64,000 nt of DNA from Abditibacterium sp. (GTDB lineage Bacteria > Armatimonadota > Abditibacteriia > Abditibacteriales > Abditibacteriaceae): positions 2,272,001 to 2,336,000 of the forward strand of contig OZ251992.1 in NCBI GenBank assembly GCA_965246885.1, given 5' to 3'. The notes beneath the pieces are model-generated. The model was not told the origin of the DNA and made no database searches. It was given only the letters and a program-made list of their open reading frames with translations. Of this stretch, positions 1 to 64,000 are shown in pieces (within the stretch, counting starts at the first letter, position 1; the number at the start of each line of letters is the position of its first letter). The position numbers were made by a program, and so were the translations under genes.

Positions 1-143
1 CAACTGAACGGGGCCACTGGGGTTGGGCTGGGCCAGCAACGGAGCGGCGATACAGAGTATCGCCGCTCCCGCGAATGTGAGATGTTTCATAGAAGACACC
101 GTTAAGAGCGGGGCGCGCGCCGTTTGGTTGCGTCGGAAGAAGG

Positions 144-605
144 GTGCCCCTGCTTTTTGTTTCGACGCTACGCGACTTTCTGGCGCTGTTCGGCGTCCCG
201 CATCCGTCGCTGATCGAGTTCCACATGGCCTCGACGCACTTCCCCATCGGGCTGCTACTGGCGGCGGCGCTGTTCGACTTCGGCGCGCTCGTGTCGCGCA
301 AGACGGTGTGGCGCGATGTCGCCTTTTGGGTGCAGATGCTGGGCACGCTCGCCCTGCTCGTCACGCTCGCGGCGGGGTATTTCGGCAACCCGCATCATGG
401 CATGAACGAAGAAGCGCAAAAGGCGACGTGGCACCAGAACTTCGCGTTCGTCACGACGGGCCTGTTCCTCGCCTTGGCAACGTGGCGCATGGCGCGGCGC
501 GCGAAGATGGCACGCGCCGAGACGGGCTTCTACGCTCTCTTGACGCTCCTCGCCGTCGCGGTGATTTCGGTGACGGGCTGGATGGGGTCGCAAGTTGGCG
601 GATGA
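144..605 (+). CDS. DUF2231-like membrane protein
   Basis: THFPIGLL motif, four hydrophobic segments, W-H-Q in loop; GTG start. Confidence 0.7.
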   Translation: MPLLFVSTLRDFLALFGVPHPSLIEFHMASTHFPIGLLLAAALFDFGALVSRKTVWRDVAFWVQMLGTLALLVTLAAGYFGNPHHGMNEEAQKATWHQNFAFVTTGLFLALATWRMARRAKMARAETGFYALLTLLAVAVISVTGWMGSQVGG

Positions 606-613
606 AGCTAATT

Positions 614-1573
614 CTATTCCAGTGCGAAGCCGCCCGCCGCGCGCAGTTCTTCTTTGAGCGCGAGAACGGCCAAGTCCTTGGATTTGGCTTCGCACATCAC
701 GTCGAACTCGATGCCGCACGTTTGCCGGACGGCGCGGGCGAAGGGAATAAAGGTGGCGGCGTCTATCATGTCGGCGTGCTGGCGCGCGAGGGGAGCGGCC
801 TCGAAGTCCTTTTTCTTGCCGCTTTCTTTGTCCAAGCGCGACACGAGCCGGTTCTCGGTGCGGGGGCTGGAAAAGTGAATCTTCGGGCGTCCGTTGCCGC
901 CCCACGTCTCCAACACGGCGCAGCAGGCTTCTTCGTGGGTGAGGGTGCCGTCGTTAATGCAGGAGTGGTGCTGGTGATCAAAGATGAGGCGGATGCCAGT
1001 TTGAGCGTGGATGCGTAGCGTATCGGCGACGCCAAATGACACGTCGTCGTTTTCGAGGACGAGGCGGCGGCGCGCGACTTCGGGCAAGACGGTATTAAAG
1101 CGTTCGATGAAGCGGGCCGTCGAACCCTCGCGGTCGCCATACAAGCCGCCCACATGGGTGACGACGACGCCTTCCGGCCCGCAGCCCATCAAGTCGAGCA
1201 TGGTTGCGGCAGCGACAAATTCGCGGATGGAACCTTGGGTCAGCTTGTCGTTAGGCGAGTTGAGCAAGATGAACTGCGACGGGTGGAACGACAAGCGCAG
1301 GTTGAGGGCTTGGGCGCGCTTGCCCAAGGCGACCAACTCGTCGTGCGCTTCCTCTATTTGCGCGTGGAACTGCGGCATGTCGGGGTGCGTGAGGTAGGGC
1401 GCGAAGTCGGACGAGAAGCGGTACATCGAGATACCCGTCGCTTCAAGGTAGTCAAAGACGCCGTGCGCGTATTCGATGGAGAAACGCAGGTGCGGCGCGT
1501 TGGCGTGGCGCCGCGCGTCGTGGCTTTTGACGCCCTTTTGTCCCAGCACTTTAACAGCAAAACCCAAACGCAT
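614..1573 (-). CDS. uvsE: UV DNA damage endonuclease
   Basis: YRFSSD, RLSFHPSQF, THVGG, LVLENDD, FDHQHH, PKIHFSS, HAD and EAKSKD motifs. Confidence 0.92.
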   Translation of the reverse strand: MRLGFAVKVLGQKGVKSHDARRHANAPHLRFSIEYAHGVFDYLEATGISMYRFSSDFAPYLTHPDMPQFHAQIEEAHDELVALGKRAQALNLRLSFHPSQFILLNSPNDKLTQGSIREFVAAATMLDLMGCGPEGVVVTHVGGLYGDREGSTARFIERFNTVLPEVARRRLVLENDDVSFGVADTLRIHAQTGIRLIFDHQHHSCINDGTLTHEEACCAVLETWGGNGRPKIHFSSPRTENRLVSRLDKESGKKKDFEAAPLARQHADMIDAATFIPFARAVRQTCGIEFDVMCEAKSKDLAVLALKEELRAAGGFALE

Positions 1574-1576
1574 GAT

Positions 1577-2272
1577 TTACAAGAACTCCACTTCGCCGCT
1601 TCGCACGGGCGCTAAGCCATCGGCAGTTTGCATGAGCAAGGCGCCGTCATCCCCGATGCCGCTCACCAATCCCAGCGCGCCGCTCGCCCTCGCCAGTTCG
1701 CCGCGCCCGAACAAACGCGCTTCAACACGCTCGCGCTGTGCGGGCCAGTCAGGGGCGTTTAGCTCGCGCTCCAAGCTTTCTAAAACGGCTTCCAACAGAA
1801 GCGCGCGCTCGAAGGCGTGACCGGACAGTAAAAGCAAAGACGAGGCCGGAAACAGCGCGCGTTCGGGCAATTGCTCCTTCGTGTGATTGAGGTTCAGCCC
1901 CACACCCGTGACGGTGCGCTCGGCGTTGGCCTCGCACAAGATGCCGCCTATTTTATGGCCGCGCGCGAGGAGGTCGTTGGGCCACTTGATTTGGACAGTA
2001 AGGCCACTTTGCGCTTCGGTCGCTTCGGCAACGGCCAACCCGACGAGAAGCGACAGCCGCGCCTTCGTTTCGGGCGTGAGGCCCCGCAAGACGAGCGAGA
2101 AGTAGAGTCCGACACAGGGAGGCGAACTCCACTCGCGCCCCAAGCGCCCCCGTCCTGCCGTTTGCGCGTCGGCGACGACGAGGGCGCCATCGGGCGCATC
2201 GGCCCAGTTCAGGGCGTACGTATTAGTGGAATCTATCTCAGCGAAGTGACGGCGGGGGTGAGCGAGTTGCAT
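1577..2272 (-). CDS. birA: Biotin--[acetyl-CoA-carboxylase] ligase (no HTH domain)
   Basis: DSTN, QTAGRGRLGREW, IKWPND, KIGGIL motifs. Confidence 0.93.
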   Translation of the reverse strand: MQLAHPRRHFAEIDSTNTYALNWADAPDGALVVADAQTAGRGRLGREWSSPPCVGLYFSLVLRGLTPETKARLSLLVGLAVAEATEAQSGLTVQIKWPNDLLARGHKIGGILCEANAERTVTGVGLNLNHTKEQLPERALFPASSLLLLSGHAFERALLLEAVLESLERELNAPDWPAQRERVEARLFGRGELARASGALGLVSGIGDDGALLMQTADGLAPVRSGEVEFL

Positions 2273-2395
2273 CAGAGTTTCAAGTAAGTAAGGCGACCAT
2301 GCAAATACCCCGGCGGACGACTCAGGGGGTCAGGCGAATCGTTGGCGCGGCTATATCAACCGTTGGTGCGGGCCGTTGAACGACGCGGATGGCCA

Positions 2396-3256
2396 TTACA
2401 TCTCCACATCCAACCCGATATCCAAGTTGACGGCGCTGTGGGTGAGGGCGCCGACAGAAATTAAGTCCACGCCCGACTCGGCGATGGCACGGATGGTGGC
2501 CAAAGACACGCCGCCAGACGCTTCGCACAAGGCGCGGCCCGCGACGATCTCGACGGCTTGCCGCAGCATATCTGGCGCCATGTTGTCGAGCAAGATGATG
2601 TCGGCCCCGGCGCGCGCGGCGCGTCCGACTTGCCCCAAGTTGTCGCACTCGACCTCGATTTTGACCGTGTGCCCCGCGCGCGCCTTGGCCCGTTCGATCG
2701 CGCGCTCCGTCCCGCCGCACAACGCGATGTGGTTGTCCTTGATGAGGATCAGGTCATCGAGCGCGAAGCGGTGATTGCCGCCGCCGCCGCAACGAACGGC
2801 GTATTTCTCCACCAAGCGGAGAAGCGGCGTGGTTTTGCGGGTGTCGGCGAGGCGAGCGTTTGTCCCTTCGATTTCCGCCACGAAGCGCGCCGTGAGAGTG
2901 GCGATACCGCTCAAGCGTTGCACAAAGTTCAGCGCGACACGCTCGGCGGAGAGTAGCGCGCGCGCGCGGCACTCTACGCGCAAAACGCTCATCTGCGGCG
3001 AAGCAGGTTGCCCGTCGCGGCAAAGGAGTTCGACGTGTGCGCGCGCATCCAACATCTCGAAGGCAATGCGCGCCAGTTGCAAGCCACACACGAACCCTTC
3101 GGCGCGAAAGTTCATCGCCGCTCGCGCGGGCAGATGCGGTGGAATGAGCGCTTCGGTCGTCAGGTCGCCCGACCGCATATCCTCGCGTAGCGCGGCTTCC
3201 ACCAACGGCCAGATAAGGAACTCGTCCAAGGAAGGGGCGAAAGGTTCATTCATCAT
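2396..3256 (-). CDS. nadC: Nicotinate-nucleotide diphosphorylase (carboxylating)
   Basis: DTRKTTP, NHR, LIKDNH, IEVE, LLDNM, EASGG, ISVGALTHS. Confidence 0.96.
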   Translation of the reverse strand: MMNEPFAPSLDEFLIWPLVEAALREDMRSGDLTTEALIPPHLPARAAMNFRAEGFVCGLQLARIAFEMLDARAHVELLCRDGQPASPQMSVLRVECRARALLSAERVALNFVQRLSGIATLTARFVAEIEGTNARLADTRKTTPLLRLVEKYAVRCGGGGNHRFALDDLILIKDNHIALCGGTERAIERAKARAGHTVKIEVECDNLGQVGRAARAGADIILLDNMAPDMLRQAVEIVAGRALCEASGGVSLATIRAIAESGVDLISVGALTHSAVNLDIGLDVEM

Positions 3257-3797
3257 AGGGGGTCAAGTATCGCGGAGGAGCGTGGTCGCACAGCCACACG
3301 CCGTTATCGGACACCCAGAACTCGAAGCCGTCCTGACTCATTTGCGCCGCGTCCACCCGAAATACAAGCGGCCTGCCGTGCCGCGCACCAACTTTGCGCG
3401 CCGTTTCGATGTCGGTCGAAAGGTGGACGTGGTGGCGCCTGCCCTTTTCCAGACCAGTCGCCAAAATGGAAGCGCAGTTTTGCGCGCCCGTACCGTGCAG
3501 AAGCGTTGCGGGCGGGGGTGTCGCTTCGAGTTGCAGGTCTACCTCGACGCTGTGCCCTTGGTTGGCGCGGATGTATCGCCCATCCTCCGAAAAAGAAAAG
3601 CGTTGCTTGTCGTTGCCCTCCACGACTTCGTCCAATTGGTCGAACGACAAATCCATATTGTCGCGCCGCGCGGCTTTTAGCAAGTCAGCAACACGAACCC
3701 AGCCGCCTTCTTCCAATGTCAACCCGATTCGTTCGGGCGAGTGCCGCAAGTGTCTACTCAGCCACTTCGATTTTTTAACGAGGGATTCGTTTGTCAT
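3246..3797 (-). CDS. kptA: RNA 2'-phosphotransferase (Tpt1/KptA)
   Basis: LSRHLRH, NDKQRF, IRANQGHS, LHGT, RHHVHLS, NGVWL. Confidence 0.95.
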   Translation of the reverse strand: MTNESLVKKSKWLSRHLRHSPERIGLTLEEGGWVRVADLLKAARRDNMDLSFDQLDEVVEGNDKQRFSFSEDGRYIRANQGHSVEVDLQLEATPPPATLLHGTGAQNCASILATGLEKGRRHHVHLSTDIETARKVGARHGRPLVFRVDAAQMSQDGFEFWVSDNGVWLCDHAPPRYLTPYDE

Positions 3798-3824
3798 GCT
3801 CCCAGTATTGACCGCGCGGGCGCG

Positions 3825-4658
3825 TCACTTGGGCTGGCACGCGGGACAGAAGTGGAAGGAGCGCGCCGACTTGCTCGCTCCCAGCACGCCGCGCTCGACG
3901 GGGGTGCCGCAGGTGACGCAGGGGAGGCCCGTCCGCCCATACATTTGCGGGCGGAACTCGCCATAATTGCCTTGCGCATCTTGGTAGCCGCCGTCTTTGA
4001 GGGTGGCGCCGCGCCCTCGAATGGCCTCTTCGAGAATGGGGCGCAAGTGCCCCAACAGTTCGCGCAGTTGGCCGGGCGACAGCATGTTGGCGCGCGTTTC
4101 GGGATGGAGGCGCGCGCGAAAGCACGCTTCATCGGCGTAGATGTTGCCCAACCCAGCGATGAGCGACTGGTCTAAGATGGCGGCCTTAATCCTGGTGCTC
4201 TTGCGCGCCAACTTATCGGCGAGGGCCTCAATGGGGAAGTCGGAATCAAGCGGCTCTGGCCCCATCCGCTCCAAGAACGGCAGTTCGCGCGACACGCCCA
4301 ATTCGCCAAAGGTGCGCGGGTCGGTGAATATCCACTGCAGGCCGTTGTCCAACCGCCACGCGCCGTGCACGTGGCGCGGCAATTCGTCGGGCTTCCAAGG
4401 GGCGCCGCTTTCGACGTGCAAGCGGCCCGTCATGCCCAGATGAATAAGCAAGTTGTCGCCGTTTTCCAAGGGGAAGTAGATCTGCTTGCCGCGCCGCTTG
4501 GCGGCGACGATGCGCTGGCCGCGCGTGCGTTCGATGAACTCGGCGACCGAGGGGACAGTCAGGTGCGCGGTCTTGGCGAAGGAGTCGAGGATGGTGGCGC
4601 CCACGACGTGCGGGGCGATTTGCGAGCGGACGGTTTCGGCTTCGGGGAGTTCGGGCAT
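3825..4658 (-). CDS. mutM: Formamidopyrimidine-DNA glycosylase; start reassigned to ATG 4658
   Basis: N-terminal MPELPE, HLGMTG, DPRTFG, GLGNIYADE, C-terminal CxxC...CPACQ zinc finger. Confidence 0.95.
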   Translation of the reverse strand: MPELPEAETVRSQIAPHVVGATILDSFAKTAHLTVPSVAEFIERTRGQRIVAAKRRGKQIYFPLENGDNLLIHLGMTGRLHVESGAPWKPDELPRHVHGAWRLDNGLQWIFTDPRTFGELGVSRELPFLERMGPEPLDSDFPIEALADKLARKSTRIKAAILDQSLIAGLGNIYADEACFRARLHPETRANMLSPGQLRELLGHLRPILEEAIRGRGATLKDGGYQDAQGNYGEFRPQMYGRTGLPCVTCGTPVERGVLGASKSARSFHFCPACQPK

Positions 4659-4715
4659 AGAGATTGGAATCGCCCCGTGCCCGCCGCGTTCCTGATTTCC
4701 GGGTAAACAAGAAGC

Positions 4716-5492
4716 GTGGCCCCTGTCCTTTCCTCCCGCGCGCACCCGCTTCTCAAGTTGGGGCGCTCCTTGCACGACGCCAAAGGGCGGCGCGAACACG
4801 GGCTGTTTCTTCTTGAGGGCGCGAACGCCCTCGGTGCCGCGCTCGAACACGGCTGGGCGCTCCGCGAAGTGTTCGCGCTTGAAGGCGAAAGCGAATGGTC
4901 GGCCCGCGCCGTCAGCCGGGGTTTGGGCGTCCGCCGCGCGACGCGCGACTGGCTCGGCGCGATGTGCGAGGCACCGTCGCCGCCGCCCGTTGTCGCATGG
5001 GGCGAGATCCCTCCCGTCCAAGCGAGCGTTTCCTTCGGCGAGGGGCTAACGGTCGTGCTGGATGGCATCAGCGACCCCGGCAATGTCGGCACCATCTGGC
5101 GCGCGGCGCACGCTTTGGGCGCCTCTCGCCTCGTTTGCACGGGCGGCACGGCGGACGTGTGGAACCCCAAAGTCGTGCGCGGCGCGGCGGGCAGTTTGTT
5201 CGCGCTTCCGCCCACCACGCTGCACGACAACGCGCCGGAAACTGTCGCTGCCTTGTTGCGCGCTCAGGATGTCGCGGTCGTGCGCGCCGACGCACATGGC
5301 GGAACCTCGCTCACCGCGTTCAATTGGCCAGCGTACGCCGCCCTTGTTTTGGGCCACGAAACGCGCGGTGTGCATCCTGCGTTCAAGGGTGCGAGCGTGA
5401 CTATTCCCCTCCCCGGCCAAGCCGAATCGCTCAACGTCGCAATGGCCGCCACCATCTTCCTGTGGGGGTGGAGCCTTGCAGTGTCTCGCTAA
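4716..5492 (+). CDS. TrmH/SpoU family RNA methyltransferase
   Basis: DPGNVGTIWR, GHETRG, ESLNVAMA SPOUT motifs. Confidence 0.9.
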   Translation: MAPVLSSRAHPLLKLGRSLHDAKGRREHGLFLLEGANALGAALEHGWALREVFALEGESEWSARAVSRGLGVRRATRDWLGAMCEAPSPPPVVAWGEIPPVQASVSFGEGLTVVLDGISDPGNVGTIWRAAHALGASRLVCTGGTADVWNPKVVRGAAGSLFALPPTTLHDNAPETVAALLRAQDVAVVRADAHGGTSLTAFNWPAYAALVLGHETRGVHPAFKGASVTIPLPGQAESLNVAMAATIFLWGWSLAVSR

Positions 5493-6502
5493 CCCGCAAT
5501 CGGCCACACCGAGCGCGCCTCAAAGCCTAAGTCCTCAATGTTCCACGCCGGAGAACCATTCGCGCGCGCTTCGTAAAAGGCGGCAGCGGCGATCATCGCG
5601 GCGTTGTCGGTGCAAAGAACCGCGTCGGGCACCACGAACGGTAGGTCGCCCGCGACTTCCCGCAACTTCGCCCGTAGCGCCCCGTTCGCCGCGACGCCGC
5701 CGCACACGCCAAGCGTCTTGGGTTTATAAACCGCCAACGCGCGCCCCGTCTGGTGCGCCAGTTGCTTGATAGCCGCCGTTTGAAACGCCGATGCGACTTC
5801 CTCTGGCGAGTTGACGCCCTTCTTGAACCCCTGAGTCGCCGCCGTTTTCAGGCCGGAGAACGAGAAGTCGAAGCTCGGCTCCAAGTTGGCGGGCGAATAG
5901 CGCAACGCGGTTTTCGGAACAGTCGCTGCCGCTCGTTCCAAGTTCGGCCCGCCCGGAAGCGGTAGGCCAATAGCCCGCGCCACTTTGTCGAAGCCCTCGC
6001 CGACAGCGTCGTCGCGTGTCTTGCCCAGCCGCTCGAACCCGTCGAAGTCGCGCACCAGTATTAAATCGGAGTGCCCGCCCGACACCACCAAGCACAGCAT
6101 CGGTAACTCCAAGTCGGGCCGCGATAGAAACGTCGAGCAGATGTGCCCTTTGATGTGATTCACGCCGCGAACGGGCACCCGCGTCGCCACACTCAGCGCC
6201 TTGCCCGCCGCCACGCCCACGAGGAGGGCGCCCGATAACCCCGGCCCGCTTGTCACGCCGATTAGCCCCAACTCGCGCCAGTCGCGCAACCCCGTTTCCT
6301 CGCGCAGCAGGCGCAACATCGGCGTGATGGCTTCCAAGTGCTTGCGCGAGGCTATTTCCGGCACCACGCCGCCAAACAGTTGGTGCGCCTCGAACTGCGA
6401 AGCGATGAGGTTCGCCCGAATTTCCAAGCAGTTCCCGCCCGTGTGTTCGAGCAGCGCCACGCTCGTTTCGTCGCAACTCGTCTCGATTCCCAAGATTAAC
6501 AT
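5489..6502 (-). CDS. tsaD: tRNA N6-adenosine threonylcarbamoyltransferase
   Basis: ILGIETSCDET, GGVVPEIASRKH, HIKGH, SGGH, FSFSGLKT, CTDNAAMI. Confidence 0.96.
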   Translation of the reverse strand: MLILGIETSCDETSVALLEHTGGNCLEIRANLIASQFEAHQLFGGVVPEIASRKHLEAITPMLRLLREETGLRDWRELGLIGVTSGPGLSGALLVGVAAGKALSVATRVPVRGVNHIKGHICSTFLSRPDLELPMLCLVVSGGHSDLILVRDFDGFERLGKTRDDAVGEGFDKVARAIGLPLPGGPNLERAAATVPKTALRYSPANLEPSFDFSFSGLKTAATQGFKKGVNSPEEVASAFQTAAIKQLAHQTGRALAVYKPKTLGVCGGVAANGALRAKLREVAGDLPFVVPDAVLCTDNAAMIAAAAFYEARANGSPAWNIEDLGFEARSVWPIAG

Positions 6503-6526
6503 AAGAGGCAGTTTGCGCGGCGCCCC

Positions 6527-7663
6527 TCAAATCAGCGACGCGATGCGGTGCGGCACGAACTGCGAGGTGTTGGATGTGATTAGCCCTGCGTCCTCGCGGA
6601 TGCCCAAGCCGCAAGGCCAGCCGTTGATTAGCCACGCGCCGCATACTGGGCGGGCGCCGCCCATCTCCGGCAATTCGCGCAACTCCTGATAGATGAACGG
6701 GCCGGGATACGGGCCAGCTTGCGCGGCGATTTCGAGGCCGCCGCACACCAAGCGCGTGTTGGCCCCCTCACGCCCCCACAACGGCTTTTGCGCGAACGAA
6801 TCCCCCCAAGGCGCGAACGCAGCGCGCAGCAATAACGGATGATCGGGGAACAGTTCCCATACAACGGGCAGAATCGCCTTGCAACTCAGGACGGCCTTCC
6901 AAGGCGCCTCGAACCAGCGCGTTGGGGCATTGGGAATGTGCGCGCCAAAGTCGTCGCGCCACAGCCAATCCCAAGGGTAAAGCTTGAAAACTGCGCCGAT
7001 GGGCCGCTCTTGCATGTCGGTGAACACTCCGCGCCGCGCGTTCCAGCCGATGTTTTGGACGGCGATGTATTCGGTTTCGAGGCCCGCTTGATGCGCCGTG
7101 TCGCGCAGATAGTTGGCGGTCAGGAAGTCCTCGCCGCCATCGTCCAACGACGTGAAATAAACGCGCGTCGAGGCGGGGAGGTCGGCCTTCACCGCGCGCC
7201 ACGCTTCGATTAGACGCTCGTGGATGGAGTTGAACTGGTCGCCGCCGGGGAACTGCTCTTCGAGCCACTGCCATTGGGCGACAGAAGCCTCGATGAGCGA
7301 GGTCGGCGTGTCAGCGTTGTATTCGAGCAGCTTGATGTCGCGCCCATCGAACCACAAATCGAACCGCCCATACACCGTGCGCTCTTCGGCTTCCCACGAG
7401 CGTTCGATAAGCGGCCAGAACTCTGGGGGAATGTTGAACTCGCCCAACCGCCGCTTCGAGATGGCGTGTTCGACTGCGCTCAAGCACATCCGGTCGAGGT
7501 CGCCAACGGCCACTTCGAGCCGCTCGATTTCCGTAAGTGAGAACGCATAGCACGCGCCCTCATTCCACGAGTGCGAGCCGTTAGCGTTGAGCGCATACGT
7601 CAAACCACACGCGCGCAGACGCGCTTTCCAGTCGGGGCGCGGAGTGATAATTTCGCGTTTCAT
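6527..7663 (-). CDS. Glutathionylspermidine synthase-like ATP-grasp ligase (YgiC-like); start reassigned to 7663
   Basis: YGRFD, LLEYNADTPTSLIEA, QFNSIHE, FKLYPW, GREGAN, GIRED, FVPH. Confidence 0.9.
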   Translation of the reverse strand: MKREIITPRPDWKARLRACGLTYALNANGSHSWNEGACYAFSLTEIERLEVAVGDLDRMCLSAVEHAISKRRLGEFNIPPEFWPLIERSWEAEERTVYGRFDLWFDGRDIKLLEYNADTPTSLIEASVAQWQWLEEQFPGGDQFNSIHERLIEAWRAVKADLPASTRVYFTSLDDGGEDFLTANYLRDTAHQAGLETEYIAVQNIGWNARRGVFTDMQERPIGAVFKLYPWDWLWRDDFGAHIPNAPTRWFEAPWKAVLSCKAILPVVWELFPDHPLLLRAAFAPWGDSFAQKPLWGREGANTRLVCGGLEIAAQAGPYPGPFIYQELRELPEMGGARPVCGAWLINGWPCGLGIREDAGLITSNTSQFVPHRIASLI

Positions 7664-7847
7664 GGGTCGAAGTTTTAACCGCCAGCACCCGACTCGAAGG
7701 CGCGGGCGGTTTTGCCCAAGCCGCCTACCCGCGTTCCGACGCGCAGACGCGGCAGATTCTTCGCGGCAAGAAACGGCTTTTGGAAGAAGCGGAGTAGCAG
7801 TGCCACATCGGACGGCGGGAGAAGTTGCAGCGTCAAACGACCGCGCT

Positions 7848-8120
7848 TCACTCGCCGCCTCCGTGCCCGCCGCCACCAAACGAGTGGCCCGACTCGCCAA
7901 AGCCGCCGCGCGCCGACGACTCACCCACGCTCGAATAGCCCCCACCCCCGCCAAAATAGCCGGGGTGGTAACCGCTTGAAGTGCGACCGCCGGAGCCGCA
8001 ACCGTTGGCGCTTTGCGGGGGAGCGTTCGGGTCGCAGTTGCGGTTCGAGCAACCTGACAGCAGAAGCAAGGCGGGCGATAGCAAGACCAAAGAAAGGGCG
8101 CCGCGTTTCTTGGGAGACAT
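7848..8120 (-). CDS. Small Gly-rich lipoprotein, YgiB-like partner of the ATP-grasp gene
   Basis: MSPKKR plus hydrophobic stretch plus LSGC lipobox; SSARGGFGES tail; directly upstream of the YgiC-like gene. Confidence 0.7.
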   Translation of the reverse strand: MSPKKRGALSLVLLSPALLLLSGCSNRNCDPNAPPQSANGCGSGGRTSSGYHPGYFGGGGGYSSVGESSARGGFGESGHSFGGGGHGGGE

Positions 8121-8243
8121 GAGCCGCAGTATCCAAGGCGCGGCTGTGTCGTGCACACCTTGAAAGCAGCCATTGGGCAAAAGTGCCCAATGCGCGCACT
8201 CAGGTGTTTGGTCGCGCGACGCGTCCGTGCGAAAATGGAATGT

Positions 8244-8732
8244 ATGAAGCAGATTCCGCTTTTGGTTCGCTACCGCGCCCTGCTGTGCGCTTTTATCGTG
8301 GGCTTGGTGTTGTCGGGCGCGACGGCGTTTCCGCTTGTCGCCGAGTTGAAGTTACTGGCCGGGTGGCTCGTCGCTGCCCCTTGGCAATTCCCTGCGCTGA
8401 CCAGATGGATTGTCCACGTGCGCGACGCGTTGGTCGAGACGGATGCGCGCTTTCCGTTTCTGGCTTATGGGACGGACTGGCTGGCGTTCGCGCATTTGAT
8501 GATTGCCGTCGCGTTCGTCGGGCCGCTCCGCGACCCGGTTCGCAATCGCTGGATATTGGAATGGGCGATGCTTTGTTGCGTGGGCGTGCTTCCGTTGGCG
8601 TTCATCATGGGGCCGATACGCGGCATCCCACTTGGCTGGACGCTCGTGGACTGCGCGTTTGGCGTTGTAGGGTTCCCGCCGCTTCTGCTGTGCTGGCGGT
8701 GGTCGAAACAGTTGGAAAGCGGGGCGGCTTAA
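8244..8732 (+). CDS. Hypothetical membrane protein
   Basis: Several TM segments; FLAYGTDWLAFAH and GPLRDPVRNRW conserved-looking motifs. Confidence 0.7.
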   Translation: MKQIPLLVRYRALLCAFIVGLVLSGATAFPLVAELKLLAGWLVAAPWQFPALTRWIVHVRDALVETDARFPFLAYGTDWLAFAHLMIAVAFVGPLRDPVRNRWILEWAMLCCVGVLPLAFIMGPIRGIPLGWTLVDCAFGVVGFPPLLLCWRWSKQLESGAA

Positions 8733-8741
8733 AATGGAGGG

Positions 8742-9113
8742 GTGGACAAAATCTTACTGGGCGGCTTGCAGTTCTTCGGACGGCACGGCTGCCACCCCGC
8801 CGAGGGCGAACTGGGCCAGATGTTTGTCGTTGACATCGAACTCGACTGCGATTTGCAACTGGCCGCCAACTCCGACGACTTGAACGATACGGTGAACTAC
8901 GTCGAAATCTACGCGCACGCCAAAGCCGTTATCGAAGGGCCACCCGCCGCGCTATTGGAACATTTGGCCGCGCAAATCGGCGACTTCGCGCTGCGCGACC
9001 CGCGCGTGCACACCGCCCGCGTGCGCATCAAAAAGCCGCACGTCGCGGTGGGCGGGGTGTTGGACTATTTGGGCGTGGAAATCGAGCGGCGAGCTATTTT
9101 GCCCAGCGACTAA
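8742..9113 (+). CDS. folB: Dihydroneopterin aldolase
   Basis: FFGRHGC-E-GQ-F, SDDLNDTVNY, LLEHLA, KKPH. Confidence 0.93.
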   Translation: MDKILLGGLQFFGRHGCHPAEGELGQMFVVDIELDCDLQLAANSDDLNDTVNYVEIYAHAKAVIEGPPAALLEHLAAQIGDFALRDPRVHTARVRIKKPHVAVGGVLDYLGVEIERRAILPSD

Positions 9114-9213
9114 AGTCGCGGGCAACCCATAGCAAAGCCTCCCTACGGAGGCTGCACTTCCAGTCGGCGTAGGCCGACTTCGCTGTATGTTGCCCGCGAC
9201 TTTAGTCGCTGGG
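9102..9213. repeat. REP-like branched palindrome (GCGACTRAAGTCGC family)
   Basis: 25-bp perfect inverted repeat 9102-9126 / 9189-9213 enclosing two small hairpins (agcctcc..ggaggct, agtcggc..gccgact). Confidence 0.85.
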
Positions 9214-9296
9214 ACAAAGAGGCAAAAAGGACTTAACTCGCCACCATTCCCACATAATCGGGGCTAAAATGCCTCCTCGCTCGTCAACGGGGGACT

Positions 9297-10589
9297 ATGT
9301 TTGTAGATGAAGCGAATATCGAAGTCAAGGGCGGAGACGGCGGCAATGGCATTGTCGCTTTTCGCCGCGAGAAATACGTGCCGATGGGCGGGCCGTCCGG
9401 GGGCGATGGCGGCAAAGGCGGCGACGTAATACTCAAAGCCGACGCGCATCGTAAAACGCTGCTGGAGTTGTCCCGCGTGCGACACCATCGAGGCGGGCGC
9501 GGGCGGCACGGACAGGGCAGTCGGCGCAAGGGAAGCGATGGCGACGAGGTAGTTATTCCCGTGCCGCCCGGCACGCAGGTCTTCGACCAACTGACGGGGC
9601 AACTGCTCGCTGACCTGCTTGTGGACGGTCAAGAGTTCGTCGCGTCCCCCGGCGGCGCGGGCGGGCGCGGCAACACGCACTTTTCAACCAGTTCGCGCCA
9701 AGCCCCCGGCTTTGCCGAGATGGGCGCCAAAGGCGAAGAGAAGCTGCTCAAACTGTCGCTCAAATTGCTGGCCGATGTCGCCTTGATTGGCCTGCCCAAC
9801 GCCGGGAAGTCTACGCTGATTTCGGCCATCTCCGCTGCCAAGCCCAAGATTGCCGACTACCCTTTCACGACGCTCACGCCCAATCTGGGCGTCGTGCGTT
9901 TGGATAACGCGCGCACCTTTGTCGCGGCGGACATTCCCGGCCTCATTCGGGGCGCGCACAAAGGGCAGGGCTTGGGCCACCAATTCTTGAAGCATATCGA
10001 GCGTGCGCCCGTCTTTATTCACTTGGTAGACCCGCTCGCGCCGCACGCGTACCGCAATTTCCTGAGCATTAACCGCGAATTGAAGATGTGGAATCCGCAG
10101 CTTTTGGAGCGCCCGCAGTTGGTCGCGCTCACGAAACTGGACATCGTGGATGACGAAACACGGCCCATCGTCGAAGCGGTCAAAGCGCGCATCGAGGGCT
10201 TGGGCGCCGAGGTGTTCCCCATCTCGTCCGCGACAGGAGAAGGGCTGGATGAACTGGTGTGGCGCGCGTGGGACTTCGTGGCCTTGGAAATTCAGCGCCG
10301 CTTGGAGGAGCCGCAACAAGCGCCAATTGTCGTTACCCGCGTCGAAACCGATGCGCCCTTGGGCATCAAGGAAATCGCGCGCTACGCCGACGGCATGAGC
10401 GAGTGGGAAGTCGAGGGCGGCCCGCTCACGCGCATGACCGCGCGCTTCGACATGAAAAACAACGAAGCCCTGCTGTACATGCACCGCGTGTTGGAGCGCG
10501 GCGGCGTTCTCGAAGAACTCCGCAAGCACGGCGTTAAGTACGGCGACTTAGTGCATGTGGGGGACTTGGCCTTCGAGTTCGGGGAGTAA
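9297..10589 (+). CDS. obgE: GTPase Obg with C-terminal extension
   Basis: MFVDE, GGPSGGDGG, GLPNAGKST, DYPFTT, DIPG, TKLD. Confidence 0.97.
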   Translation: MFVDEANIEVKGGDGGNGIVAFRREKYVPMGGPSGGDGGKGGDVILKADAHRKTLLELSRVRHHRGGRGRHGQGSRRKGSDGDEVVIPVPPGTQVFDQLTGQLLADLLVDGQEFVASPGGAGGRGNTHFSTSSRQAPGFAEMGAKGEEKLLKLSLKLLADVALIGLPNAGKSTLISAISAAKPKIADYPFTTLTPNLGVVRLDNARTFVAADIPGLIRGAHKGQGLGHQFLKHIERAPVFIHLVDPLAPHAYRNFLSINRELKMWNPQLLERPQLVALTKLDIVDDETRPIVEAVKARIEGLGAEVFPISSATGEGLDELVWRAWDFVALEIQRRLEEPQQAPIVVTRVETDAPLGIKEIARYADGMSEWEVEGGPLTRMTARFDMKNNEALLYMHRVLERGGVLEELRKHGVKYGDLVHVGDLAFEFGE

Positions 10590-10610
10590 AGGAGAAATTA
10601 GAAGCGAGAC

Positions 10611-11687
10611 ATGAAGACGCTCATTCTTAAAATTGGCACTTCGACACTTGTGCGGGAGGGCGCGGTGGATGAAGACTTTTTGCGCGCGGTTGCACGACAG
10701 ATTGCCCTGTTGCGCGCCGAAGGCTGGCAGGTTGTGGTGGTGTCATCGGGCGCGGTGCGAGCGGGTTTGAACGTGCTTGGGCGCGAGCGGGCAGCGAACT
10801 TGGCCGAGAAGCAGGCGGCGGCGGCAGTGGGGCAATCCTTGTTAATGCGCGCGTACGAGTCCGCTTTCGCTGGCGAGGGGTTAGTCGTCGCCCAGATGCT
10901 CCTTACACGCGCCGACCTGAGCGAGCGGCGCCGCTTCCTTAATGCGCGGCACACCGCCGAGCAACTGCTTTTGTGGGGCGTGGTGCCGGTTATCAACGAG
11001 AACGATTCGGTCTCGACCGAGGAGATTCGCGTGGGCGATAACGACACCCTCGCGGCGCTATCGGGGCTTGTGGTGGGCGCCGATTTAGTGCTTTTGCTGT
11101 CCGATGTGGATGGTTTTTACCTTCCGGGAAGTGCGGCGCCGGAAGAGGTAATCGAATCTATCACTCCGGCAATCGAGGCGGCGGCAGGCGGGGCCGGGTC
11201 AATCGGCGGCACGGGCGGGATGAAGACGAAATTAGACGCGGCGCGCATCGCCACACGCGCCGGAGCCGAGATGGTCATCGCGCAAGGCCGCGCCCCGGAC
11301 ATCGTGCTCCGCGTCGCGCGCGGGGAAGCGGTCGGCACGCGCTTCCTCTTCTCGCCCGAAGGCCGCTTGAGTGCGCGCAAGTCGTGGCTGGCGCATGGGC
11401 GGCGCGTCGAGGGCACCCTGTTCCTGAACCCTTGCGCGCGCGCCGCATTGGAAGAGCGCGGTTCATCGCTGTTGCCCGTTGGCATCGAGCGCGTCCAAGG
11501 GGAGTTTGGCGTCGGCGCCCTCGTGGGGGTCTGCGACGAACGCGGCGACATTGGGCGCGGCGTGACGCGGTTTTCCTCAGACGAACTGCGCGCCATCGTT
11601 GGAAAGAAGTCGGGCGAACTGAGCGCCATCTTGGGCCGCGAGGTCGCGCCCGAAGCCATCCACCGCGATGAGTTTTCTTTGGGGTAA
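10611..11687 (+). CDS. proB: Glutamate 5-kinase with PUA domain
   Basis: [42 protein letters not shown]. Confidence 0.96.
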
Positions 11688-11730
11688 ATTCCCAACGGCT
11701 CGCGCTTGCCATTGTTCGTCAGTAGGGGCT

Positions 11731-12477
11731 ATGACTTCTTCCCCGCGCCCCGCGTTCTCCCTGCTGGAGTTGCTGGTCGTTGTCGCCATCCTTGCTATTC
11801 TCGCGGCCATCCTGTTTCCCGCTTTTGCCCTGTCGCGCGAGAACGCGCGGCGCAGTTCGTGCCAATCGAACGAGAAGCAGATTGGCCTCGGCCTTCTCCA
11901 ATACATCGGCGACTCCGACGAAACCATGCCCTTCTCCTTTTACGGGACGTCGGGCAATTCCAATCCGCCCGGCACCTCGCCCGCCAATTACAAATGGATG
12001 GACGCCATCTTCCCGTACGTCAAGGCGGAGCCAGTGTTCAACTGCCCGTCCGACTCGGCGGCCAACCGCTACCGCTTCCGGAACGGGTTGAACTATGGCT
12101 CCTATGGACTCAACGGCGCCTATGGCGCACCGGGCGATGCCTTCACCCCACCGCGTTCGTCGGCGGCTTACTTGGTCTCGATGGCCTCGGTAGTTGTTCC
12201 CTCCGCGACGGTATGGGTCACGGACAACAACAACTCGCCTTCGGCGTTTAATCCCGGCGGCTCGCAAGGCTTCTACTGGCCTACGCCCGCCGCCAACCCA
12301 ACCACTTCCGCGACCTCGCCGCGCCAATTGCAAAACATCGTGGAAAGACACCTCGAAACGGTCAACACCCTCTTCTGTGATGGGCACGTCAAGGCGATGA
12401 AACTGGATGCGCTCGCCAAAACCAAAACCATCGGGACGGCTCAGGTGATGACGCTGTTTACCATTGAGGATGATTAG
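11731..12477 (+). CDS. Prepilin-type N-terminal cleavage / DUF1559 (H-X9-DG) protein
   Basis: [56 protein letters not shown]. Confidence 0.9.
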
Positions 12478-12548
12478 GCTCCAAATTTATTTTGAACCCG
12501 ACCCCTTGCCTGCGCGTCGCGGCTTAAGATTTGAAACTCCGCACTTCC

Positions 12549-13121
12549 ATGAAACGCCTCTTTCCATCAGTCGCCGCCCTCCTTGCTTTGGCAACAGCAG
12601 CCTGCGCCCAAACGGTTTCCCGCTCTTATACCACCACCGACGTCTACGGTAACACGACGACCACCACGATCCAAGCCCCCGCCAGCGTTGCGGGACTTAT
12701 TGCCGGCCAGACCATCTACGGCGGCTTCCCGAACTACGCGAACGGCATCCCATCTTACGATAATTCCTACTGTGCGCCGCAGACCTATGGCGGCTATGGG
12801 GGTGGCTACGCGGGCTACGATTTTCCGCCCTCCGCGCCGTATGGCTACGTCTACCCGCCGCAAACCTACTACGTTCCGAGCCAGACGTTTTACCTGCCTC
12901 ATCCTACTGTCGGCCCCTTCGCGCCGCCCTCCTTCACTTCCATTCCGCAAATCATCACCACGCCCGGTGTGCCCTACTACCCTTATAATGGCTATGGCTG
13001 TCCCGCGCCGGGATATGGTTACGGCTACGGGAGCCGCACCACGATCTCCAACGGCAACGCCTCGTTCTCGCGCGGAGGTATGAGCGTCTCCATCGGAGGA
13101 ACTTCGATTCAACGCCGCTAA
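12549..13121 (+). CDS. Secreted Tyr/Pro/Gly-rich low-complexity protein
   Basis: Signal peptide MKRLFPSVAALLALATAACA; followed by a terminator. Confidence 0.7.
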   Translation: MKRLFPSVAALLALATAACAQTVSRSYTTTDVYGNTTTTTIQAPASVAGLIAGQTIYGGFPNYANGIPSYDNSYCAPQTYGGYGGGYAGYDFPPSAPYGYVYPPQTYYVPSQTFYLPHPTVGPFAPPSFTSIPQIITTPGVPYYPYNGYGCPAPGYGYGYGSRTTISNGNASFSRGGMSVSIGGTSIQRR

Positions 13122-13136
13122 CATCACCAGACACAG

Positions 13137-13169
13137 AAACAGCCGCTTCCTTTGGGAAGCGGCTGTTTT
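13137..13169. terminator. Probable bidirectional intrinsic terminator
   Basis: aaacagccgcttcc-tttg-ggaagcggctgtttt between convergent genes. Confidence 0.8.
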
Positions 13170-13181
13170 GCTTGTGTGCGC

Positions 13182-13907
13182 TTAAGTCGAAAGATACGCC
13201 TTATCGCCTACGACTTTCAATGATCGGAAGGGCGGGTTGAACGGCACGGTCGAGTAGTTCACGACGGGATTAATGCGGCTGGACAATTGGTTCTTCACGA
13301 ACCCCGGCGCTTCCACGCCGCGCAGTTGCATCGAAAGAATGTCGAGATAGACATTATGGTCTGCCGTCTGCCGAAGTTTCGCCACGCCGGAAATGGGGCC
13401 GTTGATGAACGGGAAGTTGAGCACGCCGGTGACCCGCATCCTGTCTCCAACATATTTCACCCGCAGCTTCATGTCTTTAGTGCTTTTGCCCGCCGCAAGC
13501 ATTTTGGTGAGGTCGTTCTCAGAGATGACGACGCGCATCTGGGTGTTCGCGCGCAGTGTTTTCACTTTGCCGATGCTATACAAAGCGGGCACGTCCACCT
13601 GCACGTTCTGCGAGTGCAACTGGAACTGCGACACGAACAGCGACTTAAGCCGAGTCGCACCGCCCGCGATTTTCACGTCGGAGAAGTAACCCTGCGAGGC
13701 GCGGGCAGTAGGGGATAGATGAATAGCCAACGGCCTACCGTCTTGGCTTTTAATGACGCCGCGTAGCAACTGCTCGACGCGGTTGGTCACTCGCTGCCCG
13801 TTTGCGTCGGGCCTAATCGGAGGGGCCGCTTGGGTAGAAAAAGTCGAGACCAGCGAAGCGCCCACGATAAAGGCTATGGCTCCGCGCGAGAACAAGGAAG
13901 TTCGCAT
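13182..13907 (-). CDS. Secreted LmeA/DUF2993-like protein
   Basis: Signal peptide ending TQA; VVISENDLTKML and INPVV motifs resembling DUF2993. Confidence 0.6.
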   Translation of the reverse strand: MRTSLFSRGAIAFIVGASLVSTFSTQAAPPIRPDANGQRVTNRVEQLLRGVIKSQDGRPLAIHLSPTARASQGYFSDVKIAGGATRLKSLFVSQFQLHSQNVQVDVPALYSIGKVKTLRANTQMRVVISENDLTKMLAAGKSTKDMKLRVKYVGDRMRVTGVLNFPFINGPISGVAKLRQTADHNVYLDILSMQLRGVEAPGFVKNQLSSRINPVVNYSTVPFNPPFRSLKVVGDKAYLST

Positions 13908-14047
13908 GGCCCTCTCGACGCACCGCGCGCCGATGCGCTCACGGAAAATTGTAACTGAGGTGCGCACGCTCTGGAAAATCTTAGCGATGCTAAAAACGCA
14001 AGGGCCGCGCTGGACGATTTCAAGCGCGACCCCTTCGTTCTCCAGAG

Positions 14048-15133
14048 TTACGCGTGCAAGTAGCTGTCGCGCACCGACGAGTAACCCGTCATGTCGCGGT
14101 AAGAAACCGAATTGCGTAAGCGCACACCTAATTCAGTTCCCGCCGCCAAGCGCGCATCCGACACGCGGCCCTTGTTCTTCGAGCGGTCATACAAATACCC
14201 GCCCGCCGCGCCAAGCACCGCCGAAAGTGTGGAATTCTGCTTGAGCACTTTGCCCAACAAAAAGCCCGCGCCCGCACCAATGCCGACCACTTTCAGGGTG
14301 TCGCTGCTTTTTTTGACGTTGCCCTTGGCGACGACGCGACCACTGGCGACTTGCTGCACCGAGTCGTTATCCAAGCCAATCAGCGTGCCATCGAGAGCAA
14401 CGGCTTGGTTGCCGGGCAAAATCGCGCGGCTCCAGCGCAGATCGAGCGTACCGGGGTTATTGCCGTCCTTGGGCGAAACGGCGACGACTTCGCCGGTCAG
14501 CTTCGTGCCAGAGGGAAACTCGGAGTCACCGTTTTGCTCAGAGACAACGGTAGCGGAGATGGGTTGGCCGACAGTTGCTGTTGCAGAGGAGATATCTTGG
14601 TCGAGCTTGACCTTCACAACCGCGTCAGCAGGAACCGAAATTTGTGAGATGCCTCCGATTTGCGTGCCGCTAACGCCGTTAGAGGTGAGTTTTGTGCCTT
14701 GCCCGACAATGGCGACGAGGTTCTGGGGGGCGCTGTAGTTGACCGAGGCGCCCAGCGCTTCAGACACAAAGCGGAGCGGAACATAGGTGCGCCCGCCAAA
14801 GGTGCTGGCGGCGGAAGACAGCGTGACGGGCACGTTGTTGACGCTCGCGCGCTTAGAGCCAAGGGTCATGCGCACAACCGTCGTGCCGCGTTGCGCCGCG
14901 ATTTCACGCGACAGGTCGTTGTAGTTGACCGACGCGCCCAGCGACTCGAAGATGTCGCGCATCGGCACTAACACGCGCCCGTTCTGCGTGTAAGCGCCCG
15001 ATTCGGTGCGCAGAACTTGCCCGTTGACCGTAATTTGTGGGGCTGGCCCGCTTTGCGCGTGGGCGGAAACGCCCAAACCTGCGCTGGTTGCCAAAAGGAG
15101 AAGGCCCGTCGTGGCCAGAGTGTGCTTTTTCAT
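14048..15133 (-). CDS. Secreted protein with copper amine oxidase N-terminal (stalk) domain and a beta-rich/glycine-zipper C-terminus
   Basis: Signal peptide ending AHA; GRVLVPMRDIFESLGA and GRTYVPLRFVSEALGA; GAGAG..GAAGG. Confidence 0.85.
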   Translation of the reverse strand: MKKHTLATTGLLLLATSAGLGVSAHAQSGPAPQITVNGQVLRTESGAYTQNGRVLVPMRDIFESLGASVNYNDLSREIAAQRGTTVVRMTLGSKRASVNNVPVTLSSAASTFGGRTYVPLRFVSEALGASVNYSAPQNLVAIVGQGTKLTSNGVSGTQIGGISQISVPADAVVKVKLDQDISSATATVGQPISATVVSEQNGDSEFPSGTKLTGEVVAVSPKDGNNPGTLDLRWSRAILPGNQAVALDGTLIGLDNDSVQQVASGRVVAKGNVKKSSDTLKVVGIGAGAGFLLGKVLKQNSTLSAVLGAAGGYLYDRSKNKGRVSDARLAAGTELGVRLRNSVSYRDMTGYSSVRDSYLHA

Positions 15134-15208
15134 AGTGTCATCGCTCACCGCTCCGGGTGAACAGCGAACTACGACGGGGGTGGAGGCAATTTGTTCGCCG
15201 CTTCTTAC

Positions 15209-15931
15209 TTAATCGTCTTGGATTGTGGCCATTGGCAGCACGCCACTCGCGTTGGGCTTGTTGAGCACGTCTAATTTGATCGACTTAACGTGTCCATCCA
15301 AGAAAAGCACGCCGACAGTATCAAGGTGGCGGGGGACTAAGCGTTCGACGTAAGGGCTGGGGGTAGCGGGATTAAGGACTTGGCAATAAAAGCCGCCGTC
15401 GCCATCGAGAACCCACGCCGTCGTTGAGGGTGCGGCGGCGCGCGACAGGCCAACTAAGTCATTAGAAAGTGGGTGCGAGACGGGTGGGGTGCGGTCAGGT
15501 TGTCCCGGCCCGTAGCCGTGCATGATGATATAAGAGCCGAAGTCGTCGGTGTCGGCAGTCGGCAGGGTGTGGAACTCGTGCCAAGGGTTGGCCGCCTTGC
15601 CGGTCGCCGAGGGGCAAGTAAAGATTTGCTCGCTCTTGGTGTAGGGGAAGATGGCGTCCGTCCATTTGTAGCGCGCGTTGGGCGTCGAGGCGCGCTGAGT
15701 GGTGAGGGTGGAAGGGTTGGGAAAGGTGACGAACCAGTCTGGGCACAAAATCTCGTCGTAGTCCTGCGTGTATTGGATGAGGCCCATGCCGATTTGTTTG
15801 AGGTTGGACTGACAGGCGGCGCGGCGGGCGTTTTCGCGGGCGCGGCTAAACGCGGGGAACAGGATTCCCGACAAAATGGCGATGATGGCGACGACGACCA
15901 GCACTTCCAGCAACGTGAACGCGCGTTTCAT
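15209..15931 (-). CDS. Prepilin-type N-terminal cleavage / DUF1559 (H-X9-DG) protein
   Basis: [48 protein letters not shown]. Confidence 0.9.
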
Positions 15932-16001
15932 AAGACCGAATAAACCAAGGAGAACGCGCTTTGTGACGCCTTAGCCGCGCGCTCGCCCCAAAGTATTCCT
16001 T

Positions 16002-16670
16002 CTACTTGTGTCGCGTAACGCCAGTTTGCGGGCACATCGGCAAAAGCGGACACGTCGAACAGCGCGGCAAATCGCCCTGACACACGTGCTTGCCAAACGG
16101 CACCAAGAGGCGGTTTATTTCCACCCACTTGTCGCGTGGCAGCTTTCCTTCGAGCGCGGTCATGGTCTTTTCAGGCGTTTTGGTTTGGACGTAGCCCCAC
16201 CTGTTACTCGCGCGGTGGACGTGGACATCCACGCCGATGAAAGGCAAATCGCACGCGATGCCCAGCGTCAGGTGCGCGCATTTCGGCCCGATGCCGCGCA
16301 TGGAAACCAGCACCGCTTCGTCGCACGGCAACTGTCCGCCGAACTCCTCGACGGTGCGGCGCGCTATCTCCCGTATCTGCGGCGCCTTGGTTTCGTGGTA
16401 GGTGCAGGGCTGAATCAGCGCGTCCACTTCCGCGTCCGATAAAGCGATTATTTCGGCAGGAGTGCGGGCGCGCTCGAAGAGCCGCACCGTTGCGGGAAGC
16501 GCGACTTCGTCGTAGGTGCGAATCGAAAGCAGACACGCGATGAGTTGCTCGAACACCGAAGCGTAGCCGTCCTCCTTGAGTTGAAACAGCGCGGCTTTGG
16601 GAAAGGGCGCGATGGCCGTTTCGACCAAGGGGAATGCGGCCTCGATATCGAATGGGAGTTTGTCGGGCAT
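16002..16670 (-). CDS. nth: Endonuclease III
   Basis: HhH RGIGPKCA, VDVHVHR, C-X6-C-X2-C-X5-C 4Fe-4S motif. Confidence 0.9.
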   Translation of the reverse strand: MPDKLPFDIEAAFPLVETAIAPFPKAALFQLKEDGYASVFEQLIACLLSIRTYDEVALPATVRLFERARTPAEIIALSDAEVDALIQPCTYHETKAPQIREIARRTVEEFGGQLPCDEAVLVSMRGIGPKCAHLTLGIACDLPFIGVDVHVHRASNRWGYVQTKTPEKTMTALEGKLPRDKWVEINRLLVPFGKHVCQGDLPRCSTCPLLPMCPQTGVTRHK

Positions 16671-16675
16671 GGCGT

Positions 16676-17821
16676 TTACTCCGCGTTACGGGCGCGCTTG
16701 CGGAGCATCCACAAGATCACCATCCCCGCGCCTGCCACGACGGAAAGCGCGTGTTCCGCGTCCAAGCGGCGCGTATGGAGCAGTTCGGCTTTCTTTTCGG
16801 GCGAAAGTTCCGGCTTGGCGGGCACCCCGGTTTTAGCGGCGCCGCTCGCGCTTCCGCGTTGAATGGCGGCGGGCGGGGACGGCGCAACTTTGACCCCGGC
16901 GGCGCGCGCTTCGGGTGAATCAACGGCAACGGCGTGCGGGCTGGGCGCGATTTTGGAGCCGAGCGTGTTGGCGTAGGCTTTGGTGAACTCGGCGCCCACG
17001 AACAGGATAGTCGCGGCGTAGTTCACCCACAAAAGCAGCACGACCAACGCGCCCGCCGAGCCGTAGGGCGAAGCCACCCCCTCGCGCCCCAGATACAGCC
17101 CCAGCGCCCAGCGTCCAACCGAAAACAAAACGCCCGTCACAAGGGCGCCAACTTCGACATCGCGCCACTGCAAATCGGCGTCAGGCAAGACTTTGAAGAT
17201 AGCGCCAAACAGCAGCGTCGAAACCAGCAGGCCGATGACGAAGTTGAGAATCCACGCCAACGCCGCCGAATGGCCGAACACTCCGCTCGCCGCGTTCGAG
17301 GCCGCCGACAAAACGGTTGACAGCACAAGCGATACCAGCAGCAGGAACCCGACGCCCAGCACCATTGCGAACGACACGAAGCGCGTGCGCACGAAGTTCA
17401 TCAGCCCTTCAGTCGGCTTGGGCACGACCCCCCAGATATTGTTGAGCGAGTCTTGTAGCGCGCCGAACAACCCGCTCGCACCCCACAACGCGATGCCAAG
17501 TGCAATCACCGTCGCCCAAATCGGCTTAGAAGAACTGGCGCCGTTGTTGGTGGCGCTTTTGATCATGGTTTGAATTGCGTCGGCGGCGACCGGCCCGACG
17601 TTTTGGACAATCTGCTCCTTGATAGCGTTGCCTGCTTGGGCGGCGTTGCCGAAATAAAGCGCGAGCGCCGAAATCAGCACCACCAAAAGCGGCGACAGCG
17701 AGAAGACGGTAAAGTAAGCGAGCGCGGCGGCGTGTCGATAGATGCGGTCTTCGCCAAAAGCGGTCGCGGTCTGCTTTCCGATGTCGATGAAGGAAGCGGT
17801 GGTGAGTTTGGTTCGTGTCAT
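16676..17821 (-). CDS. YihY/virulence factor BrkB family membrane protein
   Basis: [32 protein letters not shown]. Confidence 0.9.
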
Positions 17822-17830
17822 AATCCCCAG

Positions 17831-17974
17831 ATGAAAGGCGTCAAGAAAGAAAACCTGCCCTCCAAAGTGTGCCCCGTCTGCGGTCGCCCGTTCACATGGC
17901 GCAAGAAGTGGGAGAAAAACTGGCCCGAAGTCAAATACTGCTCCGACAAATGCCGCGAGAACCGCGCCAAATAA
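17831..17974 (+). CDS. DUF2256 small zinc-ribbon protein (47 aa)
   Basis: [19 protein letters not shown]...VKYCSDKCR. Confidence 0.88.
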
Positions 17975-17980
17975 ATCGCC

Positions 17981-18208
17981 GCCACCGCTAATTTGCTCAT
18001 TTACGCCGCCAACTTCCTCTTTTATGACAAAAACTTGGTCGCGTATGACAAAATATCCCTCTGTTACGCCGCCAACTTCGTCGGTTACGCTGTCTACTTC
18101 CTCATTTATGACAAAACGTTCCTCGTTTATGACAAATACTTCCTCCGTTACGCCGTCAACTTCCTAATTTATCCCGCCAACTTCCTGATTTACGACAACT
18201 TCGTTCCA
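17981..18208 (+). repeat. Degenerate 21-nt tandem array, family A copy 1 (about 11 units)
   Basis: Units such as tacgccgccaacttcctcttt / tatgacaaaacgttcctcgtt at exact 21-nt spacing from 18002 to 18191. Confidence 0.92.
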
Positions 18209-18410
18209 TTTTTTCGTCGTAGCCGCGTCGATAGACGCCCCGTCGAAGGCCCCGAAAAACGCGAATTGGATGATGTAGGCAATGGCGCTAAAGGCGGGGC
18301 GACGGCGCGCTTCCCCACCGCCGCCAAGATTTCTCCAAAGCCACTGTTTAAAAGCGCAAACAAATGGGCATACTGAGAGCGCGCCCAGAAGAAGCGGCGC
18401 CATCCCACTG

Positions 18411-20151
18411 ATGAAAAAGTTTCGCAACTCATTCGGCAGACAAAGTTCTGCCCACTCGTTGGGCCGTTGGGCCGTTGGTGTTGTGTGCTGGCGCGCTGAT
18501 GCTGTCGTCTCAGGCGCACGCTGATTGGGCTTACACGGGCCCGACCTACGAAGGAACTTACAATGAATTTGTCGGAGCAAACTCGAGTACTAACAACACT
18601 CGTTCCTCCATCACCGCCGGATATGCAGGCCAAGACCCTGTTCCGTTAGGGGGCGGCCAAGGAACTGGCAATCCCGGCGATACAGTCGGTATTACAACTA
18701 ATGGCCAATGCACGGTTCACCTTCACTACAAGTGGAATGGCCCGGGCACTCCAACGCCGCTAATTGTGCGCGTCGAAGTCACCCCAGCCGCCTCCGCTCG
18801 CTCTCGCGTTAGCGTCACAGACCCTGACTTTCCTGCTACTGAGCATGTCAGCGTGTCAGTCACAGCAGGAGGAACCACGGCCAGCGATCCGAGTGGCACG
18901 CGCGTTGCGTCCTACAAACCCGGTGTCTTGATGACTCGCGCTACAACCAACCTCAAGGCATTAGTCACGCTTTCTTCCGGTGGCCCCGGCTCACCTATCG
19001 ACGTGGACTTACCAATTGGGTATAGTGCCAGCGCCACTCTTGATGGAGGCCGCTTCAAGGCTGTGCCCAACAACCCCAAGGGGCAACCCGTTCTTGGTGA
19101 TGTGGGAGCGGGCTGGATGACGGGGCAGGTCGTGCGAGATAACCGCGCCGTCCAACTCACGCGCAACGTGGGCAACGATTCACATGGCATTCCTTTGGAA
19201 TACATCACTTATTTTGGAGGTGATACGATAACATATGGGGATACGACCTACTCCTATCATTCGCGCTTGACAGGGCTTGAGCCAGCCCCTGATGATGTTT
19301 GGAATCAGCAAACTATCTACGCTACCATAAACGGCGACTGGAGTAAAACTCTCGGACTATACAATGTCACTCGACGGTGGGTTATCCCAACCAATTTTCT
19401 GACCAACGTAACAAGCGAGACTTTGAACAGCTTGAGCGGCCAAACCCGCATGAGTTCGGGCATGGAGAAATTCGCTACAAATTGGGTTGGCGCTCCTGCT
19501 AACGACGAAGATTCAGTGATCAAGTTCTTCGTTCGAGACAACGTGGACGGCGCCCAAAGTGCCCCACGCTATGTCCTACGACTTCATGATCCTGTCGATG
19601 GAGTATCAACGTCTGTAACAGGACTGAACGTGACATGTGGATTTTTGGATGTCAACGGACAGCCTGTGGTCGTTGATCATGCCAACTCCTTAGGCAACCC
19701 GAATCTCAATGGGACTGTTGGCAAAAGTTCTGGATGGTCAATCTCAGGCAGTATTGGAGAGATTGAGGGGTTTAAAAAGCCGTTGGGATTGGACGTTGGC
19801 TATAGCTACTCTACAGACACCGGAACCGAGAAGGCCATCACGTTGGACAAGGTGGCGCAACCCGTTGATCCCAACATGGAGCGTCAAGTGATGATCACCT
19901 ACAAATACAACCGTCATCACTCGTTTTTTGACCGGTGGAATGAGAAAGGCAAAGTGAGGCGGTATGCCTATGCGGGTACACCAACCACCGCCCCGCCAAC
20001 GATGGAAGTTCAGCACGAGGGCTTCAGCGACGAGTATAAGACAAGCTCGCTTTCTTTTGGGATGCAATATGATCCTACACAAGTGGGCACTGCTCCGGCT
20101 TCAACGGTCACACCGCCTCTGCCCCCTGCGGTCTCCACATTCAAATCATGA
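18411..20151 (+). CDS. Large secreted beta-rich hypothetical protein (cassette 1); apparent frameshift in the signal-peptide region
   Basis: Open frame 18475-20151 starts with h-region plus AHA cleavage site; basic n-region MKKFRN..LGRWA starts at ATG 18411 in another frame; lower GC. Confidence 0.7.
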
Positions 20152-20996
20152 AAAAGTTCTTCATTGTCGGTTTGTGGATGCTGCTGAGCGTGAGCCAGAA
20201 GGCCGTATACGCTCAGATAGGCGCCGCTAAATGGCCCTTTCGCACCCGCGCTCAAGTCGAACGGGCCACCAAAGCCAATTTGCAGAATCTGCGTGCTTCT
20301 TACGACATCATCATGTCCGCGCGGCGTGTGGGCATGAGCCAGAGCGTTCTCAAGGTGTATGAGCAAGCGGCGGCAGGTGGCCCCTTCCAAACCCCGGATA
20401 AAGTCGCTGCCTTATACGCCTTTGCGTTTTGGGTAGACAGTTCCGCTATTCGCTGGAATTGGAAGGCAGACCGCGTCGCTGGAATCTGCCGAACCACTGG
20501 GGCAGATGCTGCGCGCATCACTCTCTATCAGCAAAGGGCGTTCGCTGCCCTGCCGAATTCGCCGGAAGTGTTGCTCTTTAATGCACTCGCTCAAGACCGG
20601 GCGGGAACCGACAACTTGAAGAACGCGCGCCGTCGGTTGCAACTCCTTGATCAAGCGATCAAGCTTGCCCCAAGATGGGGAGAACTCCACTTTTGGCGTA
20701 GCGAGGCGCTACAAAGCTGCGTTTATGAGTTGTCTGTGCCTAAAGGTCGCCCTTTATACCCGGCTTACGCACGAAAGGCTCTGATTGCTCTCGATAGGGC
20801 CATGCAGTTAGACCCGACCCTCCGACGCGAGGGGTTGGTCAATAAAATAGGCATATATCAGATGATGGGCAAACCCCGCGAGGCTTTAGCAGCGTTAGAC
20901 GCTTATGGGCGTGTCCATCCAGAATGGTTGTCATTGAAGGGAGTTTTTGAAAGACGACAACGCCTCTTGGGTCAAATCAAGAGCCAGGGAGGCTGA
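20148..20996 (+). CDS. Secreted TPR-like helical protein, coupled to the upstream gene
   Basis: ATGA overlap; signal peptide ending VYA; LDQAIKLAP and LDRAMQLDP TPR-like motifs. Confidence 0.75.
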   Translation: MKKFFIVGLWMLLSVSQKAVYAQIGAAKWPFRTRAQVERATKANLQNLRASYDIIMSARRVGMSQSVLKVYEQAAAGGPFQTPDKVAALYAFAFWVDSSAIRWNWKADRVAGICRTTGADAARITLYQQRAFAALPNSPEVLLFNALAQDRAGTDNLKNARRRLQLLDQAIKLAPRWGELHFWRSEALQSCVYELSVPKGRPLYPAYARKALIALDRAMQLDPTLRREGLVNKIGIYQMMGKPREALAALDAYGRVHPEWLSLKGVFERRQRLLGQIKSQGG

Positions 20997-21219
20997 CACC
21001 TAATCGTATCGGTCTGACCGCATTGGCTCGAAGCGCCTCGTTTCCGTGGGAAAGAGGCGCTCTTCGTTTTGCCTGCCATCTCCCTAAAACAGCATGAACC
21101 GTTTGCGGGGTTTGTCTGGGAAGGCGAGAGGAGGTTTGGGCGGGGCCTAAACACCCAAGTGCTTCCCCATTGCGACTCAAAGCGCAAACTCTGGCGCGCG
21201 CGTTGCGACACTGGGGGGT

Positions 21220-22548
21220 GTGGCTGCTCCTCTGCATGGCGTCTCGAAGGCGCTTAATCGCAAGTTGTTCGATATTCCTCGTTTGTCTCCGGCGCATGAC
21301 ATCGCGCGGCAGGGGCCGTTTCACTCGCGGCTGTTGCGGGCGGGGTGGGGGTTTTGGTTTCGCACCCTTGCGCCGGGGGGCCGCTACTTCTTTCTGGCGA
21401 CGCTGCTGTTCTTCCTGTATGGCGGCATGACGCTGGAGCCGCAGAGCTTCGTGCCGTTCGCGTATGCGCTTGTGGTGTGGGTGGTGGCCGAGATTGCCAA
21501 GGCGCTGGAAAAGCCCGGCGTCGAGCTTCGCGTTTCGCATCCCGACCGCATCGCGGCAGGCGAGCGCTTGCCCGTCGAAGTCGAGATACGCAACCGCCGC
21601 GCGAGCGCCTTGTCGGGCGGGCAACTCATCGCGCACCGTTTGCCCGACGCCGTTGATTTTCCGGCAGGCATGGGCATCCCCATTCCGACGCTTGAAGCGA
21701 ACGAGGGCGCGCGCGTCCATTTGGAGTTGGCTCCGCGTCGGCGCGGCTCGTATACGCTACGCGGTTTTCGCGTTGAAACGGCCTTTCCCTTCGGTTTGGT
21801 ATTCGCGTCGCGCGCGATAGAATCCCGCTCTCAACTCCTCGTTTACCCCAAGTTCTTTCCGCTTGACCGTTTGGAATTGCCGCAAAGCCGCCGCTATCAG
21901 CCGGGCGGCGTGGCGTTTGTGGCGGCGCGCGGTGAGTCGGTGGAATACATCGGCAACCGCGACTACCGCGAAGGCGACGCGGTGCGCGACATAGATTGGC
22001 GCGCGACGGCGCGACTTTCCCGGCCCATCGTGCGCGAGTTCCGCGAGGAGTATTTCCTGCGCGCGGCGGTCGTGCTCGATACGCACGTTCCCGAACCCAA
22101 TCCCGCCACGTGCGCCGATTTCGAGCGCGCCGTGTCGCTGTGCGCCGCGTGCGGCGATTACATGAACCGCGCGGATTACCTCGTGGACATTTTGGCAGCA
22201 GGGCCGAACCTGTTTCACTTGCAAGCCGGACGCGGCTTGGCGTCGCTCGACCAGATGCTCGACATTTTGGCGAGCGTGGATTCGACGGCGGCTTCACCTT
22301 GGCTGACGCTCGCGCCCACAGTGGAAGAGAATCTGGAAAAGATAACCAGCGTCATCTGCGTGTTCCTCGACTGGGACGAAGCGCGCCGCGATTTTGCCGA
22401 ACTACTGCAAAGCGGCGGCGGAGCGGTGAAAATCTTCATTCTGCGCGACGCGCGCACCGGCCCGACAACGCTGCCGACCGAGGGAACGTGGGACGGGGAG
22501 ATCGTCGTCTTAGGCGAGGAGGAATGGCAGCACGCCCGCGCTTTATGA
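21220..22548 (+). CDS. DUF58 domain protein
   Basis: RRGSY, FPFGL, LLVYP, RDYREGD-VR-IDWRATAR, VREF. Confidence 0.9.
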   Translation: MAAPLHGVSKALNRKLFDIPRLSPAHDIARQGPFHSRLLRAGWGFWFRTLAPGGRYFFLATLLFFLYGGMTLEPQSFVPFAYALVVWVVAEIAKALEKPGVELRVSHPDRIAAGERLPVEVEIRNRRASALSGGQLIAHRLPDAVDFPAGMGIPIPTLEANEGARVHLELAPRRRGSYTLRGFRVETAFPFGLVFASRAIESRSQLLVYPKFFPLDRLELPQSRRYQPGGVAFVAARGESVEYIGNRDYREGDAVRDIDWRATARLSRPIVREFREEYFLRAAVVLDTHVPEPNPATCADFERAVSLCAACGDYMNRADYLVDILAAGPNLFHLQAGRGLASLDQMLDILASVDSTAASPWLTLAPTVEENLEKITSVICVFLDWDEARRDFAELLQSGGGAVKIFILRDARTGPTTLPTEGTWDGEIVVLGEEEWQHARAL

Positions 22549-24584
22549 AACCCAAAGAACCCTCTCTGCTGTTCGTGACTTCGGTGGTGGTGGCGCTGTT
22601 GACGCTGTTCCTTTCGACGGGCGCTATCTTGGTGGCGGCACTCATCCCGCTTTATCTGGCGCCTCTCGCTGTTTCGGCACGCTTGCCGCGCGATTCCGGC
22701 CTCATCTGGGGCATCCGCTTGTTCCTGTATGCGGGGTGTGCGTTGGTAGGAAGGGCATCGTTGCAGTCGTACTTCTACTTCGGCGCCCAAGCGTTCGTGA
22801 CGATGGGGCTGATTCTGGGCGGCGAACTGATCATTCAGTCGTTCCGCGAGCCGCCCAAGGGGTTCAAGTTCGACCCGCTTCTGCTGTTCGTATCCAGCGT
22901 GTTGTTCATGGTGGGCGCGGGGCTGCCGACGGTGGGGACTCCGGCGCACCTGTGGATTTGCGCGCCGCTTTGGATATTCCTGACGCTGCTCGCCGCAAGC
23001 GACGTGCGCGAGGGGCGAGTGCAGTTCAACATCTTGGCGCGCGTGAAGCAGTTCGGCTTGATTCTCATCGCCGTGACCGGCGGCTTTCTGGCGCACTCGG
23101 CACTGGGCAACAATCGGGGCGCGCTGTCCGCCCTTAGCGCGAAGTTGCTGTCAACGTCCAATGTGCACGTTTCGGAAACCGGCGTCGCCGACGCGCCGCA
23201 ACTCGGCTCCTCATTCAATACCAATGCTTCGACCGCGCGCCTCTTGCGCATCGAGGGGTCATTGGGCGACTCACATTTGCGCGCGGGCGCGTTCGACCAA
23301 TACAAGAACGGCACGTGGGGGCCGCCGCTTTCGAGCCGCTCCATCACTGCCGCTCTGCCCGTCGAAACGCGCGAACAAAAAGGCGCGCTCATGACACTCG
23401 CCCAGCGCCGCGCCAGCCCGAAGTTTGCTACCGACCAGCGCACCGACTGGAACGCCAAAATCACCCTGCTGCGCGACAGCAACAAGACCGTCTTCGCGCC
23501 TCTCAACGCGTCGGCCCTTTTGCCCATTCCGGCCCAAGGCTCGAACTCCTTCGACTGGAACCGCTTCGAGGGGCCGCTTCAATGCTCCGATCCGACGCCG
23601 CTTTCTTACGGCGTTGTGGAATCGCACAGCGACATCCAAGGCGTCCAAACCGAGCAAGGGCCGCTTTGCGTGTCGCTCGACCCGGCGTCCCTGAACAAGC
23701 ACGCCGCCGACTACGTTAAGCAGGTGAAGCTCCTTTCCGAAGCGCGCGACCGGTTGCTTGAAGTGCCCGACGAAGTAGACCCGCAAGTGCAGCAACTCGC
23801 GCAACGCATCACCCAAGGCAAACGCACCGGCATCGAGAAAATCAACGCGGTTTCGGAGTATCTGCTCCGCAATTACAAATACTCCCTCGACTTTGTGCGC
23901 GGCGACCAAGACCCGGTGTCGGACTTCCTGCTCCATAAAAAGCCCGCGCACTGCCAGTATTTCGCGTCGGCCTCGACGATGCTTTTGCGCTCTGTGGGCG
24001 TGCCGTCGCGCTATGTGACGGGCTTTTGGGCGCACGAAGTGGGGGACGACGGCTCGACAGTTGTGCGGGGCCGTGACGCGCACGCTTGGTGCGAGTCGTG
24101 GGTGAAGGGCGTCGGTTGGGTAACGGTCGAAACCACCCCGCCATCGGGCCGCGCCGACCCGAAAGCGAACCCGCTCACGTGGTATCAGAAGCTGCAAGAG
24201 CGCGCGGAAGATACGTGGGCCAAGGTGCGCAACTGGTTCGGGCGCTTGTCGGGGTTGCAAATCGGCGCGATGATGCTCGGCATCTTGGCGCTGTGGGGGT
24301 TGGAACGCTGGCGTCAGGGTCGCAAAAAAGCGCGCGCTCTGCCCACGAAACCCGTTCCGCCCTTGGAACTGCAACCCCTCGCGCGCGGCTTTGAACTGGC
24401 ACTGCACAAGCGCGGCATTACCCTCCTCGACGGCCAAACGTGGAGCGAGGCCGTGCCAACCGAGTGGGGCGAAGGCCGCGATTTCGTCGAGAACTACAAC
24501 CTTGCCCGCTTCTCGCCGCGCGACGAGGAGCAATTGCGCGCCCTCACCGTCAAACTGCGAGCGATTCAGAACCGCAAGAACTAA
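22545..24584 (+). CDS. Membrane-anchored transglutaminase-like protein (TgpA-like); start reassigned to 22545
   Basis: N-terminal TM helices; HCQYFAS, GVPSRYVTGF, DAHAWCE, GWV-VETT. Confidence 0.88.
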   Translation: MKPKEPSLLFVTSVVVALLTLFLSTGAILVAALIPLYLAPLAVSARLPRDSGLIWGIRLFLYAGCALVGRASLQSYFYFGAQAFVTMGLILGGELIIQSFREPPKGFKFDPLLLFVSSVLFMVGAGLPTVGTPAHLWICAPLWIFLTLLAASDVREGRVQFNILARVKQFGLILIAVTGGFLAHSALGNNRGALSALSAKLLSTSNVHVSETGVADAPQLGSSFNTNASTARLLRIEGSLGDSHLRAGAFDQYKNGTWGPPLSSRSITAALPVETREQKGALMTLAQRRASPKFATDQRTDWNAKITLLRDSNKTVFAPLNASALLPIPAQGSNSFDWNRFEGPLQCSDPTPLSYGVVESHSDIQGVQTEQGPLCVSLDPASLNKHAADYVKQVKLLSEARDRLLEVPDEVDPQVQQLAQRITQGKRTGIEKINAVSEYLLRNYKYSLDFVRGDQDPVSDFLLHKKPAHCQYFASASTMLLRSVGVPSRYVTGFWAHEVGDDGSTVVRGRDAHAWCESWVKGVGWVTVETTPPSGRADPKANPLTWYQKLQERAEDTWAKVRNWFGRLSGLQIGAMMLGILALWGLERWRQGRKKARALPTKPVPPLELQPLARGFELALHKRGITLLDGQTWSEAVPTEWGEGRDFVENYNLARFSPRDEEQLRALTVKLRAIQNRKN

Positions 24585-24609
24585 CCTATCTGCAAGCGAA
24601 ACCACCGCC

Positions 24610-25584
24610 ATGAACCCAACACTCAACGGCCACGCGCCGTCCGCCACTTCCCAAAGCGCCCTTGACTCGCTGCGCCGCATCGAGACGAACTTGCAAGGCG
24701 TCATCAAGGGCAAAGACGCCGAGGTGGAACTCGTCTTAGTCGCGCTCGCGTCGGGGGGCCACGTCTTGTTGGAGGATGCTCCCGGAACGGGAAAGACCAC
24801 GCTCGCCAAAGCGCTGGCGGGTTCGGTGGGCGGCGAGTTTCGTCGCGTGCAGTTCACGCCCGATCTGTTGCCCGCCGATATTACCGGCAGTTCCTTTTAT
24901 AATCCCGCCGATGGCACTTTTGAGTTCCGCCCCGGCCCGGTTTTCGCCAACGTGTTGCTCGCCGACGAAATCAACCGCACCAGTCCGCGCACGCAGTCGG
25001 CGCTACTCGAAGTGATGAGCGAAAACCAAGTCTCTGCCGATGGGCGGCGCCACGCCCTACCCGCGCCGTTTTTCGTTGTCGCCACGCAGAATCCCTCAGA
25101 TTACGCAGGGACTTATCCGCTTCCCGAAGCGCAGTTAGACCGCTTCATGGTGCGCGTTTCGCTCGGCTACCCCGACGAAAAGTCGGAACTGGCCATCCTC
25201 GTTTCGCAGAACAATCACCACCCGCTCGACGACTTGCGCGCCGTCGTTTCGACGCACGACGTGCTCGCCATCCAAAGCGCGGTCAAGGAAGTTCACGTTG
25301 ACCAATCGGTCGGCGAATATATCGTGCGCCTCACGCACCAGACCCGCTCCGATGGGCGCCTGCGCGTCGGGCTGTCGCCGCGCGGGTCGCTCGCCTTGTA
25401 TCGCACATCCCAAGCGCGCGCGTGGATGGCGGGGCGCGCGTTCGTGTTACCCGAAGACGTGCGCGCCTTGGCCGTTCCGGTCTTAGCGCACCGCCTGATT
25501 CTCGACACCAAGGCCCGCTACGGCGGCGCCCACTCCAGCGACGTCGTGCAAGAGCTACTGGAATCGGTCGCCGTCCCCCGCTAA
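24610..25584 (+). CDS. MoxR family AAA+ ATPase
   Basis: HVLLEDAPGTGKT, RVQFTPDLLPAD, ADEINR, ATQNP, LPEAQLDRF, SPRG. Confidence 0.95.
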   Translation: MNPTLNGHAPSATSQSALDSLRRIETNLQGVIKGKDAEVELVLVALASGGHVLLEDAPGTGKTTLAKALAGSVGGEFRRVQFTPDLLPADITGSSFYNPADGTFEFRPGPVFANVLLADEINRTSPRTQSALLEVMSENQVSADGRRHALPAPFFVVATQNPSDYAGTYPLPEAQLDRFMVRVSLGYPDEKSELAILVSQNNHHPLDDLRAVVSTHDVLAIQSAVKEVHVDQSVGEYIVRLTHQTRSDGRLRVGLSPRGSLALYRTSQARAWMAGRAFVLPEDVRALAVPVLAHRLILDTKARYGGAHSSDVVQELLESVAVPR

Positions 25585-25587
25585 ACC

Positions 25588-26376
25588 ATGAACGACTTGG
25601 GACGCACCATCTATGGCGTGGATTTTTCCGGGGCGCGCTTGGCGGGCGAGAAGATTTGGCTCGCGCGGGCGCACACAGAGGAAGGCGGGTTAATGATTGA
25701 GCAACTTGGGCGCGCCGCCGAGCTACCGGGAGCAAGTAGCGAGCGAGATGAAGCGTTGCGCGCCCTCGTTCAAACGCTGGCGGACGCTCCGCACGCCGTT
25801 GCGGGCTTAGATTTTCCGTTCGCGCTTGCAAAGCAGTCGTTGGGCGACATAAATTACCCGCAGTTTCTGGCCGCGAGCGCCGATTTTTCCGACGCCGATG
25901 CTTTCAAAGAGGCATTTTCCGACGCGCGGCGGCAAACGGACATCGAAAGCAGGACGCCGTTCTCGCCGCTTAACTATCGTTTGTATCGCCAAACCTTTCA
26001 TGGCATCCGCGATGTGCTACGCCCGTTGGTCGAAGGCGGCGCGCGCGTCTTGCCGATGATGAGCGCCGACGCGGATAAGCTGTGGCTCGTGGAAATCTGC
26101 CCCGCTTCGACGCTAAAAAAGGAAAAGCTGTATCTCAGCTACAAGGGGAAAAGCGACAGTCAGCGCACTAACCGCGAGATTATCCTCTCCGAAATCAAGG
26201 CCCGCTTCGGCGTCCGAACAAGCGCGGAGATGGACGAGCAAATGGTGGCCGATACCGAAGGCGACGCCCTCGACGCCGTGTTAGCGGCGCTGGGCACCTT
26301 GCGCGCATTGCAAAACCAGCAGTCGCTTTCCCCGCGCAACGCCCTCGAAGAAATAGAGGGACGGGTTTACTACTAA
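25588..26376 (+). CDS. DUF429-like (RNase H-like fold) protein
   Basis: YGVDFSGA, GLDFPF, VEICPA, DALDAV. Confidence 0.7.
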   Translation: MNDLGRTIYGVDFSGARLAGEKIWLARAHTEEGGLMIEQLGRAAELPGASSERDEALRALVQTLADAPHAVAGLDFPFALAKQSLGDINYPQFLAASADFSDADAFKEAFSDARRQTDIESRTPFSPLNYRLYRQTFHGIRDVLRPLVEGGARVLPMMSADADKLWLVEICPASTLKKEKLYLSYKGKSDSQRTNREIILSEIKARFGVRTSAEMDEQMVADTEGDALDAVLAALGTLRALQNQQSLSPRNALEEIEGRVYY

Positions 26377-26397
26377 GGGCAGTCGGGAAGCAGCATT

Positions 26398-27366
26398 ATG
26401 TCTCAAGTTTTAATCATTGGCGCCGGGTTGTCCGGCCTGAGCGCGGCGCGGGGACTCCTCCAACGCGGGCACAACGTCGTCGTTCTCGACAAAGGGCGCG
26501 GCGTTGGCGGACGGATGGCGACGCGGCGTTTTGCGGGCGGGGTGTTCGATCACGGCGCGCAGTTTTTTACCGTGCGCTCCGACGAAATGCGCGCGGCGCT
26601 CGACGAATGGCAAACCCAAAACGTCGCAGCGCACTACTTCGACGGCTTCCCCACGCCCGACGGTCGCAAGCCGAACGACCACTACCCCCGCTTTCGCGGC
26701 GCGAGCGGCATGACGAGCATCGGCAAATACTTGGCGCAGGGCGTGGACGTGCGCTTGGACACGGAAATTGCGGCGCTTAATCTGTCCGATGGCATCTGGA
26801 CGGCGAAAACCGCGTCGGGCGAAGCATTCACTGGCGACCGTTTGCTACTCACGGCGCCCGCGCCCCAAGCGCTCGCGCTTTTCGATTCAAGCGGCACCTC
26901 GTTGCCCGTCGGCGTTCGCCAAACCCTCGCCGCGCTTTCTTACGAGCCGTGTTTCGCGCTGTTAGTGCAACTCGAAGCGCCCAGCGCGCTTCCCGCGCCG
27001 GGCTTGTTCTTCATTGAGGGCGAGACGATTTATTGGATTGCCGACAACAGCCAGAAAGGAATTTCGCCCGTCGCGGGTTCCGTGACCATCCATTCGGGTG
27101 CCGCTTTTGCCAAGGAGCACTACAACGACCCGGAAGAGACCGTCGCTGCCTTAATGCTCGACGCCGCTAAGGAGTATCTGGGAAGCGCGCCGAAAGAATG
27201 GCAATTGCGGCGCTGGCGTTATTCCAAGCCGGACAACCCCGCTTCGCTCGGCGCGCTCCATGTTCCCGAACTGGGCTTGTGCTTCGCCGGGGATGCCCTC
27301 AACGGCGCCAAGGTCGAGGGCGCTTACTTGTCGGGTCTGCAAGCGGCGCAGTCGTTATCGGAATAG
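26398..27366 (+). CDS. Renalase-like FAD-dependent oxidoreductase
   Basis: GAGLSG, DKGRGVGGRMATRR, FDHGAQFFT, RWRYS, AGD..VEGAYLSG. Confidence 0.9.
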   Translation: MSQVLIIGAGLSGLSAARGLLQRGHNVVVLDKGRGVGGRMATRRFAGGVFDHGAQFFTVRSDEMRAALDEWQTQNVAAHYFDGFPTPDGRKPNDHYPRFRGASGMTSIGKYLAQGVDVRLDTEIAALNLSDGIWTAKTASGEAFTGDRLLLTAPAPQALALFDSSGTSLPVGVRQTLAALSYEPCFALLVQLEAPSALPAPGLFFIEGETIYWIADNSQKGISPVAGSVTIHSGAAFAKEHYNDPEETVAALMLDAAKEYLGSAPKEWQLRRWRYSKPDNPASLGALHVPELGLCFAGDALNGAKVEGAYLSGLQAAQSLSE

Positions 27367-27375
27367 AACTGGCAT

Positions 27376-28200
27376 CTAAAATTCGTTGAGCACGTCCTCG
27401 GTCACTTCATCCGTCCACACTTTGAAGCCGACTAAGGGCGCGGAGCCATACGAAGTGGTGAGGGCGCAATCGGTGGCATCGCGGCCCCGCGCCATCACGA
27501 TGCGACCGACACGGCGCTTGTTGTGACGGGCGTCGAAGGTGTGCCACGCGCCGCCCAGATAGACCTCGAACCAACCGGAAAAGTCCATCGGCGTGTCGGA
27601 AGGCGGCGAGCCGATGTCGCCCAAATACCCGGTCGCGTAGCGCGCGGGAATGTTCATGCAACGGCACAGCGTCAGAGCGGTGTGGGCATAGTCGCGGCAC
27701 ACGCCCAACCGCTCGATGACGACGTCTGAGGCGGACTTGGTGGGGCGCGCGTACGCGTAGCCGAAGGTGACTTTCTGGTGAACCCAGTCGCAAATGGCTT
27801 GGACGCGCGCCCAGCCAAGGGGCGTGTGGCCGAACAAATCCCACGCGAGGGGAACTAATTTGTCCACTTCGCAATAGCGCGAATTGAGCAGGAACTGCAA
27901 GCACTCGTCGGGGAGTTCTTCGACGGGATGCTGCTCGGCATCAAGAACAACGGGGTCGGGTTGGTCGGTCATCTCGACGACGCCATCGGCCCACAAGCGG
28001 ATTTTCCCGACGGGCGCGTGAAGGCGGGTGCAGAGATTGCCGAAGGAGTCGGTGAATTGATGGAGCGGGACGTCGGGTTCGACGCCCGATTTGTAAGCGC
28101 GCAAGTCGGCGACGCGGTCGGGCGCGAGGTCGAGCAGAAGCGACATAGCGACGGGGGCTTTGAGATCGAAAATCAGTTCGTGGCCGATGCGAATGAACAT
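27376..28200 (-). CDS. Cytoplasmic transglutaminase family protein
   Basis: DSFGN, SRYC, GVCRDYAH, NIPARYATGYL, DFSGWFEVY, GRDATD. Confidence 0.9.
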   Translation of the reverse strand: MFIRIGHELIFDLKAPVAMSLLLDLAPDRVADLRAYKSGVEPDVPLHQFTDSFGNLCTRLHAPVGKIRLWADGVVEMTDQPDPVVLDAEQHPVEELPDECLQFLLNSRYCEVDKLVPLAWDLFGHTPLGWARVQAICDWVHQKVTFGYAYARPTKSASDVVIERLGVCRDYAHTALTLCRCMNIPARYATGYLGDIGSPPSDTPMDFSGWFEVYLGGAWHTFDARHNKRRVGRIVMARGRDATDCALTTSYGSAPLVGFKVWTDEVTEDVLNEF

Positions 28201-28338
28201 AGAGTAGGCGGGCTTCAGATGGCGGATGGCTTCAACAAGCCATTTCTTCCCAAGAACCGCGTTGGCGGCGAGTATACTTTGAGGCTGTTAAGCCTCTGTT
28301 TCGGCCATGTTGCAACGGGCGGCAAAGCGAAATTTTCT

Positions 28339-29085
28339 ATGTCTTATTGTTTAGGAATCAAAACCGCCGAGGGGCTGGTGTTAGCGTCGGACTCGCGCAC
28401 GAGTGCGGGCGATCAAGTGTCGGTGTGCCAGAAGATGCACCTGTTCGTCGTGCCCGGCGAGCGGGTCTTCGCGCTGGTGACTTCGGGCAGTCTGTCGCTG
28501 TCGCAGTCGGTTGTCACCCTCTTGCGCACCGACTTCGACGCGGGACAGGGCTTGGCGGCGGCGCCCACATTGTATGACGCCGCGCGCGTTGTCGGCAATA
28601 CGGTGCGCCGCGTCGGAGAAATAGACCGCGAGTTCTTGGAAAAGGACAAGTTCTCCTTTAACGTTCACTTTATCATGGGCGGACAAATCAAGGGCGACGA
28701 GCATGACCTGTATCTCATCTACCCTCAGGGCAATCCCTTACGCGCTTCGACGGACGCGCCCTTTCTACAGATTGGCGAAACAAAGTATGGCCGCCCCATC
28801 TTAGACAGGGGAATCAAATACGATTCTACACCGCTTGAAGTGGCTTCTAAATACGCGCTTATCTCGATTGATTCGACGATGCGTTCCAATATGACGGTCG
28901 GGCCGCCGGTGGATATGCTGCTTTATAAAGCGGACTCTCTTCAAGTCACGCATCATCGCCGCTTATTGGCCTCGGACTCGGACTTGAAAGAAATTCATAC
29001 GCGCTGGGAACAATCGCTGCGCCGTGCTGTGGCCGAGCTTCCCGCCGTGCAGTTTGAGGAAGTCGAGAACGATATAGAAGACTAA
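28339..29085 (+). CDS. Proteasome-type protease (Anbu family); start reassigned to 28339
   Basis: M-S-YCLG, ASDSRTSAG, GGQI, IYPQGN, QIGETKYGRPILDR, DSTMRSN-TVGPP. Confidence 0.9.
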   Translation: MSYCLGIKTAEGLVLASDSRTSAGDQVSVCQKMHLFVVPGERVFALVTSGSLSLSQSVVTLLRTDFDAGQGLAAAPTLYDAARVVGNTVRRVGEIDREFLEKDKFSFNVHFIMGGQIKGDEHDLYLIYPQGNPLRASTDAPFLQIGETKYGRPILDRGIKYDSTPLEVASKYALISIDSTMRSNMTVGPPVDMLLYKADSLQVTHHRRLLASDSDLKEIHTRWEQSLRRAVAELPAVQFEEVENDIED

Positions 29086-29100
29086 TACGGAAGATGCATT

Positions 29101-30174
29101 ATGGAACGTTCTAACACCCCCCGGTTCGCCGCCCTTTTCTTGGACTTCGAGAATATCTACTACTACCTGCGTGAAGAGTTCGTTGACCCGCCCAACCTCA
29201 ACGACGCCATTCTGGAACTACTGCGCAACCTGCGGCACCACCTCCAAGACGAGTTCGGCCTCGACTCCATCATCTCCAACGCCTACGCCGACTTCGAGCG
29301 CGTCGGCTCGACCCCCCAAGGCGCGCTCTTTTTGATGGGTGTGGACACCAAGAACGTGTTGGGCACCGACCACAAAAACGCGGCGGACATGCGGCTGTGC
29401 ATTGACGCCCTCGAAGTGCTCTATACCCGTCCCGAAATCGAGTCGTTCGTCCTCGTGACCGGAGACCGCGACTACATCCCGCTCATCCAGCACCTGCGCC
29501 GCAAGGCGCGGCACGTCTTGGGCGCCGGGTTTCGCCTCAAAGCGTCGGGCGATTTGCTCCTGAACCTCGGAGAAGGCCGCTTTATCGACCTGACGCCGTT
29601 CCTGTCCCCCGCCACGCGCGAAGCGATGGTGGCGCACCGCGAAGGACAGTTGCAGCGCCAAGCCGATGCCAAAGAGAGGATGGAAAAGCAGGCACTCGAA
29701 ATCGAAGAGCGCGCCCGCACCGCCCGCGATGCGCAGGCCGAGCCGCTTGGAGCAATCGTTGTCCAAGCCCCGCCCATACCTATCGCCGAAAACGGGCACG
29801 ACGGCAACGGTCACAAACACGCCGAGCGGTTCGCGCCCAAAAAGCCCGACCCGCTTCCCGAATGGCGCTTCGACACGCCGCGCTCCATCCTCAACGACGA
29901 CGCACGCGAGTGCCTCCGGCTGATGCTCATCAAACTCAGCGGCTTGCAGCGCAACGGCTACACGAGCGAATTGTGGCTTGGCCCCTTCAAGCGCCAACTC
30001 ACCGACGCCATGCCCCAACTGGCCGACTGGGAGCGCCGCGAAGTCATCGAAGAGCTTGTGCGCGCGGGCGCCATCGCCGTCGAAAAGCGCGACGGCGACC
30101 CCTATCCTTATTCGGTCATCGTCGTCAACTACCGCCACCCCGACGTGTGGGAACTCAACCCCGCCAGCGAGTAG
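29101..30174 (+). CDS. NYN domain protein with C-terminal winged-helix-like region
   Basis: LFLDFENI, AYAD, KNAADMRLCID, LVTGDRDYIPL. Confidence 0.88.
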   Translation: MERSNTPRFAALFLDFENIYYYLREEFVDPPNLNDAILELLRNLRHHLQDEFGLDSIISNAYADFERVGSTPQGALFLMGVDTKNVLGTDHKNAADMRLCIDALEVLYTRPEIESFVLVTGDRDYIPLIQHLRRKARHVLGAGFRLKASGDLLLNLGEGRFIDLTPFLSPATREAMVAHREGQLQRQADAKERMEKQALEIEERARTARDAQAEPLGAIVVQAPPIPIAENGHDGNGHKHAERFAPKKPDPLPEWRFDTPRSILNDDARECLRLMLIKLSGLQRNGYTSELWLGPFKRQLTDAMPQLADWERREVIEELVRAGAIAVEKRDGDPYPYSVIVVNYRHPDVWELNPASE

Positions 30175-30180
30175 TGTGAA

Positions 30181-30285
30181 AGCGACTGAAGTCGCAGCCA
30201 GCGAGGTCTTCGGCCTTCGCCGACGGGGTTCCAGTTCATGCGTCGGCGAAGGCCGAAGACCTCGCTGGCTGCGACTTCAGTCGCT
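30181..30285. repeat. REP-like 45-bp perfect palindrome (GCGACTRAAGTCGC family)
   Basis: 30181-30225 is the exact reverse complement of 30241-30285; 15-nt loop; between convergent genes. Confidence 0.92.
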
Positions 30286-30294
30286 CACTACCCA

Positions 30295-30927
30295 TCATAG
30301 CCCCCTCGCCATCTTCCCCAACTCCACATACGCGTTGGAAAGGGCGTCGCGCCGCAGGAACTGCGGCTTCCCGTCGGGGCGCCCGATGAAAGGCCGCAAG
30401 CTCCAGCCCGTCTGGATGGCCACAAACGCCCACAACGCGAAGCCCCAAGACAAAAGCAGGCGCAGCTTTTTATCCGCGCGCAGTTGCGGAGCGAGCGTCG
30501 CTTTGGCGCGTGAGGCCGCGACCAGCGCCGCGAACATCCACAAGGCCATGCTCGCCCCAAGCGCCCCGCGATACGAGGCGCCCGAAGCGTACAGCAACGG
30601 CAAGACGGGCGCCAGCGCCGCCAATAGTGCCGCGAACGCCACTTGCACACTCAGCAGTTCCCGCGTGACGCCCGCGAACTCATCCGCAATGCCGAGCAGC
30701 AAGCTCAATACGCGCAGAATCGGAAAACAGAGCGCGCCCGCCAACCCCAACAGAAGCGGCACTTTGAGCGCGCCCCACACGATGAACCACGCGGAGCCGC
30801 CGTTCCACAGCGCGTAACTGCCCATCAGCGCCCCTTGAAACGCGCCCGCCGCGACGATGAGCAAGAGCGCCGTTCGCCCTTCACTCGCGGGCGACAGGGA
30901 GCGGCGGAATTGGAGATCGAGGTTCAT
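30295..30927 (-). CDS. Hypothetical membrane protein, paralog of the upstream gene
   Basis: About 5 TM segments; KVP-L and Q-x-x-W-x-LRPF motifs. Confidence 0.75.
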   Translation of the reverse strand: MNLDLQFRRSLSPASEGRTALLLIVAAGAFQGALMGSYALWNGGSAWFIVWGALKVPLLLGLAGALCFPILRVLSLLLGIADEFAGVTRELLSVQVAFAALLAALAPVLPLLYASGASYRGALGASMALWMFAALVAASRAKATLAPQLRADKKLRLLLSWGFALWAFVAIQTGWSLRPFIGRPDGKPQFLRRDALSNAYVELGKMARGL

Positions 30928-30939
30928 GGGCGGCGCCTC

Positions 30940-31746
30940 TTACCCTCCCAACACCCGCCCGATCTGGTGAAACACCGCCGCGTAGAAGTTCGACTCGCGT
31001 GGCGCGAACAGCATGAACTGCTTTCCGGGCGCCGACACGAACGGGCGCAAGACCCACGACATCTGCATCCCGACAAGCGCGAACGCCACCACCCAAAACG
31101 CGAAGACTTGCCTAACGCTCCGACTGGTCGGGCGCTCCAAGCGGTCGAGCGGGCCGGGTTCGCGCCCCGGCAGCGTCTTGATCTGGGTCTGCGCGGCGTC
31201 GAATGTCGCCTCGCGCTCATACAATACGCTCGTCAGTCGGTGGAGCGTGCCCACCAAGAACTTCAGCCCCAGAAATCCCGACAATCCGAACACCGCGACG
31301 TTGAGCAGGAGGATAAACGGGTAGTTGTCCGTCGAAAGCGAGAAGAACGCCACGACGGGGCCAAGCGACGCCAGCACCGTCATCATCACTGCGAGCGTCG
31401 AAACCATCAAGCGCCACAGCGCGCCCAGAGAGAGGCGCGAGCCGACAAGCGCGTTGAACACATATAAGGATGGGAACGAGACAACTAACGTCGCAAAGAA
31501 CAAGACCGGGACTTTGCCCATCGAAGCGAGCGTCTGCGCGAGGGAGTCGTGAAAGGGCTTGTTGGTGAGCGCAAAGCAGCCCATGCACAGCCCGTAAATG
31601 GCGCCCAAGCCGATGAGGAGCGGCGGCAAGCGCGCCGCCTCGATTTCGATGTCGCCGCGCGTGAGCGCGCTCAAGGTTGTCGCCTCGCCGCGCAGAAGGC
31701 GGTCGAGGTCTTTCCAAACACCCGGACGAAGTTGTGGTTGTGTCAT
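30940..31746 (-). CDS. Hypothetical membrane protein
   Basis: About 5 TM segments; KVPVLF, FPSLYVFN, QMSWVLRPF. Confidence 0.8.
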   Translation of the reverse strand: MTQPQLRPGVWKDLDRLLRGEATTLSALTRGDIEIEAARLPPLLIGLGAIYGLCMGCFALTNKPFHDSLAQTLASMGKVPVLFFATLVVSFPSLYVFNALVGSRLSLGALWRLMVSTLAVMMTVLASLGPVVAFFSLSTDNYPFILLLNVAVFGLSGFLGLKFLVGTLHRLTSVLYEREATFDAAQTQIKTLPGREPGPLDRLERPTSRSVRQVFAFWVVAFALVGMQMSWVLRPFVSAPGKQFMLFAPRESNFYAAVFHQIGRVLGG

Positions 31747-31861
31747 GGTTTATCCACCGCACAATTTCCCCGACTTCGCCCCCACCCTGCCGCGACTCAA
31801 GCCGCGCTCTACACGCACCTGAGTGCGCGCGCCGTTATCCCTTCCGCGCGAAACTTGTCCC

Positions 31862-32599
31862 ATGATTTCATTGCTTCTGGTAGAAGACAACGCGCGCTTG
31901 CGCCCTGCGCTACGGGCCGGACTCGATGCAACGGGAGAAACGCGCGTGTGCGGCGAGTCGGCGTCGGGCGAAGAAGCGCTTCGCCTCGCGCTGGACGCGG
32001 GGCGGCCCGACTGCGTGTTGATGGACGTGCAACTGGCGGGCGCGTGGAACGGTATCGAAGCCGCCGTCGCCCTGCGCCGCGAGTTCCCCCGCTTGCCGGT
32101 CGTGTTTTATTCCATTCAAGACGACGACGCGCCCTACCGCGCTTTCCGCAAGTCCGGCATCCTGTCGCACTACGCCTACGTGCGCAAGTCCAACTACTTG
32201 CTGCCCGAACTTATCGTGCCGCTTCTGCGCGATGCCGTCGCGGGCCGCTCGTTCATTGACCCCGACATCGAGGCCCGCGTCCACGAAGTCGCGCGCCGCG
32301 ACGACGACTCGCCGATGTCGTGGCTCGAACCCAACGAGCGCGAAGTTGCCCGCCTCCTTGCGCGCGGCCATACCAACGAACAAATCGCCGCTCAGATGGG
32401 CTTCAAAGATAAGCGCACCATCGCCCGCGTCAACGGCCAAATCTACGCTTCTTGGGGGTTGAACGATTCCCATACCGACGAAAAAGTCGCCCGCCTGCGC
32501 GCTGCCCTCATCTTCCGCGCCGGAAGATTGCTCGAATGGGACGCCGATGGCATCCCCCGCGCCCAAAACGACGACGGAAAGTGGGTCGAGTGGGAGTGA
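31862..32599 (+). CDS. NarL/LuxR-type response regulator
   Basis: LLVEDN, DCVLMDVQL receiver; EREVARLLARGHTNEQIA HTH. Confidence 0.9.
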   Translation: MISLLLVEDNARLRPALRAGLDATGETRVCGESASGEEALRLALDAGRPDCVLMDVQLAGAWNGIEAAVALRREFPRLPVVFYSIQDDDAPYRAFRKSGILSHYAYVRKSNYLLPELIVPLLRDAVAGRSFIDPDIEARVHEVARRDDDSPMSWLEPNEREVARLLARGHTNEQIAAQMGFKDKRTIARVNGQIYASWGLNDSHTDEKVARLRAALIFRAGRLLEWDADGIPRAQNDDGKWVEWE

Positions 32600-32608
32600 C
32601 GGTTCTTG

Positions 32609-32716
32609 CTTTAGCCACAGATGGACACGGAGAACACAGATGACCTTGGATAGGAATCCAAGATTTACTCATCCGGTGGTTTTATCCGTGTTTTCCGTGT
32701 CCATCTGTGGCTAAAG
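32609..32716. repeat. REP-like palindrome (CCACAGATGGACACGG family)
   Basis: 33-nt arms 32609-32641 / 32684-32716 with two mismatches; inner cttggat..atccaag hairpin. Confidence 0.85.
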
Positions 32717-32722
32717 ATATAT

Positions 32723-34819
32723 ATGCTTCCTCATTTGTGGGCCGACACGCTGCGGCCTTGGGCACAGTATGCTGTCTCCATCTTCAATTTCCTGCTGCTT
32801 TTGTGGCTGGGGTTGACGGTCTTCCTCAACGCGCGCGAGCGGTCGTGGGGCACCTACTTGGCGGGCACCGGCCTCTTAGTGGGCGCCGTATTTTTCGCGT
32901 GCCACACGGTCGCGCTCGATTATTCCCTCGATACTCTCTTGGAAAAGTCCCCCGGATGGTGGGCGATTTTGTCGTGGCCCGTCGTGGCGCTCCCCTTGGG
33001 GTGGCTGCTGCTCATGGTTTGGCACTGCGGCGCCTTGCGGCCCGGTGCGGCCTTGAAACGCAAGATGACGCTGGCGCTGTGCGCTTGCATCTTCGGCGCC
33101 GGGGCGCTCGTGGGCCTTTCCTTATTAGGAGCGCCGCACGGGCGCTGGACGCCCTTTGGCCTCGATGAGCGCGGACACGAGCGCGCATTTTGGGCGATTC
33201 GCGCCTTGTTGCTGCTGTATCCCTTCTTTCTTGTCGTCTGCACCGGCGCGAGTTTGATCGCCGTCGCCGCGCCGGTCGAGACGACTTCATGGCGCCGACA
33301 GGAAGCTGTCCGTCGCGCGCGGCCCCTCTTGCTGGCTTCGTCGCTGTGCCAATTTCTGGTGTCGCTTGGCGTCGGGTGGGCGTTGGTTTCGATGGGGACG
33401 GGCGACATCGTATCCGGCGGCTACGCGCTGCTCAACTTGACGGGTCAAGTTGCGGGCTGGATAGATAACGCCGACCTCTCTCTGATCCTCGCCATAGGCG
33501 TTTCGGTCTTGCTTTTCGGCAAAGCCGTCGTCTCGTTCGAGATTTTCACTGAGAAAATCCTCCCCCGGCGCGGCGTTTTATCGCAGTGGCGCGCGGTTGT
33601 TTCCTTTGCCGCCATCTACGCCCTCATGATTGGCGGCGCGTGGGGCTTGGAGTGGAAGCCCATTTTCCCCCTCCTTTTGTCCAGCGCGTGCGTGAGCGTG
33701 TTCTTGGCCCTGTTCGCGTGGCGCGCTCTTGCGGAGCGTGACCGCGAACTCTCGCGGTTGCGCGCTTTCGTATCGAGCGGGCACTGGCTTGAAGGCTTGG
33801 TCGCGGGCCGCGAAGCCGAGTTGGAGCGCGCCGTCTCGTCGCCGCTCGAAACGCTGTGCGTCGCCCTGATTGGCGCTTCGCGCGCCGCGCTTATCCCCTC
33901 GCCCGCTCTCGCGCCCCTGTTTGGCAGGGCGCGCACCTTCCCGCCACTTCTGCCCTTCGACGCGGCTTGGAACACCCTTGAAACGCGCGGCGAAAACGTG
34001 CGCGCCCTCAACGGCGAAGGCGGCTGGATTTTGGCCGCCAAGCTCGGTGACAAGCGCGAAGTGGGCGTGCTACTGCTGGGCGAGCGACGCGACGGCGCAC
34101 TTTATACAGTTGAGGAAATCGAACTCGCACGGGCAACGGGTGCCTACCTATTGGACATCGGGGCCGCAGGCGCGCTTGCGGGGAGATTGCGCACGCTCCA
34201 AAACCAGAAGTTAGCGGAGATTGCCGCCCTCGACCGAAGCGCGAAGCGGCGCTTGCACGACGACATTCTGCCCCTGTTGCACGGCGCGCTTTTAAGTTGG
34301 AACACGCCCGATTCCGACGCGCGCGACCTCATTTCCCAAGCGCACCGCGATATTTCCGCCTTGCTCCGCGAGCTTCCCACCGGCCAAAGCGCGCCTCCCG
34401 ACGCCCTCCTTGCACTTCGCCGCGAACTGGACACGGAACTGGCGGGCTCTTTCGACACCGCTTCATTTCACGCCGACGACGACGCGCACCAAGCGGCGAT
34501 TTCCCTTGCTCCGTCGCTGTCGCAGACAGTCTTTTTCGCCGCGCGCGAAGCGCTTCGCAACAGTGCCCGCCACGCGCGGGGGAACGATTCGAGTCGCCCA
34601 TTGCACGTCGAAGTCCGCGCCCATACCCAGTTCAATCGCTTGGAAATCGAAGTCGCCGATGACGGCATCGGCTCGGCTTCCGCGCCAATCAAAGCCGACA
34701 CAAGCGGCGCCGGATTAGGATTGCACGCCGCCCTGTTAGCCATTGCGGGCGGAGAACTCGCCGTCGAACGCAGCGCAAGCGGCACCCTCGTCACCATCTC
34801 CGTGCCAACGACCATATGA
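32723..34819 (+). CDS. Multi-TM sensor histidine kinase (HisKA_3-like)
   Basis: About 9 TM segments; RRLHDD H-box; REALRNSARHA N-box; DDGIG and GAGLG G-boxes. Confidence 0.85.
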   Translation: MLPHLWADTLRPWAQYAVSIFNFLLLLWLGLTVFLNARERSWGTYLAGTGLLVGAVFFACHTVALDYSLDTLLEKSPGWWAILSWPVVALPLGWLLLMVWHCGALRPGAALKRKMTLALCACIFGAGALVGLSLLGAPHGRWTPFGLDERGHERAFWAIRALLLLYPFFLVVCTGASLIAVAAPVETTSWRRQEAVRRARPLLLASSLCQFLVSLGVGWALVSMGTGDIVSGGYALLNLTGQVAGWIDNADLSLILAIGVSVLLFGKAVVSFEIFTEKILPRRGVLSQWRAVVSFAAIYALMIGGAWGLEWKPIFPLLLSSACVSVFLALFAWRALAERDRELSRLRAFVSSGHWLEGLVAGREAELERAVSSPLETLCVALIGASRAALIPSPALAPLFGRARTFPPLLPFDAAWNTLETRGENVRALNGEGGWILAAKLGDKREVGVLLLGERRDGALYTVEEIELARATGAYLLDIGAAGALAGRLRTLQNQKLAEIAALDRSAKRRLHDDILPLLHGALLSWNTPDSDARDLISQAHRDISALLRELPTGQSAPPDALLALRRELDTELAGSFDTASFHADDDAHQAAISLAPSLSQTVFFAAREALRNSARHARGNDSSRPLHVEVRAHTQFNRLEIEVADDGIGSASAPIKADTSGAGLGLHAALLAIAGGELAVERSASGTLVTISVPTTI

Positions 34820-34846
34820 GACGGCGCACCTCTCACACTACTCCCC

Positions 34847-35233
34847 ATGATTGAACCCGACCTCCAGTTCTCCATTCTGTGCGACCAAGTGCGCCGCGAA
34901 GACAACGGCAAGTGGATTCTGCTCGGCTTGTTCGAGCAAATCGCCGTCGCGCACTTTCCGACTCAGCACGGCGCTTTGTGCATCCTTAATAAGTGGATTC
35001 GCGGCGAAGGCAATTGGACGCAGCAAACCCGCTTTGTGGACGAAAACGACCTCGTGCTTCTTTCCAGCGAGGACATCGCTTTCACCCTTCCCGAACTGGA
35101 TTCCAACTTCATGGCCATCCAAGCCTTCGCCGGGTTGCCGTTGGAGCGTGCCGGGAAGATTTGGGTCGAGGTCTTCCTCAACGCCGAACTCAAACAGCGC
35201 TACCCGCTCAGCGTCAGCCAATTGGGGCCGTAG
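34847..35233 (+). CDS. Small beta-rich protein (DUF6941-like)
   Basis: ILCDQVRREDNGKWILLGLFEQI and G-x-W-VEV-LN pattern. Confidence 0.65.
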   Translation: MIEPDLQFSILCDQVRREDNGKWILLGLFEQIAVAHFPTQHGALCILNKWIRGEGNWTQQTRFVDENDLVLLSSEDIAFTLPELDSNFMAIQAFAGLPLERAGKIWVEVFLNAELKQRYPLSVSQLGP

Positions 35234-35250
35234 AACGACGCACGCCGCCG

Positions 35251-35397
35251 CATGATTACCTCCCCGCACGCCATGAATTCCTCCCCGCACGCCATGAATT
35301 CCTCCCCGCGTGGCGTAAATTCCTCCCCGCGTGGCGCGAGGGACGTCCGCCACTTAATAGCGGACGTCCGTCATCCCATGATTTCCGTCCGCGAACT
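35251..35397 (+). repeat. 21-nt tandem array (family B), decaying into the carboxypeptidase 3' end
   Basis: catgattacctccccgcacgc / catgaattcctccccgcacgc / catgaattcctccccgcgtgg / cgtaaattcctccccgcgtgg, then three degenerate in-phase units. Confidence 0.88.
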
Positions 35398-36895
35398 TCT
35401 CGCGCAGATACGTCAAGTAAGGCGCCAGTTCGAGCGGTCGCCCCGTTGCCGATACCACCAAGTCGCGCGGCAAAACGCCCGCGCCAAAGCGATGAACATG
35501 CGCCGTTAGCCACTCGCGGAGCGGCGCATACTCGCCGCGCCGAAACTGTCCGTCGAGGTCGGGTAACTGCGCGCGCGCGGCCTCGAACAGTTGCGCCGCG
35601 AGGATATTGCCGAGCGTATATCCCTGAAACGCGCCGCCAATTGTCCCCGAAAACCAGTGAACATCCTGCAAGCACCCGCGCGCATCGTCGGGCGGCGTCA
35701 ACCCCAAGTCCGACTGGTAGCGCGCGTTCCACGCTTCGGGCAAGTCGCGCACGGCTAACTTGCCTTCGAGCAGTTCCAACTCTAAGTCGAAGCGGATAAG
35801 GACGTGTAAGTTGTAGGTTAGCTCGTCGGATTCCGTCCGAATCAGGGACTTTTGCACGCGGTTAACCGCCGCGACGAACTCACGTTGCGACGTATCGCGC
35901 AGTCCGGGGAACTGGGCCTGCGCGCGCGGAAACCAGAAGTCCCAAAACGCATCGGAGCGCCCGACGAGGTTTTCCCACAAGCGCGACTGCGATTCGTGAA
36001 CGCCCGACGACGTGCCGTTATCGAGCGGCGTGCGCCCAAAGCGCGGCGCGATGTTTTGTTCATACAAAGCGTGTCCGGCTTCATGGAGCGCCGAGAAAAA
36101 CAGTTCTCCGAACTCGTCCTCGTCGCCGCGCACGGTGATTCGCACGTCGTCCGGCGCGAACTTGGTCATGAACGGGTGCGCGGAAAAGTCCATCCGCCCG
36201 CGCGAAAAGTCGTAGCCAACGGCGCGGATGGCCTCGCACGCAAAGTCGCGTTGCGCGTCGAGCGCGAAATGCCCCCGCAACGGCGCGACCGAGGCGTTCT
36301 CGCGCGCCGTCACTTCGCGCACGAGCGGCACGAGCGCTTCCCGAAGCGGCGCGAAAACGGCGCGAATCGAAGCGACGGACTCGCCCGGATCGCTCCCGTC
36401 AATCAGCGAATCGGCGATGTGCTCATGCGGAAAGAACCCGGCGTATTCGCGCGAATAATCGAGCGTGCGCTCCAATAATGGCGCGACGCGCGCGAAGTCG
36501 GAGTTCCCTTTCGCGTCTTCCCACGCGCTGTAAATCTGGGCGCAGTGCGCCGCAAAGCGCGCCTCGAACTCGGACGGCACGCGCGTGGCGCGCTCGTAAT
36601 CGCGCTTGGTCGTCGCCAACAAACGCACGGGGAAATCATCCCCGACTGCGTTCTGCTCGCCCGCGAATTCGGCGCACCCGTCCAATAATTCCCCCACGCG
36701 CGGCGCGACGAACTTCTCATGCGCGAGTTTGGAAAGCGTGCCCAACATCTGCCCGCGCCCCGCCGAAGCGCCACCCGGCAACAGCGTCGCTTGATCCCAG
36801 TGCGCAAGCGCGCCCGCCCCGCGCAAGTCAGCGACTTCGCCCAACCGCTCCAGTAATTCGCCCCAAGCAGGCGGCCCTTTGGCTTCGGTTTGCAT
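35354..36895 (-). CDS. Carboxypeptidase Taq, M32 family; start reassigned to 36895
   Basis: HPF, DVRIT, HEAGH, HESQS, IRTESDE, GCLQDVHW. Confidence 0.95.
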   Translation of the reverse strand: MQTEAKGPPAWGELLERLGEVADLRGAGALAHWDQATLLPGGASAGRGQMLGTLSKLAHEKFVAPRVGELLDGCAEFAGEQNAVGDDFPVRLLATTKRDYERATRVPSEFEARFAAHCAQIYSAWEDAKGNSDFARVAPLLERTLDYSREYAGFFPHEHIADSLIDGSDPGESVASIRAVFAPLREALVPLVREVTARENASVAPLRGHFALDAQRDFACEAIRAVGYDFSRGRMDFSAHPFMTKFAPDDVRITVRGDEDEFGELFFSALHEAGHALYEQNIAPRFGRTPLDNGTSSGVHESQSRLWENLVGRSDAFWDFWFPRAQAQFPGLRDTSQREFVAAVNRVQKSLIRTESDELTYNLHVLIRFDLELELLEGKLAVRDLPEAWNARYQSDLGLTPPDDARGCLQDVHWFSGTIGGAFQGYTLGNILAAQLFEAARAQLPDLDGQFRRGEYAPLREWLTAHVHRFGAGVLPRDLVVSATGRPLELAPYLTYLREKFADGNHGMTDVRY

Positions 36896-36911
36896 GAAGA
36901 AGACAGTGTAA

Positions 36912-37139
36912 GACGCCGCCAACTTCCTGATTTCCGCCGCCAACTTCGTCCGTTACGCCGTCAACTTCCTCGTTTATGACAAAACATTGGTCGCGTATGA
37001 CAAAATGTTCCTCGGTTACGCCGTCAACTTCCTCATTTATGACAAAACGTTCCTCGTTTATGACAAATACTTCCTCCGTTACGCCGCCAACTTCCTAATT
37101 TACGCCGTCAACTTCCTGATTTACGACAACTTCGTTCCA
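36912..37139 (+). repeat. Degenerate 21-nt tandem array, family A copy 2 (about 11 units)
   Basis: Same two unit types as 17981-18208; last five units nearly identical; both copies end tacgacaacttcgttcca. Confidence 0.92.
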
Positions 37140-37226
37140 GTTTATTTTGATTTTTTCTTGGCGCCTGTCCAAACGTTCTGTCATTGCGAGTGGATAGAGG
37201 AAAAGTTGCGAACGCACCAAAACGCC

Positions 37227-37359
37227 GCGCGTTGTCATTCCGAGGGGAGCCTTGGCGATCATTGGCGACCAGAGGAATCTATTGGCAGTCGCCCATTTGT
37301 TACCGAACGAAAGGCGGAACAAGATTCCTCTGGTCGCCAAGGCTCCCCTTGGAATGACA
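37227..37359. repeat. REP-like palindrome (GTCATTCCGAGG..GGAATCT family)
   Basis: tgtcattccgaggggagcc..agaggaatct pairs with agattcctct..ggaatgaca; first 24 nt identical to 46141-46164. Confidence 0.85.
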
Positions 37360-37560
37360 GCTTGCAGCTTTCCACACCCTCTCAGGATGACGAAAGGGGC
37401 AGCTTTTTTGGCGCGTTTGCGACTTCCTGCCCCCCTCAACTCCTCGTTGCGGACGCAGTTGCAATTTCCCCTCAAATTCCAGCCCAAACCGGAAAAACTG
37501 CCATTGACAAAGCGCGCCCAATCGGAGACGCTATAACGGCGTTTCGTCGGGCGCCTTTTT

Positions 37561-40500
37561 ATGCGTTTTTCTTCCTTCTTTTGTCGCGTTTTGATGGTGG
37601 CGTTGCTCTTCGGCGCGCACGCGGCACACGCCCAAACCCCGTTCGCCGCGTCGGTGAAGACGCCCCCGACGACTCTGCCACCGCTTGATTTTTCTGGGGC
37701 TACATTCCAAAAACCCGTTACGGTTAAAGTTCCTGTTTCGCTGTCGCCATCGCAAGTGCTGAACATCACCGACTTCAACGTGACGCCCGCGAGTGCAACC
37801 ACTGCTCTGCAAAATTCGATGCAGGTGTATAACGCGGCGGGACAGGTCATCCAAAGCGGAGCCGGGCCGATTAAAGGCGGCGCCGATGCCAATAGCACAC
37901 CCTCTTATGCCACCTTCACTTCTACCACGCCTGCATCGTTGTCAATAAGCACGCGGACGGTAGCGCAAAGGGGTTCCGATAGCATGGTCTCATCGGATCC
38001 AACAAAGGTGGGGCTGATCACAGCCAACGCCTTTTCTCGTTCTGGGACGGTGACTACTCAAGGTACTGGCAATCTAAATCAGTGGGTCGACAACTACTAT
38101 TACTTCGGCGTAATTCGTCTACAAGCAGGAGAGATCTTTACCGTTAAATCGGGAAAAGTATGGGATCCGGGAAACCCTCCATTTATCAACTCATACCGTT
38201 TGTTCCACGTGGAGTTGATTAACACGAAGACGGGCGCCTATGGAGGAGGAACTGGCAACCCCGGCCAACACAACCCTTTAGACGAACGCAGCACTGTAGT
38301 TCCAGCGGATGGCGATTATCAGTTGAGGTTCACAATGACTTCCGGTGGCCCGATAACGTACGCCTATTCCTTCGACTTTGAAACTTCTTTCGCCACTCAA
38401 GCTCCCAATCGCGGAGCGGGTAAGAAAGAGCCAAATAACAAATCAACGGGGATGAATCCTGTATCGGGAGCGACCGAGGGCACATGTTCTGGTTGCGGGC
38501 CGAAAAGTGCTGACCCAGTAGATTTAGCATCTGGACAAGAGAATTACGACCAAAGCCCCGATTTGCCGGTTTACAACCCCAACGGGCCGGATGTGGCGTT
38601 TTCTCGGCATTATTCGACGGAGCGGGCGAAGGCGTTGGGGGCGTCGCCGGGGCTGCCGACCGGGTGGTATCACTCGTATGATGTGCGGTTGGAGTCGAGC
38701 GGCAACGGCGGGAGTTGGGCACCGATGGAGATGGTGTATCCCAATGGGGCGCACGAAACGCTCACGCCGTTGGCGGCTCCCGCCAATGCTGTGTCCGTTT
38801 CGTTCACGGTGCCCAAGGGTTCCAAATATGTGGTGACGGCCTCTCCCGGCCCAACGGCTTACAGTTACGGAACGGCGAGCGTGGTGTGGAGCGACGGCAC
38901 GACGTGGAACTTCCAGCCGCCCGCGCCCGGCTCGAACAAGGCGTTGCTGTCTTCCATCGTGGCGGCAACTTCGACGGCGGCGACGCCGCAGTTTTTGACG
39001 TTCAACTGGGTGGGCGACGACCGCGACGACTACCGATTGGTGGGCGTCAACAACGGGAGCGATTTGAAGCGGTTGCTGTCGCTCCAATATACCGGCAACC
39101 CGGCGGACGGATTTTTGCTGAACGAAATACGCGACTGTTACGGGCGTAGCATCTTTTATTCCAACGGGACACTTGCAGGCACGACAGGCACCGGTGCGAG
39201 CGCCATCACGACGCTCACGGGCGTTTCGATGTTCGCGCCGACGGGCGGCACGGCGAACCAGCACTTCGCTTTTGGCTACACCAACTTCAATGGCGCGCCG
39301 CTTTTGTCGGGCATTACGGTGCCGCATCCCAACGACCCCACTCTCAACACAACGGCGACGGCGACCATCAACTACGACTCGACAACCGGGCGCGTCCTCA
39401 GCGAAGTGGACGGCAACGGCAACACGACGAGCTTTACCTATGGCGCGACCTCGACTACTGTCAAGAAGTTTGGGACGAGCGGCGTTCAGGAAACGCAGTA
39501 CACCGCGCTCTTCGACGCGCAGGGCCGCTCGGTCGGCACAACGGACGCGGCGGGGAACAGCACGGCCATCGCGTATGGCGACACCAACAACCCCGACAAG
39601 CCCACTATTATCCGCGACGCGGCGGGGCGCGTAACAAGCATTACCTACGAGCCGAACGGTTACGGCTTGGTCAAGACCGTTAAAACACCGCGCGGCGTGA
39701 CGACGAACTACCTGTACGATTACAGCGTGTGGGGCTTTGGTTTGTTGGCGCAGACGTACCAAAGCACCGTGATTAACGGAGCGACGGTCAACCGCGCGCC
39801 GACGCAGTTCAGCTACAAACCGGGCTTCGAGCGCGCGGGGTTGGTGTCGCAGATTAGCAGCCCGCACCCCAATTTGGGCATTAGCAACTGGACGGGCGCT
39901 TCGATGGTGTTCACGACGATGCAATACAACGACTATGGCGACGTCACGATGGTAGTGGCGCCCGGTCATGGCTCGTATGCCAACTTGACTACGACGATTA
40001 GCTACACCTCCGACGGGACTTACACCCAAAGCGCCAAACGCGGGCAAGTGGTGAGCGCCACTGATCCTTCAAACCGCACGACGGCGGCGCGTTACGATGC
40101 GCGCGGCAACCGGATTTGGTCGCGCGACGGCTTTGGCGTGGTGACGCAGACAACCTTCGACCTCGCTGACAACGCGATGGGCGTGCAGTTCATGAACACC
40201 GGGCAAAGCGGGACGTATGCGTCGCAGGTGATGCTTCGCTATAACTATTTGGGTGGGATGGTGAAGACGACGGATGTGTTCGATGAGAGCGGCTCCAGCA
40301 CGCCCATCCGCAGCGTGAGCACGACCTTTGACGGTGAAGGGCGGGCGGTTTCGGTGAGTGGCTCGACGGAGCCGTTTTCGGTGAGTTTGAACTCTTTCGA
40401 TGCGCCCAAGAGTTCGACCGATGGCAACGGCAACACCACGACGTATTCGTATGATGCGCGCGGCTTGCCCACGATGGTGGTGAAACCTAACGGCAACACG

Positions 40501-42615
40501 GGGACGGGGTATGACGTGACGCGCTTCACGAGCTACGCTCCCGATGGTCAATTGTTGTCGCAGACCGATGGGCGCGGCATCACCACTAACTTCACGTATG
40601 GCGACCCGGACGGGGCGGTGTCGAGCATCAGCCTGCCGGATGAGACGGTCTCTTTCGGGCGGGATGCGTGGGGACGGTTGTCCTATCGCTTCGATTCGAG
40701 CGGCAACCAGAGCTACGCGTATACCGAAACCGATGCGCCCTCCATCGTCAACGACGCTTACAAGCGCGCCGATGGCAGCTATATCCCCGGCCCCGGCTTG
40801 TTGTTGTATCACCAGTATTACGACGACGGCACTCCGGCCACCTTGTTCGGCAACCCCGGCACGGCAACGGCGCCCATCAACTTGTTGCGTAGTTATGACC
40901 CCAGTGGCAATCTGACCGGCATCTATGACTATGCGCAAAGCCTGAGCAGCAGTTGGAGCTACGACGCCAACAACCGCTTGCAAAGCGCGAGCGCGGCCAA
41001 CGGCTGGGCGCGCTCCTACGCTTACAACGCCCTCAACCAACTGGTGGGGCTGACCGGAAGCAAGAGCGGGCAACCGAGCCTGAACTTCGGGCATCCCAGC
41101 GACCCCAACTTGCAGTTGAAATACGACGGCGCGGGGAACATGACGCGCGAGACGGCCAACTTCGGCACGGCGGCGGCGAGCGGCCCCGGCTACGCAACGG
41201 GCACGACGAGCTACGGCTACGATAGCCAAGACCGTTTGACGGGCGAAAGCAGCAACCGCTTCGGCGGGCAGAGCCGCACCTACTCCCTCGACGCCGCCTT
41301 CAACCGCACGAACCTCAACGCGAGCAACGGCACGAACGCGGGCCAAACCCTGAGCAGCTTTACGCGCACGCAGGGCGCCAACGGGCAGAACCAAACCCTT
41401 GGCACCTCGACCACGAACGTGCAAAGCGGCGCGCAGACCAACACCTCGTATAGCTACGACGGCGAAGGCAACCGCGCCACCTATGCCGATGGCTCGCAGG
41501 TGCTGACCTACACCTATGACTCCCAACAACGCCTGACGGCTGTGACCAAATACACGGGTGGCGCGGGGCAAGTCATCCTCAAGTGCGGCTACCGCTGCGA
41601 CGGCCTGCGGGCGTGGAAGGAGACCGGCGCGGGCGTGCGGACTTACTTCCTGTATGACGGCGACCAACTCATCGGCGAGTTCGACCAAAACGGCGTCGTC
41701 AAAGCCGTCCAAACGTGGGGCGCGGAAGGATTGGCCTCTCGCCAAACCACCCCCGGCATCGCGTCGGGCAACCGCTTCTACTCGTGGGATCCGCGCGGCA
41801 ACATCGCCGCCACTACCGACCTTGCCGGCAACGTCGTCAACACCCCATCTTCCGACGGCTTCTCTTCGACGGGCGGCACCGCGAGTGAACCCACCGCCAC
41901 CTTCGGCGGGCAAGTCGGCGGCTACCGCGACGCCGAAACTGGACTCATCCTCTTCGGGCAGCGATACTATGACCCGGCGCTGGGACAGTGGCTGACGCGC
42001 GACCCCATTGGGGAAGACGGCGGGATTAACCTGTATTCGTATGTTGGAGGCAATCCGGTTAATGATATTGATCCTTGGGGACTGTACGGTGCTAAGGATG
42101 CTGCTGGAGATCTGGCAAAGGCAGTCGTACAAATTGCGGGCCAGTGGGGTGTAGAGCGTGGTTGGCAGATTCCTCTTGGCGTTGCTGGTGCCACACCTGT
42201 CGGTGTGTTTGCTGGAGTGCTGTTAGATGCAAAACCAGCAGGTGGCGCTCAGGACACAATGACTGGGCATAATGCGGCACTTCAACAAGTCATCTTAAGA
42301 AACACTCGGACGTTAAGAGGATGGGCTAAAAGTAAAGGGTGGATGTGTAAAGGCGGTGGCGGGCCGGAGCAATGGGGCGTTTATCGGCCAGATGGTTCAT
42401 TCTCTTGGAGACTGAAAATCAAGCAAGATCCATCGTCAAGCTCAGGCCTTTCAAACAGGGGAAGGGCGGGACAGGCTGGTAGTTACTCTCCAAGATTTGA
42501 TGCGAGACTGAATGAAGGAACTCCCACGACCCCTAACGTTTTCGTAAACCCCTTTACAGGCGCTACTGGCGGCTCAATACTCTCGCACCAACCTTTAGAC
42601 AGGGTATACCCTTAA
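37561..42615 (+). CDS. Rhs/YD-repeat polymorphic toxin with Sec-type signal peptide
   Basis: Signal peptide ending AHA; DPVDLASG; many YD repeats; RYYDP-LG-WLTRDP and PVNDIDPWGL core end; divergent C-terminal domain. Confidence 0.93.
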   Translation: MRFSSFFCRVLMVALLFGAHAAHAQTPFAASVKTPPTTLPPLDFSGATFQKPVTVKVPVSLSPSQVLNITDFNVTPASATTALQNSMQVYNAAGQVIQSGAGPIKGGADANSTPSYATFTSTTPASLSISTRTVAQRGSDSMVSSDPTKVGLITANAFSRSGTVTTQGTGNLNQWVDNYYYFGVIRLQAGEIFTVKSGKVWDPGNPPFINSYRLFHVELINTKTGAYGGGTGNPGQHNPLDERSTVVPADGDYQLRFTMTSGGPITYAYSFDFETSFATQAPNRGAGKKEPNNKSTGMNPVSGATEGTCSGCGPKSADPVDLASGQENYDQSPDLPVYNPNGPDVAFSRHYSTERAKALGASPGLPTGWYHSYDVRLESSGNGGSWAPMEMVYPNGAHETLTPLAAPANAVSVSFTVPKGSKYVVTASPGPTAYSYGTASVVWSDGTTWNFQPPAPGSNKALLSSIVAATSTAATPQFLTFNWVGDDRDDYRLVGVNNGSDLKRLLSLQYTGNPADGFLLNEIRDCYGRSIFYSNGTLAGTTGTGASAITTLTGVSMFAPTGGTANQHFAFGYTNFNGAPLLSGITVPHPNDPTLNTTATATINYDSTTGRVLSEVDGNGNTTSFTYGATSTTVKKFGTSGVQETQYTALFDAQGRSVGTTDAAGNSTAIAYGDTNNPDKPTIIRDAAGRVTSITYEPNGYGLVKTVKTPRGVTTNYLYDYSVWGFGLLAQTYQSTVINGATVNRAPTQFSYKPGFERAGLVSQISSPHPNLGISNWTGASMVFTTMQYNDYGDVTMVVAPGHGSYANLTTTISYTSDGTYTQSAKRGQVVSATDPSNRTTAARYDARGNRIWSRDGFGVVTQTTFDLADNAMGVQFMNTGQSGTYASQVMLRYNYLGGMVKTTDVFDESGSSTPIRSVSTTFDGEGRAVSVSGSTEPFSVSLNSFDAPKSSTDGNGNTTTYSYDARGLPTMVVKPNGNTGTGYDVTRFTSYAPDGQLLSQTDGRGITTNFTYGDPDGAVSSISLPDETVSFGRDAWGRLSYRFDSSGNQSYAYTETDAPSIVNDAYKRADGSYIPGPGLLLYHQYYDDGTPATLFGNPGTATAPINLLRSYDPSGNLTGIYDYAQSLSSSWSYDANNRLQSASAANGWARSYAYNALNQLVGLTGSKSGQPSLNFGHPSDPNLQLKYDGAGNMTRETANFGTAAASGPGYATGTTSYGYDSQDRLTGESSNRFGGQSRTYSLDAAFNRTNLNASNGTNAGQTLSSFTRTQGANGQNQTLGTSTTNVQSGAQTNTSYSYDGEGNRATYADGSQVLTYTYDSQQRLTAVTKYTGGAGQVILKCGYRCDGLRAWKETGAGVRTYFLYDGDQLIGEFDQNGVVKAVQTWGAEGLASRQTTPGIASGNRFYSWDPRGNIAATTDLAGNVVNTPSSDGFSSTGGTASEPTATFGGQVGGYRDAETGLILFGQRYYDPALGQWLTRDPIGEDGGINLYSYVGGNPVNDIDPWGLYGAKDAAGDLAKAVVQIAGQWGVERGWQIPLGVAGATPVGVFAGVLLDAKPAGGAQDTMTGHNAALQQVILRNTRTLRGWAKSKGWMCKGGGGPEQWGVYRPDGSFSWRLKIKQDPSSSSGLSNRGRAGQAGSYSPRFDARLNEGTPTTPNVFVNPFTGATGGSILSHQPLDRVYP

Positions 42616-42639
42616 AAGCGGGAAGACGGAATCTACACC

Positions 42640-42939
42640 ATGAAAGACGCAGCCGTTTCACATCTGGTAAAAATCCTTGAAGACAAATCTATTTCAATAG
42701 CAGACAGGGACGACGCAGCGATAGATTTGGGAGCCTTCGACGACGATGCCGCGTTAGCTGCACTTGTCGCGGTGGGTCAAGATGCGGATGAAGATGAAAT
42801 GATTCTCTCTTCATGCGGCACTGCAATCTCTGACATTTGGCAGCGTCGAGGCGAATATAGCCTTGAAGTTCTCGATTCCCTCAATCCTGCCGCTCGGATT
42901 GAAGCTTTAGTGATGACTGGCACTCTTCGGCAATGTTGA
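42640..42939 (+). CDS. Putative cognate immunity protein (acidic, HEAT-like)
   Basis: 99 aa directly downstream of the Rhs C-terminal toxin domain (CT); RDDAAIDL motif; lower GC. Confidence 0.75.
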   Translation: MKDAAVSHLVKILEDKSISIADRDDAAIDLGAFDDDAALAALVAVGQDADEDEMILSSCGTAISDIWQRRGEYSLEVLDSLNPAARIEALVMTGTLRQC

Positions 42940-44231
42940 CCTACGACGCCCAAGACCGCTTGACGGGCGAAAGCAGCAACCGCTTCGGCGGGCAGAGCCG
43001 CACCTACTCCCTCGACGCCGCCTTCAACCGCACGAACCTCAACGCGAGCAACGGCACGAACGCGGGCCAAACCCTGAGCAGCTTTACGCGCACGCAGGGC
43101 GCCAACGGGCAGAACCAAACCCTTGGCACCTCGACCACGAACGTGCAAAGCGGCGCGCAGACCAACACCTCGTATAGCTACGACGGCGAAGGCAACCGCG
43201 CCACCTATGCCGATGGCTCGCAGGTGCTGACCTACACCTATGACTCCCAACAACGCCTGACGGCTGTGACCAAATACACGGGCGGCGCGGGGCAAGTCAT
43301 CCTCAAGTGCGGCTACCGCTGCGACGGCCTGCGGGCGTGGAAGGAGAACGCGCAAGGCGTGCGCACCTACTTCCTGTATGACGGCAGCAACCTCATCGGC
43401 GAGTTCGACCAAAACGGCGTCGTCAAAGCCGTCCAAACGTGGGGCGCGGAAGGATTGGCCTCTCGCCAAACCACCCCCGGCATCGCGTCGGGCAACCGCT
43501 TCTACTCGTGGGATCCGCGTGGCAACATCGCCGCCACCACCGACCTGTCCGGAAACGTCCTCAACACCCCCGCCAGCGATGGCTTCTCCTCGACCGGCGG
43601 CACCGCCCTCGAACCCACCGCCACCTTCGGCGGACAGGTCGGCGGGTATCGGGACGCCGAAACGGGCTTGGTGCTGTTCGGCCAGCGATACTACGACCCC
43701 GGTCTGGGACAGTGGATCACCCGCGACCCCATCGGGGAAGAAGGCGGAGTCAATTTGTATTCGTATGTCGGCGGAAATCCGGTTGGGCGTGTTGATCCCA
43801 GTGGGTTGGACTGGCAATTAGAAGGAGCAGGAGCCGCAGGAGGAACGGTAGTCATTGGAAGCGCGGGAGGTAGCGCTACTGTTGGCGCTTCGATACTCGG
43901 CAGTCCCGTTGCATTGGGTGCGGGAGCGGCAATCGGAGGATTCGCAGTTGGAACGCTCATCAATCGCCGATTCCACATCTCCGACAGGATCGCCGACAGG
44001 CTTGTCCCTGATCAGATAGGGCTTGGGCCGATTTTCTGCCCATCTAAGGGAGGAAAGCAAAAGGGGGATACTGACGTCACACGGCGTGTGAGACAGGAAT
44101 TGCAAGGGGGTAAAAAAACTGTTCAAGATATAATAGCGGAGTTGCGTAAAGAAGGAACCTTTACCAAGCAGGAGATAGATTTTGCGGAGAAGATTCTTGG
44201 CCGTCGCAACAAGAAGAAGAGGGGTAAATAG
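42933..44231 (+). CDS. Orphan Rhs core plus alternative C-terminal toxin
   Basis: Near-identical repeat of about 41226-42050 (offset 1724); PVGRVDPSGL; different basic CT ending EKILGRRNKKKRGK. Confidence 0.88.
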   Translation: MLTYDAQDRLTGESSNRFGGQSRTYSLDAAFNRTNLNASNGTNAGQTLSSFTRTQGANGQNQTLGTSTTNVQSGAQTNTSYSYDGEGNRATYADGSQVLTYTYDSQQRLTAVTKYTGGAGQVILKCGYRCDGLRAWKENAQGVRTYFLYDGSNLIGEFDQNGVVKAVQTWGAEGLASRQTTPGIASGNRFYSWDPRGNIAATTDLSGNVLNTPASDGFSSTGGTALEPTATFGGQVGGYRDAETGLVLFGQRYYDPGLGQWITRDPIGEEGGVNLYSYVGGNPVGRVDPSGLDWQLEGAGAAGGTVVIGSAGGSATVGASILGSPVALGAGAAIGGFAVGTLINRRFHISDRIADRLVPDQIGLGPIFCPSKGGKQKGDTDVTRRVRQELQGGKKTVQDIIAELRKEGTFTKQEIDFAEKILGRRNKKKRGK

Positions 44232-44237
44232 CGAAAA

Positions 44238-44609
44238 ATGTGGTATTCAGCTCACGCAGTAATGCTCATTCGACTGACAGATTGTGCTCAGCATGAATTT
44301 CCTGTATGGGAAAATATATTTCTCATAGAAGCCTCTGATTCAGACGAGGCCACAGTAAAAGCTCAAGAACGTGCGTTAGAAGATGAAGTCGAGGGTGGTG
44401 GTCTAAGTTGGGAAGGACACAAAGCCAAGTGTATATTCTTAGGACTGCGAAAGTTAATGCAGTGCTTTAGCGATGAGCGACAGCCAGGGGATGGCACTGA
44501 GCTTACACATAATCAACTCCTCTTTTCTACTCAGAGTTCTTTGGATGAATTTGTTCTTGGACGTGAGTGTCAAGTCACGTTTCAGGATGAGAATCCTGAT
44601 GATGACTAA
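44238..44609 (+). CDS. Putative immunity protein of the orphan toxin (DUF4288-like)
   Basis: MWYSA...WENIFLIEASDSDEA..KA...F-GLRKL pattern; follows the orphan CT; low GC. Confidence 0.7.
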   Translation: MWYSAHAVMLIRLTDCAQHEFPVWENIFLIEASDSDEATVKAQERALEDEVEGGGLSWEGHKAKCIFLGLRKLMQCFSDERQPGDGTELTHNQLLFSTQSSLDEFVLGRECQVTFQDENPDDD

Positions 44610-44631
44610 AAGCGTGGTTTGTGGCCTCAGC

Positions 44632-45037
44632 ATGACTCAGAACGGTGTCACCACCAACGTCGCTTACAGCTATGACGGCGAGGGCAACCGCGCGACCCAA
44701 ACCGTCGGCAACACCGCCAACAACGACAACTCCGTCACCAGTTACGCCTACGACAGCCAGCAACGCCTCACGCTTGTCAGCCAGAGCGTCAACGGCGCGG
44801 CGGCGGCGACGGTGATGAAGTGTGGCTACCGGAGCGACGGGCTACGCGCGTGGAAGGAGAACGCTCAGGGCGTGCGCACCTACTTCTTGTATGACGGCTC
44901 CAACCTCATCGGCGAGTTCGACCAAAACGGCAACGCGAAAGCGATTCAGACGTGGGGTGCCGAGGGGTTGGCCTCGCGCCAAACCACCCCCGGCACCGCG
45001 TCGGGCAACCGCTTCTACTCGTGGGATCCGCGCGGGC
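44632..45037 (+). pseudogene. Truncated Rhs core fragment lacking the DPxG end and toxin
   Basis: YSYDGEGNRA...FYSWDPRG homologous to the Rhs core, then similarity stops abruptly. Confidence 0.85.
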
Positions 45038-45081
45038 ATCGCCCGAAGGCTCCACCGTCACGCCGTTTGTTCTGTGACTAT

Positions 45082-45109
45082 AGATCCTTCGCTGGCTCAG
45101 GATGACGAA
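45082..45109. repeat. Half REP-like element
   Basis: agatccttcgctggctcaggatgacgaa; ctcaggatgacgaa also occurs at 37381-37394. Confidence 0.6.
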
Positions 45110-45179
45110 GCGGCGTTTTCTTGGCGAAATTGATGCTCCACAGAAGTCTCTCGTCTTTGGAGAAGACGGGGAGCATCAC

Positions 45180-46106
45180 ATGTCAAACTTTGATGACGCT
45201 TTAGGCGTGAACGGCCACTTGAATGGCCACGCGAACGGCAATGGAACGGCAATGCTCGAACGGCCCCTGAATGGTGGCGGCGAGGCGGGCGTTCTTTCGA
45301 TGGGCAATGGGGCGCTGCTTCCTATAAGCGCGATGAATGGGGCGTATGCGCGGGCTGTTGACCCGGTTCCGCCTGTGCCGCCGATACCTCCCGCTCCGGC
45401 TAAGCCCGCGCGCAACCCGTTCAACAAGCAGTTGCAGCGCGAGTTGGCGGTCACGACGCAAGTGTGTTTGGCGGCGCTCAAGCCCGAATACGCGGGGGCT
45501 TTAGCGGGTTGGGGCATCACGGACAACAAGGTGCACGACCTGTTGAACGCCGTTAATGCGGCTCATGGCGTGAGTGCGGAAGCGCAAACTTCGACCAACG
45601 CGCGCGTTCATGCCACACGCGAAGAGCGGAAGGCGCGGGCCATCTTGCTCGGTTCGTTTCGCACCATCCAAAGCGCGGCGCGCATGGTGTTCGGCGTCTC
45701 GAAACCCGCCCACTTGCGCGATTATGGCGTCGGCGTTCTCCTGCCCACGCGCGCGTCGGTCGTGCAGGTGTATGAAGGCATCCTCAAGCAGTTGCAAACC
45801 GACACGTTGCCCGGCATCATCCCGGAGTTCATCACGCAAATGACGGTGCGCTACAACGACTGGAAGGCTGTTATCGCCAATCAAGGTCACTCGCAATCCG
45901 GCGCCACGACCCAGCGCGCCCACCGCAACGCGACCATAGACGACCTCGTGAAGCGCCGCCGCGAAATCCAAAGTGCCGCCAACGGCGTGTGGCCGCCCTC
46001 GCCCTCCAATCACGGCACGCGCCGCGAGTTCGCGCTCTCGCCCACCCGCCACTTCGCCACGCCCACGCCGAAAACGAAAAAGCGCGCCCCGAAGCCGATG
46101 ATTTAG
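45180..46106 (+). CDS. Hypothetical protein: NG-rich disordered N-terminus, Pro linker, long helical body, basic tail
   Basis: Purine-rich RBS-like stretch before ATG 45180; GC-rich open frame; stop lies in the downstream palindrome. Confidence 0.7.
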   Translation: MSNFDDALGVNGHLNGHANGNGTAMLERPLNGGGEAGVLSMGNGALLPISAMNGAYARAVDPVPPVPPIPPAPAKPARNPFNKQLQRELAVTTQVCLAALKPEYAGALAGWGITDNKVHDLLNAVNAAHGVSAEAQTSTNARVHATREERKARAILLGSFRTIQSAARMVFGVSKPAHLRDYGVGVLLPTRASVVQVYEGILKQLQTDTLPGIIPEFITQMTVRYNDWKAVIANQGHSQSGATTQRAHRNATIDDLVKRRREIQSAANGVWPPSPSNHGTRREFALSPTRHFATPTPKTKKRAPKPMI

Positions 46107-46306
46107 CCGCGAAAAGCACAAAGGGGTTTTATGGAAAGTGGCGCGTTGTCATTCCGAGGGGAGCTACGCGACCAGAGGAATCTAACTGCGCCTTGTTGTC
46201 AGGAGTAAACGGGTGGCTGCGAGTAGATTCCTCTGGTCGCGTAGCTCCCCTCGGAATGACAACGCGCCACTTTCCATAAAACCCCTTTGTGCTTTTTCGC
46301 GGCTAA
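46103..46306. repeat. Long palindrome (about 82-bp arms) built around a GTCATTCC-family REP
   Basis: 46103-46184 vs 46224-46306 complementary except a 1-nt indel in an A/T run; 39-nt loop. Confidence 0.93.
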
Positions 46307-46407
46307 GCCAAGAGGCGACGAATGAAGGTTTCAGTTTCATGGCGTCGGGTTTGCGCGCACACTGAAGCGGTGCGCTTTTCCCCTACAGTGCGCGACTCCT
46401 TTATTTT

Positions 46408-49400
46408 ATGCTTCAGCAAAGTTCGATTCTGGCGTTTTTCGGCGACGCGCAGGGTGCGCGCGCCGCGTTTGAGAGCGTATCGCGCGCCGGTTTTCGGCAA
46501 GTCGTTCTGGTTTCCAAGGTGCTGGAAACTTCCGGCGATTCCAAAAACACAGTTGCTTCTTTCAAAGTCTCGCGGCCCCCGTCGGTCGCTCCGGTGCTTG
46601 CCGGAGTGGGCGCGGCGGTTGGTTTGGGCGCCGCGCAACTTGCGCCGGTGCCTCGCGCGCTTAAACCGGCGCTGACGGGGGCACTCGCGGTGATTGGCGG
46701 GGGCGTGGGATTCGTCGCGGGGAGTGCGTGGAGCGGCGGATTGCCTGAATCACTCGTCGAGGAGAACCGCGCGTTCCTTGCGGCGGGCGAGTCGCTGGTC
46801 ATTGTGCGCGCCAACCCCGCCGATTTGCGCGCGGCGAGGGAGCTGCTGCGCGGCGAGGGAGAAGGCGGGCCAGTGATATTCCTCGAAAGGGGCGATGCGC
46901 ACCGCTTCAACACGAGCCGCGCGCCCTTGCGCCGCGACGTGTTGGGCACAGATGCGCTGCGGGAGTTGGCGCAAACGCTGGGCGACAAGCACAAGACCGC
47001 CGCACCGCCCTCGTCGCTATCGGCGAACGCCTTTTTATTGACGCGGCTCAAGCAGAACGGGCGCATCATCGCCCGCGTCGCGCAGGGGTTGGGCGAAGCG
47101 ACGCGCTTGGGCCAGCCCGTGTCGCTTTCGACGGAGTGGCTGCTGGATAACAACTACATCGTCCGCGCGCAGATAAAGGATGTCGAGCGCAACCTGACGC
47201 CCAAGTTCTACGGGGAGTTGCCGGTCATTGGGGAGGGGCAATACAAGGGCGTGCCGCGCTTGTATGTGTTGGCGTCGGAACTCATCGCCGCGTCGGATTC
47301 GCGCCTCGACCGCGAGCATCTGCTCGATTTCGTCCATGCCTACCAATCGAGAACTCCGCTTTCAACGGGCGAACTGTGGGCGTTGCCGCTCATGCTGCGC
47401 TTGGCGCTGGTCGAGAACCTGCGCCGCCTGACGGCCCAAGCCGACGTGCGCCAGCGCGAGCGCGAGCGCGCCGACTTTTGGTCGAACCGCCTGCTTTCCG
47501 CCGCTTACCGCGAACCCGACCAACTGCTGCCGCTCCTCGCGCAACTGACGAAAGAGCAGACCGCGTTGGCGCCGCACTTCGCCGACCGTTTGGTGTCGCA
47601 CTTGTTCGATGAAGAAGCCGCGCTGGGGCCGGTGCGCGCGTGGTTGGAGCGCAAGTTGGACGCGCCGTTGTCGGAGATTACTTCGCGCGAACAGCGCCGC
47701 CAAGCCGCCGATTCGATCTCGGTGGGCAACGTCATCACGACGCTGCGCTTCCTCAATAACCTCGACTGGCGCGAGTGCTTCGAGCAACTCTCCTTGGTGG
47801 ACGCGATTTTGGGCCAAGACCCGGCGGGCGTGTATCGCTCGATGGACTTCGCCACCCGCGACCGCTATCGCGGCCAAGTCGAGAAGATCGCCCGCCGCGC
47901 CAAAACCGACGAACTACGCGTAGCGACGCTCGCCATCGAACGCGCAGCGTCGGCCAGCATGGAGCGGATGCGCCGCGCCGCGAGTTCGCACGGCGAGCGC
48001 GAACACGACGCCCTGATTTACCAACCGCCGGGGCACGTCGGGTTCTATCTGATAGACGAAGGCCGCGAAGCGTTCACCCGCGAACTGGGCTACTCCAAGA
48101 CCCCCGCCTCGCGCGCGCGGCGCTGGGTTCGGAATTATCCGGGCGTGTGGTATTTTGGCGGCATCGCCGTCGGGACTGTCGCGGCCATGACCATCTTGGC
48201 GCGCGCGGCGCGCGTGTTGGGGGCGGGCTTGCCGTTACCGCTCCGGCTTTTGTCCATCTTGCCGTCGTCGGAAGTGGCGGTGCAACTAGTCAACTACGCC
48301 GCGACGCGCGTTTTGCCGCCGCGTCCGCTCCCGAAGATGGAGTTCCGGCAGGGCGTGCCCGCGAAATGGAAAACGGCGGTCGTGATTCCGATGCTGCTCG
48401 GCTCCGTGCAAGACGCCGCCGATGCGTGCCGCCAAATCGAACTGCACTATCTGAGCGACCCCGACGCGCAGTTTCAGTTCGCGTTACTTGCCGATTATGT
48501 GGACGCGCAAACGCCGCAAACGCCCGACGATGAGCCGAGACTTCGCCGCGCCGTCGAGGGCATCGAGTACCTCAACGCGCACTACGGGCCGCAGTTTCAC
48601 TTGTTCATCCGCGACCGCAAATGGAGCGAAACCGAGGAACGCTGGATGGGCTGGGAGCGCAAACGGGGCAAGTTGGAAGAGTTCAACCGCGCGCTTTTGG
48701 GCAAAGGCGGGCGCTGCTCGGACGAACTGCACGAAGTGACGGGCGACCCCGCTGGGTTGCGCGATACCCGCTTTGTCGTGACGCTCGATGCCGACACGCA
48801 GATGCCTTTTGGCGCCGCGCGCCGCTTGGTCGAAACGCTCGCGCATCCGCTCAATCGCCCCGTTGTGAACCTCAAAGAAAGCGGCGTCGAGCGCGGCTAC
48901 GGCATCATTCAGCCGCGCGTGGACACCATGCTCCCCAGCGCGATGGCGACGCGCTTTTCCCGCTTGTTCTCCGACGCGAGCGGCAGCGACCCGTACACGC
49001 ACGTCGTTTCGGATGTTTACCAAGACGCTTTTGGCGAGGGCAGTTATCACGGCAAGGGCATCTACGACTTGGAAGTTTTTGAGCGCGTGTTGGGCGCGCG
49101 CTTCCCCGACGCGACGCTACTTTCGCACGACCTCATCGAAGGCGCGCACGTCCGCGCGGGCGTGGCGAGCGACATCGTTTTGCTCGACCGCTTCCCGCCG
49201 AACTACTTGGCGAGCGCCAAGCGCGACCATCGTTGGATACGCGGCGACTGGCAGATCGCGGATTGGGTTGGCAGTCAAATCCCGGCGCGCGATGGGCGCG
49301 GAGCCAACCCGCTTTCCCTTCTCAATCGCTGGAAAATCGCCGACAACCTGCGCCGCTCGCTCCTCGCGCCCGCGTCGGTTGCACTCTTGTTTGGCGGTTG

Positions 49401-52400
49401 GGTCGCGGGCGGAAGCGCGGCGTGGGCGGCGACGGCGGGTGTGGTCGGGTTACTGTTGTGGCCAACGGCGACGAACATTTTCACGCGCCTGACGACGCGG
49501 CCCGAATCGCTCATTCGCGCGCGCCACGAAATCCGGCGCGGCTTGGTGCGCGCGGGCGTCGAAGCGTCGTTCTTGCTGCATCGCTCCGGGCTGTGCTTGG
49601 ACGCGATGTCGCGCGCGCTGTTTCGCGCCAAGGTGTCGCGCAAGTTGCTGCTCGAATGGCAAACCGCCGCTTCGACGTATGGCGGCGCGCGGACGCAGCA
49701 AAGCGCGTTCATCCTCAAAATGGCGGGCGGCTCGGCTTTGGCGGGCGTAGTAGCGACGTTTCTGGCGCTTCAAGGCGGAAGCGCCCTCTTGCCCGCGTCG
49801 CCGTTTCTGCTCGCGTGGGCGATTTCACCGATGGTCGCGCTGTGGCTCGCCGGTGGGAAAAAGACGCTCCAACTGCGCGAAGCGTCGCCCGCCGACGAGA
49901 AGTATCTGCGCCCCATCGCGCGCGAAACGTGGCGCTACTTCGATGACTTCGTCGGGCCGCAAACCAACTGGCTGCCGCCCGACAACTACCAAGAAGCCCT
50001 CAACGTCGAAATCGCGCAACGCACCTCGCCCACCAACATCGGTCTGTGGATGCTGGCGTGCGTCGCGGCGCACGACTTCGGCTGGCTGACGCTGGACGAA
50101 GTGGCCAATCGCAACCTCGAAACGCTCAAAACGCTGGACGAATTGGAGAAATACGAGGGGCACCTGCTCAACTGGTATCACTCCGGCACGACCGAGGCGC
50201 TTCGCCCGCGCTACGTTTCGACGGTGGATTCCGGCAACTTGCTCGGCAGCCTGTGGACGCTCGCGCGCTCGATGAAAGAACTCTACCGCGCGCCTTTGTT
50301 CGACGCCAAAGCCCTCGCGGGGTTGGCGGATGTCGCCGATTTGTTGGAGCGCGCCCTCGGCGAAGAGCGGAAATCATTCGATTCGGAGTTGGCGGAGGTG
50401 CGCCGGGTGTTGGCGCACGCCCCGCAAACGCCCAGCGAGGTCGTTGCATCGTTGCGCGCCCTCGAAAAACCAGTCAGCGCCCTCTCTCGCGCGCTCGCGC
50501 TACGCCCGACGAAGCGGCAATCGAGCTTGCGGGCGCGTTCCAACCTCGAAGCGGCGACCTCAGACCCGCGCTTTTCGATTGCTCCACCCGCCTATTGGGG
50601 CGCGCAGTTGGACACGCAACTGGAACTGTGGGCGCAAACCGCCGCGCGCTACGGGCGCTGGTTAGAGTTGCTCGCGCGCCCCGCCGACGAGTTCCTGCTG
50701 TCGCTGGGCGGAGATGCGGCGCAAGTGCGGCGCGACATTTTGGCGCTGTCGCCGTCGTTGGTGCAACTGGCGGGCGGACAGGTCGCGGGATTGGAAGCGT
50801 TCCTTTCGCGCGGCGAAGCGGAGGGCATCCCCGCCGAAGTTGCAAAGTGGACACGCGATGTGCGCGAAGAGTGGAACCGCGCGCGTTGGCTGGCGGGCGA
50901 GATGCTGGCCGACTGCGAAGCCGTCGTTGACCGCGCGCGCGGATTGGCCGATGGCATGGGCATGGGCTTCCTCTATGACCCGGCGCGCAAGCTGTTCTCG
51001 ATTGGCTTCAACGTGGACGACCGCCGTTTGGACGGCTCGCACTACGACCTACTCGCGTCGGAGTGCCGCCTCGCCTCGTTCTGCAGCGTCGCGCGCGGCG
51101 ACGTGCCGCCCGACCATTGGATTGCGTTAGGACGCCGCTTCGGGCAGACACCGGCGGGCGCGGCGCTAATGAGTTGGAGCGGCACGATGTTCGAGTATCT
51201 GATGCCGATGCTGTTCCAGCGCGCCTTCGACAACTCGCTCCTCCAGAACGCCGTGCAAGTCGCGGTCGGCGCGCAAATCAGCTACGGGCAAGCGCGCGGC
51301 GTGCCTTGGGGCATCTCGGAAGCGGCGTTCTCGGCCTTAGATGCCAACAACATCTACCAATACAAAGCGTTCGGCTGCCCCGGATTGGGCCTCAAGCGCG
51401 GCTTGGAAGATGACTTAGTCGTGGCTCCGTATGCGACGCTGATGGCCCTCATGGTCGCGCCCGACGCGGCGCTTGCCAACCTGCGCAAGTTGGAAGCGAT
51501 GGGCTTACGCGGCGATTACGGCTTCTACGAGTCGGTGGACTTCACGCGCGAGCGGCTGGAAGAGGACTCGCTTGTCTCGGCGACCGAAGGTGAGACGGCG
51601 CGGGCGGGCGGACGCGGCGCGGGGCTGGGCAAGCGCGGCGCGATTGTGCGTTGCTTCATGGTTCACCATCAGGGTATGGCGCTGCTGGCGATGCAAAACG
51701 TCTTGTGCGGCTGGCCGGTGCAGCGCCGCTTCCATTCCGATGCTTTTGTCGAGGCCGCCGAGCCGCTTCTGTTCGAGAAAATCCCCGACGCCGCGCCCGT
51801 CATCGAGTCGGCTGTCACGCTTGAAGCGCGCCCGACGCGCGTGGACTTCGGCGGGCCGACGACCGAGCGCACCATTGCTCCCGACACGCCCGCGCCGCGC
51901 GCGCACTTGTTGGGCAACGAGGGGATGAACACGATGATTACGGCGGCGGGCGGCGGCACCACGCGCTGGCGCGACACCGAACTTGTGCGCTGGCGCAGTG
52001 ACACCACGCGCGACAACTGGGGGTCGTTCGTGTATCTGCGAGACTTGGAAACGGGCGTGAGTTGGTCGGCGACGCACCAACCGATGCAGCGCGTCGCGCA
52101 AAGGAGCGCGGTGCGCTTTCGCGCCGAAAAAGCCGAGTTCGAGCGGCGCGGCGTCAACATCGAAACGCGCTTGGAGGTGTGCGTCTCGCCCGAAGACGAC
52201 GCGGAAGTGCGGCGCCTCACGCTCGTCAATCATTCGAGCCGCGCCCGCGAAGTGGAAATCACCACCTTCGCCGAACTGTCGCTCGCGCCACACGCCGCCG
52301 ACCGCGCGCACCCGGCGTTCAACAAGCTGTTCATCCAAACCGCCCTCGTTCCCGAACGCGAGGCGCTTTTGGCGTGGCGCCGTCCGCGAAAAACGGGCGA

Positions 52401-55400
52401 CAAAGTTGTATGGGCCGCGCACCAGATGGCCTCGAACGTCGCCGCGACCAAGGTCGAATTCGAGACTGACCGCGCCCGCTTTTTGGGGCGCGGCAGGGGC
52501 AACGACAACCCGGTCGCGCTTGAAGGCGAACTGAGCGGCACGGCGGGCGCGGTTCTCGACCCCTGCTTTTCGCTGCGGCGCCGCGTTGTGTTGCAACCGG
52601 GACAGCGCGTGTTGGTCGCGTTCGTGCTGGGCGCCGCCGAGGACGAAGACGGCGTGCGCCGCTTGGTGGACAAATACGCGGACTTTGGCGCCTGCGAGCG
52701 CGCCTTCGACCTCGCTTGGACGCACTCGCAATTGGAACTGCGCCACTTGCAAATCACCTCCGACGACGCGGCGGCGTTTCAGCAATTAGCCGGGTATCTG
52801 CTCTTCCCGCACGCTGCCCTGCGCGCGCCCGCCAAGCGCGTGCGCGAGAATCACAAGGGGCAAAACGGCTTGTGGGCGTATGGCATTTCGGGCGATCTGC
52901 CCATCGTCGTGGTCGCCGTTGACAATGCGCGCGACCTGCCCGCCGTGCGACAAGCGATTATGGCGCACACCTTTTGGCGCGTGCGCGGCCTCCAGTGCGA
53001 CCTCGTCATTCTCAACGAGCAAGCGGGCGGCTACGCGCAGGACTTGACGCAAACGCTGCAAAAGCTGGTTGCGTCCTCCACGCCCTACACCGGAAGCGAA
53101 AAGCCGGGAGGCGTGTTCTTGCGCACCGTTGATACCGTGTCGCCGGAAGATTTGACGCTGCTTTATGCCGTCGCGCGCGTGGTGCTGGTGGCGGCGCGCG
53201 GCACGCTCGCGCAGCAGTTGGGCGCCATCAACGACGACGCCGAAACGTTGCCGCGCTTTGTCGCCTCAGCCAAAGAAGCGCCGGAAACCGCGCTTGCGCT
53301 CCCGTTTTTGGAACTCCCGTACTTCAACTCGCTGGGCGGCTTCACCCCCGACGGGCGGGAGTATGCCATCTACCTTGGCCCGAAAGCGCAAACGCCCGCG
53401 CCTTGGATCAACGTCTTTGCGCATCCGCACTTCGGCGCGGTCGTGTCGGAATCGGGTCAAGGCTTTTCGTGGTTTGGCAACTCCCAGTCGAACCGTCTCA
53501 CGCCTTGGAGCAACGACCCGGTATCGGATACGCCCGTCGAAGCGATTTATCTGCGCGACGAAGAAACCGGCGCGTATTGGACGGCGACGCCACTTCCCAT
53601 CCGTGAGACTGAAGCCTACCGCGCGCGGCACGGCCAAGGCTACTCGACGTTTGAACACTCGTCGCACGGCATCGAACAGGAACTCACGCAGTTCGTTCCG
53701 CTCGGCTTGAACGCCGCGTTTCCGATGGGCGAGCCACCCGTGAAAGTCTCGCGCCTCAAACTTCGCAACCGCTCGAATCGCAAGCGGCGTTTAACGCTCA
53801 CCTTCTACGCGGAGCTTGTATTGGGCACGACGCGCGAGGAGAATCAGATGCACGTCGTGTCGAGTTGGGACACCGAAGCCAAGGCGCTGCTCGCGCGCAA
53901 CGCTTACAATCTTGACTTCGCCGCTCGCGTGGTGTTCGCGGCGGCGTCGGTGGAGCCGCTCGCTCATTCCGGCGACCGCGCGGCGTTCTTGGGGCGCAAC
54001 GGCAACCCCGCCGCGCCCGCCGCCATGCGCCGCAAAACCTTGTCCGAAAAGACCGGCGCGGGCCTCGACCCGTGCGCGGCGTTGCAAGTCAGCGTTACGC
54101 TCGCGCCCGGAGAAGAACAAACGCTCTCCTTCTTGCTCGGCGAAGCGGAGAGCGTCGAGGAAGCGCGGGCGGTCGTGGCGATGCTCCGCGATTCTTCCTC
54201 GGTCGAGCGCGCTTTGATGGACACGAAGAACTTCTGGGACGACACGCTCGGCATTATCGAAGTTGAGACGCCCGACCAAGCCGTCAACTTCCTGCTCAAT
54301 CGCTGGCTGCCTTACCAAACGCTCGCCTGCCGCATCTGGGCGCGCTCGGCGCTTTATCAGTCCGGCGGCGCGTGGGGTTTCCGCGACCAGTTGCAAGATT
54401 CGCTCGCAATGGCGACGCTGCGCCCGTCCGTGACGCGCGAGCAGATTTTGCGCTCAGCGCGTCAGCAATTTGAGGAAGGCGACGTGCAACACTGGTGGCA
54501 CCCGCCCGGAAACGCGGGCGTGCGCACGCTCATCACCGACGACCTGCTGTTCCTGCCCTACGCCGTCGCGCACTACGTTCACACGACGGGCGACGCGAGC
54601 ATTTTGGATGAGCAAGTCCCGTTTCTGCAAGCCGATGTCTTAGGGCCAGAAGAACACGAGAAGTATTTCCAGCCGCAAATCTCGCCCGAATCGGCGACGA
54701 TTTTCGAGCATTGCCGCCGCGCCATCGAGAAAGGTTCGACGCACGGCGCGCACGGTTTGACGCTCATTGGCGGCGGCGACTGGAACGACGGACTCAACCG
54801 CGTCGGCATTGAAGGCAAGGGTGAATCTGTCTGGCTGACGTGGTTTATCGCCCGCGTCCTGCGCGATTTCGCGCCGGTTTGCGAACTGAAGGAGCAAGCC
54901 GAACTCGCGCAAACCTACCGCAAGCGCGCCGATGCTTATGTGCAATCCATCGAAAGCGGCGCGTGGGACGGCGAGTATTATCGGCGCGGCTACTTCGACG
55001 ACGGCACGCCGCTTGGCTCGCACGAATCGGAAGAAGCCAAAATTGACTCGCTCCCGCAAAGCTGGGCCTTGATTACTGGCGGCGGCGATCCCGCGCGCGC
55101 AAAGCAAGCAATGGCGTCGCTCGAAACGCACCTCATTAAGAAGGATGACAAGTTGGTGCTGCTCTTCACGCCCGCCTTCGACAAGACGACGCACGACCCC
55201 GGCTACATCAAAGGCTACTTGCCGGGGGTGCGCGAGAACGGCGGGCAATACACGCACGCCGCGTGCTGGGTCGCCTACGCCTACGCCAAGTCGGGTCAGG
55301 GCACCAAAGCCGTCGAAACGCTGCGCCTCTTGAACCCCGTCGAACACGCGCGCACGCCCGACGCGCTCAACCGCTACAAAGTCGAACCCTACGTCGTCGC

Positions 55401-55746
55401 GGCGGACGTGTATAACCTCGAAGGCCACGTCGGGCGCGGCGGCTGGACGTGGTATACGGGCAGTTGCGGCTGGATGTATCGCGCGTGGATCGAGGGCGTT
55501 TTAGGCTTCGACCGACGCGGCGACAAACTGCAAATCAACCCGTCGCTCCCGCCCGACTGGAAGACCTGCCGCCTCACCTACCGACACGGCCAAACCCCCT
55601 TCATCATCGAAATAGACAACCCGCAAGGCGTCGAATCCGGCGTCACGTCCATCGAAATGGACGGCGCGGATTTGGAAGGTTTGGAGATTCCGCTCGCGGA
55701 TGACGGCGCAACGCACCGGATTGTGGTGCGGATGGGGAAGGAGTAG
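46408..55746 (+). CDS. ndvB: Cyclic beta-1,2-glucan synthase (NdvB/ChvB/Cgs-like, GT84 plus GH94) with N-terminal extension
   Basis: EWLLDN, ELWA-P-MLR, MGWERKRGKL, TLDADT, SHDLIEG, RWIRGDWQ, TSPTNIG, SWSGTMFEYLMP, GFRDQLQD, GDWNDG, RENGGQYTH. Confidence 0.93.
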   Translation: MLQQSSILAFFGDAQGARAAFESVSRAGFRQVVLVSKVLETSGDSKNTVASFKVSRPPSVAPVLAGVGAAVGLGAAQLAPVPRALKPALTGALAVIGGGVGFVAGSAWSGGLPESLVEENRAFLAAGESLVIVRANPADLRAARELLRGEGEGGPVIFLERGDAHRFNTSRAPLRRDVLGTDALRELAQTLGDKHKTAAPPSSLSANAFLLTRLKQNGRIIARVAQGLGEATRLGQPVSLSTEWLLDNNYIVRAQIKDVERNLTPKFYGELPVIGEGQYKGVPRLYVLASELIAASDSRLDREHLLDFVHAYQSRTPLSTGELWALPLMLRLALVENLRRLTAQADVRQRERERADFWSNRLLSAAYREPDQLLPLLAQLTKEQTALAPHFADRLVSHLFDEEAALGPVRAWLERKLDAPLSEITSREQRRQAADSISVGNVITTLRFLNNLDWRECFEQLSLVDAILGQDPAGVYRSMDFATRDRYRGQVEKIARRAKTDELRVATLAIERAASASMERMRRAASSHGEREHDALIYQPPGHVGFYLIDEGREAFTRELGYSKTPASRARRWVRNYPGVWYFGGIAVGTVAAMTILARAARVLGAGLPLPLRLLSILPSSEVAVQLVNYAATRVLPPRPLPKMEFRQGVPAKWKTAVVIPMLLGSVQDAADACRQIELHYLSDPDAQFQFALLADYVDAQTPQTPDDEPRLRRAVEGIEYLNAHYGPQFHLFIRDRKWSETEERWMGWERKRGKLEEFNRALLGKGGRCSDELHEVTGDPAGLRDTRFVVTLDADTQMPFGAARRLVETLAHPLNRPVVNLKESGVERGYGIIQPRVDTMLPSAMATRFSRLFSDASGSDPYTHVVSDVYQDAFGEGSYHGKGIYDLEVFERVLGARFPDATLLSHDLIEGAHVRAGVASDIVLLDRFPPNYLASAKRDHRWIRGDWQIADWVGSQIPARDGRGANPLSLLNRWKIADNLRRSLLAPASVALLFGGWVAGGSAAWAATAGVVGLLLWPTATNIFTRLTTRPESLIRARHEIRRGLVRAGVEASFLLHRSGLCLDAMSRALFRAKVSRKLLLEWQTAASTYGGARTQQSAFILKMAGGSALAGVVATFLALQGGSALLPASPFLLAWAISPMVALWLAGGKKTLQLREASPADEKYLRPIARETWRYFDDFVGPQTNWLPPDNYQEALNVEIAQRTSPTNIGLWMLACVAAHDFGWLTLDEVANRNLETLKTLDELEKYEGHLLNWYHSGTTEALRPRYVSTVDSGNLLGSLWTLARSMKELYRAPLFDAKALAGLADVADLLERALGEERKSFDSELAEVRRVLAHAPQTPSEVVASLRALEKPVSALSRALALRPTKRQSSLRARSNLEAATSDPRFSIAPPAYWGAQLDTQLELWAQTAARYGRWLELLARPADEFLLSLGGDAAQVRRDILALSPSLVQLAGGQVAGLEAFLSRGEAEGIPAEVAKWTRDVREEWNRARWLAGEMLADCEAVVDRARGLADGMGMGFLYDPARKLFSIGFNVDDRRLDGSHYDLLASECRLASFCSVARGDVPPDHWIALGRRFGQTPAGAALMSWSGTMFEYLMPMLFQRAFDNSLLQNAVQVAVGAQISYGQARGVPWGISEAAFSALDANNIYQYKAFGCPGLGLKRGLEDDLVVAPYATLMALMVAPDAALANLRKLEAMGLRGDYGFYESVDFTRERLEEDSLVSATEGETARAGGRGAGLGKRGAIVRCFMVHHQGMALLAMQNVLCGWPVQRRFHSDAFVEAAEPLLFEKIPDAAPVIESAVTLEARPTRVDFGGPTTERTIAPDTPAPRAHLLGNEGMNTMITAAGGGTTRWRDTELVRWRSDTTRDNWGSFVYLRDLETGVSWSATHQPMQRVAQRSAVRFRAEKAEFERRGVNIETRLEVCVSPEDDAEVRRLTLVNHSSRAREVEITTFAELSLAPHAADRAHPAFNKLFIQTALVPEREALLAWRRPRKTGDKVVWAAHQMASNVAATKVEFETDRARFLGRGRGNDNPVALEGELSGTAGAVLDPCFSLRRRVVLQPGQRVLVAFVLGAAEDEDGVRRLVDKYADFGACERAFDLAWTHSQLELRHLQITSDDAAAFQQLAGYLLFPHAALRAPAKRVRENHKGQNGLWAYGISGDLPIVVVAVDNARDLPAVRQAIMAHTFWRVRGLQCDLVILNEQAGGYAQDLTQTLQKLVASSTPYTGSEKPGGVFLRTVDTVSPEDLTLLYAVARVVLVAARGTLAQQLGAINDDAETLPRFVASAKEAPETALALPFLELPYFNSLGGFTPDGREYAIYLGPKAQTPAPWINVFAHPHFGAVVSESGQGFSWFGNSQSNRLTPWSNDPVSDTPVEAIYLRDEETGAYWTATPLPIRETEAYRARHGQGYSTFEHSSHGIEQELTQFVPLGLNAAFPMGEPPVKVSRLKLRNRSNRKRRLTLTFYAELVLGTTREENQMHVVSSWDTEAKALLARNAYNLDFAARVVFAAASVEPLAHSGDRAAFLGRNGNPAAPAAMRRKTLSEKTGAGLDPCAALQVSVTLAPGEEQTLSFLLGEAESVEEARAVVAMLRDSSSVERALMDTKNFWDDTLGIIEVETPDQAVNFLLNRWLPYQTLACRIWARSALYQSGGAWGFRDQLQDSLAMATLRPSVTREQILRSARQQFEEGDVQHWWHPPGNAGVRTLITDDLLFLPYAVAHYVHTTGDASILDEQVPFLQADVLGPEEHEKYFQPQISPESATIFEHCRRAIEKGSTHGAHGLTLIGGGDWNDGLNRVGIEGKGESVWLTWFIARVLRDFAPVCELKEQAELAQTYRKRADAYVQSIESGAWDGEYYRRGYFDDGTPLGSHESEEAKIDSLPQSWALITGGGDPARAKQAMASLETHLIKKDDKLVLLFTPAFDKTTHDPGYIKGYLPGVRENGGQYTHAACWVAYAYAKSGQGTKAVETLRLLNPVEHARTPDALNRYKVEPYVVAADVYNLEGHVGRGGWTWYTGSCGWMYRAWIEGVLGFDRRGDKLQINPSLPPDWKTCRLTYRHGQTPFIIEIDNPQGVESGVTSIEMDGADLEGLEIPLADDGATHRIVVRMGKE

Positions 55747-55874
55747 GCTCAAGTAAATGAAAGCGCGCTCCGTCTCGATGAAAATGGAGCGCTCTTTTCG
55801 CCAACACTGAGCGGTGACCTTGCCAGAAAAGTGGCGGCTGGAACTGTCACTCCGCTCTCACATCACACTTTGGC

Positions 55875-56714
55875 TCACGGCTTGTCTGGCCGAGGGTCTG
55901 GCTTCCACTCTCCTTTGCGAATCTTCTCCGCGTAGATATGATTGACGCGAATCAGACCAGCCATGTCTTTTCGATCCTCCGCCGCATCGGGCGTGTTAGG
56001 CCGTAGTTGCAGATATCTTTGTATCGCGGCGGTGTCCTTGTAAATAGCACTCAAGTCATCGCCAGAAGTCCATTGTCCTGAGTAGGCTTGGGACAAGACA
56101 CGATATGCGCGATAATCATTGGGATGCTCTTTGGCGAATCGCAGCGCATAAACCAAACCGCGTTTGCGCGAGGCGCGCGTTGAATGATCCCCTGCCAAAA
56201 TACGTGCGTAGAAAACTTTGACCGGATAATCGTCTGGTTTACGCTGTAGCAGCCGCTCGGCCAGTCCCAAGAAGCGAACTGACTTCTCCTCACGCACCTC
56301 GATAAGGAAGCGCAAGTGCATCGTTTCGTAGTTGGGCGGTAGACCCACTTTGTGCAAGCGTTTGAGCAGTGGATACGACAAAAACCGCTGCTCCAGAATA
56401 GTCGCCGTCTCCTTCTGCGCCTCGTTGCTGGCGTAGGCCCAACGGTAGAGCGCCACGCGGTCAAGCGGCTTTCTCTCATACGCTTGTTGCAGTTGCCGGG
56501 ACAACGCGGCCAAGGCGTTGGAGTTTTTGGCTGCTGCGACTTTAGCCTCCATCTCTTTGCGCGCTTTGGTGAAGGGCGCTTCGCTGGTATTCCACTTCTT
56601 CTTAGCCCAGTCGTGGTAGGAGGCTTTTAACTCGTCGGGGATGCCGGGAGCGATTTCTTGCCCGTGTGCTGTGCCGAGAGCGACAAGCAGGAAGAATAAA
56701 GATGTATGCTTCAT
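55875..56714 (-). CDS. Secreted TPR-like helical protein, coupled to the upstream gene
   Basis: ATGA overlap at 56711-56714; signal peptide ending AHG; LLQRKPDD, AKEHPND, YLQLRPN TPR-like turns. Confidence 0.72.
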   Translation of the reverse strand: MKHTSLFFLLVALGTAHGQEIAPGIPDELKASYHDWAKKKWNTSEAPFTKARKEMEAKVAAAKNSNALAALSRQLQQAYERKPLDRVALYRWAYASNEAQKETATILEQRFLSYPLLKRLHKVGLPPNYETMHLRFLIEVREEKSVRFLGLAERLLQRKPDDYPVKVFYARILAGDHSTRASRKRGLVYALRFAKEHPNDYRAYRVLSQAYSGQWTSGDDLSAIYKDTAAIQRYLQLRPNTPDAAEDRKDMAGLIRVNHIYAEKIRKGEWKPDPRPDKP

Positions 56715-58783
56715 TGTTTGTCCTTTCCGGGGGTTCGCAAATCTTCGTAAAGCCCGATAGCTGCCTCTTCGGTCGGTTGAGCTACTGCCTTTTTATCGAG
56801 AGCAACAAAACCCGAAGGGTTGAATTGGTCGCCTTTATATAAGGTGATCTCGTATTCATCGTAGAGGTAAAGGTGCTTGAGACGGCACTCCTCAAATAGC
56901 GAATCAGGCGGCACTAAAACCCCTACTGCTGGGTATTTTTGTTGAACCTTCTTGGCGATGTCGAACATACCGGAGATGTTCTGTGTAGCCGAGTTGACGC
57001 CTTGGTTTGGGTGCCAGTTATCATCCGCAAGTTTGGCCGCCGCCGCTAAAGTTTTGAACCACGGGGTCTTGACAAACTTGGCAGCAGTGTCCAGTGACTT
57101 AGCGCCAAATTGAGCAGCTGCGTCTACGTCTCCCAACAAAACCGACCGCTTATCGCACGTTGCAGGGGTGCCATCGGCTTTGATGTTCTGGCTGGCTCCC
57201 ACACTCATTGTGTCTGGATTGAAGTCGTAGAGGACATACGAGATTTTCTTGTCTCCGTAAGGCTCGTAGTTCTCGTAGTCCTCATGCCAGTTGACCGTGT
57301 AGGTGTTAACCAATGGAGGCACGGTAGGTAGAGGCGGCATCCTTGTGCCAGCGAGCTTCTCTCCGACTTCGACTTTGAAAGTGGATTTCTTGATCCTCAG
57401 TCCGTCATCTTTGCCCAGATATATCCCACTGACGTCCACCGTTTGAGGAAGCTGTCTGATGTTATCCCACCAACTGTTGCTCTCGTCATTCGCATTGACG
57501 CTGACATTGAGATCTACCTTGCTCTGATCTTTTTGAAGCTCGTCCGACGTTGCAAATTGTGGAGTTCCACCTTGCAAGCTCCATTTGTATTGGGGAGACA
57601 AAAAGCCTTCAGCATTGGCTGTATATCTCCCTCTGCCATAGCTGTCTGTCTTTGTGTAATCGAGTGGAGATAAAAGATCCCCAAGCGATGGTTGTGCGTC
57701 TCGATACAGTTGGAGATATGTGCTATGCACATCTATCGAGCCATCAGAATTCCGTTGGCATTGAATGGCGTAAGTGCCAGTCTTTTCATCAGCCCACAGC
57801 ACGGGGCGTCCGGCTCCTTTGTCCATTAACCGGTTGCCCGCCGCGTCCGTTTGGAAGCTACCATCAGGGTTCTTCAAGTAGCAGTAGTCCGGCAGAGGGT
57901 TCTGTGGGAAAGCTGGCCCCACCGCCGAGAACTTATAGTAGCTGGGCTCGATGTCGGAGGTAATCCACAGTTGGTGCGGGTCGATGTCGTAGTGAGGGAT
58001 GACGCACACCGAAGCGTATGTCTTGTCTCCCTGCAGACCCCCATCATAATCAGGGTCAGGATACCTGCCCATCGTGACGCGGCAAGTGGCGCTCACGGGC
58101 GGCATGGGATACGTCACATACAACGAACCGTCGGTGGCGGTGACGCCCTTGGATGTGGGCGTGGCCCCTTGGGTGGAAAGGGTCAAGTAGCTGATGGGGG
58201 TCGCGGCATAGCTGAAGAACTGCGTATACGGGGAGGGGCTGGTCAGCTTCTGCGCGTGAGTCGAGTCCGAGTAGCTCTTGCCGCCCGGGGCCGCCACGCG
58301 AGTGGTCAAGGTGACGCTTCCGGGCGTGCCAGTCAGTGCGGATCCGTTGTAGCCCTTTGGATCGCCCAAGTCCAGCCGGGCGCCCGTGCCTATGGCCTCT
58401 TGCCAGAACCAAACGCCCACAAACGGCGGAATCTTCTCGCCTTTGGCCGAGGGCGTCCAGCGCAGCACGAGGGTGTAGCTCCCGGCGGTGCTGGCCGTTT
58501 GCGTTTGGCCCATATCGAGCGGCCCGCTCCCCGAGCCGTGCGCGTCGGAACTGTCACTATCGCCTTCGGTCGAGTTCTGCCAGACATAGACATGACCCTG
58601 TGTCTCGCCTTGGCCCGCGCTACGAGCGCTTTGCCCGTTGTGATCCAGCGAGATGGCCCAGCCGCCCGCGTGGGCCAAGGGCGCGTTCATCAACAAACTA
58701 CCTGACGCGACAGACGCCGCAAGCGCCCAACGGCCCAACAACAAGGGCGAGCGCGGCGCGCTCTTGTGGTTGCGATTTTTCAT
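56711..58783 (-). CDS. Large secreted beta-rich hypothetical protein (cassette 2); start reassigned to 58783
   Basis: MKNRNHK..LGRWALAA..AHA signal peptide; 690-aa open frame; 3' half lower GC. Confidence 0.8.
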   Translation of the reverse strand: MKNRNHKSAPRSPLLLGRWALAASVASGSLLMNAPLAHAGGWAISLDHNGQSARSAGQGETQGHVYVWQNSTEGDSDSSDAHGSGSGPLDMGQTQTASTAGSYTLVLRWTPSAKGEKIPPFVGVWFWQEAIGTGARLDLGDPKGYNGSALTGTPGSVTLTTRVAAPGGKSYSDSTHAQKLTSPSPYTQFFSYAATPISYLTLSTQGATPTSKGVTATDGSLYVTYPMPPVSATCRVTMGRYPDPDYDGGLQGDKTYASVCVIPHYDIDPHQLWITSDIEPSYYKFSAVGPAFPQNPLPDYCYLKNPDGSFQTDAAGNRLMDKGAGRPVLWADEKTGTYAIQCQRNSDGSIDVHSTYLQLYRDAQPSLGDLLSPLDYTKTDSYGRGRYTANAEGFLSPQYKWSLQGGTPQFATSDELQKDQSKVDLNVSVNANDESNSWWDNIRQLPQTVDVSGIYLGKDDGLRIKKSTFKVEVGEKLAGTRMPPLPTVPPLVNTYTVNWHEDYENYEPYGDKKISYVLYDFNPDTMSVGASQNIKADGTPATCDKRSVLLGDVDAAAQFGAKSLDTAAKFVKTPWFKTLAAAAKLADDNWHPNQGVNSATQNISGMFDIAKKVQQKYPAVGVLVPPDSLFEECRLKHLYLYDEYEITLYKGDQFNPSGFVALDKKAVAQPTEEAAIGLYEDLRTPGKDKQ

Positions 58784-58858
58784 GGGATGCGCGCCGCGTT
58801 TTTCGGCGTCCCTTTGATCTACCAAATCAATGTTAATGAGGTTTTAAGTTGGCCCCTT

Positions 58859-59220
58859 ATTTTTCTCGTCAAATACCTCTTTTTCCTGCGCAAATATGGA
58901 AAGCGCCGCGCGAAATCCGTATTTCCGCGCTCTAAATCTATGTTTACCCGCGTCGAATCTGTATTTACCCCGAAGAAATACAGACTTGGCGCGGCAAAAT
59001 ACGGATTTCTTTCGGCCAAATCCCGATTCCGCTCAAGCAAATACATAAGGCGTGAGGGGATGGTTAGAGCGAAGCCTCACCCGACTGAGGGAGCGATTCA
59101 TCCAGTTCGGGCGAACGCTTCGCCCGCCCGTGTGGACGATCAATGGTGCCGTGCCGACGACTGATACAACCGTGTCGACGGCTCGCCCGGTCGGGTGAAT
59201 CGTTCGCCCATGTCGGCGGG
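58859..59220 (+). repeat. Highly degenerate 21-nt-period array (family C, two sub-blocks)
   Basis: Nine units 58859-59047 with (a/g)aat at unit positions 13-16, most starting ttt; then units such as cgatcaatggtgccgtgccga / cgactgatacaaccgtgtcga. Confidence 0.75.
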
Positions 59221-59231
59221 CGGGTTGGTGG

Positions 59232-59657
59232 TCAATTCCCGCTTTGGAGGCGTGCAATCGCGGCTAACTGCATGGAGTTCGGGTTCATCTCCATCAGCTC
59301 GATGCGGTTGCCTTCGGGGTCGTGCGTCCACGCTTGCTTGTTGCCGTCGGCGCCGGTTTGGACTTCGACATCTATCGGGGCGCCGCGTCCTTGGAGCAGG
59401 AAAACGGTGTGGTCTATGTTGGTGACTTCCAAACAGAGGTGCGAAAAGTGGCCATCGCGCGGGGTGGGCGGCTCGCCGACCTTGGGAAACAGTTCGAGAA
59501 ACGCCGTGTCGGAGATGCGGAGATAGACAATCCACACTTCGCCCTCATCGTTGCGCAGGCGGAACATTTCGGGAAATTCGAGGACGCGGGTGTAGAAGTC
59601 GAGGGTTGCTTCAAACTGGTAGGCGTCGAAGGCGACGTGGCCGATGGTTTTGATCAC
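59232..59657 (-). CDS. VOC/glyoxalase family protein; start reassigned to GTG 59657
   Basis: IGHVAF, DFYTRVL, FLELF, HLCLEV, DPEGNRIELM. Confidence 0.9.
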   Translation of the reverse strand: MIKTIGHVAFDAYQFEATLDFYTRVLEFPEMFRLRNDEGEVWIVYLRISDTAFLELFPKVGEPPTPRDGHFSHLCLEVTNIDHTVFLLQGRGAPIDVEVQTGADGNKQAWTHDPEGNRIELMEMNPNSMQLAAIARLQSGN

Positions 59658-59706
59658 GTTGTCAGTGTGCCCCGAAATGCGCCCCGCTTCCCAAACATCC
59701 CCGAAA

Positions 59707-60381
59707 ATGACCCCGCCAGCCCGCGCCTTTTGGGCCGCCGCGCGCGCCGTGTTTTGGAAGGATGTGCTGTCGGAGTGGCGCAGTCGCGCCGCGCTGGGAG
59801 CAGTCGCGCTGTTTTCCCTTTCGGCGCCGGTCGCGCTTGGGTTTTCGCTCGCGCAGCAACACTTGCCGCCCGAAGCGCAGGGGGCCTTGCTCTGGTCGGT
59901 GTTGTTTTTCGCGGCGTGCATCGGACTTCCGCGCGCCTTCGTCAAGGAGGAAGAAGCCGGGACGAGCGCGTTGTTGCGCTTGCACTTTGGGAGCGACGCG
60001 GTATTTTGGGGCAAGGCGGCGGGGCAGATGGCGCTGCTTTTGGTGACGCAGTTCGCGGCGGTGCCGGTGTTCGTGTTGCTGCTGGGCGCGCGGGTTCACA
60101 ACGCGCCGTTATTGCTCTTGACCCTGATGAGCGGCGACCTTGGCCTCGCGCTCTCGTCCACTCTTATCGGTGCGATGGCCGCGCAAGCGCGCGGGCGCGG
60201 CGCGCTGTTCCCGGCTTTGGCCGCGCCGATATTGTTACCGCTACTCGCCACACTGTCGGTTGCAACGGGCGCCGCGTTCGGCGCGCGCGTCGAAACTGGG
60301 GGCGCCTTGATGGTTGTTGGGGCGTTCGATTTGGCGCTCATCGGCGCGGGGGTGTTGGGGTTCGAGTTGGTTTGGAAGTAA
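59707..60381 (+). CDS. ccmB: Heme exporter protein B
   Basis: KDVLSEWRS, F-KEEEAGT-ALL, LFPALAAPILLPL; precedes ccmC. Confidence 0.85.
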   Translation: MTPPARAFWAAARAVFWKDVLSEWRSRAALGAVALFSLSAPVALGFSLAQQHLPPEAQGALLWSVLFFAACIGLPRAFVKEEEAGTSALLRLHFGSDAVFWGKAAGQMALLLVTQFAAVPVFVLLLGARVHNAPLLLLTLMSGDLGLALSSTLIGAMAAQARGRGALFPALAAPILLPLLATLSVATGAAFGARVETGGALMVVGAFDLALIGAGVLGFELVWK

Positions 60382-60387
60382 CGACTA

Positions 60388-61038
60388 ATGCTGAAATACA
60401 TCGCTTCCGCGTGGGTGTTGGTGGGGCTGCTGATTGCCTTGCTGATGCCGCGCGCGCAGAACTTACAAACGACGCCGATTGCGTTCTTTCACGTGCCGCT
60501 CGCCATTTCGATGCTGCTGCTCTTTCTGCTGGCGGCCATTTGGAGCGTGAAGTGGGCGTTTTTCGGGCGCCACGATGCCGATGATGCTCGCTCCCTCGCG
60601 TTCGCGGAGGTGGGCTTTGTCGCGGGGCTGATAGCGATGGCGACGGGAATGCTGTTCGCTAAAACGAACTGGGGAGCCTATTGGAGTTGGGATCCGCAGC
60701 AGGTCGGCGTGTTGGGCACGTTGCTCACTTACGCGGCGCTGTTCGCGTTGCGCGGCGCGACCGATGACGAAAACGCCAAGCGCCGCTTGTGGACGGTGTA
60801 TGCCGTGTTGGGCGTGATGGTCGCCTGCTTCGGCTCGTATGTCTACCGCCAAATTCTGCCCGCCAACACCAGCTTGCACCCCAACCAAACACTCACCCAC
60901 TCCGACCCGCTTTTCAAGTTCGCGCTGTGGTTCAACGTCGTCGGCTACGCCCTCCTCCTTATATGCGCGGCGAACGTGCGGGCGCGCTTAGAGATTGTCG
61001 CCAACCGTTTGGACGAGCGCGCATGGCGGGCGCGTTAA
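60388..61038 (+). CDS. ccmC: Heme exporter protein C (WWD domain)
   Basis: FFHVP, TG-LFAK-NWGAYWSWDP, SLHP. Confidence 0.85.
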   Translation: MLKYIASAWVLVGLLIALLMPRAQNLQTTPIAFFHVPLAISMLLLFLLAAIWSVKWAFFGRHDADDARSLAFAEVGFVAGLIAMATGMLFAKTNWGAYWSWDPQQVGVLGTLLTYAALFALRGATDDENAKRRLWTVYAVLGVMVACFGSYVYRQILPANTSLHPNQTLTHSDPLFKFALWFNVVGYALLLICAANVRARLEIVANRLDERAWRAR

Positions 61039-61054
61039 GGGCACACTTCCTCCC

Positions 61055-61234
61055 ATGACTTCCGATTCGCTGTTTGTGTTGGCCGTCTCGATTCTAACCC
61101 TCGGCGGCGTGTTCGCGTATTTGTTGCGCGTGGAAGCGCTCGCCAAACGCTTGGAAGTGCGAGCGCGAGACGAAGAGTTGCTCGACGCGCCCTCCGCTTC
61201 GCTTGCGTCGGTGGAAGACGCGCCGCGCCGATGA
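61055..61234 (+). CDS. CcmD-like small membrane protein
   Basis: Single TM plus YLLRVE and charged tail, directly after ccmC. Confidence 0.6.
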   Translation: MTSDSLFVLAVSILTLGGVFAYLLRVEALAKRLEVRARDEELLDAPSASLASVEDAPRR

Positions 61235-61842
61235 CTGTATTCCCCGTCGCGCTCACCCTCGAAGGTCGCCGCGTGTTGGTCGTTGGCGGCGGGAACGTCG
61301 CCGCGCGTAAAGTGGCCGCCCTCTTGGACGCGGGCGCCGATGTCACTGTCGTTGCGCCCGACCTCGCTCCCGGCTTCCCCGATGGCGTTCGGCATATCGC
61401 GCGCCTCTTTCAAGAGGCGGATTGTACCGGATTTCCAATCGTTTATGCCGCTACTGACAAGAGCGAGGTAAATATTCGCGTGCGGGACGACGCGCACTGT
61501 GTCGGCGCCTTAGTCAACGACGCCAGCGACCCCGACGCGAGCGACTTCCACACCCAAGCCGTCGTGCGACGCGGCGCGATTACCGTCGGCATCTCAACGG
61601 GCGGTCTGTCGCCGGTCGTGTCGGCGCACCTGAAAGGAGTTATCGAGGCCGCCATCGGGCCGGAGTGGGAGGAGTTACTCGCCCTCATCGCGGAGGTGGG
61701 CGAGCCGGAGGTGGCCGAGCGCGGCGCGTTCTGGCGGGCGGTGTTGGAAAGTGGGGCGCTCGAACTTCTGCGCGACGGGAAGCGAAAGGAAGCGCGGGAG
61801 AGACTACCATTAGCAAAGCCCGCGCTCCCGCCCGCGCGCTGA
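61231..61842 (+). CDS. Precorrin-2 dehydrogenase/sirohydrochlorin ferrochelatase (CysG N-terminal/SirC-like)
   Basis: VLVVGGGNVAARK, AATD, VNDASDP..DF, ISTGGLSP. Confidence 0.9.
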   Translation: MTVFPVALTLEGRRVLVVGGGNVAARKVAALLDAGADVTVVAPDLAPGFPDGVRHIARLFQEADCTGFPIVYAATDKSEVNIRVRDDAHCVGALVNDASDPDASDFHTQAVVRRGAITVGISTGGLSPVVSAHLKGVIEAAIGPEWEELLALIAEVGEPEVAERGAFWRAVLESGALELLRDGKRKEARERLPLAKPALPPAR

Positions 61843-61874
61843 TGGTCTGGAAAGCGCACACTTTCTCCGTTTCC

Positions 61875-63155
61875 ATGTCGCGTTTGCATCTGCTGGGGTT
61901 GAACCACAAAACCGCGCCCGTCGAAGTGCGCGAGCGGTTCGCCCTGCCCGCCGCGCGGCTCGAACACGCGCTCGGCTACGTGCGCGGCGTCGCGGGCGTG
62001 GAGGAAGCGGCGATTCTGGCGACGTGCAACCGCGTCGAGATATATCTTCGCGGCGACGAGGGGGCCGGAGAACGCACGCGGCGGGCGCTCAACGAGCCGC
62101 ACTCCTTCGGCGCCGGGGGCTTCGACCAGCACTTGTATCTCAAAGCCGACGAGGACGCGGCGCGGCACTTGTTTGAAGTGGCGAGCGGGCTGGACTCCCT
62201 CGTTCTGGGCGAAAGCGAGATTCTGGGGCAAGTCAAGACCGCCATCGCGCACGCCCGCGACAACGGGAGCGCGCGGCGCCACTTGGATGAACTCTTCCGC
62301 CGCGCCATTTCGTGCGGCAAGCGCGCCCGGAGTGAGACCGGCATCGGGCGCGGCGCGCAAAGCGTGGGCGCGGCGGCAGTGGAACTCGCCCGCCAAATCT
62401 TTGGCTCCCTCCAAGGGCAAACCGTCCTTATATTGGGCGCGGGTAAAATGTCCGAGCGCGTGGCGCAGTGCCTCGTTTCGAGCGGCGCCAAGCGCGTCTT
62501 AGTCGCCAACCGCACCTTTGAGCGCGCCGCACTTCTCGCGCAGGAGTGGAGCGACGACGGACTCAACACCGAAGCCATCAAGTGGGACGACTTCGCGCAC
62601 TACCTCGCGCAGGCCGACATCGTGATCGCCTCGACCCGCGCGCCGGGCTACGTTGTGACGCCCGCTCACGTCGCGCCCGCCATGAAGGGGCGCCGCAAGC
62701 CGCTCCTGCTTATAGACATCGCCGTGCCGCGCGACATCGACCCGGCCTGTTCACGCTTCGAGGACGCCTTTTGCTTCGACATAGACGACTTGCAGGGCGT
62801 CGTCGCGCAGGGTGCCCAAGCGCGGCAATCGGAAGTCGCGGGCGTCCATGCCATCATCGCCCAAGAATTAGCGGCGTGGGCCGAGTGGGAGCGCGCGAGC
62901 GGCGCTCAAAGCGCGCTTTCACGGCTCGCAGGGCACGCCAACGAGGTGCGCGACCGCGAGGTTGCCGCCGCCCTCGCCAAGTTGGAGCACCTCAGCCCCA
63001 AAGACCGCGCCGTTGTCGAAGGCCTCGCCCGCGCCGTCGCCGGGAAGCTGATGCACGCGCCGCTTGCGCACCTGCGAAGCGGCGGGCAGGACGACGCCGA
63101 AGCCCTGTTGCGCGCCTTTGGCTTGGGAGGTGAGGAAGCCAATGACTCGCTTTGA
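61875..63155 (+). CDS. hemA: Glutamyl-tRNA reductase (start 61875 or 61842)
   Basis: GLNHKTAPVEVRE, TCNRVE, SGLDSLVLGESEILGQ, GAGKM, DIAVPRDI. Confidence 0.95.
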   Translation: MSRLHLLGLNHKTAPVEVRERFALPAARLEHALGYVRGVAGVEEAAILATCNRVEIYLRGDEGAGERTRRALNEPHSFGAGGFDQHLYLKADEDAARHLFEVASGLDSLVLGESEILGQVKTAIAHARDNGSARRHLDELFRRAISCGKRARSETGIGRGAQSVGAAAVELARQIFGSLQGQTVLILGAGKMSERVAQCLVSSGAKRVLVANRTFERAALLAQEWSDDGLNTEAIKWDDFAHYLAQADIVIASTRAPGYVVTPAHVAPAMKGRRKPLLLIDIAVPRDIDPACSRFEDAFCFDIDDLQGVVAQGAQARQSEVAGVHAIIAQELAAWAEWERASGAQSALSRLAGHANEVRDREVAAALAKLEHLSPKDRAVVEGLARAVAGKLMHAPLAHLRSGGQDDAEALLRAFGLGGEEANDSL

Positions 63156-63951
63156 ATCTCCCCTGCTCGCCCTTGCCGCGACGTGCTACTTCGGCGCGAT
63201 GCTGCTCTTATGGGCGCACCTGTTCTTGCCGCGTCGCGACGACGACGCGCGCCGGAGCGCCAACTTTGGACGGGCGCTGTTATGGGCGGGGTCGCTCGCG
63301 CATCTCGGCTCTCTCGCTGGTCAGGGGCCGACCTTATTCGCGGTCAAGGCGGGCGTGGTCGGGCTGTTCGGATGGATTCTCATCGCCTCGTTTCTGCTCG
63401 TGGCGCGGCGCGTGGAAGCGGGGGTGGGGGCAGTCGTGGCGCCTTTGGCGCTGTTGGCCGCGCTGTATTCCCTCGCGGCGCCGCAACTGCACGCGTGGAC
63501 GCCGAGTAACCGCTTGGGCGCGCTGTGGCTGGTCGTCCATGTCTTCGTCCTTGTGTGCGCGTATGTGTCGCTCGCCTTCGCGGGCGCGGCCTCGCTCGTG
63601 TATTTGATTCAAGAGGCGCTCTTAAAGCGGCGCCAACTGTCGGGGCTATGGCAACGTTTGCCGTCGCTGCAAGTCGCGGACGAGTGGATTTATCGCGCGT
63701 CCGCGTTTGGACTGGCACTGCTCACGCTGGGATTGTTTACGGGCATCGCGTTCAACGGCGACGGATCGTATCAAGCGCTGCGCGATCCGAAGACAATCTT
63801 TTCTGGCCTGACGTGGGCGATTTTCGCGCTGTATCTGGGGGCGCGCTGGAAGTTGGGTTGGCACGGTCGCCGCTCGAATTTGTTCGTCATCTACGGCTTC
63901 TTGGTGATGGCGTTCTCGTTCTTTAGTGTGCCGCACCTCGTTTCTCCATGA
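63142..63951 (+). CDS. Cytochrome c assembly family membrane protein (CcsA/HemX/YpjD-like)
   Basis: About 8 TM segments; W-VVH, YLIQE..LK, LPSL, DPKT, GWHGRR. Confidence 0.8.
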   Translation: MTRFESPLLALAATCYFGAMLLLWAHLFLPRRDDDARRSANFGRALLWAGSLAHLGSLAGQGPTLFAVKAGVVGLFGWILIASFLLVARRVEAGVGAVVAPLALLAALYSLAAPQLHAWTPSNRLGALWLVVHVFVLVCAYVSLAFAGAASLVYLIQEALLKRRQLSGLWQRLPSLQVADEWIYRASAFGLALLTLGLFTGIAFNGDGSYQALRDPKTIFSGLTWAIFALYLGARWKLGWHGRRSNLFVIYGFLVMAFSFFSVPHLVSP

Positions 63952-64000
63952 ACTCCATCTCACTCGTCATGGGCACGCGCGGCAGCGCCTTGGCGTTGGC
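63948..64000 (+). CDS. hemC: Hydroxymethylbilane synthase, 5' end only (runs off the window)
   Basis: MNSISLVMGTRGSALAL matches the GTRxSxLA N-terminal motif; follows hemA. Confidence 0.8.
   Translation, partial: MNSISLVMGTRGSALAL

Follow-up and report, generated by a model that had tools for sequence, protein, structure and literature searches.

Integrons assemble polar, exchangeable accessory cassettes on a fixed platform, and polar arrays of protein-binding sites of about 21 bp are known from the ends of Tn7/Mu-type transposons and from plasmid iterons. The small dispersed repeats (SDR) of Nostoc described by Elhai et al. reportedly have sizes of 21-27 nt. To our knowledge, a neighbouring recombinase is missing from many of the hot spots at which defence and toxin genes are exchanged. 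In Geobacter bemidjiensis, as described in the available part of the article, intergenic direct-repeat families of 6 to 42 nt occur genome-wide and are lineage-specific, and one family has inserted in genes without causing a frameshift (PMC2996986).

The stretch of Abditibacterium sp. DNA analysed here (64,000 nt, hereafter the window) had been predicted to contain 21-nt arrays upstream of three loci encoding exported proteins. The three arrays are real and lie 203, 422 and 76 nt from the named gene starts. Lag-21 identity is 0.61 for the array at 17981-18208, 0.66 at 36912-37139, 0.54 at 58859-59050, and 0.86 for a fourth array at 35251-35340. None of 2000 shuffles per array reached the observed value in any of the four (0.54-0.66 for the three predicted arrays versus at most 0.39 after shuffling), and at lags 20 and 22 the identity is 0.22-0.35. 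Two forward-strand arrays, at 17981-18210 (about 11 mosaic units) and 36912-37142 (11 units), belong to family S3, which has four copies in the genome; a conserved gene for a 47-aa product (17831-17974) stops 7 nt before the former. The reverse-strand array at 58859-59050 belongs to family S4, with two copies, and its units have a quasi-palindromic core present in both orientations. The original prediction extended this array to 59220, but only the AT-rich part, to about 59050, stands as such; the remainder is a separate, weaker GC-rich 21-nt array (59080-59220, lag-21 identity 0.43) abutting it. The array at 35251, a member of a GC-rich dispersed family of 11 copies, lies between convergent genes. 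It had been noted as the only other array in 64 kb and is likewise real; four arrays per 64 kb is the genome average (233 lag-21 arrays, or 4.2 per 64 kb). The variable parts of the units recur between units and arrays, unlike the constant repeats and unique spacers of CRISPR, and an Rfam scan of the window gave no matches at the gathering score.

Abundance of this kind does not fit a general marker of secreted or low-GC genes. The period is 21 nt in 278 of the 581 arrays found in a genome-wide TRF scan, and an array lies upstream of 12/101 low-GC genes versus 187/1182 other genes, and of 45/327 signal-peptide-like genes versus 154/956 others. The predicted enrichment of 21-nt arrays as a class is therefore contradicted, and the idea that all of them mark such genes was rejected on these counts. 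Signal peptides were called by eye and with a crude hydrophobicity rule, without a predictor, and because of start miscalls some genes of the window itself escaped that rule, so the conclusion leans on the GC tests.

A minority class comprises four small families of long AT-rich arrays (S1, S3, S4 and S5), and all 13 copies, 10 of them outside the window, border low-GC blocks. Each copy has a 2-kb flank below 0.58 GC, compared with 14% of 635 array-free gaps. A class set by array length and GC alone gives the same picture (11/21 at islands versus 83/623 gaps, p 4e-5), and the orientation toward the low-GC block is constant in S1 (5/5) and S3 (4/4). Only 13 of the 155 GC-rich arrays are island-associated, and the dispersed family of the 35251 array shows a link to low-GC DNA in 0/10. 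The suggestion of a landing site for swappable cassettes is thus borne out, by island linkage, for the minority families, including the three arrays of the window, but not for arrays as a class. No array at all is present at 45 of the 66 low-GC islands, a partner gene was detected for only 5 of the 13 island-linked arrays, and no array accompanies two paralogs of secreted genes from the window.

Neither the S3 array DNA nor the dominant motif turned up in 26 family genomes, and samples of 140-220 kb from five relatives contained 0-2 lag-21 segments each, versus about 73 per Mb in this genome, so the burst of arrays is lineage-specific as far as sampled. Eleven in-gene arrays carry dominant motifs. 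The dominant family exhibits a degenerate palindromic core whose half-sites pair no better than random, and perfect palindromes occur in 4 of 227 array cores, versus 8 expected.

With regard to the array at 36912, the site is delimited by two conserved flanks: an M32 carboxypeptidase gene on the left (35354-36895, reverse strand) and a GH94/glycoamylase gene on the right (46408-55746, forward strand, 3112 aa). Between them, the array forms the upstream half of a module whose downstream half is a gene for an all-helical protein of 308 aa (45180-46106, forward strand; the start may be 45102). The space between array and gene is occupied by cargo 2, an RHS polymorphic-toxin locus (37561-45105, forward strand), which comprises a first gene encoding an RHS protein of 1684 aa, a small immunity-like ORF (42640-42939), an orphan RHS (42933-44231), a DUF4288 ORF (44238-44609) and an RHS fragment up to 45105. 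A long inverted-repeat (REP-like) element at 37226-37374, with a second copy at about 46103-46306, belongs to a separate dispersed family found in about a dozen genomic places. The original prediction correctly placed the array upstream of the cassette but missed the partner gene at 45180. The comparison of occupied and empty sites that it proposed revealed an occupied, empty and swapped series: in three loci of relatives (L021-L023), the M32 and GH94 genes are about 160 nt apart and array, cargo and helical gene are all absent, while G003 carries an array, a different low-GC cargo, the same helical gene and then GH94. The G003 array has two short motifs in common with S3, with a profile similarity that is not significant. 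Three contig runs across 34500-47500 showed no joint skipping the cargo.

Cargo 1 (18300-20996, forward strand), next to the array at 17981, encodes a secreted-looking protein and a 282-aa partner. The start proposed at 18411 is an ATG, but it is out of frame with the 558-aa ORF (18475-20151), the frame break lying at an 8-nt repeat (18457-18478). Cargo 1 is absent from this site in G002, G005, G010 and G012, and another gene pair, with no detectable array, replaces it in G003. Its first 169 nt show 95% identity to a cassette adjoining an array of another family (C1 2750797). Cargo 3 (55875-58783, reverse strand) encodes a 690-aa secreted-looking protein and a 279-aa partner; no homolog was found at the same site in the relatives examined, which have other genes there, without arrays. 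The description of the loci as lower in GC holds for cargo 1 (0.54) and cargo 3 (0.555), but the RHS gene is only mildly low (0.59 versus 0.625). Cargo is present beside the arrays at 17981 and 58859, and no partner helical gene was found for the latter, nor at the far end of the cargo for the former.

The order array, cargo, gene occurs four times in the genome, and the cargo differs between these copies as well as between species at one site. Cargo blocks of two S3 arrays close with 82% paralogs (the 45180 gene and C1 1564574-1565491) and those of two S1 arrays with 83% paralogs, and the S3-partner and S1-partner protein families are homologous (hhalign 91.7%, E 7.9e-7). One S1 cargo is a type III restriction-modification system transcribed toward the array, so that cargo is not limited to secreted proteins, as had been supposed, and includes defence genes. 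One S1 cargo is bracketed by a direct repeat of the 3' flank of its array, and a terminator-like hairpin follows the S1 arrays. The end of another cassette consists of pieces that match core genes bordering cargo 1 and cargo 3. An array and gene with cargo enclosed between them were encountered only in this genome and in G003; among 20 longer loci of other genomes, there was no clear case.

The 45180 protein has 318 relatives at the 50%-cluster level. No family, clear fold match or evident catalytic motif was found for it, nor was a helix-turn-helix or other DNA-binding family detected; Foldseek gave no match at E 0.001, and the best fold comparison (Z 9.5) is among generic helical bundles. 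Its single sequence gave no match to the MNAGQ-type alignment, significance being reached only profile to profile. The DUF6261 (PF19775) HMM had no match in the genome at E 0.1, nor among 126 relatives; a DUF6261 cluster scoring 0.87 by model features is a lead only. Some array-paired families consist of a helical protein with an FN3-like tail, and sequence comparison detected no homology of the 45180 family to the FN3-type helical family. On visual inspection, the products of the genes at C1 525622 and 2849921 appear helical with an FN3-like part, but their match to the FN3-type alignment did not reach significance, and the two were counted solely as array-paired families. No relatives were found in viral contigs with the one pattern used, and no close-clade members in metagenomes.

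In other bacteria, the array abuts the helical gene, and hypervariable DNA lies just downstream. The pairing is polar: an array is found upstream of the homologous gene in 12/24 metagenome loci versus downstream in 0/18, upstream in 15/21 versus downstream in 0/21 for two further array-paired families, and upstream in 5/5 FN3-type loci, with periods that follow helical turns (20-21 or 41-42 bp). Genes at least 95% alike have upstream DNA in common in 6/7 pairs and downstream DNA in 9/30, these loci and pairs being kin rather than independent. Loci L294 and L296 match exactly as far as 246 nt beyond the stop, diverge over 2.5-2.9 kb and then rejoin, and the cargo of their clade switches just past a terminator-like hairpin; in the large clade, the upstream side is variable as well, with 8 flank types in 13. 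GC falls downstream of the gene in 13/14 metagenome loci, but in only 8/18 loci from this phylum. Unannotated low-GC genes abound in the DNA adjoining the helical genes, and the systems that could be named there include restriction, Septu and PIN; PADLOC, run along with a Pfam scan on the downstream side alone, matched 12/109 proteins, two of them on generic domains. In the literature outside subscription journals and preprint supplements, we found no description of the array-gene pairing or of the cargo bracket.

Our tentative preference, which falls a little short of probable, is that a mobile module of two parts, with the long AT-rich array as its non-coding half and the all-helical gene as the other, acts as a polar, integrase-free capture point. 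The array would present its sites as a lattice with a spacing of two helical turns (20-21 or 41-42 bp), and the module, being portable, would drive capture. Homology in the array or the gene may anchor incoming DNA, which would be joined at or just beyond the short hairpin, so that new cassettes would enter beside the module. The capture point would lie after the gene in most bacteria and after the array in this lineage, where the cargo would consequently push array and gene apart; some copies, such as those at 17981 and 58859, would retain array and cargo without the gene. More speculatively, the lattice might be bound by the helical protein or be the track on which it assembles, and part of the genome's other arrays, about 170 in number, might be orphaned from such modules and have spread independently. 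A broader version, in which a widespread integrase-free platform uses a helical protein, one per array family, that assembles on the two-turn lattice next to the gene encoding it and promotes insertion and exchange, on one side only, of defence, toxin and surface-protein cassettes, with the cargo inside the bracket in this lineage, appears unlikely at present.

The alternative that survives best, and which we consider possible but somewhat unlikely, is that array and helical gene form an accessory unit with another, perhaps selfish, job that lands in ordinary hot spots between core genes, while the cargo turns over by general homologous recombination. It would account for site 1 of G003, which is occupied with no array detected, and the array-free genes at site 3 of relatives, for the many islands that have no array, and for the REP-like elements and terminators, which attract insertions, at the same junctions. 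It does not readily explain the fixed polarity from array to cargo, the one-sided variability, the family-matched array and gene at both ends of four different cargoes, or the 155 GC-rich arrays of the same genome, which show no such association. A regulatory platform, to which the helical protein or a host factor would bind in phase and so activate or silence downstream transcription, with cargo gathering at the array because it gains expression control, is distinctly unlikely: the array is always upstream of the gene, its period tracks helical turns and the window cargo is co-directional with it, but the restriction-modification cargo is transcribed toward its array, a hairpin resembling a terminator follows the S1 arrays, and the protein lacks a detectable DNA-binding family. 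The arrays are non-coding, and the further proposal that they encode leader peptides, built of 7-residue repeats, is highly improbable: one stop-free frame is common to all four S3 copies, but conservation shows no codon-phase bias, every frame on that strand is interrupted by stops in two island-linked arrays, stop-free frames across 133 arrays are at the level of column shuffles, and periods of 20 and 41 occur in relatives.

Under the capture reading, repeat and helical gene may mark, in this bacterium and in others, swap points for toxin, defence and surface-protein genes that lack an adjacent integrase, through an undescribed exchange route. This supplies the array-gene pairing with a concrete functional hypothesis and makes the module a testable candidate for what renders such spots hot: it offers a defined DNA lattice, a small protein, a site available in empty, occupied and swapped form, and a narrow point at which the cargo changes. 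The helical genes can also serve as a marker for mining the adjoining low-GC, unannotated genes.

Compared with known repeats, the dispersed GC-rich arrays resemble those of Geobacter bemidjiensis, for which the available part of the article names no partner gene, cargo or mechanism, although its Table S6 and alignment figures may list 21-nt families (PMC2996986). The Nostoc SDRs, judging from the accessible text on SDR5 (PMC5861425), are likewise mobile and very short, and genes tolerate them in frame, whereas the units described here form strict-period tandem lattices that fall into several families unrelated to one another, some of which are linked to a protein gene. REP/REPIN sequences with their RAYTs, in the accessible portion of the source (PMC3733652), are likewise abundant extragenic repeats, and the dominant family shares with them a palindromic core, in degenerate form; a conserved stem-loop per unit was not encountered in that family, and perfect palindromes are not favoured in the arrays. 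The five Y1 transposases of the genome are flanked by their own long, unrelated hairpins, the nearest 21-nt arrays being about 1 kb or more away; a RAYT as mobiliser is therefore unsupported. The single reverse transcriptase gene has no array beside it.

Among mobile systems, with respect to Tn7/Mu-type transposons, BLAST of the regions revealed no second inverted end or inverted array at the islands; a Mu-type domain search (PF09299) was blank, as was its control. In contrast to plasmid iterons, no initiator gene is adjacent to the arrays. None of the three tyrosine recombinase genes (PF00589) of the genome lies beside an island-linked array or module. At the level of sequence, all-against-all BLAST of 17 regions picked up two shared cassette ends and no others: a duplicated S1 flank and a scar. 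Like an integron, the module is a fixed platform with polar, swappable cargo, and a duplicated short site flanks one cargo; unlike an integron, it comprises a helical protein and a 21-bp lattice, and BLAST showed no common repeated end site among its cargoes. Finally, cargo 2 is an RHS polymorphic-toxin locus with orphan modules of the known kind, but here the exchangeable unit within the bracket is the RHS locus as a whole.

The 21-nt arrays noted at 17981-18208, 36912-37139 and 58859-59220 of the window (G000:C1:2272001-2336000, the genome and its contig) are real. Their lag-21 identities of 0.61, 0.66 and 0.54, the last being that of the AT-rich part of the third array, beat all 2000 shuffles each, and lags 20 and 22 are at background level in all three. 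The distances claimed between the arrays and the starts of the three exported-protein loci were recovered as well. The third interval does contain an array, but consists of two abutting arrays rather than one. ATG 18411 is not in frame with a long ORF, the break occurring at an 8-nt tandem repeat (18457-18478) in the signal-peptide region, which exhibits 2.8 copies and is out of frame. In a paralog near C1 2750520, this repeat has more copies and is in frame, a copy-number difference that could be phase variation.

As a class, 21-nt arrays are not tied to low-GC or secreted genes, contrary to the original prediction. Period 21 dominates the genome, with 278 of 581 TRF arrays and 350 scoring segments at lag 21, compared with six at lag 20 and three at lag 22. 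We retained 233 robust arrays, of which 186 lie outside strong genes, genes being called with a purpose-built hexamer model. The four arrays of the window correspond to the genome-average density, and arrays are found in every intergenic orientation. An array is present upstream of 12/101 low-GC genes versus 187/1182 others, and of 45/327 signal-peptide-like genes versus 154/956 others; being abundant and unenriched in this genome-wide period-21 scan, the class therefore shows no such tie. The roughly 230 arrays, all with a strict 21-nt period, fall into several unrelated families and represent a burst specific to this lineage. Each unit of the dominant family contains a 16-bp degenerate palindrome with randomly mixed halves; 11 arrays bearing dominant motifs are located within genes, and the dominant motif was not found in 26 family genomes.

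The long AT-rich arrays of four small families do lie at low-GC flanks (2-kb flank GC <0.58): S1 (5/5), S3 (4/4, including 17981 and 36912), S4 (2/2, including 58859) and S5 (2/2), with 10 of these 13 island-linked arrays outside the window. No link was observed for six GC-rich groups (13/155, against 14% of 635 array-free gaps), one array pair (0/2) or singletons (1/16). When a class was delimited blind, using only length and GC, 11/21 arrays were at islands versus 83/623 gaps (p 4e-5), and 11/160 among the remaining arrays. All S1 and S3 copies have the same orientation relative to the low-GC block. The cargo of island-linked arrays comprises type III restriction-modification, PIN and HNH genes, a transposase and secreted-looking pairs, one cargo being transcribed toward its array.

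Some of these blocks end in a helical protein gene. The RHS block of the window (37561-45105) terminates in a 308-aa gene (45180-46106), an 82% paralog of which closes a different cargo of another S3 array, and two S1 cargo blocks terminate in paralogs of a 268-aa gene (83% identical). Profile comparison shows the two families to be homologous. The 45180 family, with 318 representatives at E 0.001, has no Pfam or NCBIfam name; its protein was modelled with confidence as all-helical, including two helices some 56 residues long, and a fold search with the model returned no clear match. The far ends of cargo 1 (18300-20996), cargo 3 (55875-58783) and six other blocks yielded neither a helical gene nor a remnant of one. 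A similar Asn-Gly-rich low-complexity tail is present in three different array-paired protein families of the genome (window 45180-45300; C1 2122574, 2656322, 2851027), located N-terminally in one family and C-terminally in the other two.

The array-gene pairing and its polarity recur elsewhere. In 12/24 metagenome loci, the gene of the 45180 family is preceded by a 21- or 42-nt array no more than 520 nt away, and in 0/18 such an array follows it, the 24 being the non-redundant loci with sufficient flank among 79 fetched (the remainder were redundant or too short). An upstream array is present in 5/5 loci of an FN3-type family adjoining an S5 array, in 15/21 loci of two further families beside arrays of this genome (downstream 0/21), and in 9/29 loci of the 268-aa family; the one conserved ortholog of the latter has no array. 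Between loci, the array sequences are unrelated and the period is constant (20-21 or 41-42), a pattern indicative of helix geometry. Within the genome (C1:520114-529394), what look by eye to be hsdS and hsdR of a type I restriction operon enclose an array, a 231-aa array-paired gene and an AAA-ATPase cassette. At C1:2848896-2851027, a gene remnant and a hairpin element separate the array from a 368-aa array-paired gene; a 55% paralog of the latter at C1 1664364 (region 1656956-1665503) has its nearest array 7.2 kb upstream, beyond three intervening genes.

At the M32-GH94 site, whose M32 gene has nearest named records titled Abditibacterium or Abditibacteriota, array, cargo and helical gene are jointly absent from three other loci (L021-L023), leaving a gap of about 160 nt. 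Cargo is exchanged in one relative (G003), where M32 is followed by a 21-nt array and by low-GC cargo of another kind, a secreted-looking pair; then come the same helical gene (61% identical to the window copy; split over two contigs) and GH94. This array has two short motifs and its polarity in common with S3, with a profile similarity that is not significant. Site 1 is unoccupied in four relatives; in G003 it carries a different gene pair with no detectable array. At site 3, three relatives have other genes. The chief rival explanation for the pairing, polarity, joint absence and cargo exchange is an accessory unit merely resident in ordinary hot spots; it is plausible because most islands (only 21/66 have any array) and one occupied site lack arrays. 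In sequencing run X2, contig depth drops across the RHS tip and orphan region (41900-44500) and one contig omits 41166-42941; RHS tips varying among strains would produce such a pattern. The bracket formed by array, cargo and gene has a long inverted-repeat element immediately within it (37226-37374) and another immediately beyond it (46103-46306), both from a single dispersed family.

In other bacteria, turnover is also observed beside the helical gene. In 21/32 loci, the downstream side has a lower GC than the upstream side (p 0.005; metagenomic 13/14, this phylum 8/18). Pairs of loci whose genes are at least 95% alike, which are related and not independent, have upstream DNA in common in 6/7 cases and downstream DNA in 9/30, and one clade, likewise of related loci, has 12 types of downstream DNA among 20 loci and eight types of upstream DNA among 13. 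Loci L294 and L296 are identical up to 246 nt past the stop, diverge for 2.5-2.9 kb and then rejoin; in their clade, divergence starts directly after a terminator-like hairpin. Named neighbours include restriction, Septu, AAA, PIN, Sel1 and large Ig-type proteins, along with housekeeping and many unnamed genes. Many unannotated low-GC genes directly 3' of the helical gene (L272-L350) may belong to defence or secreted systems yet to be described.

We infer that cargo is captured at the module of array and helical gene, and the helical protein may bind the array lattice. The S1 cargo with a PIN pair is bounded by a direct repeat of the array 3' flank, hairpin included. The cassette adjoining the S1 array at C1 2750797 is 95% identical over its first 169 nt to the start of cargo 1, and its end comprises 195 nt matching the start of the core gene at 21220 and 49 nt matching the end of GH94. 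These matches fit with cassettes that would shift between array-marked sites carrying flank pieces, as in homology-anchored, one-sided illegitimate joining. The suggestion that arrays encode leader peptides fails, as codon phase leaves no bias in their conservation, stops interrupt each of the three island-strand frames in two island-linked arrays, and stop-free frames are at shuffle level.

With regard to known systems, the 64-kb window has no Rfam matches, and no account of the module was found in the literature searched. The module did not pass the membership tests for an integron, a REP/RAYT system (REP as defined in the accessible part of PMC3733652) or CRISPR. Information on SDR5 is taken from the accessible part of PMC5861425. 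The genome has five Y1 (RAYT-like) transposases (C1 10567, 567387, 1335203, 1381523 and 1930539), each with its own hairpin family, two of them in or beside array-linked blocks. The dispersed arrays of this genome resemble the multicopy direct repeats of Geobacter bemidjiensis, as far as these are described in the accessible part of PMC2996986.
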